Below are positions 1-64,000 of a DNA stretch of 64,000 bases, piece by piece. The notes beneath the pieces were generated by a model. That model saw nothing but the letters and a program-made list of their open reading frames with translations, had not been told where the DNA came from and searched no databases. The stretch's first letter is position 1; the number at the start of each line of letters is the position of its first letter. The position numbers were made by a program, and so were the translations under genes. The DNA is taken from positions 96,001-160,000 of the forward strand of contig JAEOTA010000012.1 in assembly GCA_016840085.1 (NCBI GenBank). The letters are read 5' to 3'. The stretch comes from Promethearchaeota archaeon. Its GTDB lineage: Archaea > Asgardarchaeota > Lokiarchaeia > Sigyniarchaeales > SOKP01.

Positions 1-291
1 AAAGGTGTTTATTATCTTCTTAAAGGTATTGGTTATGGGATATTCAAGTTATGTGAAGGATTTTATAATTTAATTTCAGGAAGTTCTAATTCCAAAAAAC
101 AAACCGAAAATAAAATTATACCAGTTGAAGATGCAAATAGAAGAAATATAATATATTGTACTGAATGTGGCAATACTTTCTCAGAAAAAATGATCTTGAA
201 ATTGAATAATGACGGAGTTGTCTTTTGTGTCAATTGTGGGAAAAATTTTCAATTAGTGGATACTCTTAGAGCTCCAATAATATCTAAATGA
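1..291 (+). CDS. 3' part of a protein with a C-terminal Zn ribbon (partial)
   Basis: Frame open from base 1 to TGA 289-291; CTEC...CVNC motifs. Confidence 0.8.
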   Translation, partial: KGVYYLLKGIGYGIFKLCEGFYNLISGSSNSKKQTENKIIPVEDANRRNIIYCTECGNTFSEKMILKLNNDGVVFCVNCGKNFQLVDTLRAPIISK

Positions 292-369
292 ATATTTATA
301 AATAATATCTCAATTAAAAAAAATTAAATTAAAAAATTAATGATAATAATAAAGGAGTAGTACAAAAGA

Positions 370-1932
370 ATGTCAAAAAAAATGCTCTACTTTTGTAGAG
401 AGTGTGGATATGAATTCCCTACGGAACTATCTAATTTAATTGACCAAAAAATTCAAGTGTATTGTGAAAGATGTGGTTCTCCTTTTGTTTTAGAGGGTGT
501 GTACTTTAGACCAGCAACACCCTATGCTACCCAAAAGGTAAAACCATCTTATATATTATCTAAAAAGGAAACTTCTGGTTTAGATAGGTTTATACAATTT
601 TTAAATAAAATTTCATTCATTCCTATTTTTATTTTTACAATTATTTCGTTTGGACTAATTGCTGAAATTGCAATTAACCCAGAAAATTGGTTTTTTGTTC
701 TAACTAACCGATTTTTACAAGGATTAATAGGTTTAGTGCTTTTGATATATGATAGAGCATATATAGCTCCTAAGGTAAAAGAAAAAAAATATAATGAAAT
801 ATTTTTGGATTCATTTTGCTGGGGTATATTAGGCTGCATTTTATACGGTACTGGAGTAATCATCTTAATAAGAGGAATTTTTATTATTTTCTATGTAATT
901 AGCGCCTCTGAAAATAAAGATTTACGTTCCTATGATTATGGATTGCTGGCAAAAAACTCAATAAATTACTTTTCTGCTAAAGCAGGCTTTTTAATAATTT
1001 TATTTGCAATTTATAGAGCCATTTCAGATAGGATTTATATAGATATCGATTTTTATGGTTATTTTCCTTTTATCGGGTTTCCAGAGATAGTAATAGTTTT
1101 TATTGTTTTATTTTGGATTTCAGTGATAGCATTGCTTATTGATAACAAGGTAAAAGATAAGATTAAAGAGAAACGCGAATTTGAATTAAATGACTCAATT
1201 AAAATATTTTTCCTCGGAATCCTGGGCACATTGTTTTATGCTGCTGGAATCTTCGTGTTGTTAAAAGGAATTCTATTGTTTTTCCTAATTCACGGGAAGC
1301 CCTCAGAACCAATCCAAATTGAAATAGTAGAAGAAAAACCCACATATGTCCCTCCTGTATATGAACAACGTAGGGAAATGGCTCCTCAACCAGAAGAACT
1401 CGAAATGAAAGAAATCGATAAACCAATCATAAGTCAAGCACCAATAGAGGAAAGAACTAAACCAGAAATAGATAAAGTACCAATAAAAGAATTGAAAGGA
1501 AAAGAGAAAAGAGAAGTAATAGAAAAGAAAAGAGAAGATGAAAGAGAAGAAGTAGATTATAAATTAAAATTACATGAATCACTGTTACCTGTAAAAGATG
1601 AAAAGGATAAGAAATTAGTCAAACAATATTTTACTAAAATTTTTGCTCTCTTATCAAAAGATTTGAGGACACAAATTCTTGATCTTAAAATTCCTAAAAA
1701 AGAAAGAAAGGAACTGCTAGAAGAGCTTGCCTTTTTAACTAAAGAAGAGCAAACTAAGTATGTAGAAGCATTAGTAAATTTATATAGAGAAATCCCTAAG
1801 AAACTTATAGCAAGAATCCGGAAACTTTCAAATGTTAAACCAGAGCACTATTCTAAGATAATAGATCAACTGAAATATATGGATTATGAAGAACAAATCC
1901 AATTTGTACAATTTTTAGAGGAAAACGCCTAA
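370..1932 (+). CDS. Multi-pass membrane protein with N-terminal Zn ribbon and charged C-terminal domain
   Basis: CREC/CERC pairs, several hydrophobic helices with an internally repeated segment, E/K-rich tail. Confidence 0.85.
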   Translation: MSKKMLYFCRECGYEFPTELSNLIDQKIQVYCERCGSPFVLEGVYFRPATPYATQKVKPSYILSKKETSGLDRFIQFLNKISFIPIFIFTIISFGLIAEIAINPENWFFVLTNRFLQGLIGLVLLIYDRAYIAPKVKEKKYNEIFLDSFCWGILGCILYGTGVIILIRGIFIIFYVISASENKDLRSYDYGLLAKNSINYFSAKAGFLIILFAIYRAISDRIYIDIDFYGYFPFIGFPEIVIVFIVLFWISVIALLIDNKVKDKIKEKREFELNDSIKIFFLGILGTLFYAAGIFVLLKGILLFFLIHGKPSEPIQIEIVEEKPTYVPPVYEQRREMAPQPEELEMKEIDKPIISQAPIEERTKPEIDKVPIKELKGKEKREVIEKKREDEREEVDYKLKLHESLLPVKDEKDKKLVKQYFTKIFALLSKDLRTQILDLKIPKKERKELLEELAFLTKEEQTKYVEALVNLYREIPKKLIARIRKLSNVKPEHYSKIIDQLKYMDYEEQIQFVQFLEENA

Positions 1933-1934
1933 AA

Positions 1935-2828
1935 ATGTCACTTGAAAGAAGAAGAGAAGTTAAAAAAACAAAAGAAAAAGAGATTTTAGAAGATAGTTCA
2001 TTTAGGCGTGAAGATTTTAGACCATTACAAGAATTTAAAGAAGTAGAAGAAAAAGAGATAAAAGAAGAAAAAGTAATCGAGGAATTAACCGAAATTGAAA
2101 AGGACGTTCTAGATGTTGCTAAAGATATTTTAAAATTAAAACGTTATGATGCTGAATTTGAGATTGAATCACAAAGTCAAATACAAAAATATCCAATAAT
2201 CGAAAAACTCTATGCTAAATGCAGAGCGAAACTTTCTTATAGAAAAGGATATAGTAAGGAAGAAATCTTTCTTGCGATTAGAACTTTAGAGGAAAAATCA
2301 TATATTGTCACGAATGAGAGGAGAACTAAATTAGAAATACTTTCTAATGAAAAACTTATGAAGATTTTAAATTTCATTAAAGAAAATCCTGGAATCCATG
2401 CAAGAGATGAAAAAATTACGACTGAATTAGAAATAACCAGAACCCCATTTTTAAAACATGTAATGACTCTAGAACGCTTTGATCTTATTAGATCTAAGAA
2501 AATTGGTAAATCTCTTCATTATTTTTTAAGTGAAGTACCAGAAGATTATGACAAATTTAAGGTCATTTTTCTAAATCCCTTGATTCCTCAAATCTTAGAA
2601 GAATTTTTTAAAGATAAATCAATAAAAATTTCAGAAATTGGAAATACTCTTGAAATTTATTCTGGGACAATTTTATATCATGTTAAGAAATTAAAAGAAC
2701 TAAATATAGTCAAATCCACTAAAAATCAATCAAATAAGAAAATTCATCTTGTGAATGTTGAGCTATTAAAAAAATATAATGATTATTTTAAAGAACCGGA
2801 TTTCTCTAAACTTCTAAAAGGTTTATAA
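1935..2828 (+). CDS. Tandem winged-helix transcriptional regulator
   Basis: ILNFIKENPGIH...HVMTLERFDLIRSKKIG and ISEIGNTLEIYSGTILYHVKKLKELNIV wHTH patterns. Confidence 0.8.
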   Translation: MSLERRREVKKTKEKEILEDSSFRREDFRPLQEFKEVEEKEIKEEKVIEELTEIEKDVLDVAKDILKLKRYDAEFEIESQSQIQKYPIIEKLYAKCRAKLSYRKGYSKEEIFLAIRTLEEKSYIVTNERRTKLEILSNEKLMKILNFIKENPGIHARDEKITTELEITRTPFLKHVMTLERFDLIRSKKIGKSLHYFLSEVPEDYDKFKVIFLNPLIPQILEEFFKDKSIKISEIGNTLEIYSGTILYHVKKLKELNIVKSTKNQSNKKIHLVNVELLKKYNDYFKEPDFSKLLKGL

Positions 2829-2955
2829 TCTAATGAAGATTTCTTAGGGTTGATATCTGGCTTAAGAGAAATAATAATCAATTATTTCTTGATTTAATAT
2901 ATTCATAGATAAATTTAATCAACAATAGTTTTTCCAAATAAAAACTAAAAACAAA

Positions 2956-3365
2956 CTATATATCTTCTACAAAATAGATCCAGAAATCCTTACCTTTTTG
3001 CTTTTTCAGGATTAAAAAATTTATTTTCAATTAAAAAAGAGGAAATTGTTATACAGTAAGAACTGCCTGCACTTGCTGAAGATGCTTTAAACGGATAATA
3101 ATTTTTTTAATATTTTAAGAATTGTTACATCTCAGTTTTACTTTTAGCTAAAAGGTCGTGTTCTAGGCTATTTTCAACAATATAAATATCATATTCATTA
3201 TCATTGTCAATATATTTGTTTTTAAAAATTTAAGGAGGTACATTAATATAATTACCAGAGGTGCTATAGATTCATTTATGTCGATAAACTATCCATCTAT
3301 CCTTTAATTGCTTGGTCAATTTTAGAAATTAATTCTATTTCCTTATATCATCATTATTCATCCAT
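2956..3365 (-). pseudogene. Degraded paralog of the tandem AbrB-like gene at 14817-15140
   Basis: Reads YPFKASSASAGSSYCITISSFLIENKFFNPEK...FWIYFVEDI* versus LPYKASPAKGGGQQYRFTIPTFLIKNNYFDPDK...YWVYYSEV; stops and frameshift present. Confidence 0.7.
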
Positions 3366-3388
3366 GATTTTCTTCGAAATTTTTTATA

Positions 3389-3453
3389 TTTTTTAATCTT
3401 CTAAATAACTTTTGCTCATTAGGACGTAAAAGTCTACCAGTCTACCAGCTTTA
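3389..3453 (-). repeat. 65-bp internal fragment of the TFB gene
   Basis: Matches about 54888-54944 with one mismatch plus a tandem duplication of tctaccag (3433-3448). Confidence 0.9.
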
Positions 3454-3769
3454 CTCACATTCCCTTTTATAGGTCTCACACCGACTGTAATTTCAATGGC
3501 AGGTAAAATCCCAAATTATATTCATGAAATTTTGCGTAGTCTAGGAATAATTTCTGAACCATTATCTTTAGATACCAATGTTTACAAACCAATTTAAATA
3601 TTAAATCTCACTTTTTTTATGTTCAAATCTCTCACTACTGGATTTTGCATTTACCCTATTTTTTTTGTATAAATAGATCTACCATATTTATTGTCTAAAA
3701 ACATAATTTAAGGCATTTTTTAAATTTAGGTAATAAAATTTTTTGAGTCTAAACATAGACAAGATAGAT

Positions 3770-5164
3770 TCACACCTTCAATGTAGTGTTATCCCTTGCT
3801 AAACCTAAAAAATAATTCCGTACGCCTTCTTTCTTGGATTTTGACATACCGCATTTTCTCAATGATAAAGGGATTATCTGTTTTATAAACCGTTTGACCG
3901 TGTCGGGAGCGACTCCCAATACTTTTGTTGCTTTTTCTTGAGAATAGGAGTCAATTCCGATATATAAAATAAAAGATAGTACAACCTTCTCTCGACGGGT
4001 AACACAAAGTAGGGCCATTCTTTTACAAACCCCCTTGATCAATTCATGAAGGATATCAGTGTTCTCTTTAATTTCTTTTATATATATGAATCGCTTTAAT
4101 AACTGAGTTATAGGGTCATAGACCATTAATATACACGCCTTCTTGGTTGTTAATCCTTGGTCTGTCTGTTTAATTCTTTTAAGCTTTTCTTTTCTACCAG
4201 CTAAGATAGGATTACCATACTTCTTTTCTCCTTTTATTGATAAATTGATCCCAAAATAGATTCTTAATCCCTTACTTCTGCCTGATTGATTTGTCGTGAC
4301 GCCAAGTCTATGTAAGTAATTTGTTAATTTTGCTTTGGTGATAGCTTTAAATCCTTTTTCCTTAAGATATATGTTTACTGCCTGTAATAATCCTTTTTGA
4401 GTAATCATTTTCTCTTCGCTTAAAATACATAACCTTTCTATGAATTTTCTTATGTTCACATCAGTTTTATCTCTTTCAATGAAGACCTCTAAATATTGAG
4501 AATCTCTCCCCGTCCAAGTAAGGAAATTTTTAAGACGGTATAAATATGTTTGTCGTGTTAACATTTTTAGTTTTTTAAAGCTCTTAGAATCAATCCAAGA
4601 TAAGACTCTTGATTTATTAAAATCTAAATCCCATTTAGAAAATTCTCCATATGATATTAGTGGCCTGTGATAACCAAATTTCCCTTTAACTTTTGAATGT
4701 TCCTCAAAAACATTACGAACATTTTGGAAAAATTTTAAAAAAGACTCTGAATCTTCCACTTCTCTCTTTTTGCCCACGATATATTTAGGGATAGCTATAT
4801 TTTTTCCCAGCCATTTAGCAAAGCTGTAAATCCTGGTTCTATAACTCTTTTGTGTCTTCTCACTTAGATTTTGAAATTCTATTGAGCTAAATCCTTTAAT
4901 CATATCATTTTCTGAAAAATCTATTCTCCAGTTGATACATCTCCCAAATTTAATTAAGGCTGATTTCCAAGTTGATCTTGATCGGTTGGAAGTAGTGATA
5001 TTTTGATCTAAAAAGGTATTTGTTTTCTTAAGATATAAAATCTTTGCCTTTTTGGAGTCTTCCTTATTGGTTTTCTTATTGAGAATTGCTTCTTCTTCCT
5101 TAATGAATTTAATATTTGATCTTTTATGATTTATTTTATTAATTCCCATTTTATCACCGTTCAT
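3770..5164 (-). CDS. Multi-domain DNA-binding protein (two integrase SAM-like repeats, D5-primase-type wHTH, terminal HTH)
   Basis: SEKTQKSYRTRIYSFAKWLG and KMLTRQTYLYRLKNFLTWTG; FIERLC...GLRIYFGINL; SQEKATKVLGVAPDTVKRF; no tyrosine-recombinase catalytic motifs seen. Confidence 0.6.
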   Translation of the reverse strand: MNGDKMGINKINHKRSNIKFIKEEEAILNKKTNKEDSKKAKILYLKKTNTFLDQNITTSNRSRSTWKSALIKFGRCINWRIDFSENDMIKGFSSIEFQNLSEKTQKSYRTRIYSFAKWLGKNIAIPKYIVGKKREVEDSESFLKFFQNVRNVFEEHSKVKGKFGYHRPLISYGEFSKWDLDFNKSRVLSWIDSKSFKKLKMLTRQTYLYRLKNFLTWTGRDSQYLEVFIERDKTDVNIRKFIERLCILSEEKMITQKGLLQAVNIYLKEKGFKAITKAKLTNYLHRLGVTTNQSGRSKGLRIYFGINLSIKGEKKYGNPILAGRKEKLKRIKQTDQGLTTKKACILMVYDPITQLLKRFIYIKEIKENTDILHELIKGVCKRMALLCVTRREKVVLSFILYIGIDSYSQEKATKVLGVAPDTVKRFIKQIIPLSLRKCGMSKSKKEGVRNYFLGLARDNTTLKV

Positions 5165-5466
5165 TTATTTATTTTTAAATATAAATACCCCCAAATTTTT
5201 ATCTCAATTTCGGGAAACTAAAATCCTTGTAAAAATAATAAACTATACCTTCTAATGACATCTAGAACATAGGAGAAATAGAGGTGAGTGAAAGTATAAT
5301 TAGAAAATGGGAAGAATGAGATATACTAAATTGACTCAAAAAATTAAATCTTAAAGAGAGAGAAAATATAGGCAAGATTGTATTAAATAATTAACTTTTT
5401 TTTATGGACCCCAATAATATCTAGTTACTTTAGTTTTATAAAGCGTATCATTCCATTTCAAAATTC

Positions 5467-6939
5467 TTAACATAAAAATCCCTTAGACAATCCTTTCATT
5501 TTCTTATAACTTTTCATAATAAATATTATCCGTAATGGATTTAAAATAAATAGAAAACCTCTTTTTCTAATAATTCTCTTTAAAATCCCCCTAATTTTAT
5601 TTTTCAGCTTAATATTTTTGAAAGAATAAGTAATGAGATCATGTATTTGCTTCAAAGTTAATTGATAAGTTTTTGTGACGGGATGTAGAAAATCATAGTT
5701 AGACCAATCTTTAGATACAATTAATCCTTTCTCATCTAACTCATTATATATTTCTGTTCCTAGAAATGGTGAAAGTGAAAGCACATTTATAAGATCAATT
5801 TCAGTTTTATTAATAAATCTTATATCCTTCCGAATCATCTCTCCAGTTGCGTTTAAATCCAATCCAATTATTAGTGAACCAAATACAATTATGTCATTAG
5901 CATGTAATATCTTAACAGCTTCCATTATTTTATCGAAAGAAACTTTTTTATTAATATCTTTTAAAGTATCTTCATTTACACTTTCAATACCTATAAACAC
6001 AACCCAGAATCCCGCCTTACTCATCTTCTCAACCATTTTAGGAGATTTTACAATATCATCCGCTCTTAATTGTGTGAAGAATTTAAAATCTCTTATTTCA
6101 TTCTTCTTTTTACAATCAATTATTCTCTCACATAATTTCTCGATTCTTTCCGAATTTATTGCAAAATTATCATCGGTAATATAGATATCTGTAATTTTTC
6201 CATTATGAGAGATCCTTTTTAATTCATTTATTACATTATCTATCTTTCTGGCTCTCCATATTTTATTAAAAAAAGGTGATGTAGAACAAAAATTACAAGA
6301 AAAGGGGCATCCTCTTGAAGTTTCTATGGCATCTAATGATAATCCAAATAATTTATATTTATTTTTTCTAACGAGAGTTCTAGCAGGTAATCTAATATTA
6401 GCAAAATCTTCTTTTCTCATTAATGAGCGATCTGGATTATGAATAATTTCTCCATTTTTTCTATAAGAAATTCCATTTATATTTTCTGGTTTTCCCTTTA
6501 CAATTAATTCTCGGAATGTTAATTCACCCTCTCCTCTAATAATATAATCAATACAATTCAAATTTAATGTATCTTCCGCAACAAAGGTGGGATGCCTCCC
6601 ACCTAATACAACTTTGCAATCAGTATTAATTTCCTTCACCATTTTTGCAATATCTATACAACAATTAATTGCTGAAGACACAAAAACACTAATCCCAACA
6701 ATATTCGGATTAAATTTCTCTATTTTTCTTTTTAATCGAGAATAAGTTAAATTTTCAGCTCTCGCATCAAAAATCTTTAATTCAATACCAAGATCAATTA
6801 TATATGATGCTATATACATTAAATTTAAAGGCGGAAAGACGACTTTAAGATATACCCAACCATTTGATGTATAATTTGGATTGATTAATAAAACTCTATT
6901 CCATCTATATTTCTCTATTATCTTTTCATTAATCTGCAT
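5467..6939 (-). CDS. B12-binding domain radical SAM protein
   Basis: PPLNLMYIAS cobalamin-binding N-terminus; TSRGCPFSCNFC (CxxxCxxC); DDNF; GIES. Confidence 0.93.
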   Translation of the reverse strand: MQINEKIIEKYRWNRVLLINPNYTSNGWVYLKVVFPPLNLMYIASYIIDLGIELKIFDARAENLTYSRLKRKIEKFNPNIVGISVFVSSAINCCIDIAKMVKEINTDCKVVLGGRHPTFVAEDTLNLNCIDYIIRGEGELTFRELIVKGKPENINGISYRKNGEIIHNPDRSLMRKEDFANIRLPARTLVRKNKYKLFGLSLDAIETSRGCPFSCNFCSTSPFFNKIWRARKIDNVINELKRISHNGKITDIYITDDNFAINSERIEKLCERIIDCKKKNEIRDFKFFTQLRADDIVKSPKMVEKMSKAGFWVVFIGIESVNEDTLKDINKKVSFDKIMEAVKILHANDIIVFGSLIIGLDLNATGEMIRKDIRFINKTEIDLINVLSLSPFLGTEIYNELDEKGLIVSKDWSNYDFLHPVTKTYQLTLKQIHDLITYSFKNIKLKNKIRGILKRIIRKRGFLFILNPLRIIFIMKSYKKMKGLSKGFLC

Positions 6940-7118
6940 TATCCTTAATAATAATTTTTATTATTTTGAGTTAGCAACACATACTTTATTCTAGTTTTAT
7001 CAAAACAATCCTTACAATCCTTACTGCAACCATCACACTCCTTCCTCTTAGGTAGCTAAATATAAAGTTTTATAGTATTGCTTTCATCATCATTATAGGT
7101 TATGAATTATTAATCTAT

Positions 7119-7155
7119 GTTTCAATCTTATGTGCTCCGGGCATGGGTGACCAAC
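7119..7155 (-). CRISPR. Solitary CRISPR-repeat-like unit (no array)
   Basis: GTTGGTCACCCATGCCCGGAGCACATAAGATTGAAAC: 37 nt, GTT start, ATTGAAAC end, GC-rich in an AT-rich intergenic region; no second copy found. Confidence 0.55.
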
Positions 7156-7218
7156 GGTGGCTAGATAGGTAAAAATTTAAGATTCAAGGATAACAAGACT
7201 ATACAAATTCCGAATTAT

Positions 7219-8688
7219 CTAAAACCTTGATTGAAATGTTTCAATTTCCCAAGATTTAGATTTTTCATCTCGAGTAGCGCATAGAATTTTTTTACCGTCA
7301 GTACGAACATTTACTAATCCATATATTATTCCTCCTGCAATTTGGGTTCTATCAAAGCTCTTCTTTCTAAGTTTTCGCTTTAGTTTAAAATATATTTCTG
7401 GATTATCCTTTGATTTTAGGGTAATATCAATCTTATTTCCATCGACTTCATAATTTTTTTTCAAAATTTTATGCAACATACTTAGATTAATACTTCGCGA
7501 GATTTCTGTCGAATATAACAAGGGAGTAACGATTTTATCTCTCTTAATGATTTTATATCCAGATAAAGCGCTAGCAGAGAGAACACTGGGACGCGGGTGG
7601 CCATAGGATTCATTATCACCAGAAGATATCACTGTCATTCCAGCATTTATTCTTGAAAGAAATTCAAAAGAGTAGTCTTCACTTCCGTGATGACATGCTT
7701 TGGCTATATCACATGAAAATTCTTGTAATTGGTCTCTATAATGGTTCAAATACCGTTTTTGACTCCTTTTATTCAAGTCTCCTGTTAGCAAAATTCTAAC
7801 ACTGCCATAATCCAATCTAAGGAGAATACTATGACCATTGCTATCTTGACTTGTGGATCCAAATGAAAAAAAAGCAGGTGTACTATCTACTTTGGTTTCA
7901 ATTGGACCTAAAACTTTCAATGATGCTTTTCCATCACATGGTTCAAAATCTGGAATATATCCTGATTTATTGGTAAGACGTTTGATAGGATTGTTATTTA
8001 GTTTTTTAATAACATCATTCATGAATTCTGCCCATGGACCATATAATTTACTTTCATTAACTCCATTCAGAGCCTTTTCAATGCTTTCCTTATCATCCAA
8101 TAACTGTACTAAATAATTTAAATTTTGTTTCTTTACTTTTTTTCCAAGTGTTTTATCCCCCTGAGAAATTACCCATCGCCCTAATCCTGCATGATAAAAA
8201 GCTTTAATTTCAATATTGTCCCATAGAATATCTAATTCTTCTTGTTCCTCTTTATTTATTAAATCCCATAACCCTCCGTAATGATCTTCATCACAATGTG
8301 ATACAATCATTGCATCAATTACCATTTTTTCTAAACCATAATCTTTGTTAAATTTCCAATCTACGAAATCTGCCGTATTTTTTCCTGTAATCTGTTTACT
8401 TCTTCTGTTTCCTCCATCAATCATTACATGTCGACCATCAGGCATTCGTATTAATATTCCATCTCCTTGCCCGACATCTATAAAATATAGTTCAAGAAGC
8501 GGTGTATCCCCAAGAACTGTAGGATTTACATATCCTTCTTCCCCTCTGCCTTTAACTAAGGTTTTCTGTGAATCAGTAGCATCTACTACTTCCACTTCAT
8601 CTCCCCAAAGAAAATAAAGAATAGTTTTACCTTGTTCATCAACTAACTTGGTTGTATCTACATTAATATATTTTTTTGTCATTTTCAA
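7219..8688 (-). CDS. ComEC/Rec2-like metallo-beta-lactamase-fold hydrolase
   Basis: FIDVGQGDGILI, SHCDEDHYGG, LLTGD, HHGS, YGHP motifs. Confidence 0.9.
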   Translation of the reverse strand: MKMTKKYINVDTTKLVDEQGKTILYFLWGDEVEVVDATDSQKTLVKGRGEEGYVNPTVLGDTPLLELYFIDVGQGDGILIRMPDGRHVMIDGGNRRSKQITGKNTADFVDWKFNKDYGLEKMVIDAMIVSHCDEDHYGGLWDLINKEEQEELDILWDNIEIKAFYHAGLGRWVISQGDKTLGKKVKKQNLNYLVQLLDDKESIEKALNGVNESKLYGPWAEFMNDVIKKLNNNPIKRLTNKSGYIPDFEPCDGKASLKVLGPIETKVDSTPAFFSFGSTSQDSNGHSILLRLDYGSVRILLTGDLNKRSQKRYLNHYRDQLQEFSCDIAKACHHGSEDYSFEFLSRINAGMTVISSGDNESYGHPRPSVLSASALSGYKIIKRDKIVTPLLYSTEISRSINLSMLHKILKKNYEVDGNKIDITLKSKDNPEIYFKLKRKLRKKSFDRTQIAGGIIYGLVNVRTDGKKILCATRDEKSKSWEIETFQSRF

Positions 8689-9592
8689 ACCCCAACTTAT
8701 TTAATAATTCAATATTGGATTTTTAGTAGCTGAGGTATGAGGATGAAAGGATCCAATATTTAGTTTTTGATCTTAGATCTTTAATAGAGTTTTAGACCAT
8801 TTTTAGACTTTAATGTAAAAAATATTACACAATGATATCCTTTTTGACGTGTTTTTGCGTTTTCCTGGCACAAGGCTATAATATAATTCCAACTTTAATA
8901 TTTATTTTTTTAAGAGTAGATTTCGGGATGATTATCCTTGTGAAAAACTTAATAATCCTGAAAAGCTATTTCAGAAAATTAAAGAAATAAATAATTGGTT
9001 TAACTAGCAAGATTAATCCATTAGACTTTTTAAGATACTATAAAATAATCTTTAATTGGTTTAGCGACAACAGACCTCCTAATAATAAGCTATCATACTA
9101 AATCATCTCAACTTATAATAGGGAATGGAATATTTAATGATAGTAAAGTACGTATACCTAAGTTAATTCTCAGAGATCGGTTATTCAATTGGGTCAAAAG
9201 AATCAGTTTTAAATTAAAAGAAGTGCTGGCTTCTTTATATTCAATAATATAGAAATCATCGTAGAATACCTTTTTAAAGAAAAGAATATAAAAAAAGTAG
9301 CAATAATAGAATGGGATTGACACCATGGCACCTTTATTTAAAAAATATGAAGGTTTTTTCCAATTAATTGAATTCTTATGAAATTTCTGTTGAGCAAAAA
9401 TTAGATAATCTTATCGATAACCTTAGAAAGGAAAAGAACTCTTCAAAAATGATAGAAGTTAATGAGAAAGCAACCACAATGATTATAAATATATTCCTGT
9501 CTCACATAATTTTTTATTTATAGATTCTATCATGGTGTTGTATACAACTTCACTTTCATGTAATAGTTCCTCATCTACGTTATTGATTGTAT

Positions 9593-10504
9593 CTATCTTA
9601 TTGATTGTTTAAAAATAGGTTTTAAAACATTAACATAATGGTCTCTTATAGAATATTCAGCGATATTAGTAGCTTCAGAAATAATCCATTGAGCTAAGAC
9701 AGGCTTCTGAAAATATTTTTTAGCCAATAGTTTGTCTGCTAAATAAATTATCCCCCCTGTTAAAATAAAGGGATTTCTACCTCCACGCTGTTTCATAGGT
9801 AACTTTTTTAATATTTCACGACACTGTATAGTCAACTTATTTTGAAATTCTCCTTTTGACCAAAGTACATTTTTCTTTTTTAATCTCTCTTCCAAATCTT
9901 TATGATTTATGACTTGATTAATTAATCTCATGAGATAATCTTCACTTTTATGAGGGAAATTCTCATCTTTAATATGATGTTTATATTCTATTCCATCTCT
10001 TAAGATTAATCTCGGATTAACTCGATGACCATAGTTTTGAAAAGCCTCAGAGATCTCCTTTATTGTAATAGGTGCATTATGATATTCTTTCCTCGCAGCA
10101 TAAAATATACAAAACCCTATTAATGAGATATTATTTACAACCTTAACCTCATTTTTGATTATTTTCCTGTAATAATACGCTGCGTTGTTTCTAATATTTT
10201 TATTGAGATTTAGATATGACGAAATTTTATTTAAAATATTAAAAATTCTGTATTCTGTTTCATGATTTTTAAGCCTTAATAATAGGTCATAATTTTTTTT
10301 TAATCTTCTAAATAATTTTTGTTCATTCGGACGTAAAAGTCTACCGGTTTTATCTTTTAAAAACTTAGTATTTCCATAATCTATATATGAACCTAATCCT
10401 CCAATAAAATCAGTACGCTCCCCTAAAGCTATATATTGTTTGCTTAAATTTCTTTCATTATTCTTATTATTTTCAGTATAAACAAAAGATGATTCTTTAT
10501 AAAA
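9593..10504 (-). pseudogene. tfb: 5'-truncated TFB copy lacking start codon and Zn ribbon
   Basis: Colinear with 54185-55096, no indels, about 41 mismatches in 912 bp by manual count; frame open from FYKESSF to stop; TAA at 10505-10507 immediately upstream. Confidence 0.92.
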
Positions 10505-10600
10505 TTATATTGAACCTATTGATTTGAATCTCTGTATAACTTGTAGGAAAGAAAGAAAACAAGATATTATTAAAAAGTTTAAAAGCTTATTACCTTCGGA

Positions 10601-11203
10601 TTAAAACTTCGCTAATTCTTTGCTTACCTTAAATGAAAAAACGTCATTAACATGGTTTATTAATTCTCTCATAACTCTTTCAAATTCTTTCTTATTTATA
10701 ATTTCTTTATTCTCATCTAAAGATATTAATTTGCAAATTGGATCTAGTCCAATAAGGTATTTATCCAGAATATAGAGTTCTGAAGATCTATACGTTGCTT
10801 TACCCATATCAAGAGGGTGTACATCTTCTTCTTCCTTCTGATTGATCTCAATTCCAATTTTAATCAAAATCTCGGGAAATTTTTGAGATATAAAATGAAT
10901 AAAAGACATTGAACCTGAAAATCTATAATAACCTCTCTTTTTAGTATTCATAAGGTATTTTAGATAACCCTTTACTCTTTTAATAATTTGAATAACTATA
11001 TCTTTTTCATCCCTTTCTTTCTCTTTTCTTTCAATCCCTTTTATAATAAAAGGTAAAATAAGAGCTGTTATAATGCTGAATTGAGTTGTTAGGTTTTGAA
11101 ACAAGGATATAGGAAAAATTATAGATAATATAATTAATATTATTACTATAATAATTAGAGAAAAAACAACCTTATTCTTTAGTAATTCTTTATAGCTTAT
11201 CAT
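10601..11203 (-). CDS. Hypothetical protein with two N-terminal TM helices
   Basis: 200-aa ORF with hydrophobic N-terminus. Confidence 0.7.
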   Translation of the reverse strand: MISYKELLKNKVVFSLIIIVIILIILSIIFPISLFQNLTTQFSIITALILPFIIKGIERKEKERDEKDIVIQIIKRVKGYLKYLMNTKKRGYYRFSGSMSFIHFISQKFPEILIKIGIEINQKEEEDVHPLDMGKATYRSSELYILDKYLIGLDPICKLISLDENKEIINKKEFERVMRELINHVNDVFSFKVSKELAKF

Positions 11204-11442
11204 GTCTTAAATTCCTTATTAAAACTCTTATATGAAGTTTTTCCTCTATAATATCTGCGAACATTCATATGATAGAAAATATTATTACATTCAGAACATC
11301 CTAAGATTTGTATTCTATCACTTTCATCAAAAATTTCAGGTTGTATACCTTCAAAATTAATTTTTATTGCTATTACTTGTTTCTTACATACAGGACATCT
11401 AGCCATCATTCTATATTTATAAAAGCTTATTCTTGAATTCAA
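11200..11442 (-). CDS. Small Zn-ribbon protein
   Basis: CPVC...CSEC; ATGA overlap with the next gene. Confidence 0.65.
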   Translation of the reverse strand: MNSRISFYKYRMMARCPVCKKQVIAIKINFEGIQPEIFDESDRIQILGCSECNNIFYHMNVRRYYRGKTSYKSFNKEFKT

Positions 11443-11513
11443 AATTAATACCTTAATACCTTAATTAATTATTAGATGGTAAAAGCTCTCTTCTTTTCCT
11501 ATATAAGCTTCTA

Positions 11514-11572
11514 GGGTAGCCGATTTTCTGATTCTTTACTTATCACCTGACGGGTTCAGTTCCCGCTACCTG
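11514..11572 (+). ncRNA. tRNA-like element without a D-arm (degenerate tRNA or remnant)
   Basis: GGGTAG/CTACCT acceptor-like pairing, CGGG-TTCAGTT-CCCG T-arm, TGAT/ATCA central stem. Confidence 0.3.
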
Positions 11573-11686
11573 ATATTTATTGATTTTTTGATTTATTAAC
11601 AGTGAAATAAATAAATACTAAATATGCAAAGATAAATTATTTTTTAATAGACAAAAATAGAAAAAAAATAAATAAGTGAAAATAAA

Positions 11687-11836
11687 ATGGTTAGTGGGAT
11701 GGATGTAACAACAGGAAGACTCAATTTAGAAGATAAATTAATTAAATATATCGATAAATTAATTGATAAAAATATGGAAGAAAGTGCCCTTACTACCGAT
11801 GAGCTAGAATTAATAATTAAATATCTTAAAAGATAA
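11687..11836 (+). CDS. Small hypothetical protein (49 aa)
   Basis: MVSGMDVTTGRLNLEDKLIKYIDKLIDK...YLKR*; AGTGA upstream. Confidence 0.45.
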   Translation: MVSGMDVTTGRLNLEDKLIKYIDKLIDKNMEESALTTDELELIIKYLKR

Positions 11837-12046
11837 TAAACAGTTATTTGAAGGATTAATTTCCATATTCTTCGAAAGAATATGAAGGGAAAACTCGAAA
11901 ACATAAAATATGGAGTCCTGAAGCTATCAAAATATTAATAGAAAATATATAATGGAACGATGGGAAAATCAAGTAATAAAAAAATTTAAAGAAAAAGATA
12001 TTAAAACTTAATCTCTGTCTATTATTTATAGATTACTGGAAATCTA

Positions 12047-12712
12047 TTATATCATCATTTTCCAACTTCCTAACCAAGAAATGATTAAAATTATAATAAA
12101 AAAAATAATTAATGATAAAAATAATAAACCACCAACTAGAATTTGCAAAATAATAGAGGTAATAATTAATAGCATTAAATAGATAATTGAAACCATTCTA
12201 ACAGTTAAACAAGCAAGAATATTAACTCTTTTATGGTACTTTATCATAAAGTATGGATTTTTTACGAGTCTAATCCAAGTTGGATTCTTTAATTCTTCAA
12301 TTAATTCGTTTTCAAATTTTGATTTATTTTTTTTCTCATTACTCAGTTTTTTATATCTCCTGCCTATTTTTTTTTCTAATTTTTTTTTGCTACTATAGAT
12401 CCATAGATATCTCTTAACTTCACTGATATCAGTTATACTCTCTTGATTTCTTAAAAGATCTTCAATGAGGTTGCTTTGTACAATATTATATCGTTGGAAT
12501 TGTTTGAATAATCCATCCAAGATCCAAAATGTAATGATTAGAAAAAAAGGTACCAAATAAGCAAGCTCATCTTTTAATTGTACAAAAATGAAAATCATTA
12601 CTGCAGACCAGGCAGTAATAGCCCAGCCTTTTGTTGTCATTGAAAATTTATCCCATTTATTAATATTATCTTGAAGTATTTTATTTTTTTCTTTTAATTC
12701 TTCGTTATTCAT
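12047..12712 (-). CDS. 4-TM membrane protein, possibly a defence-associated effector
   Basis: SxxxKGWAIT...FWILDGLF..QR pattern recalled from membrane proteins encoded beside TIR-like genes. Confidence 0.55.
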   Translation of the reverse strand: MNNEELKEKNKILQDNINKWDKFSMTTKGWAITAWSAVMIFIFVQLKDELAYLVPFFLIITFWILDGLFKQFQRYNIVQSNLIEDLLRNQESITDISEVKRYLWIYSSKKKLEKKIGRRYKKLSNEKKNKSKFENELIEELKNPTWIRLVKNPYFMIKYHKRVNILACLTVRMVSIIYLMLLIITSIILQILVGGLLFLSLIIFFIIILIISWLGSWKMMI

Positions 12713-13151
12713 TGTTTAAACACGAAACTGATAATTATTTTTTCATCCTTATATACAATATAGCAACCTATTCATTTTAATTTCATTTTTTTTTAAGGAA
12801 TTAAAATTTTTATAATAGTCTTGGATTAAAAAAATTAGATTCTAAACTTTTGTGAATCATTGCTCCCACAGTAGCCATAGCCACCACCTTAACCCAGTAT
12901 AACCAATATATATAATTATTTTTCCAAATTTATAGCATATTTGAAACACTCAAATTGTTCTGATAAGCTTTTTTATTTTAGCCAAAATAATTTACTAATT
13001 CTAAAATCTTTACCAGTTCATACCAGCATAAACCAGCTCACATAAACTATTAATAGCTTTTGATGTCAATGTGAACTTTCATAGTAGAAAAGACTAGCAT
13101 ATAACCACAACTGCCCCAGTTTCATGCGTTCTCTCATCTCCTACACTTCTT

Positions 13152-13730
13152 TTACCTCTTAAATATATAAAAAAAATTATGGCCTTTAATTTCAATAATT
13201 TGGATTTCAGCTCCATGGAAGATGATGATCTCTTTCTCATCTAACCCGTAAGTAAATTCACAATTTTTTAATAAAGTTAGAGTCCAATTAACATCTCTCT
13301 TAAAAATTGTCCCAGCTATTAGATATTCATTATTTAAATTCATCTCATTATGTGAATGCAAAGCATCCTTACTCCATACCCACAATTCTGGAAAATTTCT
13401 TTGAAACATGAAATATTCATTTTCTCTTAAATCCCTGAGAAAGACTTTTACATTAGGTATATCCAAAAAACTATAAATCTTAAATGGCTCAGGAAAGTAA
13501 TGGTATCTGTCAATTAAAACATTTACTTGTTCTGTAATCTCATCTTCAAGCGTCTTCATAGCTTCAAATTTGGATATTTTTTTAGTATAAACAAGAGCTT
13601 CTACATGGGTCTTGATTTGATCTGGATAAAATTTCTTCCATTCTTTTAAAAATTGAGGTAGATAATCTTTTATCTCTTCTGGATTTTGCACAATTATATC
13701 TAATAATTTTGGATTTTTGTCTTTTACCAT
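13152..13730 (-). CDS. Putative ADP-ribosyltransferase-fold protein (paralog of 55850-56452)
   Basis: FKIY, WVWSKD, DVNWTLTL, YGLDEKEIII (ExE). Confidence 0.45.
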   Translation of the reverse strand: MVKDKNPKLLDIIVQNPEEIKDYLPQFLKEWKKFYPDQIKTHVEALVYTKKISKFEAMKTLEDEITEQVNVLIDRYHYFPEPFKIYSFLDIPNVKVFLRDLRENEYFMFQRNFPELWVWSKDALHSHNEMNLNNEYLIAGTIFKRDVNWTLTLLKNCEFTYGLDEKEIIIFHGAEIQIIEIKGHNFFYIFKR

Positions 13731-13850
13731 GGTTCAGTTAACCTCTCTACAGTCTTCTTTTTTTATTTAGTATTTTACCTTTCTATACACTACTTCATCT
13801 TTTTTTTGAGAAATTGTGTTATTTTTATACATGTCCTCAATTTTTCCATA

Positions 13851-14045
13851 TTATAATTCTTCTAGTATCTTTCTCATATTTTTTTGAAGTAGTCCTTCTA
13901 AGTACTGTTTTACAGTCGTGTGGCCTAATTCGGGGTGAAGAGTTATATATCTTTCAATAAGCTTTACTGAGTCATTATCAAGTTCCACAGACACTATTTC
14001 AAACTCATTATCAATATTAGACATATCCAAATTATTTTCAACCAT
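13851..14045 (-). CDS. Ribbon-helix-helix protein
   Basis: IVSVEL...IERYITLHPELGHTTVKQYL; similar to 17280-17480. Confidence 0.65.
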   Translation of the reverse strand: MVENNLDMSNIDNEFEIVSVELDNDSVKLIERYITLHPELGHTTVKQYLEGLLQKNMRKILEEL

Positions 14046-14062
14046 ATATTTCTAACCTATAA

Positions 14063-14605
14063 TTAATCTTTATCTTCTTTTTTTTCAAATAGATCTTTCA
14101 GAAATTTCTTAATTTTTGAAATATTGCAAAAATCTTCAATAATATAATAATCTCCCGCTACAAGATCATCCCCTATTATATTCCACTGCCATTGAATGGC
14201 TTTTCTAATAAATACCTCTGGTGTATAATGAATTTCTTCTGAAATCTCTTTAATCACAGTATGATATTTGTGGCCTATTTTTACAGAGATGTTTTTTATC
14301 TTCATTTCAGCTTTATTTAAGGAATCACATGTATTATTCTCAGAATTATTAAAAATCTCATCAAAACAAAAATAATAATAAGGTAAGAGTTCATAGTCCT
14401 CACTCTCGACTTCAGATTTTAGATCATAAAAATGATAAGATAATAGCTTATTAATTAAAATATCGTAGGAAATTTGGAATCTTTCAATGAATTTGTTTAT
14501 TTTACCGACTAAATTCTCTGGAAATGATATTGTATATTCGATATTTTTATTATTCTCTGTTGAAAGAGAATCATTATAACCGTCAATTTCATTTGGATTT
14601 ATCAT
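14063..14605 (-). CDS. Protein with two RHH-like repeats
   Basis: YTISFPENLVGKINKF and ISVKIGHKYHTVIKEI...PEVFIRKAI. Confidence 0.55.
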   Translation of the reverse strand: MINPNEIDGYNDSLSTENNKNIEYTISFPENLVGKINKFIERFQISYDILINKLLSYHFYDLKSEVESEDYELLPYYYFCFDEIFNNSENNTCDSLNKAEMKIKNISVKIGHKYHTVIKEISEEIHYTPEVFIRKAIQWQWNIIGDDLVAGDYYIIEDFCNISKIKKFLKDLFEKKEDKD

Positions 14606-14816
14606 TAATATTTTATTTTATTTGATATTATTATATATATTTTTTTTATGTATAAATTCATAATGAATTTCTATAATATTTAAGTATTATGATTCGAATT
14701 TTTTTCTTTATATAAAAAATAATTTGTAAAATGTTTTTTTTAGACTTTAATAAATATATAAAAATAATATGATTTAGAAGAAGTTAAAATAATATTAAAC
14801 AAATATAAATATAATT

Positions 14817-15140
14817 ATGGAAAAAGATTTTGATATAAAACTAAGATTTAAAGCATCCCCAGCTAAATCTGGAGACCAATATCATTTTAATATCCCAGCT
14901 TATTTAATAAGAAATAAAAAAATTAATCCCGATAAAGAATATTGGGTCGATTTTATTGAAAAGACAAAAGATATAAAAAAAGATAATACTCCTATTAGGC
15001 AAGTATTACCATATAAAGCTTCCCCTGCTAAAGGAGGAGGGCAGCAATATCGATTTACTATTCCAACATTCTTGATTAAGAATAATTATTTTGACCCAGA
15101 TAAGAATGTAGAATATTGGGTATACTATTCAGAAGTTTAA
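14817..15140 (+). CDS. Tandem AbrB/SpoVT-like DNA-binding protein
   Basis: Two internal repeats of KASPAKxG.QYxFxIP..LI.N....PDK..EYWV. Confidence 0.7.
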   Translation: MEKDFDIKLRFKASPAKSGDQYHFNIPAYLIRNKKINPDKEYWVDFIEKTKDIKKDNTPIRQVLPYKASPAKGGGQQYRFTIPTFLIKNNYFDPDKNVEYWVYYSEV

Positions 15141-15446
15141 AAAAATAAAGTAAATCGATAATTCGAACTTATTCTGTCTTGATTTCCTTTATATTGCTAA
15201 TTTTTAAATAACTCCTAAGATTATCGAACGTGATGGTAGTTTAGGAGTCACCCTCGAATTTTGGTTTACTGAAGATGTGAGAATTAAAGAACATGACAAC
15301 TACCAAGCTGAATTTAGAAAACTTAAATCTCCCCCCATATAATATTTTCTCTTTTCATAACTTCCCGTAAATTATATCCATGTAGTTCAAGAGAATTATA
15401 GAAATCAAAAAAAAAAAATTTTAATATTTAAATTACTTCAGTATCT

Positions 15447-16448
15447 TTAGTCTTTGTGATATTTCGGCATACAATGTTTACATCCATCGAATTTATACTT
15501 AATTGCTTTTTTTGCTATGTTCAGCTTTTCAATATACATTTTATTTTCTTCTTTAATTAAACGTAGATTGCATAATGGAGTTAAATTCTGCATATCATGT
15601 ATCTCATTAGTGTTTGAATTAACTAAGTATTTTAGTTCAATCGGTGGTGTATTGGGATATCCATTTTGATAAATTTGGTCGATCTCTTTTTTATCTGCCT
15701 TTGCTTCTGAACTTTTAAGTTCAAGTATAGTTTTCTGTTCTTCTTTTGAAATAGGTCTTTCAAAGTCTTTGATTTTTACCTCATTTAACACATTTTTCAT
15801 CCGTTCCTTAATAACTTCAGGATCAGAATCCTTAATATCTTCATATACTTGAAAAAGTGAGTTTGATGCCTCTTTGATAAAGTCTCGTGGAACCAATTTT
15901 AAAATTATTGATCTACTATTTTCTAACTGACGAAACTCTTCCCACTTATAAGCAAATTTATCACATACAGCTTTACACGTATATATAACAGGAACAAATA
16001 TTGGAATGAATCCCAAAAACCATCTGATATACCATCTATTAAAATCCAAAGCGTGATCATAGCCCCACATCGTTGCAAGTATATCTTCAAGAGAAAATTT
16101 CATCTTAAACCAAGGAAGATTACCAATCGCTTCCTGAAATACCTCCCAACCAGAACCTATAAAAAAAGCCACATCCCGTGATACAAGTGCCCTTCGCATT
16201 CTACATCCTACAAACCCGTGAGCCCATTTATCATGCCATTTTTCGTGTCTTGGTACATATAAATTCGTAGCAATAGCTGCTTCAGTTGCAATCAATAAGC
16301 CCCATCCAATTGAGAACGGATCTAATGTTCTATACTGAATAGGAACTGTTCTTACTGAGATATTAAGTCTTGTCTTTCCTATTTGACCATAAGTCAAATC
16401 TGATCTTAAATCCTCATCTTCTTCTAGAACTTGCATAGAACCTCCCAT
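15447..16448 (-). CDS. Hypothetical protein with C-terminal His/Cys metal-binding module
   Basis: YLVNSNTNEIH...C...FDGCKHC, resembling Ada-type Zn-binding tails. Confidence 0.65.
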   Translation of the reverse strand: MGGSMQVLEEDEDLRSDLTYGQIGKTRLNISVRTVPIQYRTLDPFSIGWGLLIATEAAIATNLYVPRHEKWHDKWAHGFVGCRMRRALVSRDVAFFIGSGWEVFQEAIGNLPWFKMKFSLEDILATMWGYDHALDFNRWYIRWFLGFIPIFVPVIYTCKAVCDKFAYKWEEFRQLENSRSIILKLVPRDFIKEASNSLFQVYEDIKDSDPEVIKERMKNVLNEVKIKDFERPISKEEQKTILELKSSEAKADKKEIDQIYQNGYPNTPPIELKYLVNSNTNEIHDMQNLTPLCNLRLIKEENKMYIEKLNIAKKAIKYKFDGCKHCMPKYHKD

Positions 16449-17279
16449 CTAAGTTGTTACTTAATTTTGCCTTTAAAGTAAAGATTGCACAAATTAAACA
16501 GATAACTTATTATTTAACATTTTTGTAAAATGATCACATAAAATGATACTCCATATATTAAAAAGTGATTCTTAAAAGTAGGTAAATTCTACAATATTAA
16601 GATGCCATAACTTTGCTTATTTTACTTTGCATTACTTTGCCTACTCACATATTCAACGTGATAAAATTTGCAGCATTACATCTGAAGGAAATTTTGTCCT
16701 AAGATTCTTCCTGTAAATTAGCCTAATAATTTCTTTTTTCTGGACATATATGAGAAAATTTATTTCTACAACGTGAATTTATATATGGCTAATTGTTAAT
16801 AATTATAATTATATTAACAAAATGGGAAGGAAGATTACAAGAAAACTTCACAACCTACAATAAAGTCAAACGTGTAGGTTTTGGAATTTCATAGAAATTT
16901 CTAATTCTTATAAATAATTTTAAGGTTCTGAGCGTCATATGGTTCTCTGATCAATATCATAAAAAGTACCCCGTATTTTAATTGTTGATATAGATAAAAA
17001 ACCAATACTTATCACATGCACGGCTTTCTAAATATAAGAAATTTAGCGGATTTTACAAATTAATCATACCTAAAAATAAAAAAAACAAGTAGCGAAAATT
17101 ATATAAAGGGTTTCATCCTAGTATTCTAAAATAAGAGAGTTTTATACTGTATTTTATAGATTATAATATGAAAAGTTAATATATGTCCTGTTAACATATT
17201 TAAATAAACAAATAGGTTATTTAATTTTTGAAAATACAAAATTAAGGATAAAAGAGAATAAAATTCTTCATGGTGATAT

Positions 17280-17480
17280 ATAACGACTGCCAAGAAAGAG
17301 ACCCAAAAAAGGAAAAATAAGTATGATCTTAAAATACCTTATGAGATGTCTCTAGTCATACGAAAATATATTGAAGAGCATAAGGAATTAGGATATTCAA
17401 ATGTTAGTCAATATCTAAATGAATTAATCCGCATGGATGTGAAAAGGATATTAAAATTAGAAAAAGAGGAAGAAAAATAA
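17280..17480 (+). CDS. Ribbon-helix-helix protein (66 aa, ATA start inferred; absent from the ORF track)
   Basis: GGTGAT then ATA; YDLKIPYEMSLVIRKYIEEHKELGYSNVSQYLNELIR. Confidence 0.7.
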   Translation: MTTAKKETQKRKNKYDLKIPYEMSLVIRKYIEEHKELGYSNVSQYLNELIRMDVKRILKLEKEEEK

Positions 17481-17516
17481 TAACCTAATTTTTTATTTCT
17501 ACGTATCATAACACAC

Positions 17517-19697
17517 TCATTTTCTTGTTGCGCTCTCCCAATCATTCCAAAATCTTTCTAATTTTTGAAGCCCGAATTTACTAATAAAGGAGATTTCATC
17601 AAAAACCTCAACTAACGAGGCTTTTGAATATCTCTCTATCTTTGCCATCATCTCAAAAAATTGTTTATAAATGTTGAGATAGCGCCAAAAAGTTTGCTTG
17701 TCCAATTTTTCATGTTTAGTAAGTTTTTGTATAGCTTTACAATCATAAAGGTTTTCTCCTTTTAATGCGTCCCAATCATCCGTATCAGGATTATATTGAA
17801 AGAGAGTATCAATATCACCAGAGGAGTTGATTTCAGCTACTTGAATGACTTTTCTCTTGCTGGTGTTGGAATCTTTTTTCATCAAAACAATTAAGTCTAA
17901 ATCATTAAAGCATGAAGAATCAATCTTAAAATGGTGTAAAAAGCGATTAATCAGAGATTCGATATTATTACAGTGAATTGTTTGGAATCCTCTTAATCCT
18001 GCTGAAAGACAATGAAACATGGCTTTAGCTTCTTCTTCAGTTAAAATTTCTCCAAGATAAATTATATCAGGAGATCGATGTAATAATTTCTTTATTAGAT
18101 TACTTTTTGAATATTTTATATCTACATCATCGTCTAGTGAATCTACTTTATATTTTAATTGATGTTTGTCTAAATCGTCTTGGTTTGACGATTCGATAGC
18201 ATTTTCTATGTATATTTTTCTAAATTCTTTAGGCGCTATTAAATCCAATGCATTAATTAAAGTCGTTTTCCCAGTATCAGTCTCACCCGTCACAGTAATA
18301 TTATTTCTTTTTAAGATGTTAAAATAGAGAAAAGAGGCAATGAGGGGATTCAAAGTGTTATTCTGAACTAAATCTTGAATAGTAAAAATATTTTTATTAA
18401 GTTTTCTTATATCTAAAGAAAATCCCGATGCATGAATAGGAGCTATATCTACCGCGATTCTGCAAAAGAAAAGGTTATTCTTCATAACAAATTTAATGCT
18501 TGGATTAGAATAGTCTAACCGTTGCCCGCTATAAAAACGGCAAAAAGTTTTTAATCTTTCAATCTCGTTCTCATTAAATCTGATATCTGTACGACACCTA
18601 CCATGTATACGATGATTAATATAGACATATGATATATCAGAATCTAAAAAAATCTCTTCTATGAAGTCATCAATCAAGAAAGGAAATAATTTTGCAAGGT
18701 CTATAGCATCAAAAGTAGCTAATAAACTTATCCTCTCTTTCTCGTCATCAGAGACATGATACTTTCCGCTAATATAATCAATTCCTTCATTTTTATATTT
18801 TTGAATAAGTTCTTCAAAGGTTATTAAACCCTCAATCTTAAATGAATCGATAAGATGATTCTTGACGTCTTTTGCAATTTTTTTAAAGAACTGTTCTTCG
18901 CCTTTAGTCTGAAAAGTGAGATTAACTTCATATAACTTCTCAAATGCATGCGTATCATAAATTCGGATCTTAAATAATTGATGTTCCCCTATTAAATAAT
19001 TATCAATTAATCCAAATCTTTCTTTTGAATGAAGATCCTTTTTTGTCTTCTTTTGTGATTGACTAGAAATATTTTGAGTTGAAAATAACTCTCTATGAAA
19101 TCGTAAATAAGAAGGATATTGATTATGTTTTTTACAGAAGGTTATATATTCATTAATAATTCTTTGTTCTTTTAAGACTCTTAGAAAAGTCGTAAATTTA
19201 GCCTTTAATTCTTTTTGACATGTAAAACAAGCAGCATTATTTACTTCTTTACTCTTTATCAGTTTGTATCTCATTTGAATAAGCTCGAAGAGTCCAATTG
19301 GATCATGAAAATCGATCTTGGCAGGACGTACACCTGAATAAAAATCAGAAAACAGAACACATCCCATATCGTTTTTAATACATCCTTTACTGAAATCGAA
19401 ATCTATGAGCTCAAAAGAATCTTTAATCTGTTTAGTCTTTTTGAAATATTCCAAGAATAACTCAATACTATCTTTCGTTATTGTAAACTTCTCAGTTCCC
19501 AACGATAAAGATTCAAATTTTTTTCCTTTAATCTTATGTAATATCGCTAAGAAACATTGGATACATTTTGTATTTTTTAATATTACCCCTGTATATTTTG
19601 GACAATTCTTACAATCAACTATAACCAATCGTTCTTTTTTACCTTGAAAATTCTCTCTTTCTTGAAATATGACTAAATCTGATGTTTTAAGGGTCAT
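17517..19697 (-). CDS. Type II/IV secretion ATPase (VirB11/CpaF/FlaI family) with Cys-rich N-terminus
   Basis: Walker A GETDTGKT, Asp box IENAIE, Walker B RSPDIIYLGEI, His box FQTIH, SLDIRK. Confidence 0.92.
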   Translation of the reverse strand: MTLKTSDLVIFQERENFQGKKERLVIVDCKNCPKYTGVILKNTKCIQCFLAILHKIKGKKFESLSLGTEKFTITKDSIELFLEYFKKTKQIKDSFELIDFDFSKGCIKNDMGCVLFSDFYSGVRPAKIDFHDPIGLFELIQMRYKLIKSKEVNNAACFTCQKELKAKFTTFLRVLKEQRIINEYITFCKKHNQYPSYLRFHRELFSTQNISSQSQKKTKKDLHSKERFGLIDNYLIGEHQLFKIRIYDTHAFEKLYEVNLTFQTKGEEQFFKKIAKDVKNHLIDSFKIEGLITFEELIQKYKNEGIDYISGKYHVSDDEKERISLLATFDAIDLAKLFPFLIDDFIEEIFLDSDISYVYINHRIHGRCRTDIRFNENEIERLKTFCRFYSGQRLDYSNPSIKFVMKNNLFFCRIAVDIAPIHASGFSLDIRKLNKNIFTIQDLVQNNTLNPLIASFLYFNILKRNNITVTGETDTGKTTLINALDLIAPKEFRKIYIENAIESSNQDDLDKHQLKYKVDSLDDDVDIKYSKSNLIKKLLHRSPDIIYLGEILTEEEAKAMFHCLSAGLRGFQTIHCNNIESLINRFLHHFKIDSSCFNDLDLIVLMKKDSNTSKRKVIQVAEINSSGDIDTLFQYNPDTDDWDALKGENLYDCKAIQKLTKHEKLDKQTFWRYLNIYKQFFEMMAKIERYSKASLVEVFDEISFISKFGLQKLERFWNDWESATRK

Positions 19698-19699
19698 TG

Positions 19700-19963
19700 T
19701 TATCTATCTCCATACATATAATCATATTCTCTTTTTACGGTAGGATCTTTTTCTATAGCAGACTCCATTTTAATCCTCTGAAGCATTTTGGGAGCATCAG
19801 CTAGAGATTCTAAGATATAAGTCTGTTTTTCTATTTCTGAAAATTTCATCTTATAACCACATTTGATACATTTAATTTTTTCAATCCTTTTTAGAACATA
19901 GCGCCAAGTTTTACACTTTGGACATTGGAAAAAAAATGCAGGTGTTTTAAACATTATTTTCAC
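19700..19963 (-). CDS. Small Zn-ribbon protein (DUF1922-like)
   Basis: CPKC...KCIKCG. Confidence 0.7.
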   Translation of the reverse strand: MKIMFKTPAFFFQCPKCKTWRYVLKRIEKIKCIKCGYKMKFSEIEKQTYILESLADAPKMLQRIKMESAIEKDPTVKREYDYMYGDR

Positions 19964-19972
19964 ACCCCATAA

Positions 19973-21091
19973 CTAAAATAGATCTATTATATTTTGTTTT
20001 ATAAAATATTCATAATTAAAGATTCTAACATTTGGCAACTCCATCAATTTCTTTCTGTTTATTATTTTGGAATATTCTTTATCATTAATAACTAAAATTA
20101 CTATGTTATATTTCGGATAAAGTTGATCAAAGACTCTTGTAAGTAGTTTATAATCAACTGTGTCAAATATTAGAAACATAAACTTATCATTAATTAAAAA
20201 TGATCTATTACTTAATCTACGATAAGAAAGTCCATCTAAGATGAGCAATTTCTCAATTTCAGCATTTATTTTTGTAAAATCTCTTTTTTCTTTACTAAGA
20301 GGGTTTGAATAAAACATTTGCTCTATATCTGTATAGGTAAGATAATTATTGGAAATATCTAACCGCCATAAGATTTTATAACAATCATTAAGCGCTAAAG
20401 CAAACGAATCTACTAAGCCACATTCAAAAAAACTATTAATCTCATATTCAAGGTTATATTCATCCCTGATATTATTTTTTTGATCGACAAAATATCCCGA
20501 AATAACCATTTGAGAATCCTTTATCATACAATTAAAAATTAAAAAACCTTGGCGTTTAAACCGTTTAATCAAATTTGTAAACTCATAAAGAAAATTTACT
20601 TTTTTTTCTAATTCATATAGATCCAACGCATAAATATCCAATATATTTAAAAATCGCTCATTCTCTATGATAAATGAGTTTGTTGATTTTAACCTATGAA
20701 TTTTGGAATTAAGATTTGTAAAACCTATTTCAAGAAAATGAAGTTCTAATTTTTTCCCATCTAGGAATATGGCAGGAATTTGCGATTCCTCAACAAACTT
20801 GGTCTTTAGGACGTTGAGAACGGCTAAAATATTTTTTTTTTCGGCGTCCATAAAACATAGAACGATATATGATTCAATCTTATTGGTTATAGATATTTGA
20901 ACTGAGAAATAATGGAGCTTCTCTTTTTGTACTAAATGTTTCAGTATAGGAAGAGCTGTATGATAATTAAAGGCCTTTATGATTGAAAAGGCAATAATCT
21001 TATTAGATCTGTTAAGACTTGTATAACAAATTAAATTATCTTCAATTTCAAATGTTCCAAGTTTATAACATCCTTTTTTTATGTATGCCAC
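19973..21091 (-). CDS. Hypothetical protein in the transfer/pilus operon
   Basis: 372-aa ORF, tightly packed and co-oriented. Confidence 0.8.
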   Translation of the reverse strand: MAYIKKGCYKLGTFEIEDNLICYTSLNRSNKIIAFSIIKAFNYHTALPILKHLVQKEKLHYFSVQISITNKIESYIVLCFMDAEKKNILAVLNVLKTKFVEESQIPAIFLDGKKLELHFLEIGFTNLNSKIHRLKSTNSFIIENERFLNILDIYALDLYELEKKVNFLYEFTNLIKRFKRQGFLIFNCMIKDSQMVISGYFVDQKNNIRDEYNLEYEINSFFECGLVDSFALALNDCYKILWRLDISNNYLTYTDIEQMFYSNPLSKEKRDFTKINAEIEKLLILDGLSYRRLSNRSFLINDKFMFLIFDTVDYKLLTRVFDQLYPKYNIVILVINDKEYSKIINRKKLMELPNVRIFNYEYFIKQNIIDLF

Positions 21092-21134
21092 AATTTAGAG
21101 TGTCTCATTTAATAATTTTAAACTCCATGGAAAT

Positions 21135-21428
21135 TTACGCATAAAAACACAAGATAAATAACATGATTGCCAAATATATACCTACAAAAATATAAATAAA
21201 TCTAGCAAAACCGAACAAAAGTTGAAAAAACAAGAGGTTTTCTATACCTAAGAAAAGTAATGATTTATATAACGTGTTCAATAAAACTAAGAGAGGAATT
21301 AGAACAATAAGATAAAGTCCGAAAGAAAAAAACATAATTAATTGATCTGTTGCGATTACATTATACGCAAAGAGAAGTATATAAAAACCAAGTATTATTA
21401 ATATTTCAAGTATTAATATTTCGAGCAA
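21135..21428 (-). CDS. Small 3-TM membrane protein
   Basis: Almost entirely hydrophobic 97 aa; overlaps the upstream gene. Confidence 0.7.
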   Translation of the reverse strand: MLEILILEILIILGFYILLFAYNVIATDQLIMFFSFGLYLIVLIPLLVLLNTLYKSLLFLGIENLLFFQLLFGFARFIYIFVGIYLAIMLFILCFYA

Positions 21429-22176
21429 TTTTATCCAACTTATTCATAATTTTTGAGGTAATTTGAAAAATAGTTTGAGCAGATCTATTTTGTTCGGCAA
21501 ATCGATATTGTTGTGCTAGATAAGAAGAATACTGTATCGCTTCCTCATAGAAGGCAAATTCAAGTTCCCTTTCTTCTATTTCAAACAATAAATCGTTAAC
21601 ATCGAAATATTTGATCCCTAAAAACTCCGCTAATCGTAAGAAAAGATAATTGATAAGGGTATTACAGCCCTCTATTACGGCAGAAGAATATCCAATTCGA
21701 TAATGATTCTCTAATTCTTGGAAACGGTGTGTTAATTTATCCAATTCAAGATTCGGCTTTGTCGGAGTATATTCTAGACTTCTACTATTCGGTGTGCGCT
21801 TTTGATATCGTAAAGAATTAGACTGATAGCTAGAAGTAGATGGTAATTGCCTATTATTCTGGATGGGTGACATTTCTCTTCTCTGATGTCTACCCCCTAT
21901 ATTAAGATTTTCGACATTTTCGATATTTTTAATATTAATATTATAATTTTCAGGACGATATTGTTTTCTTTTTTGGCGTTTCGCCTTACGTTTGCGATAT
22001 GATTTTATTGCTTTTTTTATGCTTTTTTTGATATCTTTCTTTTTTCTTTTTACAATTGGTTTAAAAATGTGCTTATACCAAGGTGCAAACTTATATTCTT
22101 TCCAATCATTAAACTTTTCTTTTTTTTCTCGTAATTTCTCAGACATGCTTTTTTTTTCATATTCCATACTATTCAC
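21406..22176 (-). CDS. Hypothetical protein with a highly basic N-terminal half
   Basis: K/R-rich tract, disordered linker, helical C-terminal domain. Confidence 0.75.
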   Translation of the reverse strand: MNSMEYEKKSMSEKLREKKEKFNDWKEYKFAPWYKHIFKPIVKRKKKDIKKSIKKAIKSYRKRKAKRQKRKQYRPENYNINIKNIENVENLNIGGRHQRREMSPIQNNRQLPSTSSYQSNSLRYQKRTPNSRSLEYTPTKPNLELDKLTHRFQELENHYRIGYSSAVIEGCNTLINYLFLRLAEFLGIKYFDVNDLLFEIEERELEFAFYEEAIQYSSYLAQQYRFAEQNRSAQTIFQITSKIMNKLDKIARNINT

Positions 22177-22177
22177 C

Positions 22178-22552
22178 TTATAATATTACATCGAATTGGT
22201 CATTAAAGCGTTTAAAAAACAATTCTAAACCAAGTTTGGTATTTTCCAAATCTTTATCTCTTTTTCTGACTAAAACCGTCTCAATTAACGTCAAAATTAG
22301 GTCAAAATCCCTAAGAGTTAAAACAGAATTCGTGTAATTCATATCATTTCCCTCAGTTAAATTATATTGTTCATATAATTTATCTATTATTCTTAAAATA
22401 TCCTTGTTTAATCTCGTTTGCACTTTATCGTCAAATGTATACCAGAATTCGTGATAGAGCTTCTCCACAGAAATAATAAGATTTTCAATATTGGAAATTT
22501 TGAATATTGAAAATGAGGCTTTTTTTTTTGTATCTTTATCATATAATTTCAT
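22178..22552 (-). CDS. Hypothetical protein
   Basis: Operonic ORF. Confidence 0.7.
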   Translation of the reverse strand: MKLYDKDTKKKASFSIFKISNIENLIISVEKLYHEFWYTFDDKVQTRLNKDILRIIDKLYEQYNLTEGNDMNYTNSVLTLRDFDLILTLIETVLVRKRDKDLENTKLGLELFFKRFNDQFDVIL

Positions 22553-22559
22553 TTATTTA

Positions 22560-22967
22560 CTATTCCCTCTCATTAGTTTTGTGTGATTCAGGAAAACAAT
22601 CAGATATATATTTTAGGGCGGTGTGAGACTCATATTCTTTATTAAGGATATCTTTCATTATCTTCATACATTTTGACGTAAAACTCTTCTTAGAGATCGA
22701 ACGCTTTAGAGACTTTATTTTCTTTTTTATTTCTTTTAGCTCAGACACATACATAATACCTGTCTTAAAGGGATTAATCTTTGAATCAAATGGAATCTCG
22801 TATCTAAGAACATCTGATATTTTCTCTATTAAACTTGGTATCTTTTCACCTTGTTTTTCTCTAATCTTTTGGTTATTGCGATAAATCTCCATTAGAGTTT
22901 TCAAAAGATTCTGAAAAGGTTTTATTTCGAATATAACCCATTTAATTTCACATTTTCTCATCATCAT
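22560..22967 (-). CDS. Hypothetical protein
   Basis: Operonic ORF, ATGA overlap. Confidence 0.7.
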   Translation of the reverse strand: MMMRKCEIKWVIFEIKPFQNLLKTLMEIYRNNQKIREKQGEKIPSLIEKISDVLRYEIPFDSKINPFKTGIMYVSELKEIKKKIKSLKRSISKKSFTSKCMKIMKDILNKEYESHTALKYISDCFPESHKTNERE

Positions 22968-23659
22968 CGCTCTTGTTGTCTATAATAAATATCTTCAATA
23001 TTTTTATGTCGCCCGTATTTTTTGTTGAGCATCTCTCTTACCAGTTCATCATCGCTCTTCATAAGTAATTCTTTATTTGTTATTTTCTTCTTTAATTGCT
23101 TAATCTCTTTTTTAATATCTTTTAAATCAGAGGATTTTGCAGACCTACCTCTTTTACCTCGCCTTCCTCTCTTTCCTCTTTTACCCCTTTTAGGTTTGTC
23201 CCTTTTTCTTTTATCTTTTTTTCGTTCTATATCTTTTTTATCATCTGTATCTTCCTTATCATCTCTTTTTTTTCCATCATCTTTATCTTCCCTTCGTTTT
23301 CTATCAAGCTCTTCGCCTTTAATATCTCTTTCTGAAGGAGTATCTTCTATTTGCTTATGCTCCTTTTCTCCCAAATATTCATTATAGTTCTTATCCTCTT
23401 GGATATTTTCTAAATCTGTATCAGATAATGATTCTCTTTCTTCCAAAGGCTCATATGTATTATCATTTTCGAAGAATTTCATAGATTCTTCCTCTGAAAG
23501 TGGTTCATACTTATCGGACTCTTTATCAGAATCATTATCAAATAGACTCTCGTCTGTTTCATCGAAATCCTTATCATCCTCATTATCGAAAAGATCTTCT
23601 GAATCTTCTTCAAAAAAGTCATCCGTATTATCATCATAATCTTCTTCAAAATCAGCCAT
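22964..23659 (-). CDS. Charge-segregated low-complexity protein (acidic N-terminus, KRG-repeat basic tract)
   Basis: D/E/F-rich first half; KRGKRGKRGRRGKRGRS; short coiled coil. Confidence 0.8.
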   Translation of the reverse strand: MADFEEDYDDNTDDFFEEDSEDLFDNEDDKDFDETDESLFDNDSDKESDKYEPLSEEESMKFFENDNTYEPLEERESLSDTDLENIQEDKNYNEYLGEKEHKQIEDTPSERDIKGEELDRKRREDKDDGKKRDDKEDTDDKKDIERKKDKRKRDKPKRGKRGKRGRRGKRGRSAKSSDLKDIKKEIKQLKKKITNKELLMKSDDELVREMLNKKYGRHKNIEDIYYRQQER

Positions 23660-23730
23660 TTTAATATACCCTTATAATTCTTTATCTACTTTTGTTGTTT
23701 TGAAATAATCTTAAATACACCTTGAAATTT

Positions 23731-26355
23731 TCAATCTGTTTTAGCAAAAAAATTATCATAAGATAATTCCTTTCTTTTTTTACGTTTGTAAACAAAATCT
23801 TCAGTTTTGAAAAGATACGAATATGAACCGTCTTTTGCCATACAAATCCGTTTATCTAAACGAGAAATTAATTCTTGTTCTTTTAAATCATTAGTGAAAT
23901 TCTGAGTGCTTGCAATAGACTGCTGAAATAAGAAGAACAAACAAGGAATATTGATTACAGATTCGTATAACCCCACGCTTGTTTGATCAGCTAATATATG
24001 CCCCACTCCTTTCGAGCGAAACTCACGAATTAACTGTGAAAAAATCTTCCTGAAAGAATCCATTGCAATATAATCATCATCTTCAGGATTAACATTTTTA
24101 GGCTCTTCTGTTAATTGATGTGCTTCATCTAATACTATAATTTGTTTTAGAGTGTCCTGTTCTTTATCTGGAATAAGGGCCCTAAACATTTGTAATATTA
24201 ATGTTGCTAACAATCGCTTTTCAGTAGGTTTGCATCCTGCTAAATTAATCATTACTTTTCTTCCGTTATATACAACGTCCTCAAACCATTTAGGTATTTT
24301 ATCTTCTGTTCTTAATGCATAGTTTATCAAAGGAGTTGAGAAAAGTTGAGTATATCTATGTTTTATTGCTTGCACTAATCTCATCTGAAGCCGTGTATCA
24401 TAAGGATTTTTATCTAAATACCGTAAAAGCTCACTAAAAAGATGTTTGATATGCTTTGGTACTTTGAAATAAGTGTTATAATATAATAACAGTGTATTGT
24501 ATATTGCATCAACAACAACATTCTTTAAACCAAGTGAATAAACAAGGCATTCTGATATTTCAAATAGACAACGGAGAAAATTATCGTTAAAAACAGCATA
24601 CGGAATGTGAAGTCTCTCGTCTCCCCAATCTAAGCAATAATCTGAAGGATATAATTCAGATTGTTTTCCTTTAGCAAGATTAATTATCAATATACCTACA
24701 TTTAGATTATATTTAATGAAATGATTCAATATAACACCTATTAAATATGTTTTTCCAGTATCAGGTTTACCGATCATTAGAACGGAACGTCTTAATGACT
24801 CAGTTGAGATTGTTGCTTTTTTCTCAGAAACGATTCCGTCCATGATATGGTTTCCAATGATAATTTCAGAAGGATCTCCTTTTGGTATTTTCTTAAGGTC
24901 AAAACTCTGAAGTTCATAAATAAACTTTTTAGGTATAGGTAATTCTTTAGCAAGATCAAAATCGAGTAAATAAGAAGTGATATACTGCCCAAAGTAAAAG
25001 TTTAATGTATAGATATCGATAAATACACCTTTTCTTACTCGCTTTAGTTTTGCGGGTCGTTTATCATTTCTTCCTGCAATTGCCAAACTTTCTAATATGC
25101 CTTCGATCATATTTTTTCGATTTTTTTCCAGGGGAACATTTTTGAAACTAACAAAAATTTTTACTTTTTGCAACTCATCTTGCCACATTCGTGAAAAATT
25201 CATACGTTCTTCCTTATCGCGATATTCAAGAAAGTTGGCTTTTTCTCTTATTCGGATAATCTTTTTCTTTCGTCCTTTTTTCCATAATATATATAGATTT
25301 ATATCTTCAGAAGTAGTTCTGAAGGCATTAATAAAACTCTGTATAATTTTAATCTTTTCTATATATGGTGGTCTCGGAAGCTTAATTTCATAAAAATAAT
25401 CATGATTTACTGAGAATAATTCGTTCCGAGTCATGGGAATTATATTTATTTCTGCATCCAATCCACGATATTTGACCTGTAATTCTGCTTTAAGGGTCTG
25501 TCCTCTTTTAATTGCTAATTTTTCTGAATGTGAATTAAAAAAAAATGAAAACTTGAAATCGTTATGGCATTTAACTTCAATCCCATACACACTGTTATTT
25601 CCCAATAAATCCTTTATCCAACTCTCATAATAATCATATTGATATTTTTTATTGTCTGATTCATGTTCTAAGGCTACTTGAGTAATTGTGATTTTGCTTT
25701 GCCAAAATAAGATCTTTTTAAGATGTGAGTTAGAACTTGCTCCTTTCAAGAAACACAATTGAATACTGTGAAAATACGAATATAATAATCTGTAAACTGG
25801 TTCATAAAAAAACAGAGTTAAAAAAGATTGAAGAATAATTGAATAAATAACAACTTCAATAAAGCCTTGAATAGTGGCAAAATAAAATAAAAACGACAGC
25901 GAAATAACACCACTTAGAAATTTGATGATAAATTCTATTTCTGGTGTAAATACTATTAGAAAAATAATAGTGAGTATTAAAATAGTAATAGAACTGTAAA
26001 AGAAATCCCCATTTATAGTTAAAACTATGATATGACAAAAAAAGGCGATAATTAAAGGATATACCCTTGCTAAATCGACTCTTTTATTACTATTATTTAA
26101 GAAATAAAGAGCTATACAAAATGTAAATATTAGAGCCCTTTCACATTCAAAGATCGTTATAAATGTTGGATCATCATAATTCATAATATGAATGCGTATT
26201 ATTGAAAACAGAATTACGAAAAGAAAGAGTATAAACAAAAGAAAAATGCGACTCCTCCCTTTTTCTACTAGAAATGAATGGATAAAACTAACGATTAGAA
26301 TAATTATAAGAAGGATAGCAATAGAATCAAATAAAGTAAATATCATATCATACAC
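23731..26355 (-). CDS. Membrane-anchored HerA/FtsK/VirB4-VirD4 superfamily ATPase
   Basis: About 6 N-terminal TM helices; Walker A GKPDTGKT; Walker B IVLDEAH; REFRSKGVGHILADQ. Confidence 0.88.
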   Translation of the reverse strand: MYDMIFTLFDSIAILLIIILIVSFIHSFLVEKGRSRIFLLFILFLFVILFSIIRIHIMNYDDPTFITIFECERALIFTFCIALYFLNNSNKRVDLARVYPLIIAFFCHIIVLTINGDFFYSSITILILTIIFLIVFTPEIEFIIKFLSGVISLSFLFYFATIQGFIEVVIYSIILQSFLTLFFYEPVYRLLYSYFHSIQLCFLKGASSNSHLKKILFWQSKITITQVALEHESDNKKYQYDYYESWIKDLLGNNSVYGIEVKCHNDFKFSFFFNSHSEKLAIKRGQTLKAELQVKYRGLDAEINIIPMTRNELFSVNHDYFYEIKLPRPPYIEKIKIIQSFINAFRTTSEDINLYILWKKGRKKKIIRIREKANFLEYRDKEERMNFSRMWQDELQKVKIFVSFKNVPLEKNRKNMIEGILESLAIAGRNDKRPAKLKRVRKGVFIDIYTLNFYFGQYITSYLLDFDLAKELPIPKKFIYELQSFDLKKIPKGDPSEIIIGNHIMDGIVSEKKATISTESLRRSVLMIGKPDTGKTYLIGVILNHFIKYNLNVGILIINLAKGKQSELYPSDYCLDWGDERLHIPYAVFNDNFLRCLFEISECLVYSLGLKNVVVDAIYNTLLLYYNTYFKVPKHIKHLFSELLRYLDKNPYDTRLQMRLVQAIKHRYTQLFSTPLINYALRTEDKIPKWFEDVVYNGRKVMINLAGCKPTEKRLLATLILQMFRALIPDKEQDTLKQIIVLDEAHQLTEEPKNVNPEDDDYIAMDSFRKIFSQLIREFRSKGVGHILADQTSVGLYESVINIPCLFFLFQQSIASTQNFTNDLKEQELISRLDKRICMAKDGSYSYLFKTEDFVYKRKKRKELSYDNFFAKTD

Positions 26356-26666
26356 TTATCAGGTCCTTATATACTTATTGTCGACATGTAATTATAAAAA
26401 CCAATTGAATTTAATAAAAACCTATAACCGAATATTAATCTCTTTTGATATGATTTCTATTGTTTGCTAATACATTTCATACAATTCACTGTAAGATTTT
26501 TTTTAGCTTTTAATAATTTTCCTTAACGCGAAGTGAATCAAGGAAAATGGGAGTGAAGAATTTGCGGATATACTACTCATCTAATAATCATATGTTTAGC
26601 ATACTGAGAGATAAATAATAATCAATTTAAATGGGAGTTTTTATAATTTTTTTTGGATATTAAGAT

Positions 26667-27095
26667 ATGTCAAACATGTTTATAGGCACTGAATTAGCTT
26701 TTGTTGATATTCTCATTTTGCTTCTTATAACCGTTTTGGATTTTCTCTTTTATTATTATAAAAAGAGATCTAAAGAAGTGAAAATATTGAAATATTCAAT
26801 TCCTACAATTTTGATTGGATTGGTGATACTTTTAGCGGTTAAAGACACGGTTCAGGATTACTTTTTCCTTATATCAATTGGCATGCTTTCTATATTTTAT
26901 ATTTATGTTCTGCAAGCAAATTATAAGCCTTTTAAGAGAAAATCAAAGGGAATAAAATATAATATAACCTCTGAATCAGAACATGATTTTGATTTTAAAA
27001 CTGAGATTGAGCAAGAGGATATTGAAGTTTCTAAAAGCGACTCAGATGAGTTTGATCAATTAATTGAACGAATATACGATAGAGATACCAAATAG
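26667..27095 (+). CDS. 3-TM membrane protein with acidic tail
   Basis: Hydropathy pattern; opposite strand to the operon. Confidence 0.7.
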   Translation: MSNMFIGTELAFVDILILLLITVLDFLFYYYKKRSKEVKILKYSIPTILIGLVILLAVKDTVQDYFFLISIGMLSIFYIYVLQANYKPFKRKSKGIKYNITSESEHDFDFKTEIEQEDIEVSKSDSDEFDQLIERIYDRDTK

Positions 27096-27116
27096 GAAAA
27101 ATAAACCTTTTTCTGC

Positions 27117-27722
27117 TTAAAGCATTTTAAATTTTAGACCATTCATAATTGTGAACGGTAGCGTAAATCCGCATATAATTGATCCTATCAGTCCTATGAT
27201 TATAAAATTGAAAGGCTTCCATTTTGTATGTAAAATCCTTTCATTATAAATAAGCAGAAAGACACCATATGCAAGAAGAAAAAAGCATAATAATGAAATA
27301 AATCCTAAAAAATAAAGAAAGAACTTATCAATTAATAAAACCTCTACCTCTCCCTCTTTAATTTGTGCGTAAAAAAGATCCAAATCCGAACTGAATATAT
27401 ACTTATATATAAATGGAGCAGGAAGAGATGTCGTGAGTGAATCTAGAAGCATAATTAAGATATTAGTTAGGAATAACACCCCAATAACCACACATCCGAT
27501 CATTCCCCCCCTCCCATACTTTTTCGAAGAAGATAAAGCATATGAATGGATCTTTTCATTATTTTCTTTCAGTTTTGAACCTTTATATAACGAATAAAAT
27601 AAAAAGAGAAACCATGCAAAAAAGATGTAATTTCCCAAGAAAAAGACAATTGAAAATAATTGATTAAAGAAATTAAAAACATCATCAAACCATTCGGACA
27701 TATTAGGAAGAACATCTGTCAT
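27117..27722 (-). CDS. 4-TM membrane protein
   Basis: Four hydrophobic segments; lies between the pilin-like ORF and the HerA-like ATPase. Confidence 0.8.
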   Translation of the reverse strand: MTDVLPNMSEWFDDVFNFFNQLFSIVFFLGNYIFFAWFLFLFYSLYKGSKLKENNEKIHSYALSSSKKYGRGGMIGCVVIGVLFLTNILIMLLDSLTTSLPAPFIYKYIFSSDLDLFYAQIKEGEVEVLLIDKFFLYFLGFISLLCFFLLAYGVFLLIYNERILHTKWKPFNFIIIGLIGSIICGFTLPFTIMNGLKFKML

Positions 27723-27744
27723 TTTTTAAAATCACATCATCAAA

Positions 27745-27909
27745 TCAAAAAAACGGCAGTAAACACGCCCCTTCCCCTAAGAAAAATTCACTCAAATTGA
27801 ACATTTCACCAGTAAGAATATCAATTAAGTCTGTAACAATTTTAACTATCAAAAAGAAAACGAAAATCGCGAATGCTATTAACAATCCTTTTTCGATCAA
27901 ACTACCCAA
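27745..27909 (-). CDS. Flp/type IV pilin-like small protein (54 aa; absent from the ORF track)
   Basis: TTG start; MGSLIEKGLLIAFAIFVFFLIVKIVTDLIDIL...; directly downstream of the TadC-like gene. Confidence 0.6.
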   Translation of the reverse strand: MGSLIEKGLLIAFAIFVFFLIVKIVTDLIDILTGEMFNLSEFFLGEGACLLPFF

Positions 27910-27975
27910 TTAAATCAACTTTTTTCCTATATTCATCATAATTGTGAACATAAAATAATTTAAACCAAACCAATT

Positions 27976-29502
27976 TCAAATCAATTCAATCCCAAGAACA
28001 CTAAAGAAGGAAAGAAAGAATGCTAACGCAAACACAATATCACTGAGAATAAGAATTATATAATATGACTTGTATTTTGTAATTTTGAGAAAATAAAAAC
28101 ATGTAATCGAATTGCATGCAAAAAATGTAAGAAACATAACGATTGCATTAATAATATTTGTCATAGAGCGATAGTCAGGAATAGTCATATTAGCAAAATT
28201 TCTTAGATTAAATGTGAATATTGCAAAAAAAGGCAACATTCCGCATATAGCCCCCGTTATCACGGGTAAGAGCAAGATGAAAGCAAGTACTTTGAACCTT
28301 TGAGATCGTATTTCCCCTTCAAACTTATCTTCTAACTTTCGATGTTTATCAATCAAACTTAAAATCTCAAAGATCTTTTCGGAAGATAAATACGCACTTT
28401 CTTCAACCATGATCTTTATCGTATCCAGGATTAAAATATATCTTAAATTCTTCAGGATAAATTTTAAGGAATCTATCATTTCATTGAACGAGCAAGTAAG
28501 TTTTCCCAACTGTATAGCATGATTACCAACAGTATGTTCTAATAGCTGAAATTGAGACTTTTTTTCAGAATAATAATTGATGAACGCTCTTTCAGGAGAG
28601 ATATTGTTGTTTAGCCGAATTGCAAATCCTTCTAAAAATTTTAAAAACTGTTCGAATGTTCTTTTTTCCATTTTTGTTCCTTCTAATATCCCTATAAAGA
28701 AAATATTAATCTTTACAAGTCTACGGCAGAGATATCTAAGTAAGAATAAAAAAATTGGTACAATTACAATTACAAGAAATAAGGGAATTTGCATCATTAA
28801 TACAAAAAAGATTACGCCAATAGGGAAAAATATACCCACAAAAAACACCACCGATAGTTTTCCCTCTAGCCCTTTCAGATAAGTTTTAAATTGCTTTTCT
28901 AATTCATAATCTCTTACACTTTCTTGAATACTAGATGTTTTAAAATGACTAGTAATTAATTTCTGCAAATATAAATTAAAATCGGATGAAGGGGTTAATA
29001 CTTTTTCCAATTCTTTTTCAGGACTTTTCCCCCGCTGCACCTTATCTAAAATTTCTTTGAATAATCCTGAGAACACCAAATCTAACCCACTCATCAACTT
29101 AATAAAGCTTAAACATAAATCCGATCTTGGAGTAAGGACTTTTTGCAAGAGTGAGAAATTAATTTTTATGAAATATATTGAAGCGTTAATCGACACCTCA
29201 TCTTTATTGATTCTTTTGTAAAGATATAGATTGAAATTATACGCCACTATTACTGCAATACAGAGAGAACAGACACTATTAATCAAAATATCATTTCCTA
29301 ACAATAGAAAAGAGATTAATATTGAACCGATAAGCGAGATTATGAAAATAATGGTTGTTGCTTTATCGATTGCCGATTTACTAACTCCATATTCTCGATA
29401 CAGTTTTCTATAAACATCATTGATATCTTTAAAACTAATTTTGGGAATCTGGTATCTCTCGAATCTATTACAAAATCTTACAAAATCTTGAATATCAGTC
29501 AA
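27976..29502 (-). CDS. TadC/FlaJ-like (T2SS F family) membrane platform protein
   Basis: Two repeats of a cytoplasmic domain plus TM block; VQRGKSPEKEL and LNNNISPERAF motifs. Confidence 0.8.
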   Translation of the reverse strand: MTDIQDFVRFCNRFERYQIPKISFKDINDVYRKLYREYGVSKSAIDKATTIIFIISLIGSILISFLLLGNDILINSVCSLCIAVIVAYNFNLYLYKRINKDEVSINASIYFIKINFSLLQKVLTPRSDLCLSFIKLMSGLDLVFSGLFKEILDKVQRGKSPEKELEKVLTPSSDFNLYLQKLITSHFKTSSIQESVRDYELEKQFKTYLKGLEGKLSVVFFVGIFFPIGVIFFVLMMQIPLFLVIVIVPIFLFLLRYLCRRLVKINIFFIGILEGTKMEKRTFEQFLKFLEGFAIRLNNNISPERAFINYYSEKKSQFQLLEHTVGNHAIQLGKLTCSFNEMIDSLKFILKNLRYILILDTIKIMVEESAYLSSEKIFEILSLIDKHRKLEDKFEGEIRSQRFKVLAFILLLPVITGAICGMLPFFAIFTFNLRNFANMTIPDYRSMTNIINAIVMFLTFFACNSITCFYFLKITKYKSYYIILILSDIVFALAFFLSFFSVLGIELI

Positions 29503-29564
29503 ATAAATTCCTATTAATATTTTTATATACTTTCATAAAAATATGTTAAAAATTCCCCCATTTT

Positions 29565-29855
29565 TTATGATGTTTTAGCTTTGAAATCCTTTTTTAAACG
29601 CTCATATTGTTCAATTCCCGCTAGGGCACCTTGTAATAAATGATAGATTTCATTCATACGCATAAACTCAGTAAAATAGGGGCAGAAATTCTGACCTTGC
29701 AACCCCTTCTTCTCAAATTTAGTGGAAAACACCAGTTTATATAATCTTCTTTTATCATGTTTGTAGGGGTAAAGATTAAGCGAATTTCGAGGCAAATCTA
29801 ACATTTTTTCGATAAGGGAAATCTTATTTAAAAGCATTTGTTTAGTATATTTCAT
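29565..29855 (-). CDS. Hypothetical protein
   Basis: 96-aa ORF. Confidence 0.6.
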   Translation of the reverse strand: MKYTKQMLLNKISLIEKMLDLPRNSLNLYPYKHDKRRLYKLVFSTKFEKKGLQGQNFCPYFTEFMRMNEIYHLLQGALAGIEQYERLKKDFKAKTS

Positions 29856-29971
29856 TTTTTTTTATCTTCTTTTTATTTCATCTATCTTATCATCTTAAAA
29901 AAGACATAAAAATCCAACCTCTTTTTATCATTTTTAGAGAGGTTTTTAAGTTGAATGTAGAATGATAATAT

Positions 29972-30313
29972 ATGATAGAAGGCAAAAATTTACTTGAATT
30001 AATTCTTACATATGATCACTTTTTATCCCCTATTCAATACAAAATATTAGAGGTGTTATGGGAGCATGAAGATCTCACACGAGCGGATTTAGTTAAACTT
30101 TTAAATACACCAAGAACAACCGTTTATGATAATCTTGTTAAACTTGAGAAAATGGGCTTTATTAAAAACTTTACAAGAGATACAGGTATAAAAGGACGAC
30201 CCAAAGTCTATTGGGCTCTTAATTATATAACCCTTCTAAAAAAATTATCAGAAATTAAAAAAGAATCAAAAATAAAAAGGCGACTAAAGAGTGGACAATC
30301 TTTACGAAATTGA
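29972..30313 (+). CDS. TrmB-like winged-helix regulator
   Basis: LTRADLVKLLNTPRTTVYDNLVKLEKMGFI...KGRPKVYW. Confidence 0.85.
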   Translation: MIEGKNLLELILTYDHFLSPIQYKILEVLWEHEDLTRADLVKLLNTPRTTVYDNLVKLEKMGFIKNFTRDTGIKGRPKVYWALNYITLLKKLSEIKKESKIKRRLKSGQSLRN

Positions 30314-30797
30314 TTTAGAACAGTTCTGTATTAATAAGCACGCGTTTTATGAGAAAATAGTTGAAATTATATCAAGAAACTATGGATGGGTTAATTTTAA
30401 AAAAGCCGTATTTGACTCGGAAGTGGAAAGGGATTATGCGTTATTTGAACTTGAGCAGGAGTTTGGAGTTGCAGGTAAAGAGATAAAAGAATTTCAAAAT
30501 GATGCAAAGGTGCTTTATGAGACATTTCGAGAGCTAATTTTTCCCGATAAAGAATTATCTGTAAAAGAGCAAAAAAAATTAAAAGACCTGTTATTAGAAA
30601 TAATTTTATTAGATGAATCAGAAATATATTATCTTGTAGGAATTTCAACCACTTCAATTCTTAAAAAACAGCGAAGAGAAACCTTTAAGGAGCTTGAAAA
30701 TATTTCAAAGCTAAAAAATCCATATATAAAACAAAAACTCAAAAAAGTATACAAAATTGATAACAAGATAAATAAAATATTTCTAAAGAAAGTATAA
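30291..30797 (+). CDS. Hypothetical protein
   Basis: 168-aa ORF overlapping the wHTH gene. Confidence 0.65.
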   Translation: MDNLYEIDLEQFCINKHAFYEKIVEIISRNYGWVNFKKAVFDSEVERDYALFELEQEFGVAGKEIKEFQNDAKVLYETFRELIFPDKELSVKEQKKLKDLLLEIILLDESEIYYLVGISTTSILKKQRRETFKELENISKLKNPYIKQKLKKVYKIDNKINKIFLKKV

Positions 30798-30799
30798 AA

Positions 30800-31102
30800 T
30801 CAATCCTCTTTTTTCTGTATATCGACAGCAATCATTTGCCCCTCTTTTAAATTGAACAATTCTACGATCTCTTTCTTCACAGTAATACCTCTAGAGGTTT
30901 GACCCGCTTTCACAACTGTGCTGGGCATAGGTATTACAGGATCTAATTCCTTCATTTTGTTCCCTTCTTCAAATATTCCATAAATAAATATTTTTAGTGT
31001 ATCCCCAGAATTAATATTTAAACTTTCTCTAACAGTAGGAGAAATCAAAAACCTGAGTGATTTCCCTTTTGGGTTTTTTAATGATACTATATCTTTCATC
31101 AT
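30800..31102 (-). CDS. Tandem AbrB/MazE-like DNA-binding protein
   Basis: GKSLRFLISPTVRESLNINSGD and GQTSRGITVKKEIVELFNLKEGQ. Confidence 0.8.
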   Translation of the reverse strand: MMKDIVSLKNPKGKSLRFLISPTVRESLNINSGDTLKIFIYGIFEEGNKMKELDPVIPMPSTVVKAGQTSRGITVKKEIVELFNLKEGQMIAVDIQKKED

Positions 31103-31239
31103 ACCAATTTTTTTGTTTGTTACATATTGTTACATAATTATTTTACGATACTTATAAAGATAATCCCCTTATTTCTCAAGCACACTCCGACAAAGCCCGA
31201 CTCTATCTTGCGAATACCAGATAAAGAATGACAAAAAGC

Positions 31240-31529
31240 TCAAAATATTTATATATGTATTCTTATATTTATAATAATAAATAAAAGATTTCTATTATCG
31301 ATCTTTCCATATAAAACTCTATAAAGGTTATTAAATTGGAAAATATATACCATCCATCCAATCTGTCAGCATCTCATCTGTCGGCATCTTCCAGAGGCAA
31401 AAACTTCCTTGTTTTTCGGGAGTTAGAAGATTACAATATGGGGGGACGCCCATTCCCCCCATATTACGAATCGATAATTAAGAAAATCTTTTTTTTAATA
31501 ATTTAATAAATTTATAAGGAGAGTCAATT
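31240..31529. promoter_or_regulatory. Putative replication origin / cdc6 control region
   Basis: AT-rich tract ~31245-31290; ATCTGTC(A/G)GCATCT twice (31361-31389); ORB-like TTCCAGAGGCAAAAAC (31389-31404); perfect 12-bp inverted repeat 31435-31465. Confidence 0.55.
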
Positions 31530-32786
31530 TTGGGAAAGGAACATAATAAAGGGTTGTTGTGTGGTAGGTTTTTTGACTCTGTATTGAGAAGAGACTCTTT
31601 AATTAAAGAAGAAAAATTTTTAAGTATTGATTATCCTACAAGAATATTACATCGAGACGACAAATTAAATGAATTAGCTCTTCTTTATTCGTCTATGATA
31701 ACTCATGCAGGGTCTAGAGGCATAAATCAGATTGTATTAGGCGAGCGAGGGATTGGAAAAACGGCAACAGTAAGATATTTCGGCACAGAGTTAGAGAATA
31801 CAGCTTTAAGAAAAGGTATTAACCTTAAATACCTTCATATTAATTGTCGAAAAGAACGAACAGAATATAAAGCCTTAGTGAAAATTAACAAGCTTATTAA
31901 TAATCAGATTGCTAGTCGGGGTTATTCCCCACAAGATTTATTAGATTTTATCTATGATCATCTTGAAAAGGAAAATATGTTTCTTTTATTAGTTCTAGAT
32001 GAGCTGGATTATTTCTTAGTGAAGAATATCGATTTTCTTTATTCATTATTACGCATGTATGAAGATATAAATTCATCTTTACCTATTAAGAGAATATCGA
32101 TTATAGGCATCTTAAGGGAAATTAGTTTTTCGAAAGATAAATTCAACAGTATCAGTTCTTATTTTCCGGTCAACAGTATCGTATTTGATCGATATACAAA
32201 ACAAGAGACTTTCGATATTTTAAAGCATAGAGCGGAAATTAGCCTTAAGAAAGGCGTAATGAGCGATGAAATTATTGAAAAAATAGCAGATATTATTTTT
32301 AGGGGCGGTGATATAAGATGTGGTCTGAATCTCTTATGGCACGCTACTAAAATCGCCGAGAATAAAGGCTTAAGCGAGCTTACTTTAGGTTGTGTAAATT
32401 GTGCTTGTCAAGAGTTAGTGCCTTTTACCATTAAAGATTCATTATCAAACATGTCAGAACATAAACTATTATTTCTTTTTAGTATAATAGAACGTTCACG
32501 TAGAAATGGAAACACTGTCAGTTCTTTAGCTGAAGTTCTTAGTGAATATAGAGAGATCTGTAAAAGCACAGGAATATCTCCACATTCATATTCACAATTA
32601 TGGAATTATGCTCGCGATTGTGAATTGGACGAGATATTAAAATTAAAGGTGTGTGGTAAGGGCTTTAAAGGGCGTAAAACATTTGTAGAAATGCCCGACG
32701 TTCCCTTAATTAGATTAAGTGAAAACATCGCTAGCATATTACAATCGAAAGGTATAGCAGTAATAGAAAACGCAAAGGTAATTTGA
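31530..32786 (+). CDS. cdc6: Orc1/Cdc6 replication initiator
   Basis: ILHRD, Walker A GERGIGKT, HINCR, Walker B LVLDELD, GGDIR, C-terminal wH GKGFKGR. Confidence 0.95.
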   Translation: MGKEHNKGLLCGRFFDSVLRRDSLIKEEKFLSIDYPTRILHRDDKLNELALLYSSMITHAGSRGINQIVLGERGIGKTATVRYFGTELENTALRKGINLKYLHINCRKERTEYKALVKINKLINNQIASRGYSPQDLLDFIYDHLEKENMFLLLVLDELDYFLVKNIDFLYSLLRMYEDINSSLPIKRISIIGILREISFSKDKFNSISSYFPVNSIVFDRYTKQETFDILKHRAEISLKKGVMSDEIIEKIADIIFRGGDIRCGLNLLWHATKIAENKGLSELTLGCVNCACQELVPFTIKDSLSNMSEHKLLFLFSIIERSRRNGNTVSSLAEVLSEYREICKSTGISPHSYSQLWNYARDCELDEILKLKVCGKGFKGRKTFVEMPDVPLIRLSENIASILQSKGIAVIENAKVI

Positions 32787-32886
32787 AGAAAGATGAGAGA
32801 CTTCATTTTAATCGTTAAATCTAACAAAAAACTTCACTGGGGGGACTCTTATCCTTTAGAAATTACTCTTTGTCAAAAAAGGCGAT

Positions 32887-33177
32887 TTGGGAATGAGTAT
32901 GTATAGGAGTTATTTATTGAAAAATAATTTTTGGGCTAAAAAAGGCTGTGAGAAAAACACATATATTCGCCACGATATTAATGCAGGAGGTATTTATGCT
33001 ACAATCTCAGACAGTCCTAAAGGCGTAAACATTATGCTTGAGGGTGAAACATATTTTTTCAACAATTTTGATAAACTTGACGAATTCTTTGCTAATCTTC
33101 GTTTTTCTCATACTGATTTTGAAAGAATTCTAAAAAGAAAATTTGTGAGTAGGAAATTAAGAACATTAGAAATATAA
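32887..33177 (+). CDS. Hypothetical protein
   Basis: 96-aa ORF downstream of cdc6. Confidence 0.55.
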   Translation: MGMSMYRSYLLKNNFWAKKGCEKNTYIRHDINAGGIYATISDSPKGVNIMLEGETYFFNNFDKLDEFFANLRFSHTDFERILKRKFVSRKLRTLEI

Positions 33178-33496
33178 TTATTAATATCGGGGTAATTCAA
33201 AATGAGCATATTAGAAGATTTAGAATATATTAAAAAACAATATGAAAAATTAATCAAGATTTTCCCTGAAGATCAAACATTAAAAAGGTATTATAAAAAA
33301 GTTTCACACTCAATAGAAAAAATACAAAATGATAAGCCCATTTAGGCCTAAGATTTAATCTTTTTTTTTCTCTTTTATCTTCTACTTTGAATGATGTCTC
33401 TCCATGTCTAAACAGGGAGCTTTTATATATGATATAAAGGATATGATAATCATTGAATAATCATATAATTATATCTTATAATCGAGGTGTGTTATT

Positions 33497-34531
33497 ATAA
33501 ATTCCAATATTTTAGATAATGGAATACCCATATGTCCTGAATGTGGAGGAAATTTAATTGAAACTGTATCTGGGACGGTTTGTGAAAATTGTGGATTAAT
33601 CATAGACGAAAAAATCTATAAACCAAGCTCATTCACCTTTGATGACCATGAATCTATTAGATCTCTAAATAAACAATACGTATCTTTAGGATATAGGCCA
33701 GACTTCGTAGGAGGCCTAGGCTCTTTCATCGATTATGAGCATTCTAAGTTCTTAAGAGACAAAACAAGGAAACTTTTATCACCAGAAAAACAAAAATTAT
33801 ATCGTAGGCTGAAAATTAACTTCGATCAGAATGTACGGATTAAAAACAAAGAGACAGAGTATCGGATGTTTAATATCTTAAACAAAATAAGCCCCTTACT
33901 AAATTTAAATCTCAGTGCCCGAAATACAGCCACATATTTCTATAGGAAAATCATAAAAGCAGAGAAGGAAGCAGGTAAAAAAATAATAAATAATATAACG
34001 TTGCTTACGTTTTGTGTCTTTTATGCGATACGTCAAGAAAATCATAACGCTCCCATTACGGTGGATGAAGTAGTAAAAGCTTTTAATAGTTTTGGACATA
34101 GAGTAAGTGCAAGACTAATCTTAAGGGACGGTATTACATATAGAAATCATATTCGTAAAGAAACATATCATCATAAGAGTGAAGATTATCTTATTAGACT
34201 TATTGATGCCATAACAAAATATAAACACTTAAAAAAGAGATTAATGAAAAAAGGATGTCTATGGTCTATATTTGAATATAGAAATAAGCTAACAGAGATA
34301 AGTAGAAGAGTTTTAAAAGGGCTCTCTCAATGGGAACGCAGGGGGCGTAATCCCTTTATTATGGCTGGAGCAGTTATATATCTTGCAGATAAGTTATTAG
34401 CTCAAAAATTTATGATTAAACCAATTCTTACCCAGCAAATAATCTCCGTACAAACCTCTATTGCTGAATATTCTATACGAGATCATTATGTAAACGTATT
34501 GAAACCATTAAATTTACAATTAAAGGATTAG
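33497..34531 (+). CDS. tfb: Divergent full-length TFB (TFIIB); ATA/ATT start inferred
   Basis: Frame open upstream of 33866 through CPECGG...CENCGL; no in-frame ATG/GTG/TTG; GAGGTG at 33484-33489; GRNP and IAEYSIRDHY cyclin-repeat motifs. Confidence 0.88.
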   Translation: MNSNILDNGIPICPECGGNLIETVSGTVCENCGLIIDEKIYKPSSFTFDDHESIRSLNKQYVSLGYRPDFVGGLGSFIDYEHSKFLRDKTRKLLSPEKQKLYRRLKINFDQNVRIKNKETEYRMFNILNKISPLLNLNLSARNTATYFYRKIIKAEKEAGKKIINNITLLTFCVFYAIRQENHNAPITVDEVVKAFNSFGHRVSARLILRDGITYRNHIRKETYHHKSEDYLIRLIDAITKYKHLKKRLMKKGCLWSIFEYRNKLTEISRRVLKGLSQWERRGRNPFIMAGAVIYLADKLLAQKFMIKPILTQQIISVQTSIAEYSIRDHYVNVLKPLNLQLKD

Positions 34532-34878
34532 TAATAAAACAATTTATTGATAACCTAAAAATAATCTTTTAATACCATATACAACCTTTTATTGCTATTT
34601 TTTTTTATATTTATAATTTATTTCTATTTTTTTTTATATTTATATTTTATTTCGCAATTTCTTTAATTAGTATTTCATACACTAATTTAGTTATTAAAAT
34701 GAATTTTATATATTTCATCAAAGAGACGTAAAGTCTAGATAACCCTATGATACTCTTTATTAATATGTACTATATATATAACTAATTTTTCTTATTTGTA
34801 TCTTTAAATCACTTTCTAATTTCATCGCACCTTTAAAGTTTATGGGATAACAACATTGATCTATTTCTTTTATTCTCT

Positions 34879-36420
34879 TTAAAATTTCATAATTTCTTTT
34901 TCCATTCTGTTAGGTATTTCCATAGAATTAAATTTGAATATACCTATGATATTTTCTGATGGAATATCTGCAAATTTCTTAGGATCGTCATTAGGATATG
35001 CCAATGAGGTTGTGATTTTAATTGGAGGTAGAACTTTGAATAACCATTGAGAATTATCTTGACTGGTGAATAGCCACCATTCTGGATTTTCATAAGTCTC
35101 TAAAACCATTTTATTTTTTGGGATTTCTGATCTTAGTAATTTAAAAGCAAAAGGAAAAAATATCTTCAGATTACTTTCAAATTTAGTCCTTGAATCTGAA
35201 AGAATAATTTTTGAGTTATATTTTAAAGCTTTAAGCCGTGTTGATTTTGATCTTTCAATTAATCTTATATTTGACTGATTTGTTTCTTTAATATCAAAAT
35301 AAAATTTATCTAACACTTTTTTACTGATTAAAGGGCTTACGCATTCTACTAAATTAAATTTTCTTTCCTGAAATTTCCAATCTTCTTCCCCCTCAAGAAA
35401 TTTATTGAGTTCATCATTCATTATATACTTAATTGTGGAAAGTAATATATCTATATCCTCAGTGAAACCCTTATCGCTAGCATGAGTCCTAATACTATGC
35501 CCTATTTCATTTCTTCTTTGATATATTCTTCTCAATCTTTTTTTCATCAACCTAATTGGTTCAATTTCTTTCATTTCTTCAGATAATCTATTCATAAAAT
35601 AGCTTTTAAAACGTTGGCTAAGAGAAAGACGAATCCTTCTATCCAATGGAAAATATGCATTTATTAAAGAATCTAGTTGATTTTTCTTTTTCTTATCAAA
35701 CTTATTACTATTCTGCTTCAAGAAATTTTTAAAAAGGGTTCTTAAATTTTTATGTAATTCTTCTTGTTCCTCTAGAGTAGCAATTGCACTACCCCATAAT
35801 TCAGAATAACCATTATATTCTGACCAACAATGAATAATCCCTTCAAAAACTGCAAAACTATAGAAATAATGTATTACAGCAGAATATCCCTTATTTGAAA
35901 CTGCATGATTGTACATTAGTGCTTTTAATTCATTAGTTGATCCATATTGAAGTAATTTCTTTAATAATGGAATCACAAGGTCATATCTATTGAACTTTAT
36001 ATTAAAACTACTTCCAGTACTACAATAAGGATTAAGTGTGTTCTGAAATGAATAACTCGAATTATTATTTTCAATATGAAAAAAAATTCTTGCTTTTAAA
36101 TTAAGATTAAGAAGAAAACGCATTATATATAATGCATCCCAACTCCAATTACATAATTCTTTATATAAATCCATATTTTCTTCAAATTTATCTTTTGGAA
36201 TTATTTCCATTCCTATCCAAATAGATCTAGTATCCCTACTAAAATCTTCACTAAGAGGAGATAATTTTACTTCTGGTTTTGGTTCTATGTTATTTATATA
36301 AGTAATTCCATTCTTAAAGCAAGTTTGCCCAGTTTTCAATAAATCATCAGTATATTCAATAAGTTAATTAATTCCATAATAATCACTTTTATCAATTAAA
36401 TGAATTAAGAAAAAAGACAT
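34879..36420 (-). pseudogene. ApeA-like HEPN domain protein with an in-frame TAA at 36364-36366 (or an intact gene from TTG 36339)
   Basis: FAVFEGI...RIYQRRNEIGH (Rx4H); in-frame ATG at 36420 followed by a stop at codon 19. Confidence 0.55.
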
Positions 36421-36593
36421 AGTCCTAATATCAAAAACAATAGTTTTTAATTATATTATTTTATCGAGTTATAATAATAATTATTAGCTATTTAAACTAT
36501 TTTAACCAAACTTATAAAAAAACTATAACTAAAGCTGTTAAACATTAATGATGGGGGATTAAATATATTAAAAAAAAATAATATAATTATTTA

Positions 36594-36839
36594 TTATTCC
36601 CAGATGATTTCCTCATCTGGATGTTTAGCAGTTATCTCTTTCTGTATTAAGTTATGAATCTGAGAGTTATATTTCGCTGTATGTTCTTTCTTTCGTAGGT
36701 CAAATCCAACAAGAGCGGCATCATCAATCATGGAAGTTTTAATAGCTATACATGAATCATTGGAGTTTCTTTTTTTATTAAGCTGGATTATATCTAAAAA
36801 GAAATGGTAGAGTTTTTTAAACATTTTTATCATCTCCAT
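36594..36839 (-). CDS. Small hypothetical protein
   Basis: Member of a co-oriented small-ORF cluster. Confidence 0.5.
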   Translation of the reverse strand: MEMIKMFKKLYHFFLDIIQLNKKRNSNDSCIAIKTSMIDDAALVGFDLRKKEHTAKYNSQIHNLIQKEITAKHPDEEIIWE

Positions 36840-37002
36840 TTATTTATTATATAAACTACATGAAAAGAGGAGGTTCTAGACTCGGATGATACAAGGGCGA
36901 AGGATAACAGCTATAATAGACGTAGAGAACCAATATGTAACACATAATTATCCCCTTTAATACATAATTAGAAAAAGTGAAGGCATTGATCATCCGAATT
37001 AT

Positions 37003-37209
37003 CTACTCCTCTTTTATTGTGCGTCTGCTTTGATTCTCCTCAAACTCCTTATCTGTTTCTATGTTGAAGTCTAAATCACCTCTTAATATGTCTCTAGTCA
37101 CTACTTCTTGAGTAAGTAAACCTGCATTTGGAAAATCTTCTAATGCCCTTTCCCACGCTTTCTCACACTCTTGATGAGTAAACCCTAAATTATATATCAG
37201 AAAAATCAA
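37003..37209 (-). CDS. Small hypothetical protein
   Basis: Small-ORF cluster. Confidence 0.5.
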   Translation of the reverse strand: MIFLIYNLGFTHQECEKAWERALEDFPNAGLLTQEVVTRDILRGDLDFNIETDKEFEENQSRRTIKEE

Positions 37210-37441
37210 AAATGGAGTTCTTATTTCTTTTTTTTTTAACCAATTTTTAAACTCTCACCTAACTTTTGTTGTTAAAAGCTGATACAATTCATATATGAAT
37301 AAAGCAACAATAAATACGACAAAATATATTACATATATTAGATCCATTTTGTTATTCCTCTAACTTGAATAATTTTTCCTCATAATACATCAACATTTCA
37401 TAAAACCAGAGATACTTATCCTTATATTCGCCCCGATCTAA

Positions 37442-37642
37442 TTATGCGAGGACAATATACATCGTATCGGCATAATACACTTTTCTTTTCCATTTTCTTA
37501 CTTTTTTCGCGTTATATTTACGCGTTTCCGAAGGATCAGTCATATATCCTCTTTCTGAGCCACAATGACTACATTCAAATCTCTGGTTCTCGCCAACCCA
37601 AGTAAGTTTATAGCAGTTATGACATTTCCATAAATTTTTCAT
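37442..37642 (-). CDS. Small Zn-ribbon protein
   Basis: CHNC...CSHCGS. Confidence 0.7.
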   Translation of the reverse strand: MKNLWKCHNCYKLTWVGENQRFECSHCGSERGYMTDPSETRKYNAKKVRKWKRKVYYADTMYIVLA

Positions 37643-37646
37643 TTAT

Positions 37647-37949
37647 CTAACCGAAAGGGTCATTTTTTTTATTATAAAATTTAAGCAAAATCGTATTCTT
37701 AGTATCAAGGTTATTGAAATATCTCGATTTGAAATTATAGGTAAGGAACAATTTTAAAAACTGTTGAGAACTCTCTAATTTAGCCTCATACCCAGAATTA
37801 CATTTTTCAAAAACCAGACCTGTATTTTCTGTAATATGGTCTATTGCGGCAGAATTAATATTTTTAGCAAGGATAAAGACTTTGGGTAAATCTATGGTAT
37901 ATTCCCTTCCATTTCCATTAATTAATTCTATTTTTTCTGGATTTTCCAT
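37647..37949 (-). CDS. Hypothetical protein
   Basis: Operonic ORF. Confidence 0.65.
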   Translation of the reverse strand: MENPEKIELINGNGREYTIDLPKVFILAKNINSAAIDHITENTGLVFEKCNSGYEAKLESSQQFLKLFLTYNFKSRYFNNLDTKNTILLKFYNKKNDPFG

Positions 37950-37982
37950 TTTAATACACTTACTTCCAAATATTAAAATTTA

Positions 37983-38297
37983 TTAAAACAGTTTTGTAAT
38001 CCCGAATCTTCTCAGCCATCGCTCGATTGTACCGAAATATACACCTTGATTATCTGCAATTTCTTGCCTTGACTTATTTTTGACCACATATTCATTATAA
38101 AGCCATTCCTTATTTCGATAGTCGAAATGAGTTTGGATTTTTTTATGGAGCTTGAATTTAGAAACCCATGATTGAATAGTTCCAATGCTCGCGTCACATT
38201 TTTTTGCTATATCTTTAAGAAATAGATTATTTGTAATATATTGTTCCGTGAGCCATTCTTTATTTCTATATGTTGATTCTGAAAGATCTGTACTCAT
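37983..38297 (-). CDS. Tandem HTH repeat protein
   Basis: Two copies of YRNKEWL..Y......IA......TI..W...F. Confidence 0.85.
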   Translation of the reverse strand: MSTDLSESTYRNKEWLTEQYITNNLFLKDIAKKCDASIGTIQSWVSKFKLHKKIQTHFDYRNKEWLYNEYVVKNKSRQEIADNQGVYFGTIERWLRRFGITKLF

Positions 38298-38434
38298 TTG
38301 TCTTTTTCGCCCTCTTTATCTTTATTTGGTTTTACTAACGTCATAACGAAATCGTGCCAAGAAAGTTTGCCTTTAGCCTTTTTTAACCTTTCATAATCTT
38401 TATTTTCCAGATGGATTAATATTGTCTTTACCAA
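38294..38434 (-). CDS. 46-aa RHH/antitoxin-like DNA-binding protein (absent from the ORF track)
   Basis: MVKTILIHLENKDYERLKKAKGKLSWHDFV...; ATGA overlap with the HTH gene. Confidence 0.65.
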   Translation of the reverse strand: MVKTILIHLENKDYERLKKAKGKLSWHDFVMTLVKPNKDKEGEKDK

Positions 38435-38690
38435 TTTTATGTCTCTCGATATTTTTTTATTCAATTTTTAGTTAGATAGTTTGATAGATAGAAAGTAATC
38501 ATTTTAGTATATAAATGTATGCTATCTATCATATACTCGCCATATGATCAAAATAAAAAAGATTAAAAAAAAGAAAGTTAGGAATTAATTATGTTATCTA
38601 ATTTACTTTTTGTGTTATTTTTCGCGAAAAAGATATAGATTTATATACTAAAATTCTGATAAAATTGTAAGAAAAATATATGACTCTTGT

Positions 38691-38972
38691 ATGAATATGG
38701 GATGTAAACGAAATTTTGAAACTTTCAAAACACTACTCACAGAAGAAGCATTAAGGATTGTTTTAGATAAGAACAACTATATTAATTCTCAAAAATGTGC
38801 CATCTGTGGTGAAATCGACCCTTGTGGCTTTTTTAAACGTTTCCATTTATATTTATATGAAAATACGGACCGCTTTATTACACTCCATTCTAAATGTGTA
38901 TTCAGAGAAGGTATTTATGAGTCATTGGATGATCTTTTGCAAAATTTTCAATATATTACGTATATAGATTAA
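38691..38972 (+). CDS. Small Zn-finger protein
   Basis: CAIC...HSKC. Confidence 0.6.
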   Translation: MNMGCKRNFETFKTLLTEEALRIVLDKNNYINSQKCAICGEIDPCGFFKRFHLYLYENTDRFITLHSKCVFREGIYESLDDLLQNFQYITYID

Positions 38973-39204
38973 ATCATATTTATGAATCAAAAATATCATT
39001 TTATCAGGGGTAGCTTTTTCGTTTACATTTAACATTACTTAGAATAGGATCTAAAGCATAAACAAAATAAAAGATAATTTATGGGGGTTTTTTAATGTTT
39101 AGAGAGACAAAATTATATGACTTGATTCCCTTCGCGAATCAAGGACATTTCTCTAATTATTTAATTATTGGAACACCGGCAAAATAAGGATTAGTGAATA
39201 AAAT

Positions 39205-39483
39205 ATGATAATTATAGAATATAGGATAAAAGAACAGAAATTAAAGCAAGAATATAATTTAGAGAATATATGGGAAAGAAGATTATTGGTTAGCTTTCTG
39301 AACACAGCAATTAAGGATGATAATAAAGAAATCCTAGATGTTTATTTAAAGGAAGAAGCTACTCCAACTATAGAGATTATAGATCATGCACCTGTTAAAA
39401 ATACTATACTCCCAAGCCATCTACAAGATAGGTTTGATGATATCAAACGAAAATTAAAAAATTACAGGAGTTATAACTCATAA
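39205..39483 (+). CDS. Hypothetical protein
   Basis: 92-aa ORF with upstream AGTGA. Confidence 0.55.
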   Translation: MIIIEYRIKEQKLKQEYNLENIWERRLLVSFLNTAIKDDNKEILDVYLKEEATPTIEIIDHAPVKNTILPSHLQDRFDDIKRKLKNYRSYNS

Positions 39484-39762
39484 ACCAAGATTCTCGATTT
39501 TGAATCTCATCAAATTGATCTGATAATACAGAAACTTACCATCTTTTACAGGTCTTAGAAAACCTTTCTCTACATAATCGTTTAAAGATTTAAAAAACTT
39601 CTTTTTTTTATAATTATTCCTTGTTTTGAATTTGAAGAGCTTATAGATGTGTTCGGGCTTTATTATTAAGAGGTTGACGTTTTTTAAATAATGTAAGAAA
39701 TCTAACACATTCTTATTAATTTTTTTCGACTCTAATAGCTGTTGTTTTATCGAAATCAACAA
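39478..39762 (-). CDS. Probable winged-helix protein
   Basis: SLNDYVEKGFLRPVKDGKFLYYQIN. Confidence 0.55.
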   Translation of the reverse strand: MLISIKQQLLESKKINKNVLDFLHYLKNVNLLIIKPEHIYKLFKFKTRNNYKKKKFFKSLNDYVEKGFLRPVKDGKFLYYQINLMRFKIENLGL

Positions 39763-40125
39763 ACACCCTTTTTTAGAAAAATATTTTTATTCTATAATAA
39801 TTTGTTTAATAAGATTATTACAGCATTCCCAATATAAGAGAGGATCAATCTTATTGCCGTAAAGAATGGGAACGGGTTTGCAATGTGAAAGAAGCTTAGG
39901 TTCGATAGCGGTATAACTGATTTTTATCATTAATCCCACTATGTCCGCAAACAAACCACATGTAGAAAAAATAGACAATAACCGACAAAATAGTTGCCCC
40001 TCATTAAGATTGAATGAAGTAAACCAATAAAAACTATAAACCAAGCGGTTTAAATTCTTATATACAGATATATAATACCACAAAATCAATAGAATTTAAA
40101 CACCATTTATTAGGTAATTAGAACA

Positions 40126-41355
40126 ATGCATTTACAAAAAAAGTCATTTATATTGATCTTTATTGTGGTTATAACTGCTAGTACTGGATTAATTTCCTTT
40201 TCTACCGCATGTAATAACAGTGATAACAATACTAATTATGCTGAGTGGCGCGTCTCTAATAATCAACCATATCTATATGCAAAAGCAGACGATTATTATA
40301 CTCTCGGTTATTTAGAAGGTCAGAACTTAGCATTTCAAACCGCATGGATGAAATTAATGATCATGCTTCAGGCTCAAGAGCTTGGTCTCTCATATGATAT
40401 AGCCGTGTATTATTCGTTAGAGTATCTTGATTATATCCCTGAAGAATATATACTTGAAATACAAGGAATTGCCGATGCAATTGATGTTGTATATGTTCCA
40501 TTTATGGGTCAGCTATATGAAATATCAATTGATTTTATGGATGTTCTAGCTCAAAATTGCTTCTGGGACATCTATTATGGCAAGATTATTCCTATACTCA
40601 CAGGATATCCTCAACCACCCTTGATCGTTGGGGGTTGTACCGGTATTGCCTCAAAAACAAGGAGTTCTACTGTATTAGGACAGACTCTTGATTTTTCACT
40701 TCTTATGCAACCTACAGCCTCTTGGGTATATACCAAAATCAATGGAAAGAAAGCCTTCTCATTTAGATTGGGAAGCATGTTAGCTATGGGGGGTGTTAAT
40801 AGATATGGTATATCGGTTTCAGTTAACTTACTCGAAGTGCTTAATGTAGGATGTGCAGGAAAACCTCTTTCAATAGTGTATAGGGACGTATTAGAAAACG
40901 CTAATACTGTAAGAAAAGCTGAGAATATTATACTTACAAACGATTTCACACTAGGTTGGAATTATATTATAAGAGGAATAAGTTCTATAGTAGCAATCGA
41001 GACAATTCCAAACGCTTATAGTATTGAAAGAGTGAAACGAAATCAGTATGCTTTTGATGCCAATATCTACGAAAATGAACTATTTAAAATGTTTATGATC
41101 TTTCCTACTAAATATGTTGAACGCTATAACAGAGTATCTGAGCTATGTCAAACCTATAGTCAGGACGGACGATTAACCTATAAAGACATATCCGAAATAT
41201 ACACAGATTCATTAATCTCACGGAGATTTACCTCACCAGATCCTTTAAGTGTAGGTACAGTAGGCTTTTTCTTTGTCAGAGGCATACGGAGTGTATACTT
41301 CGGCTTAGGAAATCCCGCAGACTCACCTTTAGGAGTTATAACCAGATTTAACTAA
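40126..41355 (+). CDS. C45 family Ntn-hydrolase/peptidase, secreted or membrane-anchored
   Basis: Signal-like N-terminus; LGYLEG; GGCT nucleophile site; GQTLDF; GVNRYGISVSVN. Confidence 0.85.
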   Translation: MHLQKKSFILIFIVVITASTGLISFSTACNNSDNNTNYAEWRVSNNQPYLYAKADDYYTLGYLEGQNLAFQTAWMKLMIMLQAQELGLSYDIAVYYSLEYLDYIPEEYILEIQGIADAIDVVYVPFMGQLYEISIDFMDVLAQNCFWDIYYGKIIPILTGYPQPPLIVGGCTGIASKTRSSTVLGQTLDFSLLMQPTASWVYTKINGKKAFSFRLGSMLAMGGVNRYGISVSVNLLEVLNVGCAGKPLSIVYRDVLENANTVRKAENIILTNDFTLGWNYIIRGISSIVAIETIPNAYSIERVKRNQYAFDANIYENELFKMFMIFPTKYVERYNRVSELCQTYSQDGRLTYKDISEIYTDSLISRRFTSPDPLSVGTVGFFFVRGIRSVYFGLGNPADSPLGVITRFN

Positions 41356-41566
41356 GAATTAAATATGATTTGGGATTTCTAAAATCTTAAATCCTTTTTT
41401 TTTATTTATTATTACTTTCTCAGGAGAAAAATTGAGATTATTAAAGTAATCTTATAACTATATAATAATGTCTGATATAGAAGAAATAATCAAATTCAAA
41501 AATCAAATATCTGATTTTTGTAAGAACTATCGTCAAGAAAAAGGTGATTGTTATAATTGCCCTTTA

Positions 41567-42775
41567 TTAATTTAATTTCATTTTTTTTAACTCTACTCTT
41601 TTTTTTAAATTCCTTTTTTTGATGATATAATGAACAACTATGAAATAGAAAAACATAATTCCTACCACGCTCATTGTAGTAATCGGGATAAGATCCTCAA
41701 AATCGAACTCATTAGAACCTTTAATGACTGATATTACCGTTATTTTAATCTTGTAATCTATTTTTAAATCAAAAGAAGAAGAATAAAAAGGTGTTGTGAA
41801 AAAACTATATAAAGTGAGATTGTCAGGGAAAAAAAATCTTGAGCCGATGACTTCAGTAAATCGAAGATAATCGATTGTGTTAAAATAATCAAAATATTCT
41901 CCGTGCCACGTGGGATCACATTGAATCCACCCAATATTATTGATATAATACTCTACCCATGCATGCCTCATAATATCTTTATTGGTATAACTCCACACGT
42001 CTCCGACTTTTGGTTTCAGAGTTGGATCATTAGATACCAAGAATCCTATCACACGTCTAGCGGGAATTCCTTGTATCCTTAATAATGTCACTAATAAACT
42101 TGAGAATTCTGAACAATCACCCTTTCTATTTCGATATGTCCAACTAGCCCCTTTATCTCCTTTGTGAATTTCATAAGTTATAGATTGACTAACCCAGTTG
42201 AATATCTTTTTAGCTTTCTCAATGGGATTATCGGTTGACCCAACTATACTATGTGAAGCCTTTATCAGTTCAGGATCATTTATATTATAGAGCTGATCTG
42301 GTTTTCTACAATATAATTCAAATATCTTAGTGGAATAATCATAAGGAAGTATATCTTTTTCGTGAATATTGAATTTTACTTTGCTCAATCGTATTTTATA
42401 TTGATATTTCATAGAGATTTTATCATATTGATATAAAACCATTTTCATATAATCAAAAGTATTCGAATAATTATCATTATAAGTCGAGAGCGATTTAAGA
42501 TTTTTTTCAGAAGGCATTATGAAATTCTTTAACTGAGATTCTTGGTATGGGGTTTTATTATTAAGTCGAGCACATTTTAGATAGAGAGGAAAAACCGAAT
42601 CTTCATTATCTATAGAAAAATCCATTTCAACTCTGTAATCAACGCTATTTTGGATAATACCTGAGTTTCCAAGTGTGCTTTCATCATTCAAGGAAAAGAA
42701 AGTTAAAAAGCTAATATTAAACAGAATGCAATTTAGTAGTATTGTTAAGAATAAGAAAAATTCTTTAAATCGCAT
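41567..42775 (-). CDS. Transglutaminase-like surface protein
   Basis: GDCSEFS, GIPAR, HAWVE, DPTW catalytic triad; N- and C-terminal TM helices. Confidence 0.92.
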   Translation of the reverse strand: MRFKEFFLFLTILLNCILFNISFLTFFSLNDESTLGNSGIIQNSVDYRVEMDFSIDNEDSVFPLYLKCARLNNKTPYQESQLKNFIMPSEKNLKSLSTYNDNYSNTFDYMKMVLYQYDKISMKYQYKIRLSKVKFNIHEKDILPYDYSTKIFELYCRKPDQLYNINDPELIKASHSIVGSTDNPIEKAKKIFNWVSQSITYEIHKGDKGASWTYRNRKGDCSEFSSLLVTLLRIQGIPARRVIGFLVSNDPTLKPKVGDVWSYTNKDIMRHAWVEYYINNIGWIQCDPTWHGEYFDYFNTIDYLRFTEVIGSRFFFPDNLTLYSFFTTPFYSSSFDLKIDYKIKITVISVIKGSNEFDFEDLIPITTMSVVGIMFFYFIVVHYIIKKRNLKKRVELKKMKLN

Positions 42776-42830
42776 ACCATATTTTACGCGATTTCCTATT
42801 TAAACCCCTAAATTTTAAGAGATGTAGATC

Positions 42831-43388
42831 TTAACTATTTTCCATCTTTTTTCTCTTTCTATATTCTTTTTGGTATTGTTTCTTCTTTTCTTTGTTCTTT
42901 TGATAATACTCTTTTTGATAAGTCAATATTTTCTCTCTATTTTTATCTCTGTATTCTTTGTCGTATTCAGCTTTTTTCTCTGTATTTCCTTTAATATATT
43001 TCGCTATACGTTCCTTATTTTTTTGGTAGTATTCTCTAAAGTAAGCCTTTCGTTTTTGGTAATAATTATTCTTTCGTTGCCTATATTTTTTTTGTTGTTT
43101 TAAGATTTTTTCCCTATTTTCTCGATAATTCTTTTTAGCACTTTCGAGTAGTTTTTTCCTGTTTTGTTGGTAATATTTTTTATTGTACTCTTTCTGATAT
43201 TTTTCTGTTTTTTCCCTATTCCGTTCTTTATAGTCTTTCGTAAATTCATATGCACATTTTTTACAATAATAATTTAATCCATCTTTAGTGCTAGCTCTTT
43301 GGCAAAAATAATCTAAGGTCGTGGGATATAATTTCTTACAACCGCTACATCGTTTTTTGTTTTCCTTTGGTTGAATCGGCAAATCCAA
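42831..43388 (-). CDS. Zn-finger plus Y..KNREK repeat protein (phage endonuclease N-terminal type, no nuclease domain)
   Basis: CSGC...DGLNYYCKKC followed by basic helical repeats. Confidence 0.7.
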   Translation of the reverse strand: MDLPIQPKENKKRCSGCKKLYPTTLDYFCQRASTKDGLNYYCKKCAYEFTKDYKERNREKTEKYQKEYNKKYYQQNRKKLLESAKKNYRENREKILKQQKKYRQRKNNYYQKRKAYFREYYQKNKERIAKYIKGNTEKKAEYDKEYRDKNREKILTYQKEYYQKNKEKKKQYQKEYRKRKKMENS

Positions 43389-43555
43389 TATATATTATTC
43401 TTTATTTATAGAATTCAAAAGAACTAATAAAAACAAACCATTTTTTTAGTTTTTTATTGAATTCATATGTTTTATATCAGAAAAGAAAAAACCGTGCTTA
43501 AAGACCCCTATATTTAAGTTCATATTCGATCTGTTAAGGACTTGTTTTATGAATT

Positions 43556-43822
43556 ATGAATAATAGGACTTTTAATTCTATTTTTAAATCTGAAATTGAT
43601 AATAAAGTGGGATATTTAAATTCCTTAATTATTCAGTTCAAAAAATATAATTTTTCTATATTTGAACAATGTAGGAAAGCGAAAATTAGCAAAAGTGGAA
43701 TTGCTCGTATTTTAAATATATGTATATAGACACTATACCGACGATTATATGATCATGAAAATGAATATCAAGAAATTGAACAGAACTTAATAGAAAGTGA
43801 AGAAAATGAGCAAAAAATATAG
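43556..43822 (+). pseudogene. HTH protein with in-frame TAG (43727-43729)
   Basis: KSGIARILNICI*TLYRRL: stop falls inside the HTH. Confidence 0.55.
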
Positions 43823-43989
43823 TTTTAATATTTATCATGAGGAGCGGCTAAAATGAATTGGGAATATGATTGGTGGTGGTTCCTTCAATGCTATGCAATA
43901 ACCATCTTTAGACCTTTTTATTATATGGAAGAGATTAAAAAGATTAAAAGAAGTAAAAAGCATAAATTAGATATTATTCACAAAGGTGA

Positions 43990-44457
43990 ATAGAAGTAGC
44001 TGAAGAATTTAAAGTAATACTTGAAAGTCTTAAGAAAGAGCCTGTAGAGAATAAAGTAAATCAGCTTTTTGACGTTATCGAAGGGATGATGCACCTATTC
44101 CTAAAAGTTGTTGAAATGGTAGAGACAAACATTATTAGGTTAGATTCGAAGATAGATGAAAAAATTAAGTTCACAGACACTCAGATTAGGAGACTTGAAT
44201 TGATGGTTAAGGAAGGAGTCAAATCCGAGATTACCAAGAAGACAGAGTCAATAGTAAAGGAAATAAAGCCTGAGATCAGAGATATTGAGCCAAAAATAAA
44301 TCTTGATCAACTTAAACCTCCACCCTCTGTAATTCATGCAAATTCCTCTATGGTTCAACCAAAAGCCTCTACGAATCTCGTAAGCGGTCATGCTTCTATT
44401 CGAGGAGCATTAATAGGAGAATTAAAAGAACTGTTTAAATCGAGAAGAAAAGAATAA
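43990..44457 (+). CDS. Coiled-coil / Pro-rich / C-terminal amphipathic helix protein; start probably upstream of 44086
   Basis: Frame open from 43990 after GGTGA; LKPPPS; RGALIGELKELFKSRR. Confidence 0.65.
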   Translation: MEVAEEFKVILESLKKEPVENKVNQLFDVIEGMMHLFLKVVEMVETNIIRLDSKIDEKIKFTDTQIRRLELMVKEGVKSEITKKTESIVKEIKPEIRDIEPKINLDQLKPPPSVIHANSSMVQPKASTNLVSGHASIRGALIGELKELFKSRRKE

Positions 44458-45883
44458 TATCAAATCTTTTAAACCTTTCACTCAATATCCCTTTCGAGCT
44501 GTATTATATAGTTGTTTATTTACTCGTTAATAAAATTATAAGATTAATACTAAGCATTATAAAATATCTTGAAAATATTTCTCTTAGTATGTTTAAAATT
44601 AATTTAGAAATAGAATTTATGAGAAGCCCTAAAGATTTAAAAAAAATAACTTTAGGCTTTGATGACCAAAAAGAATTAACTAAATATGTAGTAAAAAGAG
44701 AAAAGCGATTGGATGAATGGTTATAGGGCTAACCGATATGCACACAATCACCTTTTTCTTAATTACTATATTACTTTTTTTTTTAAAAATGTTTTTATCA
44801 ATCTATTTCAATCCATTAATATGCATTAAAATCGATATTTTACGGGTTTGTATATCATTTAAGATAAAATAATATATTTAGATGATAAAAAACTGCTATA
44901 GACCTCCTTTTTATATCCTTAAGAAATGATGTTACATTTTAATGAGTATTAAGGAAGATGAAGCTCAAATAAAAAAAGAGCTCATTGAGCATCTGAAGAA
45001 ATATATAAAGCAAGAAGTTAAGGCTCAACTTGAAGAGCTCAAAAACCGATACAGAAAAGAGCTTTCTTATTTTAGTTTTCTTTAGTTTTTGTTTTCTGCT
45101 AATGATTATAACTCCAAATCTCTGTTATATAACTAATTACACCGATTCCTATAAAAGACATTCCTAACTTGTTGATATCCATAATAAGCATTGTTCGTAA
45201 TTCGAGCGATAGAACCTATACTGATTACTTTTCCTACATCTACCACTTTTTCAAATTCACCTTATTATTTCTTTATAATATATTATAAATATTTATGATG
45301 ATCTATAACTCTTTGCATCTGAAAATATAGAATATCACAATGATAAATATATCATAAATATCTTTTATATGTTTATGAAATACCATAATGATATTTGGAT
45401 ATAAAAAGAAATAAATTGAAAATACATATAACAGACCATAAAAAAAGTTCCCCTATTGTCTTTCATGTTTTATGTTATAATAATAAAACAAGCAAAGATT
45501 ACTGATTTTTATGATAGCACACTCAATTCTATCGGTCTACACCCTCTTTTTTTTAGAAAATTCTTAAACAGGTGGCGTAAAAGTTTCTTAATGAATTAAA
45601 AGAAGATAATGGTGATCTAAATGATTCGAAAATTACTTATGATGATTGATAATTGCTACTATTCATCATCCAAAAAAGTTTGAATCTGTTTTGGTGTTAA
45701 GATGTCATACATTTCAGGATATAGTTCTTTTATTTTTTCAAGAAAGAAACGAAATAAAAAAAGAAAAAGAACCTTATTAAGAAAGAGAAAACTTGAAAAT
45801 GTGTGTAATTTAAATATCAAAATTCGTATTCTATTTCACATCTAAGACCTAATTTCTAAAACACACTAATATAATGCATACCT

Positions 45884-46110
45884 TAGGGGGTTTATAATTT
45901 GCCCCCTACTCTTTCTTAAGTATGGTCTTTTTGGTATCCAATAAGCAAAATGCACATAAAAATCGTGTTCTTTAAATATTAAATTTCGCATCCTATATCA
46001 GTTTCAACTTGGTTTATTTCATTTTTAGAACCTTTTAGACTGGCATCTAAATGTTGAATATATACAAATCTCAGGGGGGTTTTCAATCATTTCCCCCCTT
46101 ACTCTTTCTT
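45884..46110. repeat. Two related G-tract/C-tract hairpins, each followed by ACTCTTTCTT
   Basis: TAGGGGG-11nt-CCCCCTA (45884-45908) and AGGGGGG-13nt-CCCCCCT (46073-46099). Confidence 0.7.
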
Positions 46111-46200
46111 TAATACATATCTCGATATTCTTGAGGTTTAAAATATTAAGTTTAAATTATATTTCACGAATAAAAATATCTACATGTATATTATCTAACT

Positions 46201-46515
46201 ATGCTTCTCGCTCAGAAAATCTGTATTTTTCCTTCAAATGACCAACAAAAAGTATTATGGGGTTTATCCGAGAAGTGTAGATTGCTCTATAATTTTTCTC
46301 TTCAAAATAGAAAGCTAAACTGGATTCAAGAGCAAGTGAAACCTAAGAAAGAAAGAAAATATATAACCTATAATGAGCAGAGCGCAACATTGTCATTATT
46401 GAAACAAAAATATCCGCAATATAAGTGGGAATATTCAAAAGTTCTTCAGCAAGTATTAAAGAAATTAAATGAAATATTATTCAAACTTTATGAATCAGAT
46501 TTAAGTAAGGAGTAG
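46201..46515 (+). pseudogene. tnpB: IS200/IS605 TnpB N-terminal fragment
   Basis: KICIFPSNDQQKVL...CRLLYNFSL...YSKVLQQVLKKL; RuvC and Zn finger absent. Confidence 0.85.
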
Positions 46516-46523
46516 ATAAAAAC

Positions 46524-46961
46524 ATGAGTGAAGAAATAAAGCAAATTACTAAGAAATTTTTTCTCAATCTTTCTGAAAAAGAAAAGTGGAACTTCATTGA
46601 AACAATGAAGAGGATTATAGAAGATTTGGAAATAAGAGCTAACAAAAACTGTGAAGAGTGTGAAAAGACAAATCTATCTACACACGATATTAACATCGAT
46701 CTTTTCTTTGAAGATTGGCGAGAGTGTTCTAACCACTGCGATAACTGTAGTAGAGAAGATCAGAAACGTATGTGTGATCTTCAATTCCAATTATTCAATC
46801 ATTTAGCTAATTCCTTTTTAGAATTACACAGGAGACATAATGTTCTTACTAAAATAGTGCTTAAAAAAGATGAGAGAGGCTCAGAATTATTAGAAGAATT
46901 TAAGAAGTTGCATGAAAAAAAGAAAAAATCTGATAAATTAGCAGATGACCTTTATCAATAA
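46524..46961 (+). CDS. Cys-rich helical hypothetical protein
   Basis: CEEC, CSNHCDNC, coiled-coil character. Confidence 0.7.
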   Translation: MSEEIKQITKKFFLNLSEKEKWNFIETMKRIIEDLEIRANKNCEECEKTNLSTHDINIDLFFEDWRECSNHCDNCSREDQKRMCDLQFQLFNHLANSFLELHRRHNVLTKIVLKKDERGSELLEEFKKLHEKKKKSDKLADDLYQ

Positions 46962-47078
46962 GTCTATTGAACTGAAAAATTGCTTTATCTTCTTACCTAA
47001 TTTGGTGAATACTTCCATTTCTCCATGAGTTCATGTAGAATCTTTGATTTATCAATGAAAATAGTAGTACACAGGATA

Positions 47079-47837
47079 TTAGTCATTTTTCTTCGTGAGA
47101 TTTTCAAAAAGCCTGTCCTGGATTTTGTTATCTATTTCTCGTGATAAATTATCTAGTATGTCTTCCGGCGCATTGGGTAGATATTCAAATAATTCCTTAT
47201 GAATTATTGAATTGAATCCATCAACTAAATCATCAATAATAAGATGTCTTTGTAAGCAATTTGTTCTATGTGATTGAATTAAACTTTCATTTAAGTTTTT
47301 AAGCCAATATTTTCCATTTTTCTCTAAAATTTGAATTATTTCTCTAGATTTTGCTGCGTTAAAATGCTTAAATTCAGTTTCATATTTTACTAACTTTTCT
47401 TCGAAATATTTCATAATACCCGCCTTCCTTCTTGAACTCAAATCTATATTGGAATTGAGAAAGATGATAATCATGTATTGGTCAAACAAAAAATGTATTT
47501 GAACTTTAATATTGGATCCCCCGATTTCTAAATTTTCTAAGTTTTGAATATTAATTTCTCCCGAAAAAGATTTAAAAGCACTTAAATAACCTGAAATCAA
47601 ATTGATGTCTATTTCTATTTGATTATCATTTTCAGATTTCAAATAAGATTTAATTGGCCCATAACTACTTTCTTCTAAAGAGTATTCAAAAACCATTAAT
47701 GCATTTCCGTATATATCCGCCAATATAATACCAATCACTGGCGGAGTTTTATTAAAATCATATGAGAAGTATGCGATCTCATTTATTTTCTCATGTATGA
47801 CATTAACATCATATTGAACTTTATTATAGGTTTTCAT
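47079..47837 (-). CDS. Longin/roadblock-like domain protein
   Basis: IGIILADIYGNAL...LISGYLSAFKSFSGEI pattern typical of Asgard longin-like domains. Confidence 0.6.
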   Translation of the reverse strand: MKTYNKVQYDVNVIHEKINEIAYFSYDFNKTPPVIGIILADIYGNALMVFEYSLEESSYGPIKSYLKSENDNQIEIDINLISGYLSAFKSFSGEINIQNLENLEIGGSNIKVQIHFLFDQYMIIIFLNSNIDLSSRRKAGIMKYFEEKLVKYETEFKHFNAAKSREIIQILEKNGKYWLKNLNESLIQSHRTNCLQRHLIIDDLVDGFNSIIHKELFEYLPNAPEDILDNLSREIDNKIQDRLFENLTKKND

Positions 47838-48258
47838 AAACTAAGTGATCTGAAATAATTTAAAATTTGTATTTCATATATTTTCTCAATAATTATAAAC
47901 ATAAAAGAGGGTGCCGGTTTTAACAAGAGGAGGATTTTGCCTTTATATAGGGCGCCGACAAAAACAACCCAGCAATTAGAAATCCAATTTACGGCTTACT
48001 ACTTATTTTTTAATATATGAGTTCAAAAAGATATACCAAATTTAATTACTCTTTCAAATGAATTGGAATACTCATTTCTCTTTTAGGGCATTCTAGAATC
48101 AAACATTCAAGGCAAGTCCAAAAGGGTTTCATTTATTTGGTGATAATACAAATTTCTATAAAAGGATGTTCTAGAGGCCTCAACCGATCAAGAAGTAACA
48201 GATACCATTCTTAGATTACTAAAAAATAGAATTATTAAAAAAGAGTTTGAAGTTAAAT

Positions 48259-48963
48259 TTATATTAAAGTCTTTAATATTTTTATTTTATTCTCTGCCTT
48301 CTCATCGTACGGATCCATTTTGATAATAGTATCATAACAACCAAAAGCTTTTTTAAAATGTTCCAATTCAATATATATTTTACCCAGCTTATTTAATAGA
48401 ATCTTATCATCTAAGAAAATATCTACTGCTTCTTTTAGAATTTTGATGGCATACTTTAAATCTCCCAATTTCTCATAGCATTTTACTAAGTTAAAGTAAG
48501 AATCGAAATCAAACATATCAACTGACAATGCTGCTTCATAATATTTAATCGCAATCTGATACTCATATAAATTCATATAGCAATTACCTAAATTAAAAAG
48601 GGCAAAAGCGTTTAGTGGATCCATTTTTATTACCCTTTCAAAACACTTGATAGCTTCATTATATTCTTCCAATCTAAAATAAAGCGTTCCCAAATAAAAC
48701 CAGGTATCTAAAAATTGAGGTTTAATTTCTATACATTTTTTCCAATATTTAATTGCTTTTTTATTTACTCCAATTGTTGCGTAAATTACTCCCAAATTAA
48801 ATAAAACTCTAAGATCTTGAGGGTCTATCTGTAAAGTCTCTTTATATTTTTTGATAGCAAATCCATAATCTTCTATATCAACACACAAATCCCCCATTTT
48901 CATTAAATCTTTGATTTTTAACCAATCTTCTTTCTCTTTTTTTTTTTCATCTATTTCTGTCAT
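48259..48963 (-). CDS. TPR repeat protein
   Basis: About six 34-aa repeats (FNLG..Y.....Y..AI......). Confidence 0.93.
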   Translation of the reverse strand: MTEIDEKKKEKEDWLKIKDLMKMGDLCVDIEDYGFAIKKYKETLQIDPQDLRVLFNLGVIYATIGVNKKAIKYWKKCIEIKPQFLDTWFYLGTLYFRLEEYNEAIKCFERVIKMDPLNAFALFNLGNCYMNLYEYQIAIKYYEAALSVDMFDFDSYFNLVKCYEKLGDLKYAIKILKEAVDIFLDDKILLNKLGKIYIELEHFKKAFGCYDTIIKMDPYDEKAENKIKILKTLI

Positions 48964-49296
48964 TTTTTACCACCTCGCCTTTTTTAATAAAAAAAATTTA
49001 TTATAGTTGAAATGGAATTTATTGATAAGTCTATTTAAAGAAAAAATGGTGTTATGAACGAATTTACTAAATTGGGTTTATTTAAAGTAAAATACTCTAT
49101 CTCCTTTTTTTAAAGAAATTTTGATCATTCTTATGAGGAAGATGTCTATTTAGCCAATTTCTTAAATATAGACGAAAAAACTGAGGATTTAGACCAATGG
49201 AATTAAGCTTGATATTTAAAAAATCAGAAATTTTTGTTTGTATTATCCTAAATTTAGTTTTTTCATATTTCCTGATGGTAAGGAGATATTTTAAAA

Positions 49297-50202
49297 TTAT
49301 TTATCTGAAAATTCAATAGTATATCCTTTTTTAGGTTCCAGAGATTTTATCATATCATTTAATCCTAAGTTTGAAAAGATTTCTTGTGTAATGAATGTAA
49401 AATATTTAATCATATTTTCTTTTAAATTTGCAATGTAAATCTTATCGTTAAATAATTCTTACCCTGAATCATCTATTATACATTTCATCTTTTTAATATA
49501 GGTATCTGAGATTTTCCCACCATTATGAACAATGATATTTCGTCTATAATAACTTTCTCTTAGATCATTCCATTCTTTAAATTTTTCTGTAATTTCAATT
49601 TGAAAAAATTTTTTTAAGAACTTTTCTGCAAAATCATCAATATCCGAATAAAATATATCATTCATCTTTTTATAAGCTAAATATCTGTTGAGATCTTCCA
49701 TTTTAGAGAAATCTATGATTTCCTGATAACTAACCAGATGTTTACTCTTCAACTTTTCAGGTTTAAAGCAAAAAACTTCAGTAAAGAAATCTTTATTAAA
49801 TGCTTCAAATTGACAAATTAAATAGATATGTACCATATTGTAAAACCATTTTTTATATCGTTTTTTATTGAAAATTCGACTAATTTGCATTATTAGCTCA
49901 GAAAAAAGTTCTCCAGATTTTTTACTAAACTTTGTTTTAGAACCTATCTGAGTTTTATTTTCATTTTTTTCAATAAAGTTATCTATTAAACTCACTAAGT
50001 GTTTCAACAAATCTATAAAATCTCCTTTCTCCTCATCTTTTTTGACAAGATCACTAATAGGAAGATCTTCAAGCGAATCTTCGATATCCAGCTCGATAAA
50101 ATTTGAAACATCTTTAAAAAAGTTAAATAAATTTAAGATATCATCTCTATATTTATTAAATATACTGATCAATGGTTGAATAAAATTAGTATCTGAATTC
50201 AT
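49297..50202 (-). pseudogene. HEPN-family protein with premature TAA at 49459-49461
   Basis: LICQFEAF, RRNIIVHNGG; frame stays open for 53 codons after the stop. Confidence 0.65.
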
Positions 50203-50619
50203 CTTAATACAATATAAACATTTAAGACTATAATATATATAAAATATTTTTCAAGAATTTAATTAACAACAATAGATATGGATAATTCTTTAATCATAAT
50301 ACAAATTTAATTATTATTATATTTTGGGTAGAACCATCTATTTTTGGATAAATTATTTTATTTGAATAGATTTATTTACATCATAGTTCTTTTCTTTTGA
50401 AACTAATTAATTTTTTATATTTATAGATAGTGGATTTTAGGATTAACAATTAATATTATAGAAAGCTGAATATAAAAATGAAATACCTACATATGAAATT
50501 GAAATGGAACTACTGATAGAGGGGTTTTATCAGTATCCAAATTTTAAAAAAGTCGTCAAGGAGAAAAGTATAGAAGCAGATAAAATAAGAAAAAAAAAGA
50601 ATCTATAAAGGCTTTCAAG

Positions 50620-50745
50620 ATAAAAAGCCACTCCTGCTAAAGCAGATGGTTAGGAATACTGGTTGTTTTGTCAATATTCTTTATTAAGAATAAATATTCT
50701 GTTCCAACAAAATATATAGAATAGTGGGTATATATTTTACAACTG
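50620..50745 (+). pseudogene. Second degraded copy of the AbrB-like gene at 14817-15140
   Basis: KATPAKADG*EYW...FIKNKY...E*WVY. Confidence 0.55.
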
Positions 50746-51078
50746 CTTATTCAAAAATTTTTCCTATAAAATAATCCAATAAAATAAAACTATTTTTGCC
50801 ATAATGATTTTCCAAAACCATTTGTTTTCAATTGATACCATCTAAAATTACTGCCAAATCTGTGATACAGAAAATTAATGAATCCAAATATTTATTATCT
50901 GTATTTTTTATGATTATTTTTCTGAATATGCCCTTAAAAATCAAAAAAATATATGAAATTATAGTATCACCTTTACTGGATAGATCTCACTATGTAAAGG
51001 TATACTTTTATTTATGATACGATTTGTTGATATTGAGTTAAAATGAATAATTTTGTTCAAATATAAATCATAAATAAG

Positions 51079-53490
51079 ATGTCGTTTCTAAAACAATTAA
51101 TAGCATATTCAAAAGAAGAGTTTAATGGAAATGAATTAAAAACTTTAAAAGAATGTTTCAATCATTTCCTAAATGCCATATCAGATTGCCATAAGACATT
51201 TATTATTAAAAATACAATTGAAATACCAAAACAAGTATTTAAAGACGGAGAACTATTTAAAGGGTTTAAATGTCTTGAAAAAAAAGGTCTAACTCAAGAT
51301 AAATACCTATTACCAAAAGCTTATTTATATTATGAAACCCTTATACAAAAATCACATAGATACTCCAATTATATATGCCAATTTCTTGAATATTTCAAGA
51401 AGAACTTGCGAGGTATAATTAGTGGAATGATTTATTATAACAATGCGTTTATGGAACAGTTTAAAAGAAAGGGATTAAATGACAATGAGATTGTATTTTT
51501 ACTATTCCTATTAAATGATTTAAGATATATTAAATTATCTTGGGGAAGCCCAAATCCTCCTCATCCAGATGACCCCTTATATGGGAATTTAAAAGTAAAT
51601 GAAGTTACTGAAAAAGGATTTTCACTTATAAATAATATATGTATTATTAAAAAGCATAATGATGTAATTCGCTTTATAAAAAGAATAGTAAATGATTATT
51701 TAGACGAGAATTATTTTGGAATTCATTTGAAAATCTTGGCAAATAAAATAGAACAAAATAAAAATAAGTGGCTAATTAATTACATAAGAATGGATTTGAT
51801 AAAAGAAAAGAGTGAAGGATATTCTAACGAAGCATACTCAACAGATAAAAAAGCAATTTTTTTTCAGGATATAGTAGAAATTGATAATATTTTTGCCAAA
51901 TTTTCAAATAATGGATATATTTATGAAAATGAAGGACACCAATTCTTTTTTAATGAAAATTTATCAATTCCAGGAGATTATGAAACTTTTAAAAGTAATT
52001 TTAACACAAATTTTTATCAATATTCTTATATCAAGTGTAATAAAGAAGTTAATCTAATATTTCAAGATGCTCTCTATTCTCCTAATTTGGATTCTTACTA
52101 TCAAAAAGTTGTCGATAAAAAATATTTTTACAATGAAAATCCTTTAAATGGCATGACTATAATAAAAAGATTTATTGGATTTTCTTTCCCTATGGATAAT
52201 ATTCCAAGTCCACTTATATTAATTGTATTTCCAATCAACTCATTTATATTTAAGCTGAATAAGGATGTATTTAATATACATCAAGATTTGGAAGTAAATT
52301 GGGACGTAAAAGGAAGGATTAAAGACTTAATTTATTTAACTTATAAAAAGGGGAAGAGTGATCCTATAAGAATTAAGAATATTATCGCAAAAATAAAGAT
52401 CGAGGATAACTTATCAGGAATTTTGCAATTTGAAGTGTCTTGGTTAGGAACTGATGATTTATTACCAAATGGGTGTATATTATATAAAAAGGAAATCTCT
52501 TATATGAAGAATAATCAAATAAAAAGAGAGAAAGCAGATGATAAAGAATCCAATGAGGAATTTTTTAAATATTTAGAAGAGTGTCTTTCTGAACCCACTC
52601 CAAAGCGTGCTGAACATGGTAAGTATGATACAGGAATCCTAATAATTTCTCAAAAATTAAATAGTGAAACTGAAAACTTTTCTATTGTCGATTTTGGATG
52701 TGGAAATGGCAGACTTATATATGGCCTAAACAATTTAGACCCAAAGGTGCTCGAAAAATTGACCTATTTTGGAATAGATATCAATCAAAATTATCTTGAT
52801 GAATGCAAAAAGATAGCAACAGAATTACAATTTAAAAAAAAAATAAAGGAATTTCATATTTTAACTCCAGATAAATTTTTCGAATTAGAAATTGAAGTAG
52901 AATATATTTTTTTAATTCATGTTATACATGAATTAAAGGTTTGTGATCTCCTTGGAATTATGTATGATCTTTTATACAGATTAAAAAATGGAGGTAATGT
53001 AATGATACATGAAATGGTAGAACTTATAGAAGGAGAAAAGGATTTCATTTCTTATGATAAGGATGACTATTATGAACTCTTTGATAATAAAGGATTAACT
53101 ATCCATTGTTATTCATACTCATCTAGAAGGATGCATAATCCGTTGATAACAGTTAATTTAATTAAAAAGGAAGATATTACAGAGATATCAAAATTTATTA
53201 ATTCAATAAAATCAGCACTAACAAATAAAAGACAAAGAATCAAGAATGAAATAAAAAGTCTTCAAGAAAAAACTAATATTCTAAAAACAAAAGAATACGC
53301 ACGATTAATGGCTTTATTTAATAACCTTATATTTCAATTAGACGAATATGATGAAATAATTCAAGGGAAAGGAATTCCTATTCATTCAAAAAAATGTCCT
53401 AAATGTGGATTCAATGAAATGTTTATTTTACGTGATACAAATACTTGGAAAATGAGATGTGGAAAGTGTAGTTTGATTGTCTCAATTTAG
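51079..53490 (+). CDS. Large protein with C-terminal class I SAM-dependent methyltransferase and terminal Zn ribbon
   Basis: IVDFGCGNGRL, YFGIDIN, HVIHE, LKNGG; CPKC...CGKC. Confidence 0.8.
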   Translation: MSFLKQLIAYSKEEFNGNELKTLKECFNHFLNAISDCHKTFIIKNTIEIPKQVFKDGELFKGFKCLEKKGLTQDKYLLPKAYLYYETLIQKSHRYSNYICQFLEYFKKNLRGIISGMIYYNNAFMEQFKRKGLNDNEIVFLLFLLNDLRYIKLSWGSPNPPHPDDPLYGNLKVNEVTEKGFSLINNICIIKKHNDVIRFIKRIVNDYLDENYFGIHLKILANKIEQNKNKWLINYIRMDLIKEKSEGYSNEAYSTDKKAIFFQDIVEIDNIFAKFSNNGYIYENEGHQFFFNENLSIPGDYETFKSNFNTNFYQYSYIKCNKEVNLIFQDALYSPNLDSYYQKVVDKKYFYNENPLNGMTIIKRFIGFSFPMDNIPSPLILIVFPINSFIFKLNKDVFNIHQDLEVNWDVKGRIKDLIYLTYKKGKSDPIRIKNIIAKIKIEDNLSGILQFEVSWLGTDDLLPNGCILYKKEISYMKNNQIKREKADDKESNEEFFKYLEECLSEPTPKRAEHGKYDTGILIISQKLNSETENFSIVDFGCGNGRLIYGLNNLDPKVLEKLTYFGIDINQNYLDECKKIATELQFKKKIKEFHILTPDKFFELEIEVEYIFLIHVIHELKVCDLLGIMYDLLYRLKNGGNVMIHEMVELIEGEKDFISYDKDDYYELFDNKGLTIHCYSYSSRRMHNPLITVNLIKKEDITEISKFINSIKSALTNKRQRIKNEIKSLQEKTNILKTKEYARLMALFNNLIFQLDEYDEIIQGKGIPIHSKKCPKCGFNEMFILRDTNTWKMRCGKCSLIVSI

Positions 53491-53821
53491 TTGTAATATT
53501 TTTAATTAATTAGTACCAGACTTATCCCTAATTATTTAAATTTTCCTTCTTGTTAAGAGTATTCAAAGTAGGTCATTTTATAGTTTTTTATCAAACCGAA
53601 GTTTAGAATTATTTGCTATTAAAACATAGAGAAATGATAAAACAACGTTTCGATACTATTTTTTTCAAGATAATTAATAGTAGAATTCATTTTCTCATTA
53701 TTCAATCAATTTTTAAAAATTGATATAAAAATATAGGAATTAAATATAAGTTAGGAAATCTTTATTTAATAGGAGTATTCTATATAAAGAACTCCTAATC
53801 ATAAAAGTGAGATGAAAAATA

Positions 53822-54088
53822 ATGGTTATAATTGAACATACAGAAAATGAATGGCGAGATTTATGTAAAGCTTTAATTGAAAAAGTACGTAGTATATCTA
53901 TAGGTTTATTTGAATGGACAAATAAACCTGATGAGGATTCGGGGAAAAAAATACATCATATTAAGGAATATTTTGTGGAAAAAATTCTTTTTGGTCTTGA
54001 GAAAAATAGTATATTTTCAGGTATAAATTTCATAAGTATTAAACCACCATATGAAGATATTATCGAGAAGTTATTTAATAACTTGTGA
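53822..54088 (+). CDS. Hypothetical protein
   Basis: 88-aa ORF; upstream TATATAAA enclosed by a TAGGAGT/ACTCCTA inverted repeat (53770-53797). Confidence 0.55.
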   Translation: MVIIEHTENEWRDLCKALIEKVRSISIGLFEWTNKPDEDSGKKIHHIKEYFVEKILFGLEKNSIFSGINFISIKPPYEDIIEKLFNNL

Positions 54089-54120
54089 ATAAATTTAAAA
54101 TCTTATTAAAAATATGCTAA

Positions 54121-54178
54121 AAAAAAGTTGTCAGTGAACTAATAAGTTGTTTTTGCGTCATTAAAAAGTTGTCGTACA
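54121..54178 (-). repeat. Three AAGTTGT repeats ending in ACA, like a transposon end
   Basis: Repeats at 54125, 54144, 54166; minus strand reads TGTACGACAACTT, starting 6 bp after the TFB stop. Confidence 0.45.
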
Positions 54179-54184
54179 ATGTAT

Positions 54185-55213
54185 CTACCTTATTGATTGT
54201 CTAAAAATAGGTTTTAAAACATTAACATAATGGTCTCTTATAGAATATTCAGCGATATTAGTAGCTTCAGAAATAATCCATTGAGCTAAGACAGGTTTTT
54301 GAAAAAATTTTTTAGCTAATAGTTTGTCTGCCAAATAAATAATCCCCCCTGTTAAAATAAAGGGATTTCTACCTCCACGCTGTTTCATAGGTAACTTTTT
54401 TAATATCTCACGACTCTGTATAGTCAATTTATTCTGAAATTCTCTTTTTGACCAAAGTACATATTTCTTTTTCAATCTCTCTTCCAAATCTTTATGATTT
54501 ATGACTTGATTAATTAATCTCATGAGATAATCTTCACTTTTATGAGGGAAATTCTCATCTTTAATATGATGTTTATATTCTATTCCATCTCTTAAAATTA
54601 ATCTAGGATTAACTCGATGACCGTAGTTTTGAAAAGCCTCAGAGATCTCCTTTATTGTAATAGGTGCATTATGATATTCTTTCCTCGCAGCATAAAATAT
54701 ACAAAACCCTATTAATGAGATGTTATTTACAACCTTAACCTCATTCTTGATTATTTTCCTATAATAATACGCTGCATTGTCTCTAATATTTTTATTGAGA
54801 TTTAGATATGACGAAATTTTATTTAAAATATTGAAAATCCTGTATTCTGTTTCATGATTTTTAAGCCTTAATAATTGATCATAATTTTTTTTTAATCTTC
54901 TAAATAACTTTTGCTCATTCGGACGTAAAAGTCTACCAGCTTTATCTTTTAAAAACATAGAATTTTCGTAATCTATATATGAACCTAATCCCCCAATAAA
55001 ATCAATACGCTCCCCTAAAGCTATATATTGTTTGCTTAAAGTTCTTTCATTATTCTTATTATTTTCAGTAGAAACAAAAGATGATTCCTTAAAAAAAATA
55101 TCAATCACTAATCCACATTTAGTACAAATCTTTTCAAAGCTATTATGGATTAAATTTCCACCACATTCAGGACAAGATTCATTTTCATTATTATTTATTT
55201 TGTCGGTTACCAT
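54185..55213 (-). CDS. tfb: Transcription initiation factor TFB (TFIIB) paralog, full length
   Basis: CPECGG...CTKCGLVI Zn ribbon, GGLGSYI linker, two cyclin repeats with GRNP. Confidence 0.95.
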   Translation of the reverse strand: MVTDKINNNENESCPECGGNLIHNSFEKICTKCGLVIDIFFKESSFVSTENNKNNERTLSKQYIALGERIDFIGGLGSYIDYENSMFLKDKAGRLLRPNEQKLFRRLKKNYDQLLRLKNHETEYRIFNILNKISSYLNLNKNIRDNAAYYYRKIIKNEVKVVNNISLIGFCIFYAARKEYHNAPITIKEISEAFQNYGHRVNPRLILRDGIEYKHHIKDENFPHKSEDYLMRLINQVINHKDLEERLKKKYVLWSKREFQNKLTIQSREILKKLPMKQRGGRNPFILTGGIIYLADKLLAKKFFQKPVLAQWIISEATNIAEYSIRDHYVNVLKPIFRQSIR

Positions 55214-55549
55214 TATCCCCCCATATTTTAAATCTAAAGAATAAAAACAGCTCGGATTTTATCTTAATTTTGTGAAAAGTGAATTCACTCACAGAGAATT
55301 CTATTTCATATTAATAGAATAAAAAACTTCAGAGAAGGAGAGATAATTAGAAGTAAAATTTAGGTTATTTTGCAAAATATCTTCTAAAAAGATTAAATTA
55401 ATTCATTAAATCTTTGATAAGTCTTAAAATGTCGTCAATTTCTTCACAATTTATTAATCAGGTCCCACACCTCTATTTAAGATAGTATTTGATTATTCCA
55501 AATCCAAATATGCATCAACAAGTAATTCCTTTATGAAATACTTCTGAAA

Positions 55550-55850
55550 TTAAATTTCTCTTTTTCTGTATTTTTTCTTAAATAATTTAATCAATTGCTT
55601 TATATCTTTTTTAATTTTATCTTGATCTTTTTCTGATTTAGCTGATTTGAATTCAATTTCACCAATAACATCAGTGTTTTTAAAAACATCTCGGATCAAA
55701 TTATTAGTATCTTGTTTGATTACTAATATAATAGGCTTTTTCAAACTCTTCGCGTAAAGAACTTTTTCTATTAATTCCACCCTTTCAAAAAATAGGTTCG
55801 AGACCAACGAATATCCAATATGATGATTCTTCTAAATCTCTTTTCCAGCT
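55550..55850 (-). pseudogene. Possible frameshifted TIR-like fragment
   Basis: DLEESSYWIF / VSNLFF...LYAKSLKKPIILV split across two frames. Confidence 0.3.
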
Positions 55851-56452
55851 CAATTTATCTCCCTCTTTTCCCTAGGAAATACTTTTAAAAAATTATCTCC
55901 CTCAATTTGGATAATCTGTATTTTTTTGTCTTGAAAAAGGATAACTTCTTTTTCTTCTAATCCATATGCTAATTCACAATTTTTTAATAAAGTTAAGGAC
56001 CAATTAATATATTCTTTGTATGCTATTCCTGTTATTTTATACTCATCAGTAACATTTTGATTATTAGGAGGACCATAAAAATCTTTATCCCATGTCCAAA
56101 ATTCTGGGAATTCACCACCACTCAAGACAGAGAGATCTTCGTCTCCTTTATGATTCTTAAGAAAACCGTGTTTGCCAGATATTTCCCAAAAAGTATAAAT
56201 TTTAAAAGGATCTGGAAAAGATTGAAATGTGTTTATCAAAAAATTAAATTGACTGGTAATTTCCTCCTCAAATTTTTTCATTGCTTCTAATTTATGGATT
56301 TTCTTAGTTTCAGTGAGGGTTTCAATATGTGTTTTAATCTGATCTGGATAAAACTTCTTCCATTCTTTCAAAAATAAATTTAGATACTCTTTCAATTCTT
56401 CTGATCTTAGCACTTTTAAAGAAAGGAAATTTAGTTTCAAATATTCCATCAA
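55850..56452 (-). CDS. Putative ART-fold protein, paralog of 13152-13730
   Basis: Shared FLKEWKKFYPDQIKTH, FKIY, WTWDKD, INWSLTLLKNCE, YGLEEKEVIL. Confidence 0.5.
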   Translation of the reverse strand: MMEYLKLNFLSLKVLRSEELKEYLNLFLKEWKKFYPDQIKTHIETLTETKKIHKLEAMKKFEEEITSQFNFLINTFQSFPDPFKIYTFWEISGKHGFLKNHKGDEDLSVLSGGEFPEFWTWDKDFYGPPNNQNVTDEYKITGIAYKEYINWSLTLLKNCELAYGLEEKEVILFQDKKIQIIQIEGDNFLKVFPREKREIN

Positions 56453-56568
56453 AAAGAGTAAGGATAATTTTTAATAAATTTGAGCTAAATGATTAAAGGA
56501 AACTCCTAATCGTTAACAAAAGAACGGGAAATAATTAATATATATAAAAATATCTCCCAGATCCTCTT

Positions 56569-56892
56569 TTGGCTAAAGAATTAGCAGAGGAATTAAATAC
56601 TAATCTTAAAAACATTCATGCTTATATTTCTATTTTAAGACAAAAGGGAATAATTATTCGTATTTGTAAAATAGGACGAACGGCGTTATATGGGTTAAAA
56701 GAATCAAAATATCACCAACTCATGCATGAAAACGATAAATTAACTAACGAAATAAAAAAATTAAAGGAAAAAAATAAAAAATATAAGGCTTATATAAATC
56801 AATTGGGTAGATTTCTTGTCTCATTAATTAAAAATGATTTAATTAGCGACACAATTAAAACGAAACTCATTTCCTCTCTTAAAGATAAGTAA
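56569..56892 (+). CDS. wHTH plus coiled-coil protein
   Basis: AKELAEELNTNLKNIHAYISILRQKGII. Confidence 0.7.
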   Translation: MAKELAEELNTNLKNIHAYISILRQKGIIIRICKIGRTALYGLKESKYHQLMHENDKLTNEIKKLKEKNKKYKAYINQLGRFLVSLIKNDLISDTIKTKLISSLKDK

Positions 56893-57398
56893 TATACAAA
56901 ATTGTTTCTTTTAACCTCTATAAAATAAGGAACAATCTCAAATTTCCATCCTAAAAAAAACGTCAATTGGATTTTATTTTTCAACTCTTTTTTTAATAGT
57001 ATCTTCAAGTAATTGAATTTATAATTGTTAATTTTGAGGTGCTACAAAACTTAGTAATAAGGTTTAAAAAATGATGGATAATGAATAAATGAAGATATTT
57101 ATAGAATCAATGTTATCTACGTGCCTTAAATAACTCTATTTATTTCTAAAAATTTTATCACTAAACAAATTGTCTATTTTTCTTTCTATTAAATGTATTT
57201 ATTTACTCTTATAAAACATATTTTTCTTTAAATACAAATGATTTACATTTTGTTTATTAAATATGTAATAGATACTGATAAAAAATTTAATAACGTTTTT
57301 CAATTTATGTTTTATGACAAAAATATTATGAAAAGTTAAAAATTTTTGAATAGTTTTTATTAAAAATCGAATTATAATTTTTTTACTTAATAAAAGAA

Positions 57399-58214
57399 AT
57401 GCAGGTTCACGAAATTCGCAATATAACAAATAGAATAAAAGAAAAATCAGAAATCAAGACATTTGCAGAATCAGAATTATTTTTAAAAGAATTTCCATTA
57501 GATTTAAGAGAAATTATATTAAAACATATTAATGAATCTTTCGAAAAATTAAAAAGATCTTTATTTCAAGCACTAAAAATTATTCTAGTAAAGTATTCAA
57601 ATCAAGATTTGATATCAAAAACAGCAGATTTCTTTCAAAAACCAAAAAGTCAGAAATCTAAACCTAAAAAAATAATTTTTACTGAGGAAGAAATTGATGA
57701 TTTTGAACAATTAAAATCCGATTTAAATGATTTTTTTTTGGTAATAAGAGATATGTATACACTTAAAGATCATCTAATTATCGGTTGGAATGAATTCTGT
57801 GTTAATCAAGGAATAACTCGTGAGATTCCTTTAGACTCAAAAATCAGAAGAATTTTTAAAATAAATGAATTTTTAGAAGAAGAATTTGATTCCCCAACTT
57901 ACAATATTCTAGATCCAATATATAATTTTTTTAATGTTCTTGAGAAAGAGGATATTGCTAGCTTATTAATAGGAAATTCAGTGTGGAATTTATCAATTGA
58001 TTATTTTAATAAAATAACTCGTTATAAGATTATGCCTCATAATGGAGCATTAATAATACTTATTTATTATGAAGGAATATTAGTAGTTATGAAAACATTG
58101 AGCATTTGTAAAAACATTCAAGACGTTAATACTTTAGCATCAACATACTATAAGATTTCACAATATGAAGAATGCATTAATTTTATAATAGAACCTTGGA
58201 GGGAGATTTTTTAA
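57399..58214 (+). CDS. Hypothetical protein, first gene of a five-gene operon
   Basis: 271 aa; TAATG overlap with the next gene. Confidence 0.75.
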   Translation: MQVHEIRNITNRIKEKSEIKTFAESELFLKEFPLDLREIILKHINESFEKLKRSLFQALKIILVKYSNQDLISKTADFFQKPKSQKSKPKKIIFTEEEIDDFEQLKSDLNDFFLVIRDMYTLKDHLIIGWNEFCVNQGITREIPLDSKIRRIFKINEFLEEEFDSPTYNILDPIYNFFNVLEKEDIASLLIGNSVWNLSIDYFNKITRYKIMPHNGALIILIYYEGILVVMKTLSICKNIQDVNTLASTYYKISQYEECINFIIEPWREIF

Positions 58215-60004
58215 TGTACAGATTTGATAATGTGCCACTTTCAATAACCTACCCATCTATAAGCCAAATAAAAGAATTTAAACCTTTTACGCTAAAATAT
58301 TATCCAATCCTACAATTGGAAGATATTGCCGAAAATCCTTGTTTAAGAACACCTTATCTGAGAATCTTAAAAGGATACGACACTTATATCTCAAAAAATA
58401 ATATTATAATTCCCTGGGATTCAAGAGAAAATATTTATCATATGTATTCACAAGATAGTAAAATATTCGAAGAAATAATTCTTTGGATGATACAATATAG
58501 TAATATTGAATTAGGGTTAGAGGAAGAGGAATTTGAAAAAGAAATATGGGAAAACCGGATAAGAAATGAGATCAATGAAAAACATCATGCTATTTCTGAT
58601 ATAGTAATCGAAACATTTAAGAAATTTATACGTTTTGAAGGTGGATTTGAAAAAATTAAAGAAAACAAATTATTATTTAATGTTTTTGCATTTTCACCTA
58701 GTATTCCTGTCCCGAGAGATATCAATAATGTTTATTATACTTTAAGGGAATATGTTAATGAAAAATTAATAAATCATCCAGAAATTAATTTTAAAAATAT
58801 TCATCATTCTGAATACTTTATAGATCCAAGAGCAGATCTTTTTCCTGCATTTGGAACAGTTCCACTAATAGATTTTACAAAGAAGAGCATTATTTCCTTT
58901 AAGTATTTATCCTTAAATTGGTTTAAGAATTATAATAGTGAAGTTGATATTGATGCTGCCTTTAAATTAGCTTATATATTTCCTGATCTATTTCATTTAT
59001 GGCTATGGAGATATGCTGTACAAAATTTACCAGATAATTTATCAGTAAATTTCAAATTAACTTATATGGACAAACAAATATTTAAAGCAAATGATTTTCC
59101 AGAAATTGAGAATTTTTCAGAATTTTCAAATTACTCTATAAATGTTATAACTCCTGATGGAATATTTAATGATACATTAATTAATGATTTAGATATTAAT
59201 ATATCAAAACTTCTAACAGAGAAATTAATTATTACTACATTAGCAAATAGTAATAAACCATATCGAGCTAGAAAAATAGATGATATTTGTCCTTTTCACG
59301 ATTTTAAAGAATATAATTTATGTTGCCATCAACATTTCGGATATAGACGATGTATGATGAAGGATGTTATCAAATTTCCTCCAAGTAGATTTGAGAGGAA
59401 TGTTGCCTTTTTTCAAAAATTTCTTAGAAATGAATATAATCATTTATCTAAACATTACTATTGGTTGTATCTTACCATGAAAGCTGATGATATAGATCAA
59501 TGTATTGAGCAAATCGATATGTATATTGGGCAAATCTATCGAAATATTGATTTAAAATTTATATATCATGATAAATCATATGAATTTTTTTTCAAAGATG
59601 CTCCTGTTGATGCAGAACCCGTTACAATAATACCATGGTCTCCTTTTATTTATTCAGAAGATTGGAATCTTAAAGGTATAATAAGAAGAATTAATGAGAA
59701 TCAATATCAATTTGAAAATACAAATAGCTCTTTCATAAGAAGTATGAATCTTCTATTATCTTATTTTCCACAGAATACTCCATTAAATGTTATCCTAATG
59801 AAATCATTAGAGGAAAAACCTTTACATTTGATTCAAAAAGAGAAAAGAGCTTTATGGAGTATTGTGAAACATCGGCATGACAAAAATGAAGATGAAACAG
59901 ATGATCAATTTGAAATAAGAAAAATGCAAGATAAATTAGAAAATAATTCTAAAAGAGCGGGAGTTGCTATATTTGGAGATAATGATGTAAAATATTTAGA
60001 ATAA
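58214..60004 (+). CDS. Cas4/Dna2-like PD-(D/E)xK-fold protein, possibly degenerate
   Basis: N-terminal PCLR Cys, ADL...LIDF core, downstream Cys cluster CPF...CC...C; start taken at MYRFD. Confidence 0.45.
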   Translation: MYRFDNVPLSITYPSISQIKEFKPFTLKYYPILQLEDIAENPCLRTPYLRILKGYDTYISKNNIIIPWDSRENIYHMYSQDSKIFEEIILWMIQYSNIELGLEEEEFEKEIWENRIRNEINEKHHAISDIVIETFKKFIRFEGGFEKIKENKLLFNVFAFSPSIPVPRDINNVYYTLREYVNEKLINHPEINFKNIHHSEYFIDPRADLFPAFGTVPLIDFTKKSIISFKYLSLNWFKNYNSEVDIDAAFKLAYIFPDLFHLWLWRYAVQNLPDNLSVNFKLTYMDKQIFKANDFPEIENFSEFSNYSINVITPDGIFNDTLINDLDINISKLLTEKLIITTLANSNKPYRARKIDDICPFHDFKEYNLCCHQHFGYRRCMMKDVIKFPPSRFERNVAFFQKFLRNEYNHLSKHYYWLYLTMKADDIDQCIEQIDMYIGQIYRNIDLKFIYHDKSYEFFFKDAPVDAEPVTIIPWSPFIYSEDWNLKGIIRRINENQYQFENTNSSFIRSMNLLLSYFPQNTPLNVILMKSLEEKPLHLIQKEKRALWSIVKHRHDKNEDETDDQFEIRKMQDKLENNSKRAGVAIFGDNDVKYLE

Positions 60005-60015
60005 AGGTATTAATT

Positions 60016-61650
60016 ATGTTAGATAAATATGGTAAAACAGATTTTCAGAGAGAGGTATCTGAAATAATAAAACAGAGACTTAATACAAACTTCTTTAATA
60101 AATATCAAGAAAAAGCAATAAAAATAATTTGGGGGCTTTCAAGGGAACAAAAGAACCAGAAATTTCAAAAAAATAAAGAAAAAGATACTAAAAAGTATAT
60201 ACAAAAGACTTTATTTCAACTAAATCAAAAATCTAACCCCGAACCGAATTTTGGTGTAATCCCAGAAAATCTTAAATTTGATCCAAATTTAATAATGAAT
60301 TCACACCAATATTATTCATCTTCGGTTATAATTGGTCCACCTGGAACTGGAAAAACGATTGTTATTGTTAATGGAAGTTTATTATTTATTTCTGCTCCAG
60401 TATATCACAGATCAATGCCAATAGTCTACATAGGAACACCTACTAATGAATCAGCAAATCGTATATTGGAAGCATTTCATGAATTTTTTGAAAATAATGA
60501 TATAAATGATGGATATAAATATGTTAAGAGAGTCTTTCCCAAAAAGGACAAAAATTTTTTTAGATTACCATTAAGGGACAATATAATTGAAAACCCTCGT
60601 CCTCCTAATTATCTTCTAAAGGAATATCAATCGATGATCTCGATGGCTTGGATCTATATAGGAACTGTATTCCAACTTCAATTATTATCTAATAAATATT
60701 CTATTAAACCCCAAGTAATCCTTTATGATGAAGCTTCACAATTAACACCACCTGAGATGTATTTACCTTTTTTTTATGAAAATAATCTTTCACCTAATAT
60801 CAGAGGTTCTTGTCTAGTAGGAGATAATTGTCAATTATCACCTATTACATCATTTACAGAATTAAGTACTAATGCCATAGATTTTGCAATTAGGAAGCTT
60901 CATTTTGGACAACAAAATGTTCCTACCAAAAGACAAATTATGCTTAGAAAGCAATATAGGATGCATCCAGCAATACGAGACTTATCAATGAAATTTGCTC
61001 CAGGGCGACATATTATAAAAGATGGAGATAATACAAAACAATTGTCACATCTTTTACAAAATTTTAAAGGATATAATGGTGATTTTTCAAAAAAAATAGA
61101 CAATATCCTGAATCCTCAAAAGACAGTTGTAATTATTGATACTTCTAATATTGACAATGCGATTAATCGAAGAATCGGGAGTTCTCGATATAATATTGGA
61201 GAAGTAAATATTGTTAGAGGTTTATTTAAACTAATTCAACATACTTATAATTTCGATGAATCTAATGAAGAATTTTTAAAATTAATTACACCATATAAAA
61301 ATCAAGCTATACGATTAAAATCGATCTATGAAAAAGCAGGCACAGCAGATAGTTTCCAAGGTCAGGAAGCAGATATTGTGTTAATTAGCTTAACATTAAC
61401 CGATTGTGTTCCATCACCTCATATAAGAGATAATCACCGCCTGCATGTTATGTTTTCAAGAGCAAAAAAAAAAATGATAATTATAGGGAGAAAAAGTACT
61501 TTTGAATCACCCAAAACAAGTGCGCCCCATATACGAGATATTTTTCATTATAAATATATTCCTTCAATTCGAAATATTGATTTAGGATATAAACCTGAAT
61601 ACATTATTTCTCTAAAAAAAGATTTTTATGATTTTTTATCAAAAATTTAA
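60016..61650 (+). CDS. SF1 helicase, Upf1/Dna2-like
   Basis: GPPGTGKT, PTNES, YDEASQ, VGDNCQL, QYRMHP, DSFQGQE, FSRAK. Confidence 0.93.
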   Translation: MLDKYGKTDFQREVSEIIKQRLNTNFFNKYQEKAIKIIWGLSREQKNQKFQKNKEKDTKKYIQKTLFQLNQKSNPEPNFGVIPENLKFDPNLIMNSHQYYSSSVIIGPPGTGKTIVIVNGSLLFISAPVYHRSMPIVYIGTPTNESANRILEAFHEFFENNDINDGYKYVKRVFPKKDKNFFRLPLRDNIIENPRPPNYLLKEYQSMISMAWIYIGTVFQLQLLSNKYSIKPQVILYDEASQLTPPEMYLPFFYENNLSPNIRGSCLVGDNCQLSPITSFTELSTNAIDFAIRKLHFGQQNVPTKRQIMLRKQYRMHPAIRDLSMKFAPGRHIIKDGDNTKQLSHLLQNFKGYNGDFSKKIDNILNPQKTVVIIDTSNIDNAINRRIGSSRYNIGEVNIVRGLFKLIQHTYNFDESNEEFLKLITPYKNQAIRLKSIYEKAGTADSFQGQEADIVLISLTLTDCVPSPHIRDNHRLHVMFSRAKKKMIIIGRKSTFESPKTSAPHIRDIFHYKYIPSIRNIDLGYKPEYIISLKKDFYDFLSKI

Positions 61651-61665
61651 ATAAAAGGAGGTAAT

Positions 61666-62370
61666 ATTATCCCCTCATATAAACTGTATAAAATTAGACC
61701 TGATTTTAATATTAAAACTTACATTTCAAATAATTGGATAGAGGACGCTGTTTTACCTAAAGGATTATCGGAAAACATAAAAAGAAAATTTACTCAAATT
61801 AAAAATAATATTCAGAAATCATCAATTTCTCAGGATGATTCCTTTAAAATAGGATATAAAGCAAAATTAAACTGTGAACATAAATTAGTTTTTGGTAATC
61901 AAGAAATTTGGATTCCAAAATCTATTGAAATAATAAAAAATGAAGATTTGCTGCTCATTCAAAAATTATCCTCTAATATAAACATGGTAATTGAAAGATC
62001 ATTGGATATTAATATTGTTCCTATATCTTTTCCAGAAAAGGATTTACTAGGTTTATGGGGAAAATTGAAGAAAAGTGTTGAAAATGATGGAAAACATATT
62101 TCTTTACATAGACTAATTATTGAAAAGACTTTTTTGGAATCAGATGAAATAAATGAATTGAATATTAGTACTAAAGATGTTTCACAATTGGGATATTTTA
62201 AAGATTTAACTTCCAACGCAAAAAAAATTAAAGTTATAACCATACGAATTAAAGGATTAACAGAATCAAAGAAAGTTTTTACTGTTAGAATTGCACGTAA
62301 TCAAATGCAAATCTATGGAAATCATCCAACATCGGCAATAATTAAATTCTTAGAATATTTTCAAAAATAA
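61666..62370 (+). CDS. Hypothetical protein (~234 aa; ATT/ATC start inferred)
   Basis: Frame open 94 codons upstream of TTG 61948; GGAGGT at 61657-61662. Confidence 0.7.
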   Translation: MIPSYKLYKIRPDFNIKTYISNNWIEDAVLPKGLSENIKRKFTQIKNNIQKSSISQDDSFKIGYKAKLNCEHKLVFGNQEIWIPKSIEIIKNEDLLLIQKLSSNINMVIERSLDINIVPISFPEKDLLGLWGKLKKSVENDGKHISLHRLIIEKTFLESDEINELNISTKDVSQLGYFKDLTSNAKKIKVITIRIKGLTESKKVFTVRIARNQMQIYGNHPTSAIIKFLEYFQK

Positions 62371-62387
62371 TAATTAGTGATTTAAAG

Positions 62388-63134
62388 ATTTCTATTAATA
62401 AAAAGAAAAATGTTAAATTAATTTATTTTCCTCAAGATAATTCAATCATTGTAGAAAGCTGGAATTTAGATAACCCTTTCAAATATGGAATTCCAGGTCG
62501 AAATATTAATTCTTGTTTAGTCTGTGGGCGTAAATCACAAGATCAAGATTTATCTTCCTGTAAGTTCCATCAAATTGGAGAAAATAAAGACTTTAAATTG
62601 ATTTTTGGAGGTTATTTCCAGACAGATGCAAATTTTAATCCTTTAAATCCATTAACCAGACGATTTTTAGAAATGGAAAATTATAGTACAACACTATCAA
62701 TTAGAGAATTTACTGAAATCTTAAAGACACGTTATAAGAATGAAAAAGGTAATGAAGAATATTTTTGGGGATCATGGGTTCCAACAACAAATACAATAAT
62801 GATAAAGATTGCAAAATTACTATTACAAGAAATAGAATTATCAATTATAAATCCAGAGATTTATTGTAATTTCGCTCCGCAAATAAAGATACATAATCAA
62901 GATAGAAAATTAATGGTAATTAAAAAATATCACCCAAAAAAGATAAATTACGAATTAAAATATTTAATAGAGAATAAGAATGGTATTATAATTGATGACT
63001 TATATCATCATGGTTATACAATAGCAAGAATAATGGAATTACTATCTTCTTATAAAGTTAAGAAAATATTAGGAATCGTTATTGTGAGGACGACAGGTAG
63101 GAAAGGAATAAAAATAAAATACTTCCCTAAATAA
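62388..63134 (+). CDS. ComF-like phosphoribosyltransferase with N-terminal Zn finger (ATT start inferred)
   Basis: Upstream in-frame CLVC...CKFH; GIIIDDLYHHGYTI PRPP-binding-like motif. Confidence 0.8.
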   Translation: MSINKKKNVKLIYFPQDNSIIVESWNLDNPFKYGIPGRNINSCLVCGRKSQDQDLSSCKFHQIGENKDFKLIFGGYFQTDANFNPLNPLTRRFLEMENYSTTLSIREFTEILKTRYKNEKGNEEYFWGSWVPTTNTIMIKIAKLLLQEIELSIINPEIYCNFAPQIKIHNQDRKLMVIKKYHPKKINYELKYLIENKNGIIIDDLYHHGYTIARIMELLSSYKVKKILGIVIVRTTGRKGIKIKYFPK

Positions 63135-63262
63135 ATTCTAGGGTGTACTAAAAAAGAAAAATCAGAAATTTCTTCGTTGTAGATGTAATAATAGCTTAAA
63201 TTATTCTTTAATTATATATATGATTGTAATTTTGTGATACAATGAGTTGCTATTTTTATACT

Positions 63263-63448
63263 TCACATTAGAGTTTGAGAATTTAAACAATTATTACATA
63301 GCATGTCGCATTTTTGAATATAAGGATTATTTCTCCCAACATAAAAAAACTCAGCCTTCTTAAACTTTTCACATGGATCATATATTTTATCGCGCAAATT
63401 TAATAAATATGATTTATTTACTCTATATACTCCATTTATTTGACGCAC
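63263..63448 (-). pseudogene. 3' fragment of an unrelated Cys-rich gene, in frame with the GTPase stub
   Basis: Same frame as 63455-63625, separated by one TAG. Confidence 0.35.
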
Positions 63449-63454
63449 AACAAG

Positions 63455-63625
63455 CTAGCTATCAGAAAATAATGTTCTTCCAACAGTACTATCTATAGAT
63501 TTCAATGTTTCTTCCTTTTTAAAAAAAGAGAAAAGATATTTTACAGAAGTTGTTTTTCCTGACATTGCAGGACCGTAATAAACAATTTTTACCTGTAATG
63601 TTTTATTTTCATAATCTAAAATCAT
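63455..63625 (-). pseudogene. MglA-like small GTPase, 3'-truncated
   Basis: KIVYYGPAMSGKTT (G1), STVGRTLF (G2), then SDS*; G3-G5 missing. Confidence 0.85.
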
Positions 63626-63633
63626 AGTTAATT

Positions 63634-64000
63634 CTAACCCCATAATGAAACTATTTTATCACCAATAAATGCCTTTTTACCATCTTCAATCAAATCAGAA
63701 AAATTTTCTCTCCATTCCTTCGTTATAAATGAAATAATTCTCTCTATTGGTGTATCTTCGTAGTCTATAGTTTCTAAAAGAGTTTTACTTCCTATTTTTG
63801 CATGATTTTCGATATTATTTAATAAACTCAATCTTGATAAGATAAAAAAAGCACGTTTTGAACCGGAATAGAAATTTTGAATCTCTCTTTTAAAAATGTT
63901 TTTCTTTAACTCAGTTTTTTCTATTTCAAAATCTACTAAAGTTTTAATTAAATCTTTATCAAGGTTACTCAGTTTTATCTTATCATTTAAAACTCTTTTC
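63634..64000 (-). CDS. 3' part of a probable host gene (partial)
   Basis: Frame open from the window end to the stop at 63634, just upstream of the GTPase. Confidence 0.75.
   Translation of the reverse strand, partial: KRVLNDKIKLSNLDKDLIKTLVDFEIEKTELKKNIFKREIQNFYSGSKRAFFILSRLSLLNNIENHAKIGSKTLLETIDYEDTPIERIISFITKEWRENFSDLIEDGKKAFIGDKIVSLWG

Follow-up and report, generated by a model that had tools for sequence, protein, structure and literature searches.

A foreign DNA island with a predicted ICE-like gene set between two alleles of a divergent TFB-like gene in a Lokiarchaeon

What kind of element is a 44.6-kb segment bracketed by two copies of one gene in a Lokiarchaeon, and by which route did it enter? 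The segment lies in the window analysed here, 64,000 nt of Promethearchaeota archaeon (GCA_016840085.1, contig JAEOTA010000012.1). The repeat copies, 9588-10504 and 54180-55096, are 917 bp long, 44,592 bp apart and identical at 876 of 917 positions (95.5%) without gaps, in agreement with the 0.92 kb direct repeat of a TFB gene noticed in an earlier sequence-only reading. The left copy (minus strand) is a 5'-truncated remnant, codons 40-342, frame open; codons 1-39, the start and the Zn ribbon are missing. The right copy belongs to a whole 342-aa gene (54180-55213, minus strand). The gene is TFB-like, not the basal TFB it had been taken for: identity to the canonical TFBs of the genome is about 25%, and PRK00423 gives 53 bits against a cut-off of 384. 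In a tree, both copies together are sister to the host's own core TFB-like clade. Divergence is under purifying selection (dS 0.165, dN/dS 0.13), and a stretch of 40 codons is identical. Both copies are functional alleles of one divergent TFB-like gene. A fresh target-site duplication is ruled out because the copies differ by 26 synonymous and 15 non-synonymous changes. The long 3' repeat probably marks one insertion event. GC content and skew give no signal at the repeat boundaries.

By its sequence the locus is a foreign DNA island with an ICE-like gene set. Orc1/Cdc6, 418 aa (31530-32786, plus strand), scores above the TIGR02928 cut-off and has lid and winged-helix domains; it is 44% identical to the core copy and 51% to an island copy in G124, and a quick tree places it outside the core clade of the genus. 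A G/C hairpin at 31435-31465, an origin element or an mRNA leader, has similar counterparts upstream of 6/8 island cdc6 genes and 0/11 core cdc6 genes. This hairpin is what stands of a claimed origin-like region; near cdc6 only a single weak ORB-like word and no repeated ORBs are found. The divergent tfb placed about 0.7 kb after cdc6 is present (33497-34531, plus strand, 59% identical), as an open frame with no ATG and with ATA at 33497 as the likely start codon. A TFIIB homologue and a replication initiator, as in ICEs, are hence both there. HTH, 168-aa and AbrB-like genes (29972-31102) precede cdc6 in the same order as in G124:C15. RHH-like (14063-14605, phrog_582 Arc-like, E 1.6e-4) and AbrB-like (14817-15140, assigned by eye, with a homologue in G008:C68) genes occupy 14063-15140. 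The many RHH/AbrB regulators claimed earlier come down to about five candidates, called by weak profile matches or by eye.

The secretion-type run of about 12 kb is confirmed at 17517-29502, with a T2SSE/TadA ATPase, a pump ATPase, a pilin-like ORF and a membrane protein; the genes described next are on the minus strand. The secretion ATPase of the TadA/CpaF/FlaI family, 726 aa (17517-19697), matches PF00437 (E 5e-17), is 46% identical to the core copy and branches outside the genus core clade in a tree. A 372-aa paralogue of a core-locus protein (19973-21091) occurs in most sister islands and has no family match and no usable Atlas match. The membrane-anchored VirB4/HerA-like (FtsK-HerA) ATPase, 874 aa (23731-26355), has intact Walker A and B motifs and arginine finger and no counterpart in the core locus. 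With its model (pLDDT 80) the best Foldseek match is TrwK/VirB4 (E 7e-16, about 770 columns), the sole family aligning across residues 201-866; the ATPase domain alone ties among VirB4, HerA, TrwB and DndH. A VirB4/TrbE-like ATPase is predicted on the strength of this model. The family occurs in 52/154 genomes of the order. The unit has a single pump ATPase; in other copies, the module at which the assembly of the surrounding outer island stops carries a related one. Directly after the pump gene follows an acidic 231-aa protein (22964-23659), similar in position and composition to the acidic N-termini of nuclease-tipped proteins elsewhere, lacking the nuclease tip and giving no sequence match to those proteins after masking. 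The 54-aa leaderless pilin-like ORF (27745-27909) has no profile match; its N-terminus resembles those of core and sister-island pilin-like genes. The 508-aa polytopic membrane protein (27976-29502), a presumed TadC-type platform by context, is 39% identical to the core-locus gene adjoining TadA and pilin and does not match Pfam T2SSF. The FlaI/TadA ATPase, TadC platform and pilin expected of an ICE are therefore represented, the ATPase by profile, the others by core-locus homology and context. Prepilin peptidase PF01478 has no match in the genome and none in the unit; the core copy has a frameshift within a run of T, and sister islands have a peptidase gene. TrbL/VirB6 (PF04610) is not found; several small membrane ORFs are present. 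From gene content alone we infer that the unit would replicate from cdc6 and transfer through the Tad/VirB4 module.

The cargo region (34879-53490) holds two proteins with HEPN-like RxxxxH motifs (assigned by eye), TPR, transglutaminase and methyltransferase proteins, a TnpB fragment and several island-family genes. Coding density is 58% across 36.4-47 kb. The unit looks partly decayed. Single-protein scans of viral and genome contigs give no matches.

In profile searches, too, no integrase or relaxase is recognised: no match is found to PF00589 in the assembled island, to PF00239 in the genome, or to relaxase PF03432. No capsid gene is recognised in the island, and no tRNA gene is present as a target in the window. 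A 1393-aa protein on contig C4 was considered as an integrase and contains no integrase domain. A 464-aa island-family protein (3770-5164, minus strand) matches PF13495 and has two integrase-type SAM-like binding repeats and no recognisable catalytic domain; its homologues occur in related islands only (L079, L215, G124), true integrases (P0124, P0125) match it in the repeats only, and no usable Atlas match exists. Downstream of its gene lies a 65-nt scar of a fourth TFB-like gene (3389-3453, minus strand), with an 8-nt tandem duplication and 51/52 identity to the right allele. The 52-nt piece was rejected as an att core beside an integrase: the 464-aa protein has no catalytic domain, and the corresponding place in sister island L215 is occupied by a complete TFB-like gene. 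Where an ICE would have an integrase and short att repeats, the assembled island shows a diverged 917-bp repeat and no integrase match; the outer island also contains an unassembled gap.

The segment is not core genome. For the cdc6, TFB-like and Tad genes the genome has paralogous copies in a Lokiarchaeial core locus on another contig (C81), which is conserved in complete genomes of another family; this rules out the core-genome reading, and the block is not syntenic core in relatives. The island modules (Cdc6/AbrB, Tad pilus, VirB4-like pump, TFB-like) are best explained as mostly paralogous to a single ancient core locus. Several other genomes contain related islands. The best reading of the 44.6-kb unit is as one of a family of large, ICE-like Lokiarchaeial islands, in a partly decayed state. 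It has about 19 gene families in common with G124:C15. Patchy, non-core distribution of the island DNA without evident mis-join is supported. That the repeat is an assembly or binning artefact joining two strains is very improbable: MAG contamination is 7.6% and short contigs cannot phase the repeat, but contigs from several of four runs span the junctions at 2300, 9588 and 10504 without differences, a 43,136-nt contig begins at 11096, and both alleles have about equal depth. These four read runs may be the MAG's own source data. Among the matches listed, no joint or loose end occurs at 2300 or 10504, in contigs that cannot reveal rare excision. Two island-only short-read contigs have no terminal overlap.

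Island DNA runs on beyond both sides of the repeat, which speaks against the unit as the whole element: it sits inside an outer island of at least 98 kb, beginning at window position 2298. The outer continuation (55850-63134) comprises a paralogue of 200 aa and a block of five genes, one of them for an SF1 helicase; this block is 87-96% identical in amino acids to island G012:C16. Further island DNA at window coordinates 70.4-74.7 kb is 95-99% identical in G067, beside other core genes, and broken copies of core genes occur further along the contig. At the inner end of the left remnant, the terminal block of the inserted unit (10503-11542) joins TFB codon 39/40 at 2-6 nt of microhomology. Blocks homologous to it (window 72.7-73.7 kb; G067:C145) run into a 221-aa gene, not a TFB; the joint at 10504 cuts off this natural continuation.

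One-sided homology-facilitated insertion, nested in an older island and combined with homing at some sites, is the best explanation (probability about 0.58). Incoming DNA would anchor by recombination in a gene common to donor and recipient; the donor's 3' part plus everything downstream would be copied into the recipient, and microhomology would link the far end to the 3' part cut off from the recipient's gene. Such one-sided insertion needs no integrase. Here an older island already in place would have offered its TFB-like gene as anchor, which would make the 44.6-kb unit a nested one. The microhomology join is seen at 10504, and anchor polarity is seen for the outer gene. For the TFB-like pair no uninterrupted allele closer than 80% is found, so that native-versus-donor polarity at this gene is putative. 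Across the genome, 22 3' remnants stand against 7 5' remnants, and 8/9 same-contig 3' remnants are found downstream in the same orientation, bracketing unrelated cargo. The island family and its patchy spread are directly observed, and so is the arrangement 'whole gene ... island ... 5'-truncated 3' remnant' at several different genes. It appears that the island enters chromosomes with no integrase: an ordinary gene is split, and the island brings a substitute for its tail.

It is rather unlikely that a circular Cdc6 plasmid or ICE integrated by single crossover into a resident 95%-identical TFB-like allele and later lost the 39 codons by microhomology deletion or insertion. The 40 identical codons could have served as the crossover site, the TFB-like pair is 95% alike between units versus 52-82% for other paralogue pairs, and each copy has upstream of it, in one and the same orientation, a paralogous gene of 192 or 200 aa; yet a second event is required, and the bracketing of sister islands and of small cargo by 5'-truncated remnants at many other genes stays unexplained. 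The 192-aa gene (13152-13730, minus strand) is 52% identical to its paralogue at 55850-56452; its family is the usual upstream neighbour of island TFB-like genes, in L215 likewise. To its position upstream of both copies, single-crossover integration fits equally well.

Improbable, too, is the absence of any discrete unit, with a recombination hot spot gathering piled-up pieces of related islands and the repeat as one of several TFB-like remnants. Four TFB-like loci within 52 kb, the broken core genes, the low coding density and the variable gene order of sister islands would suit it; the unit nevertheless holds one complete module set, partly collinear with G124:C15, and matches two sister islands in size and end geometry. 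These two cdc6 islands, 34 kb in a GTPase-like gene (G008:C82) and 37 kb in a 137-aa gene (G023:C7), are each bracketed by truncated 3' copies of the gene concerned, and the TFB gene is therefore not a dedicated landing site. The sequence-only proposal of an active self-replicating, self-transmissible element, site-specific for TFB genes through an unrecognised recombinase, is still less probable. In its favour, cdc6, hairpin and ATPase motifs are intact and TFB-like fragments recur in islands; but no second codon-40 break occurs among 135 genomes, the genes split by sister islands are different ones, a repeat of 917 bp at 95.5% does not resemble an att site, a recombinase is not found, and contig depth is equal in interior and flank (weak evidence).

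The left end of the outer island lies in a core 297-aa winged-helix gene (1935-2828, plus strand). The gene is hybrid: relative to the closest intact relative, G024, the 5' part is native (87.5%) and the 3' half foreign (77% in amino acids), as sequence comparison shows; contig C4 carries the native 3' half (88%), ahead of the gene that follows in relatives. The join of the C69 end to the C4 start is deduced from the split gene and is not assembled. A recoded patch at the break (2298-2327, plus strand), with S-Y-I-V-T in place of x-W-I-V-T and shared synonymous changes, is present in 3/3 island-bearing intact copies (G000, G008, G115) and 0/16 others, and is a candidate nuclease-resistant site. 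In 4/4 carrier genomes, from two genera, the break codon is the same and the same nuclease tip (87-92%) is encoded, on C4 as residues 690-1393 of the 1393-aa protein; because this LAGLIDADG/Cas4-like protein adjoins the outer break in all four, homing is suggested. A low-confidence model (pLDDT 54) of the tip matches WhiA and I-DmoI LAGLIDADG folds (E 1e-4 to 1e-3), the C-terminus weakly matches Cas4 and phage exonuclease, and the LAGLIDADG motifs are without catalytic aspartates. A homing-nuclease fold is thus predicted by modelling, and a fixed site with an altered own allele is indicated by the alleles. The 44.6-kb unit itself encodes no nuclease tip. With less support than the insertion itself, the island-encoded protein may make the break at certain sites, the outer junction among them, and the island's own allele may be recoded to resist the predicted nuclease.

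A tentative extension is a family of integrase-free, homing-driven conjugative islands in Lokiarchaeia. Through the Tad pilus and VirB4-like pump a neighbour would receive DNA together with a polymorphic, nuclease-tipped protein; the nuclease would break a conserved protein-coding gene, and repair would copy in the recoded tail of the donor along with as much as 100 kb. If true, this route would explain the many duplicated gene tails and the extra Cdc6, TFB, roadblock and small GTPase copies in these genomes. Searches relying on integrase and att will overlook such islands, and island paralogues can mimic contamination in MAGs. The outer junction offers a testable trio: candidate nuclease, native site and recoded site. 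Little has so far been described of conjugation-type gene flow in Asgard archaea, and no description of these islands is found in the literature searched.

The gene content matches that of thaumarchaeal ICEs; what is new is the gene-splitting, integrase-free mode of insertion. The set of cdc6, TFB, Tad and VirB4, taken as new in the sequence-only reading, is already described there: these ICEs are large, integrated, without relaxase and with non-syntenic modules, and carry VirB4, TadC, FlaI/PilT ATPase and pilins, TFIIB in all and Cdc6/Orc1 in two (Krupovic et al. 2019, PMC6563490). The Lokiarchaeial unit likewise has a VirB4-like ATPase, Tad genes, a TFIIB homologue and Cdc6, with no relaxase found. 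Some thaumarchaeal elements integrate into the 3' part of protein genes (PMC6563490). Integrated elements of thaumarchaea have short att repeats (median 17 bp), whereas the repeat here is 917 bp of diverged alleles, with no integrase found. The unit further differs in one pump ATPase, no VirB6 found and no ParB recognised, and in having pilus, Cdc6 and TFB-like genes with paralogues in a host core locus. Next to archaeal T4P loci, the most frequent regulators are TFIIB homologues (Makarova et al. 2016, PMC4858521). The C81 core locus belongs to this TFIIB-T4P type; that survey covers neither Lokiarchaeia nor mobile copies with Cdc6. Homology-facilitated illegitimate recombination is discussed for Vibrio T6SS arrays and described as rare in bacteria (PMC5361080). 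The proposed Lokiarchaeial route would share with it one homologous anchor, one illegitimate end and displaced 3' remnants downstream; the Lokiarchaeial inserts differ in being 2-100 kb and at many archaeal core genes. Aloposons have proteins of 3,000-6,000 aa, a ParA-like gene and tRNA sites (PMC8813620); aloposon identity is rejected, with no tRNA target and a largest window ORF of 874 aa versus tandem 3,000-6,000-aa genes. Asgard mobile DNA is common to aloposons, the Atabeyarchaeia ICE and plasmids (PMC11529989, which mentions no VirB4), JinchiV1 (PMC13700489) and the present islands, with large proteins at element ends and TFB as cargo (JinchiV1 with TFB). The free-standing homing endonucleases seg/mob of phage T4 represent intronless homing (PMC2988022). 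The outer island would resemble them in a nuclease far from its conserved-gene site and in spread with co-conversion of the site; it differs in being chromosomal (cellular), in its very large cargo, in a target duplicated rather than simply converted, and in a protein, encoded after a VirB4-like pump, whose LAGLIDADG-like domains are joined to a Cas4-like nuclease and to a conserved N-terminus.

The island is genuine foreign DNA and belongs with the archaeal ICE-like elements as a Lokiarchaeial variant. Its host MAG, from marine sediment, is 4.68 Mb in 89 contigs, and homologues of the window proteins are labelled mostly Promethearchaeota or Lokiarchaeota. Contigs from four runs, possibly the source data, cross the junctions at 2300, 9588 and 10504 without differences, and a 43,136-nt contig among them starts at window 11096. 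Depth in run X2 is 21.1 within the unit, the ~44.6-kb segment between two TFB-like copies, and 20.3 in the flank. Spanning contigs and equal depth speak against a mis-join; neither the two-strain assembly join nor the coverage shift considered in the sequence-only reading is borne out. Contig depth in run X2 gives no sign of amplification of the unit; rare excision is beyond the reach of such data.

Syntenic core genome, the other case against the element, does not apply. The core copies lie separately on contig C81, in a locus of roadblock, GTPase, TFB-like, cdc6, HTH, prepilin peptidase, TadC-like, pilin, TadA, rpl3/4/23 and 373-aa genes, which is single-copy across most of the genus and kept in complete genomes from another family; the window genes are their paralogues at 31–79%. 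The stretch L059:800-20000 (G000 C81) is an old core locus linking roadblock/GTPase, TFB-like, cdc6 and Tad-type pilus to rpl3, with order-wide conservation. In the related genome G023 the pilus genes are absent from the core locus and present on an island. Seven island TadA proteins (including that of the unit, 17517-19697) fall outside the genus core clade in the tree, as do five island Cdc6 proteins (including that of the unit, 31530-32786; quick tree only); the pilus and initiator genes are thus old island lineages. The TFB-like pair at the flanks, in contrast, groups as sister to the core TFB-like clade of its own host, which indicates repeated acquisition of TFB-like genes from hosts. 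The 874-aa ATPase (23731-26355) has no counterpart in the C81 core locus and is patchy (52/154 genomes). Its model gives TrwK/VirB4 as the best predicted full-length match; for the modelled ATPase domain alone HerA, TrwB and DndH match as well as VirB4.

The direct repeat first noticed (9588-10504 and 54180-55096) aligns without gaps over 917 bp at 95.5% identity. The gene is not a canonical TFB: it is a divergent TFB paralogue, far under the canonical cut-off in profile search, found in 102 of 135 family genomes and nearly always single-copy. On the right the repeat lies within a whole 342-aa gene; on the left it comprises codons 40-342, lacking codons 1-39, with the frame still open. A dS of 0.165 and dN/dS of 0.13 indicate two alleles that diverged while functional and rule out a fresh duplication as the origin of the repeat.

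The TFB-like gene was probably a landing site once, not by design. Against its proposed role as the element's landing site, the codon-40 break recurs in none of the other genomes (135 examined), and the 5'-truncated 3' copies that bracket two sister cdc6 islands (34 and 37 kb) come from other genes. Remnants (displaced, truncated gene copies) in the host genome are 22 3' versus 7 5'. Of nine 3' remnants on the contig of their whole gene, eight sit downstream of it in the same orientation, and the cargo in between can be as ordinary as ABC transporters. Displaced 3' remnants of AhcY, GluRS, MetK and other core genes (70–90% identity, 2–16 kb cargo) occur on host contigs C19, C47, C40, C56, C85 and C8/C66. 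At 10504 island sequence meets the TFB-like gene at a few-base microhomology; homologues of this island sequence elsewhere run on into another gene. The lack of a recognised integrase is upheld: in a profile search of the host genome tyrosine recombinase matches lay on other contigs only and no serine recombinase was found, and the 464-aa protein (3770-5164, minus strand) has integrase-type binding repeats only. One-sided, homology-anchored insertion would account in a single step for the remnants, the microhomology join and the absence of an integrase. A single crossover with later deletion fits the unit geometry nearly as well; no close empty TFB-like allele was found among homologues. The proposed one-sided insertion may be compared with homology-facilitated illegitimate recombination (PMC5361080). 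Short pieces of 9043-9495, an IS or MITE remnant, recur at 89–92% on four other contigs.

The unit, taken in the sequence-only reading for the whole element, is nested, since island-family genes flank the repeat on both sides. The outer island starts within a 297-aa core gene (1935-2828) that is native in its 5' part but has a foreign 3' half; the native one is on C4, ahead of the gene that follows in relatives. The outer island would exceed 104 kb if the end of C69, the window's contig, joins the start of C4, a join not assembled. Three further genomes, G008, G067 and G115 (another genus), have this core gene split at the identical codon. In 4/4 split-gene genomes a large protein (1393 aa on C4), with a nuclease-like C-terminal tip 87–92% identical, is encoded within 1.7 kb of the remnant. 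The tip fold is predicted to match WhiA and I-DmoI in part (low-confidence model); its C-terminal end has a PD-(D/E)xK-type motif and a weak Cas4 match. Where the gene is intact in the host (G000), G008 and G115, it carries a common recoded patch at the break, which occurs in 0/16 other alleles. Break, tip and patch form the pattern expected for homing, by putative cleavage, with a resistant allele; free-standing homing endonucleases (PMC2988022) offer a comparison. In G067 (L063, L064) the 5' half of the 297-aa gene retains the native site to the contig end, despite remnant and nuclease gene, which may reflect mixed empty and filled alleles or a different left end. At locus L057 (63634-76863 in window numbering) the outer island has roadblock (split), GTPase and a second type of Orc1 as 73–89% copies of core genes. 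A membrane protein running off the C69 end (L058:15424-16845) is 93% identical in nucleotides to the C20 end; it is homologous to a 1261-aa protein (L141:8703-12488), without Pfam match, preceding a HerA-like gene in G151.

Multi-copy large proteins (L060:7-4188 on G000 C4, L143, L144, L146, L147, L148) have an acidic, helical N-terminus 70–95% identical and variable C-termini: HNH, LAGLIDADG-like plus PD-(D/E)xK, or treble-clef zinc finger. Often encoded 3' of a VirB4/HerA-like ATPase, they are candidate polymorphic toxins or homing nucleases. In G075:C27 a core gene is split by a 7-kb version with two genes. A 75-aa 3' remnant of SMC is displaced at the identical codon in two genomes (L144:2898-16623, G000 C85; G008:C82), with a nuclease-tipped gene adjoining the whole SMC copy.

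Walker motifs are present in both unit ATPases and Cdc6. No prepilin peptidase lies in the unit; that of the core locus (L059:10309-10976) has a frameshift in a long run of T, which may be assembly error or phase variation. The internal TFB-like gene (33497-34531) is without ATG, and a 10-kb stretch of the unit is only 58% coding. Island-family blocks are 87–96% identical (aa) in G012 and 95–99% (nt) in G067, there beside a different core neighbourhood; they show recent movement of family DNA, as blocks and not as the whole unit. The five-gene block with SF1 helicase at 57399-63134, 87–96% identical in G012:C16, is a candidate recently moved defence system.

G008, G012, G023, G083, G124 and G151, as well as loci L079 and L215, hold islands whose gene sets overlap. 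About 19 families are common to G124:C15 and the unit with its flank, including the gene order HTH, 168-aa, AbrB, cdc6; that contig has no VirB4-like gene. A G/C hairpin lies 5' of cdc6 in 6/8 island copies versus 0/11 core copies; repeated ORBs were not found in the origin-like region. The sister island L079 has Arf-like GTPases and roadblock genes; a protein of its contig is labelled Patescibacteria, and mis-binning is probable. On L213 (G094:C121), a contig resembling a virus or plasmid, a TFB-like and a TFB gene stand in tandem beside a PCNA-like gene. New here are insertion by gene splitting without an integrase and, for the surrounding island, the signature of homing. The combination of cdc6, TFB, Tad and VirB4, put forward as novel, is already known. 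TFIIB homologues are common next to archaeal pilus loci (PMC4858521). Thaumarchaeal ICEs carry TFIIB in all, VirB4, TadC and FlaI-type ATPases, and Cdc6 in two, and the gene content of the Lokiarchaeial islands is theirs (PMC6563490).

Follow-up and report, generated by a model that had tools for sequence, protein, structure and literature searches.

A long direct repeat of a TFB-like gene in a Lokiarchaeal mobile island as a candidate footprint of gene-anchored insertion

In a 64,000-nucleotide stretch of contig C69 (the window) from a Promethearchaeota (Lokiarchaeia) MAG, G000, a TFB-like gene is present once intact and once, some 44.6 kb away, without its 5′ part, which raises the questions of how the pair arose and what it means for transcription in the host. 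The two copies form an ungapped direct repeat of 917 bp (9588-10504 versus 54180-55096, offset 44,592), both on the minus strand, and are 95.5% identical, with 41 substitutions and neither an indel nor a stop.

9588-10504, minus strand: left repeat copy, a 5′-truncated TFB-like remnant of resident ‘b’ type that spans codons 40-342 and a further 5 bp
54185-55213, minus strand: intact 342-aa TFB-like gene, nt 1-114 resident-type, foreign ‘a’ type from nt 115

The right repeat copy is the 3′ 89% of the intact gene, while the remnant starts seven codons past the last zinc-ribbon cysteine (C33) and loses homology 5 bp past the stop codon. An earlier, sequence-only reading of this DNA had recognised the repeat and its end just past the stop, both of which hold, but had set the other boundary at 10507; positions 10505-10507 are an in-frame TAA outside the repeat, which ends at 10504. 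That reading also suggested that both alleles were functional until recently and proposed the ratio dN/dS between the copies as a check. The ratio is 0.13 (dS 0.165, dN 0.021), and 26 of the substitutions are synonymous and 15 non-synonymous where ~25% synonymous changes are expected under neutrality, so the two alleles did diverge while functional, under purifying selection. Both remnant junctions are bridged with no differences by contigs of two source-study runs at flank depth (contigs that are not independent of the assembly), and at all 16 listed sites, which extend across the longest identical runs, an allele from another study has the letters of the intact copy, in support of the phasing of the copies; on these grounds an assembly artefact or contamination was ruled out.

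The gene is an element-borne copy of a divergent, Lokiarchaeia-specific TFB-like paralogue and not the TFB of the host. The intact protein has an N-terminal C4 zinc ribbon (C14, C17, C30 and C33 invariant), which the remnant lacks, and two cyclin repeats of the TFIIB core fold; its best Foldseek matches are TFIIB/TFB chains (E 4e-8) and its PDB profile matches are 1ais_B and 1d3u_B. The canonical B-reader (EWRxF) and repeat-1 RGRS motifs are absent, with ESSFV and VVNNIS in their place, the C-terminal helix at the position of the BRE-reading HTH reads IAEYSIRDHY as against VTEVTxRNRY, and the protein scores 53.5 bits in NCBIfam against a cut-off of 384, with Pfam TFIIB also under its cut-off. 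Homologues are found in 120 of the 161 genomes of the class, mostly single and at a conserved native locus with roadblock/GTPase genes, a tRNA gene, cdc6 and Tad genes. G000 has its native orthologue, undamaged, on contig C81, where it clusters with the copy of the sister species in the tree, while the window’s two copies and L071, a full-length allele of a sister species (~93% ANI), form a separate, well-supported clade; because tree support among the genus orthologues is weak, we name no donor. A further four canonical-type TFBs are encoded elsewhere in G000. Given these, the native orthologue and the element-borne nature of the window gene, the basal factor of the host has therefore not been swapped, contrary to the earlier suggestion that each integration exchanges the promoter-recognising cyclin core of a TFB.

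Exact-protein look-ups for 54185-55213 and 10601-11203 gave no match, and neither did an exact DNA scan of metagenomes or a search of viral contigs; a protein scan returned only native-locus orthologues, at 71-77%. G049 has an intact TFB-like ORF of 264 aa (L094:9686-10480) in which ribbon and core are kept and most of the linker is missing. This in-frame loss after the ribbon was considered as a recurrence of the break and rejected, since the gene is 55% identical and of different structure. Directly downstream of the native TFB-like gene lies an intron-containing tRNA (L039:6390-6502; G000:C81), for which the ARAGORN anticodon call varies per genome and whose intron-less relatives are tRNA-Glu(CTC).

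The TFB-like copies in the window sit in an island of lower GC (27% versus 30%) whose DNA between the repeats carries the following features.

10505-54179: DNA between the repeats, with mobility, defence and cargo genes
13152-13730, minus strand: paralogue (52%) of 55850-56452, so that one lies upstream of each repeat copy
17517-19697: VirB11/TadA ATPase
23731-26355: membrane HerA/VirB4-like ATPase
27976-29502: TadC-like protein
31530-32786: Cdc6
33494-34531, plus strand: third, older TFB-like copy, 58% identical, with the ribbon intact and no ATG/GTG/TTG before it

Its predicted gene content suggests a large island of conjugative type, like the archaeal TFIIB-encoding ICE (VirB4-like protein, pilus ATPase, TadC, TFIIB homologue and replication initiator), the VirB4/HerA and TadC assignments being weak, from sub-threshold Pfam matches or homology with the native locus. 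The island is incompletely assembled. No tyrosine recombinase was found on C69, PF00589 matches in G000 being confined to contigs C49 and C19, and G000 has no resolvase-family serine recombinase (PF00239). The protein at 3770-5164 has integrase SAM-like domains and no match to a catalytic domain; behind these, visual inspection suggests a wHTH and a terminal helix like that of TFB. In the third TFB-like copy a GAGGTG motif stands shortly before ATT/ATA codons, a possible non-canonical start. Similar elements with the same TFB-like gene occur in G023, G008, G158 and G090, and the neighbours of the genes adjoining it differ in every strain. Past the window, at window-equivalent 63634-67314, C69 carries copies of roadblock/GTPase genes (74-89% identical, one of them split); as these derive from upstream of the native TFB-like gene, the elements capture blocks of that locus.

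Alleles from outside this genome bear on which copy is resident. In nt 118-468, L071 agrees with the remnant at 21 of the 22 informative sites, and in nt 492-1026 it sides with the intact copy, at 17 of 19; none of 2000 permutations gave so strong an allele switch. Between the intact copy itself and L071 the divergence rises from 1.3% upstream of nt 115 to 6.8% in nt 115-468 (Fisher p=3.5e-4, with the boundary at nt 115 chosen post hoc), and by this jump the foreign patch of the intact copy begins where the remnant begins: the switch at nt 115 lies three bases before the remnant start at nt 118, a closeness that rests on 3-4 alleles. L072 is remnant-like over its 197 overlapping bases, and the allele of run X6 is remnant-like in 10295-10504 (3 differences, versus 14 for the intact copy) and intact-like in 9610-10317. 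All outside alleles thus have the promoter, then the ribbon, then the ‘b’ type of the remnant, and the sequence upstream of the intact copy is shared with them.

55214-55497, minus strand: upstream 204-284 bp shared with full-length alleles of other sediments, ~99% over the proximal 195 bp

The simplest reading of these alleles would make the remnant a resident tail that was displaced, and the intact gene a hybrid: the first 114 nt of the resident allele head the intact copy, and what follows from nt 118 has ended up as the remnant, at a distance of 44.6 kb. An arrangement of hybrid gene, insert and displaced 3′ part fits the allele data, and to this extent the earlier proposal of a split gene with an element-supplied 3′ part is borne out. 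The crossovers in the outside alleles lie elsewhere (nt ~310-336 and 468-492), which points to ordinary homologous exchange, and as L071 and the X6 allele carry the 3′ part of the intact copy, extra allelic recombination must be assumed. The full-length ‘b’-headed alleles (L071, L072 and that of run X6) have flanks other than those in the window, and no empty site of the exact strain was found among the alleles compared. In the sister species the TFB-like cassette abuts an SRP54 gene (L071:825-1921), corresponding to the eIF5A/SRP54 intergenic position in G000.

Around the remnant, and farther left in the window, several joints and fragments can be recognised.

10503-11542, minus strand: module M, containing a 200-aa gene (10601-11203), with the in-frame TAA at 10505-10507
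9573-9608, minus strand: 18-bp near-tandem duplication (16/18) of the gene’s last bases, at the 3′ edge of the remnant
9043-9495: 110-175-bp pieces of genes in a patchwork, with short shared words at the joins
3389-3453, minus strand: 65-bp piece from inside tfb (nt ~270-326, ‘a’ type) that contains an 8-bp tandem duplication (3434-3453)

The remnant meets module M at a 2-bp (TT) microhomology with tfb nt 118-119, and the homology of a second, 81% identical copy of module M farther along the contig (window-equivalent 72694-73731) stops exactly at the junction base. No shared att core was found at the two repeat junctions, where there is only the TT microhomology and nt 115-117 differ between the copies. 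For an 18-bp near-tandem duplication such as that at the 3′ edge the genome background is 2e-4 per position, and the patchwork includes a deacetylase piece and a RING-like gene piece (downstream of tfb in sister elements). The short tandem duplications at fragment joints (9573-9608, 18 bp; 3434-3453, 8 bp) resemble templated repair scars. As the depth of run X6 drops at the tfb fragment 3389-3453, its 52-65 bp were considered as an att core; this was rejected, there being no second fragment at that position in 53 genus genomes and no recombinase, and relatives placing the island edge inside a winged-helix gene. Downstream of the intact copy, a TGT with CAAC repeats after it resembles the end of a Tn7-like element; as no transposase or matching end was found, this was likewise dropped.

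The displaced-3′-end footprint recurs at other genes of G000 and of the lineage, and is a common one in these archaea. At least five further co-oriented pairs of the form gene, insert, 3′ remnant are present in G000, on single contigs or by synteny, with remnants of ~230-530 bp and 78-87% protein identity.

G000: pairs at C19:37536/41935, C40:36837/40008, C56:9433/6461, C85:14897/28392 and C85:89919/95958
G023: a further pair at C7:133659/148271

In two of the five G000 pairs tested the remnant, not the end of the full gene, is native (87-90% versus 79% to G024), and in the remaining three relatives gave no sign of which copy is native. The displaced ends of all five lose homology at the stop codon, so the end of the TFB-like remnant 5 bp past its stop is ordinary. 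In G067 (C22:11207-32813) five remnants of one gene are stacked, their starts differing. The same geometry at so many genes suggests a single-step route.

We lean, on balance, towards the repeat being the footprint of a single ~44.6-kb insertion into an accessory TFB-like gene, anchored by homology, finished illegitimately and independent of a recombinase. Incoming DNA of a sister element would have carried an ‘a’ allele ~3-7% diverged together with the pilus/VirB4/Cdc6 segment and would have entered the 5′ part of the gene by homologous recombination, crossing over no farther in than nt 114; the other end of the incoming DNA, module M, would then have been joined to the displaced resident tail via the 2-bp microhomology, so that the hybrid gene stays intact and the tail is left without ribbon, start codon or selection. 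One homologous junction, one microhomology junction and no recombinase are what homology-facilitated illegitimate recombination is recognised by, while the paralogous gene upstream of both repeat copies counts against this insertion, being expected for two sister modules. Those paralogues, together with the full Tad/VirB4/Cdc6 set between the repeats and the abundance of short deletion joints around the remnant, would instead suit a history already offered as an alternative in the sequence-only reading and still live, which we regard as possible though clearly the weaker candidate: Campbell-type integration of a 44.6-kb circle with a full-length allele, by a crossover in nt 84-114 or upstream, and then a separate deletion that took the promoter and ribbon of the second copy. 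It needs, however, a second event whose end happens to fall no more than ~35 bp from the allele switch, a span of ~4% of the 917-bp repeat, and the geometry shared with many other genes speaks for one step.

It is doubtful that two sister modules arrived independently and that the remnant is no more than the biggest among many captured fragments, the repeat then delimiting no single event. The 65-bp fragment at 3389-3453, TFB-like fragments in other genomes with varied ends (75-156, 50-173, 241-338 and 85-231) and neighbourhoods that change from strain to strain are all in keeping with such captures, which nevertheless leave unexplained why the intact copy switches from resident to foreign at nt 115. 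Slightly more doubtful still is the main model of the sequence-only reading, site-specific integration just past the zinc ribbon, repeated across strains and swapping the cyclin core each time. The geometry would fit, and the winged-helix gene of the island (below) is indeed split recurrently, with a long replacement half, so the lineage is capable of such events; yet the contig has no recombinase, the junctions share no core and other alleles cross over elsewhere, and when recurrence of the same breakpoint was sought, as that reading had advised, a break of the TFB-like gene at codon 39-40 was found in none of 160 other genomes, the fragments there ending at other positions.

The left edge of the island lies within another gene, at which a comparable split is seen.

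1935-2828, plus strand: conserved winged-helix gene in which the island has its left edge, with an element-supplied 3′ half from codon 122 (junction 2295-2311)
Loci of the winged-helix split and its traces: window 1935-2828; G000:C4:5857-6384; L111, L119, L092 and L166

The native 3′ half is found at G000:C4:5857-6384, 5′-truncated (residues 122-297) and 88% identical to G024, as against 77% for the foreign 3′ half in the window. In G024, G018 and G049 the orthologue of C4:6399 comes next after the winged-helix gene or one gene farther on, and in G000 this neighbour is preceded by the truncated native half, the C69-C4 link resting on synteny and not on assembly. The same split is present in G067, G008 and G122 (another genus), making four genomes of two genera including G000, with the split at codon 121-122, a 530-bp replacement half and remnant starts no more than 6 nt apart. 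Of 135 genomes, four carry a 17-bp element-type junction motif (G000, G008, G122 and G046); G046 has no insert at the winged-helix site and retains nothing but a short donor patch, likely an excision scar. A relic of the split is also seen in G069.

Near the remnant of the winged-helix gene is encoded a large protein (G000:C4:7-4188; L111:556-3369 in G008), an 84-91% identical homologue of which is found only in the four split genomes, its gene directly beside the remnant in G008 and G122 and 1.7-2.8 kb away in G000 and G067; more distant homologues (33-37%) are not next to remnants. Its model (pLDDT 60) matches I-DmoI-type LAGLIDADG folds (E 1.5e-4) and its C-terminus looks like a PD-(D/E)XK nuclease, suggesting that this protein may cut the winged-helix site. 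Tentatively, then, Lokiarchaeal islands may use an integrase-free route that replaces half of a gene: at the winged-helix gene the LAGLIDADG and PD-(D/E)XK nuclease would cut the empty allele at codon 122 and repair would install a 530-bp, 78% identical half along with a >100-kb island, which could later be excised to leave a short donor patch, and the TFB split would have come about by this route too, either undirected or at an earlier time. We found no description of such a nuclease-linked split of a winged-helix gene in the literature searched.

The frame of the TFB-like remnant is, as had been noted from its sequence, still open, from codon 40 to codon 342 and the stop (912 bp), with no stop inside it, an in-frame TAA directly upstream and the first ATG/GTG/TTG at codon 231.

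9593-9931, minus strand: 112-aa ORF covering just the second cyclin repeat and HTH, the remnant’s sole ORF to begin at a canonical start

For a frame of this length, the chance of staying open is P ~0.86 with three random changes and 15% with all 41. Between the remnant and L071, 2 of 351 bases differ in the common segment nt 118-468, where the sole change private to the remnant is E83G, at a near-invariant residue. We infer that the open frame reflects youth, and that the remnant is a young pseudogene without ribbon, start codon or selection. Its proposed role as a repressor, a claim about function independent of origin by which the remnant would be translated from a near-cognate start and act as a ribbon-less dominant-negative TFB, is most improbable, because a stop precedes the frame and the first canonical start comes only at codon 231. 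Near-cognate ATA/ATT codons are available at 64, 73 and 80 in the open frame, and the third TFB-like copy, with no canonical start before its ribbon yet with the GAGGTG motif, indicates that odd starts may occur in the family. Against this stand a T-rich tract after the upstream gene, an openness no greater than chance predicts, the E83G change, and the lack in this family of the B-reader and repeat-1 GRS motifs of canonical TFB. A bacterial promoter scan gave chance level, its model being bacterial and not applicable to archaea.

Homology-facilitated illegitimate recombination has a homologous anchor at one end and an illegitimate join at the other. It is cited for Acinetobacter, Streptococcus pneumoniae and Pseudomonas stutzeri (PMC6382021). 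The TFB-like repeat shares with it the anchor, the microhomology join, the absence of a recombinase and the addition of foreign DNA beside the anchor, and differs in that ~44.6 kb would have been added, the anchor gene restored as a hybrid and delivery probably conjugative. An intact hybrid gene, an insert and a displaced 3′ remnant in direct orientation are also left by thaumarchaeal iMGEs such as NitEve-E2, which integrate into protein-coding genes with 3′ replacement (PMC6563490), and by e14 and phage 21, which integrate into E. coli icd (PMC12540744). These, however, use an integrase or casposase and a short att/TSD near the 3′ end (13 bp in NitEve-E2), while the TFB-like repeat duplicates 89% of the gene, with no recombinase and no recurrence. 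TFIIB genes are backbone genes of thaumarchaeal ICEs (PMC6563490), and here too TFB homologues lie beside VirB4/TadC/pilus ATPases and Cdc6 on mobile DNA; unlike in those elements, the TFB is a Lokiarchaeia-specific divergent paralogue with a chromosomal orthologue by a tRNA gene and cdc6, and no integrase was found on C69.

TFB3 of Sulfolobales keeps its zinc ribbon. A truncated TFB paralogue described as an activator (PMC6101594), it resembles the remnant as a partial TFB proposed to be a regulator, but is conserved and expressed with its ribbon, whereas the remnant has neither ribbon nor start codon and occurs in one genome. The winged-helix split, for its part, recalls free-standing homing endonucleases (I-DmoI-type LAGLIDADG) in having a LAGLIDADG fold by a fixed insertion point and an altered occupied allele; unlike them, the linked protein is fused to PD-(D/E)XK, acidic residues are not evident in its LAGLIDADG motifs, and it is linked to a large island and a 530-bp replacement gene half and not to an intron or intein.

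The TFB-like repeat is thus a long, young case of a known kind of footprint, that of a mechanistically ordinary gene-anchored insertion, and shows neither sigma-like swapping of the host’s basal factor nor a new repressor. Read in this way, it shows Lokiarchaeia gaining tens of kilobases without integrases, with the anchor gene kept as a hybrid and the alleles of an accessory TFB-like gene reshuffled. The nuclease-linked split of the winged-helix gene, if true, would be a homing-like move of a giant island between genera, and would matter more than the TFB repeat.
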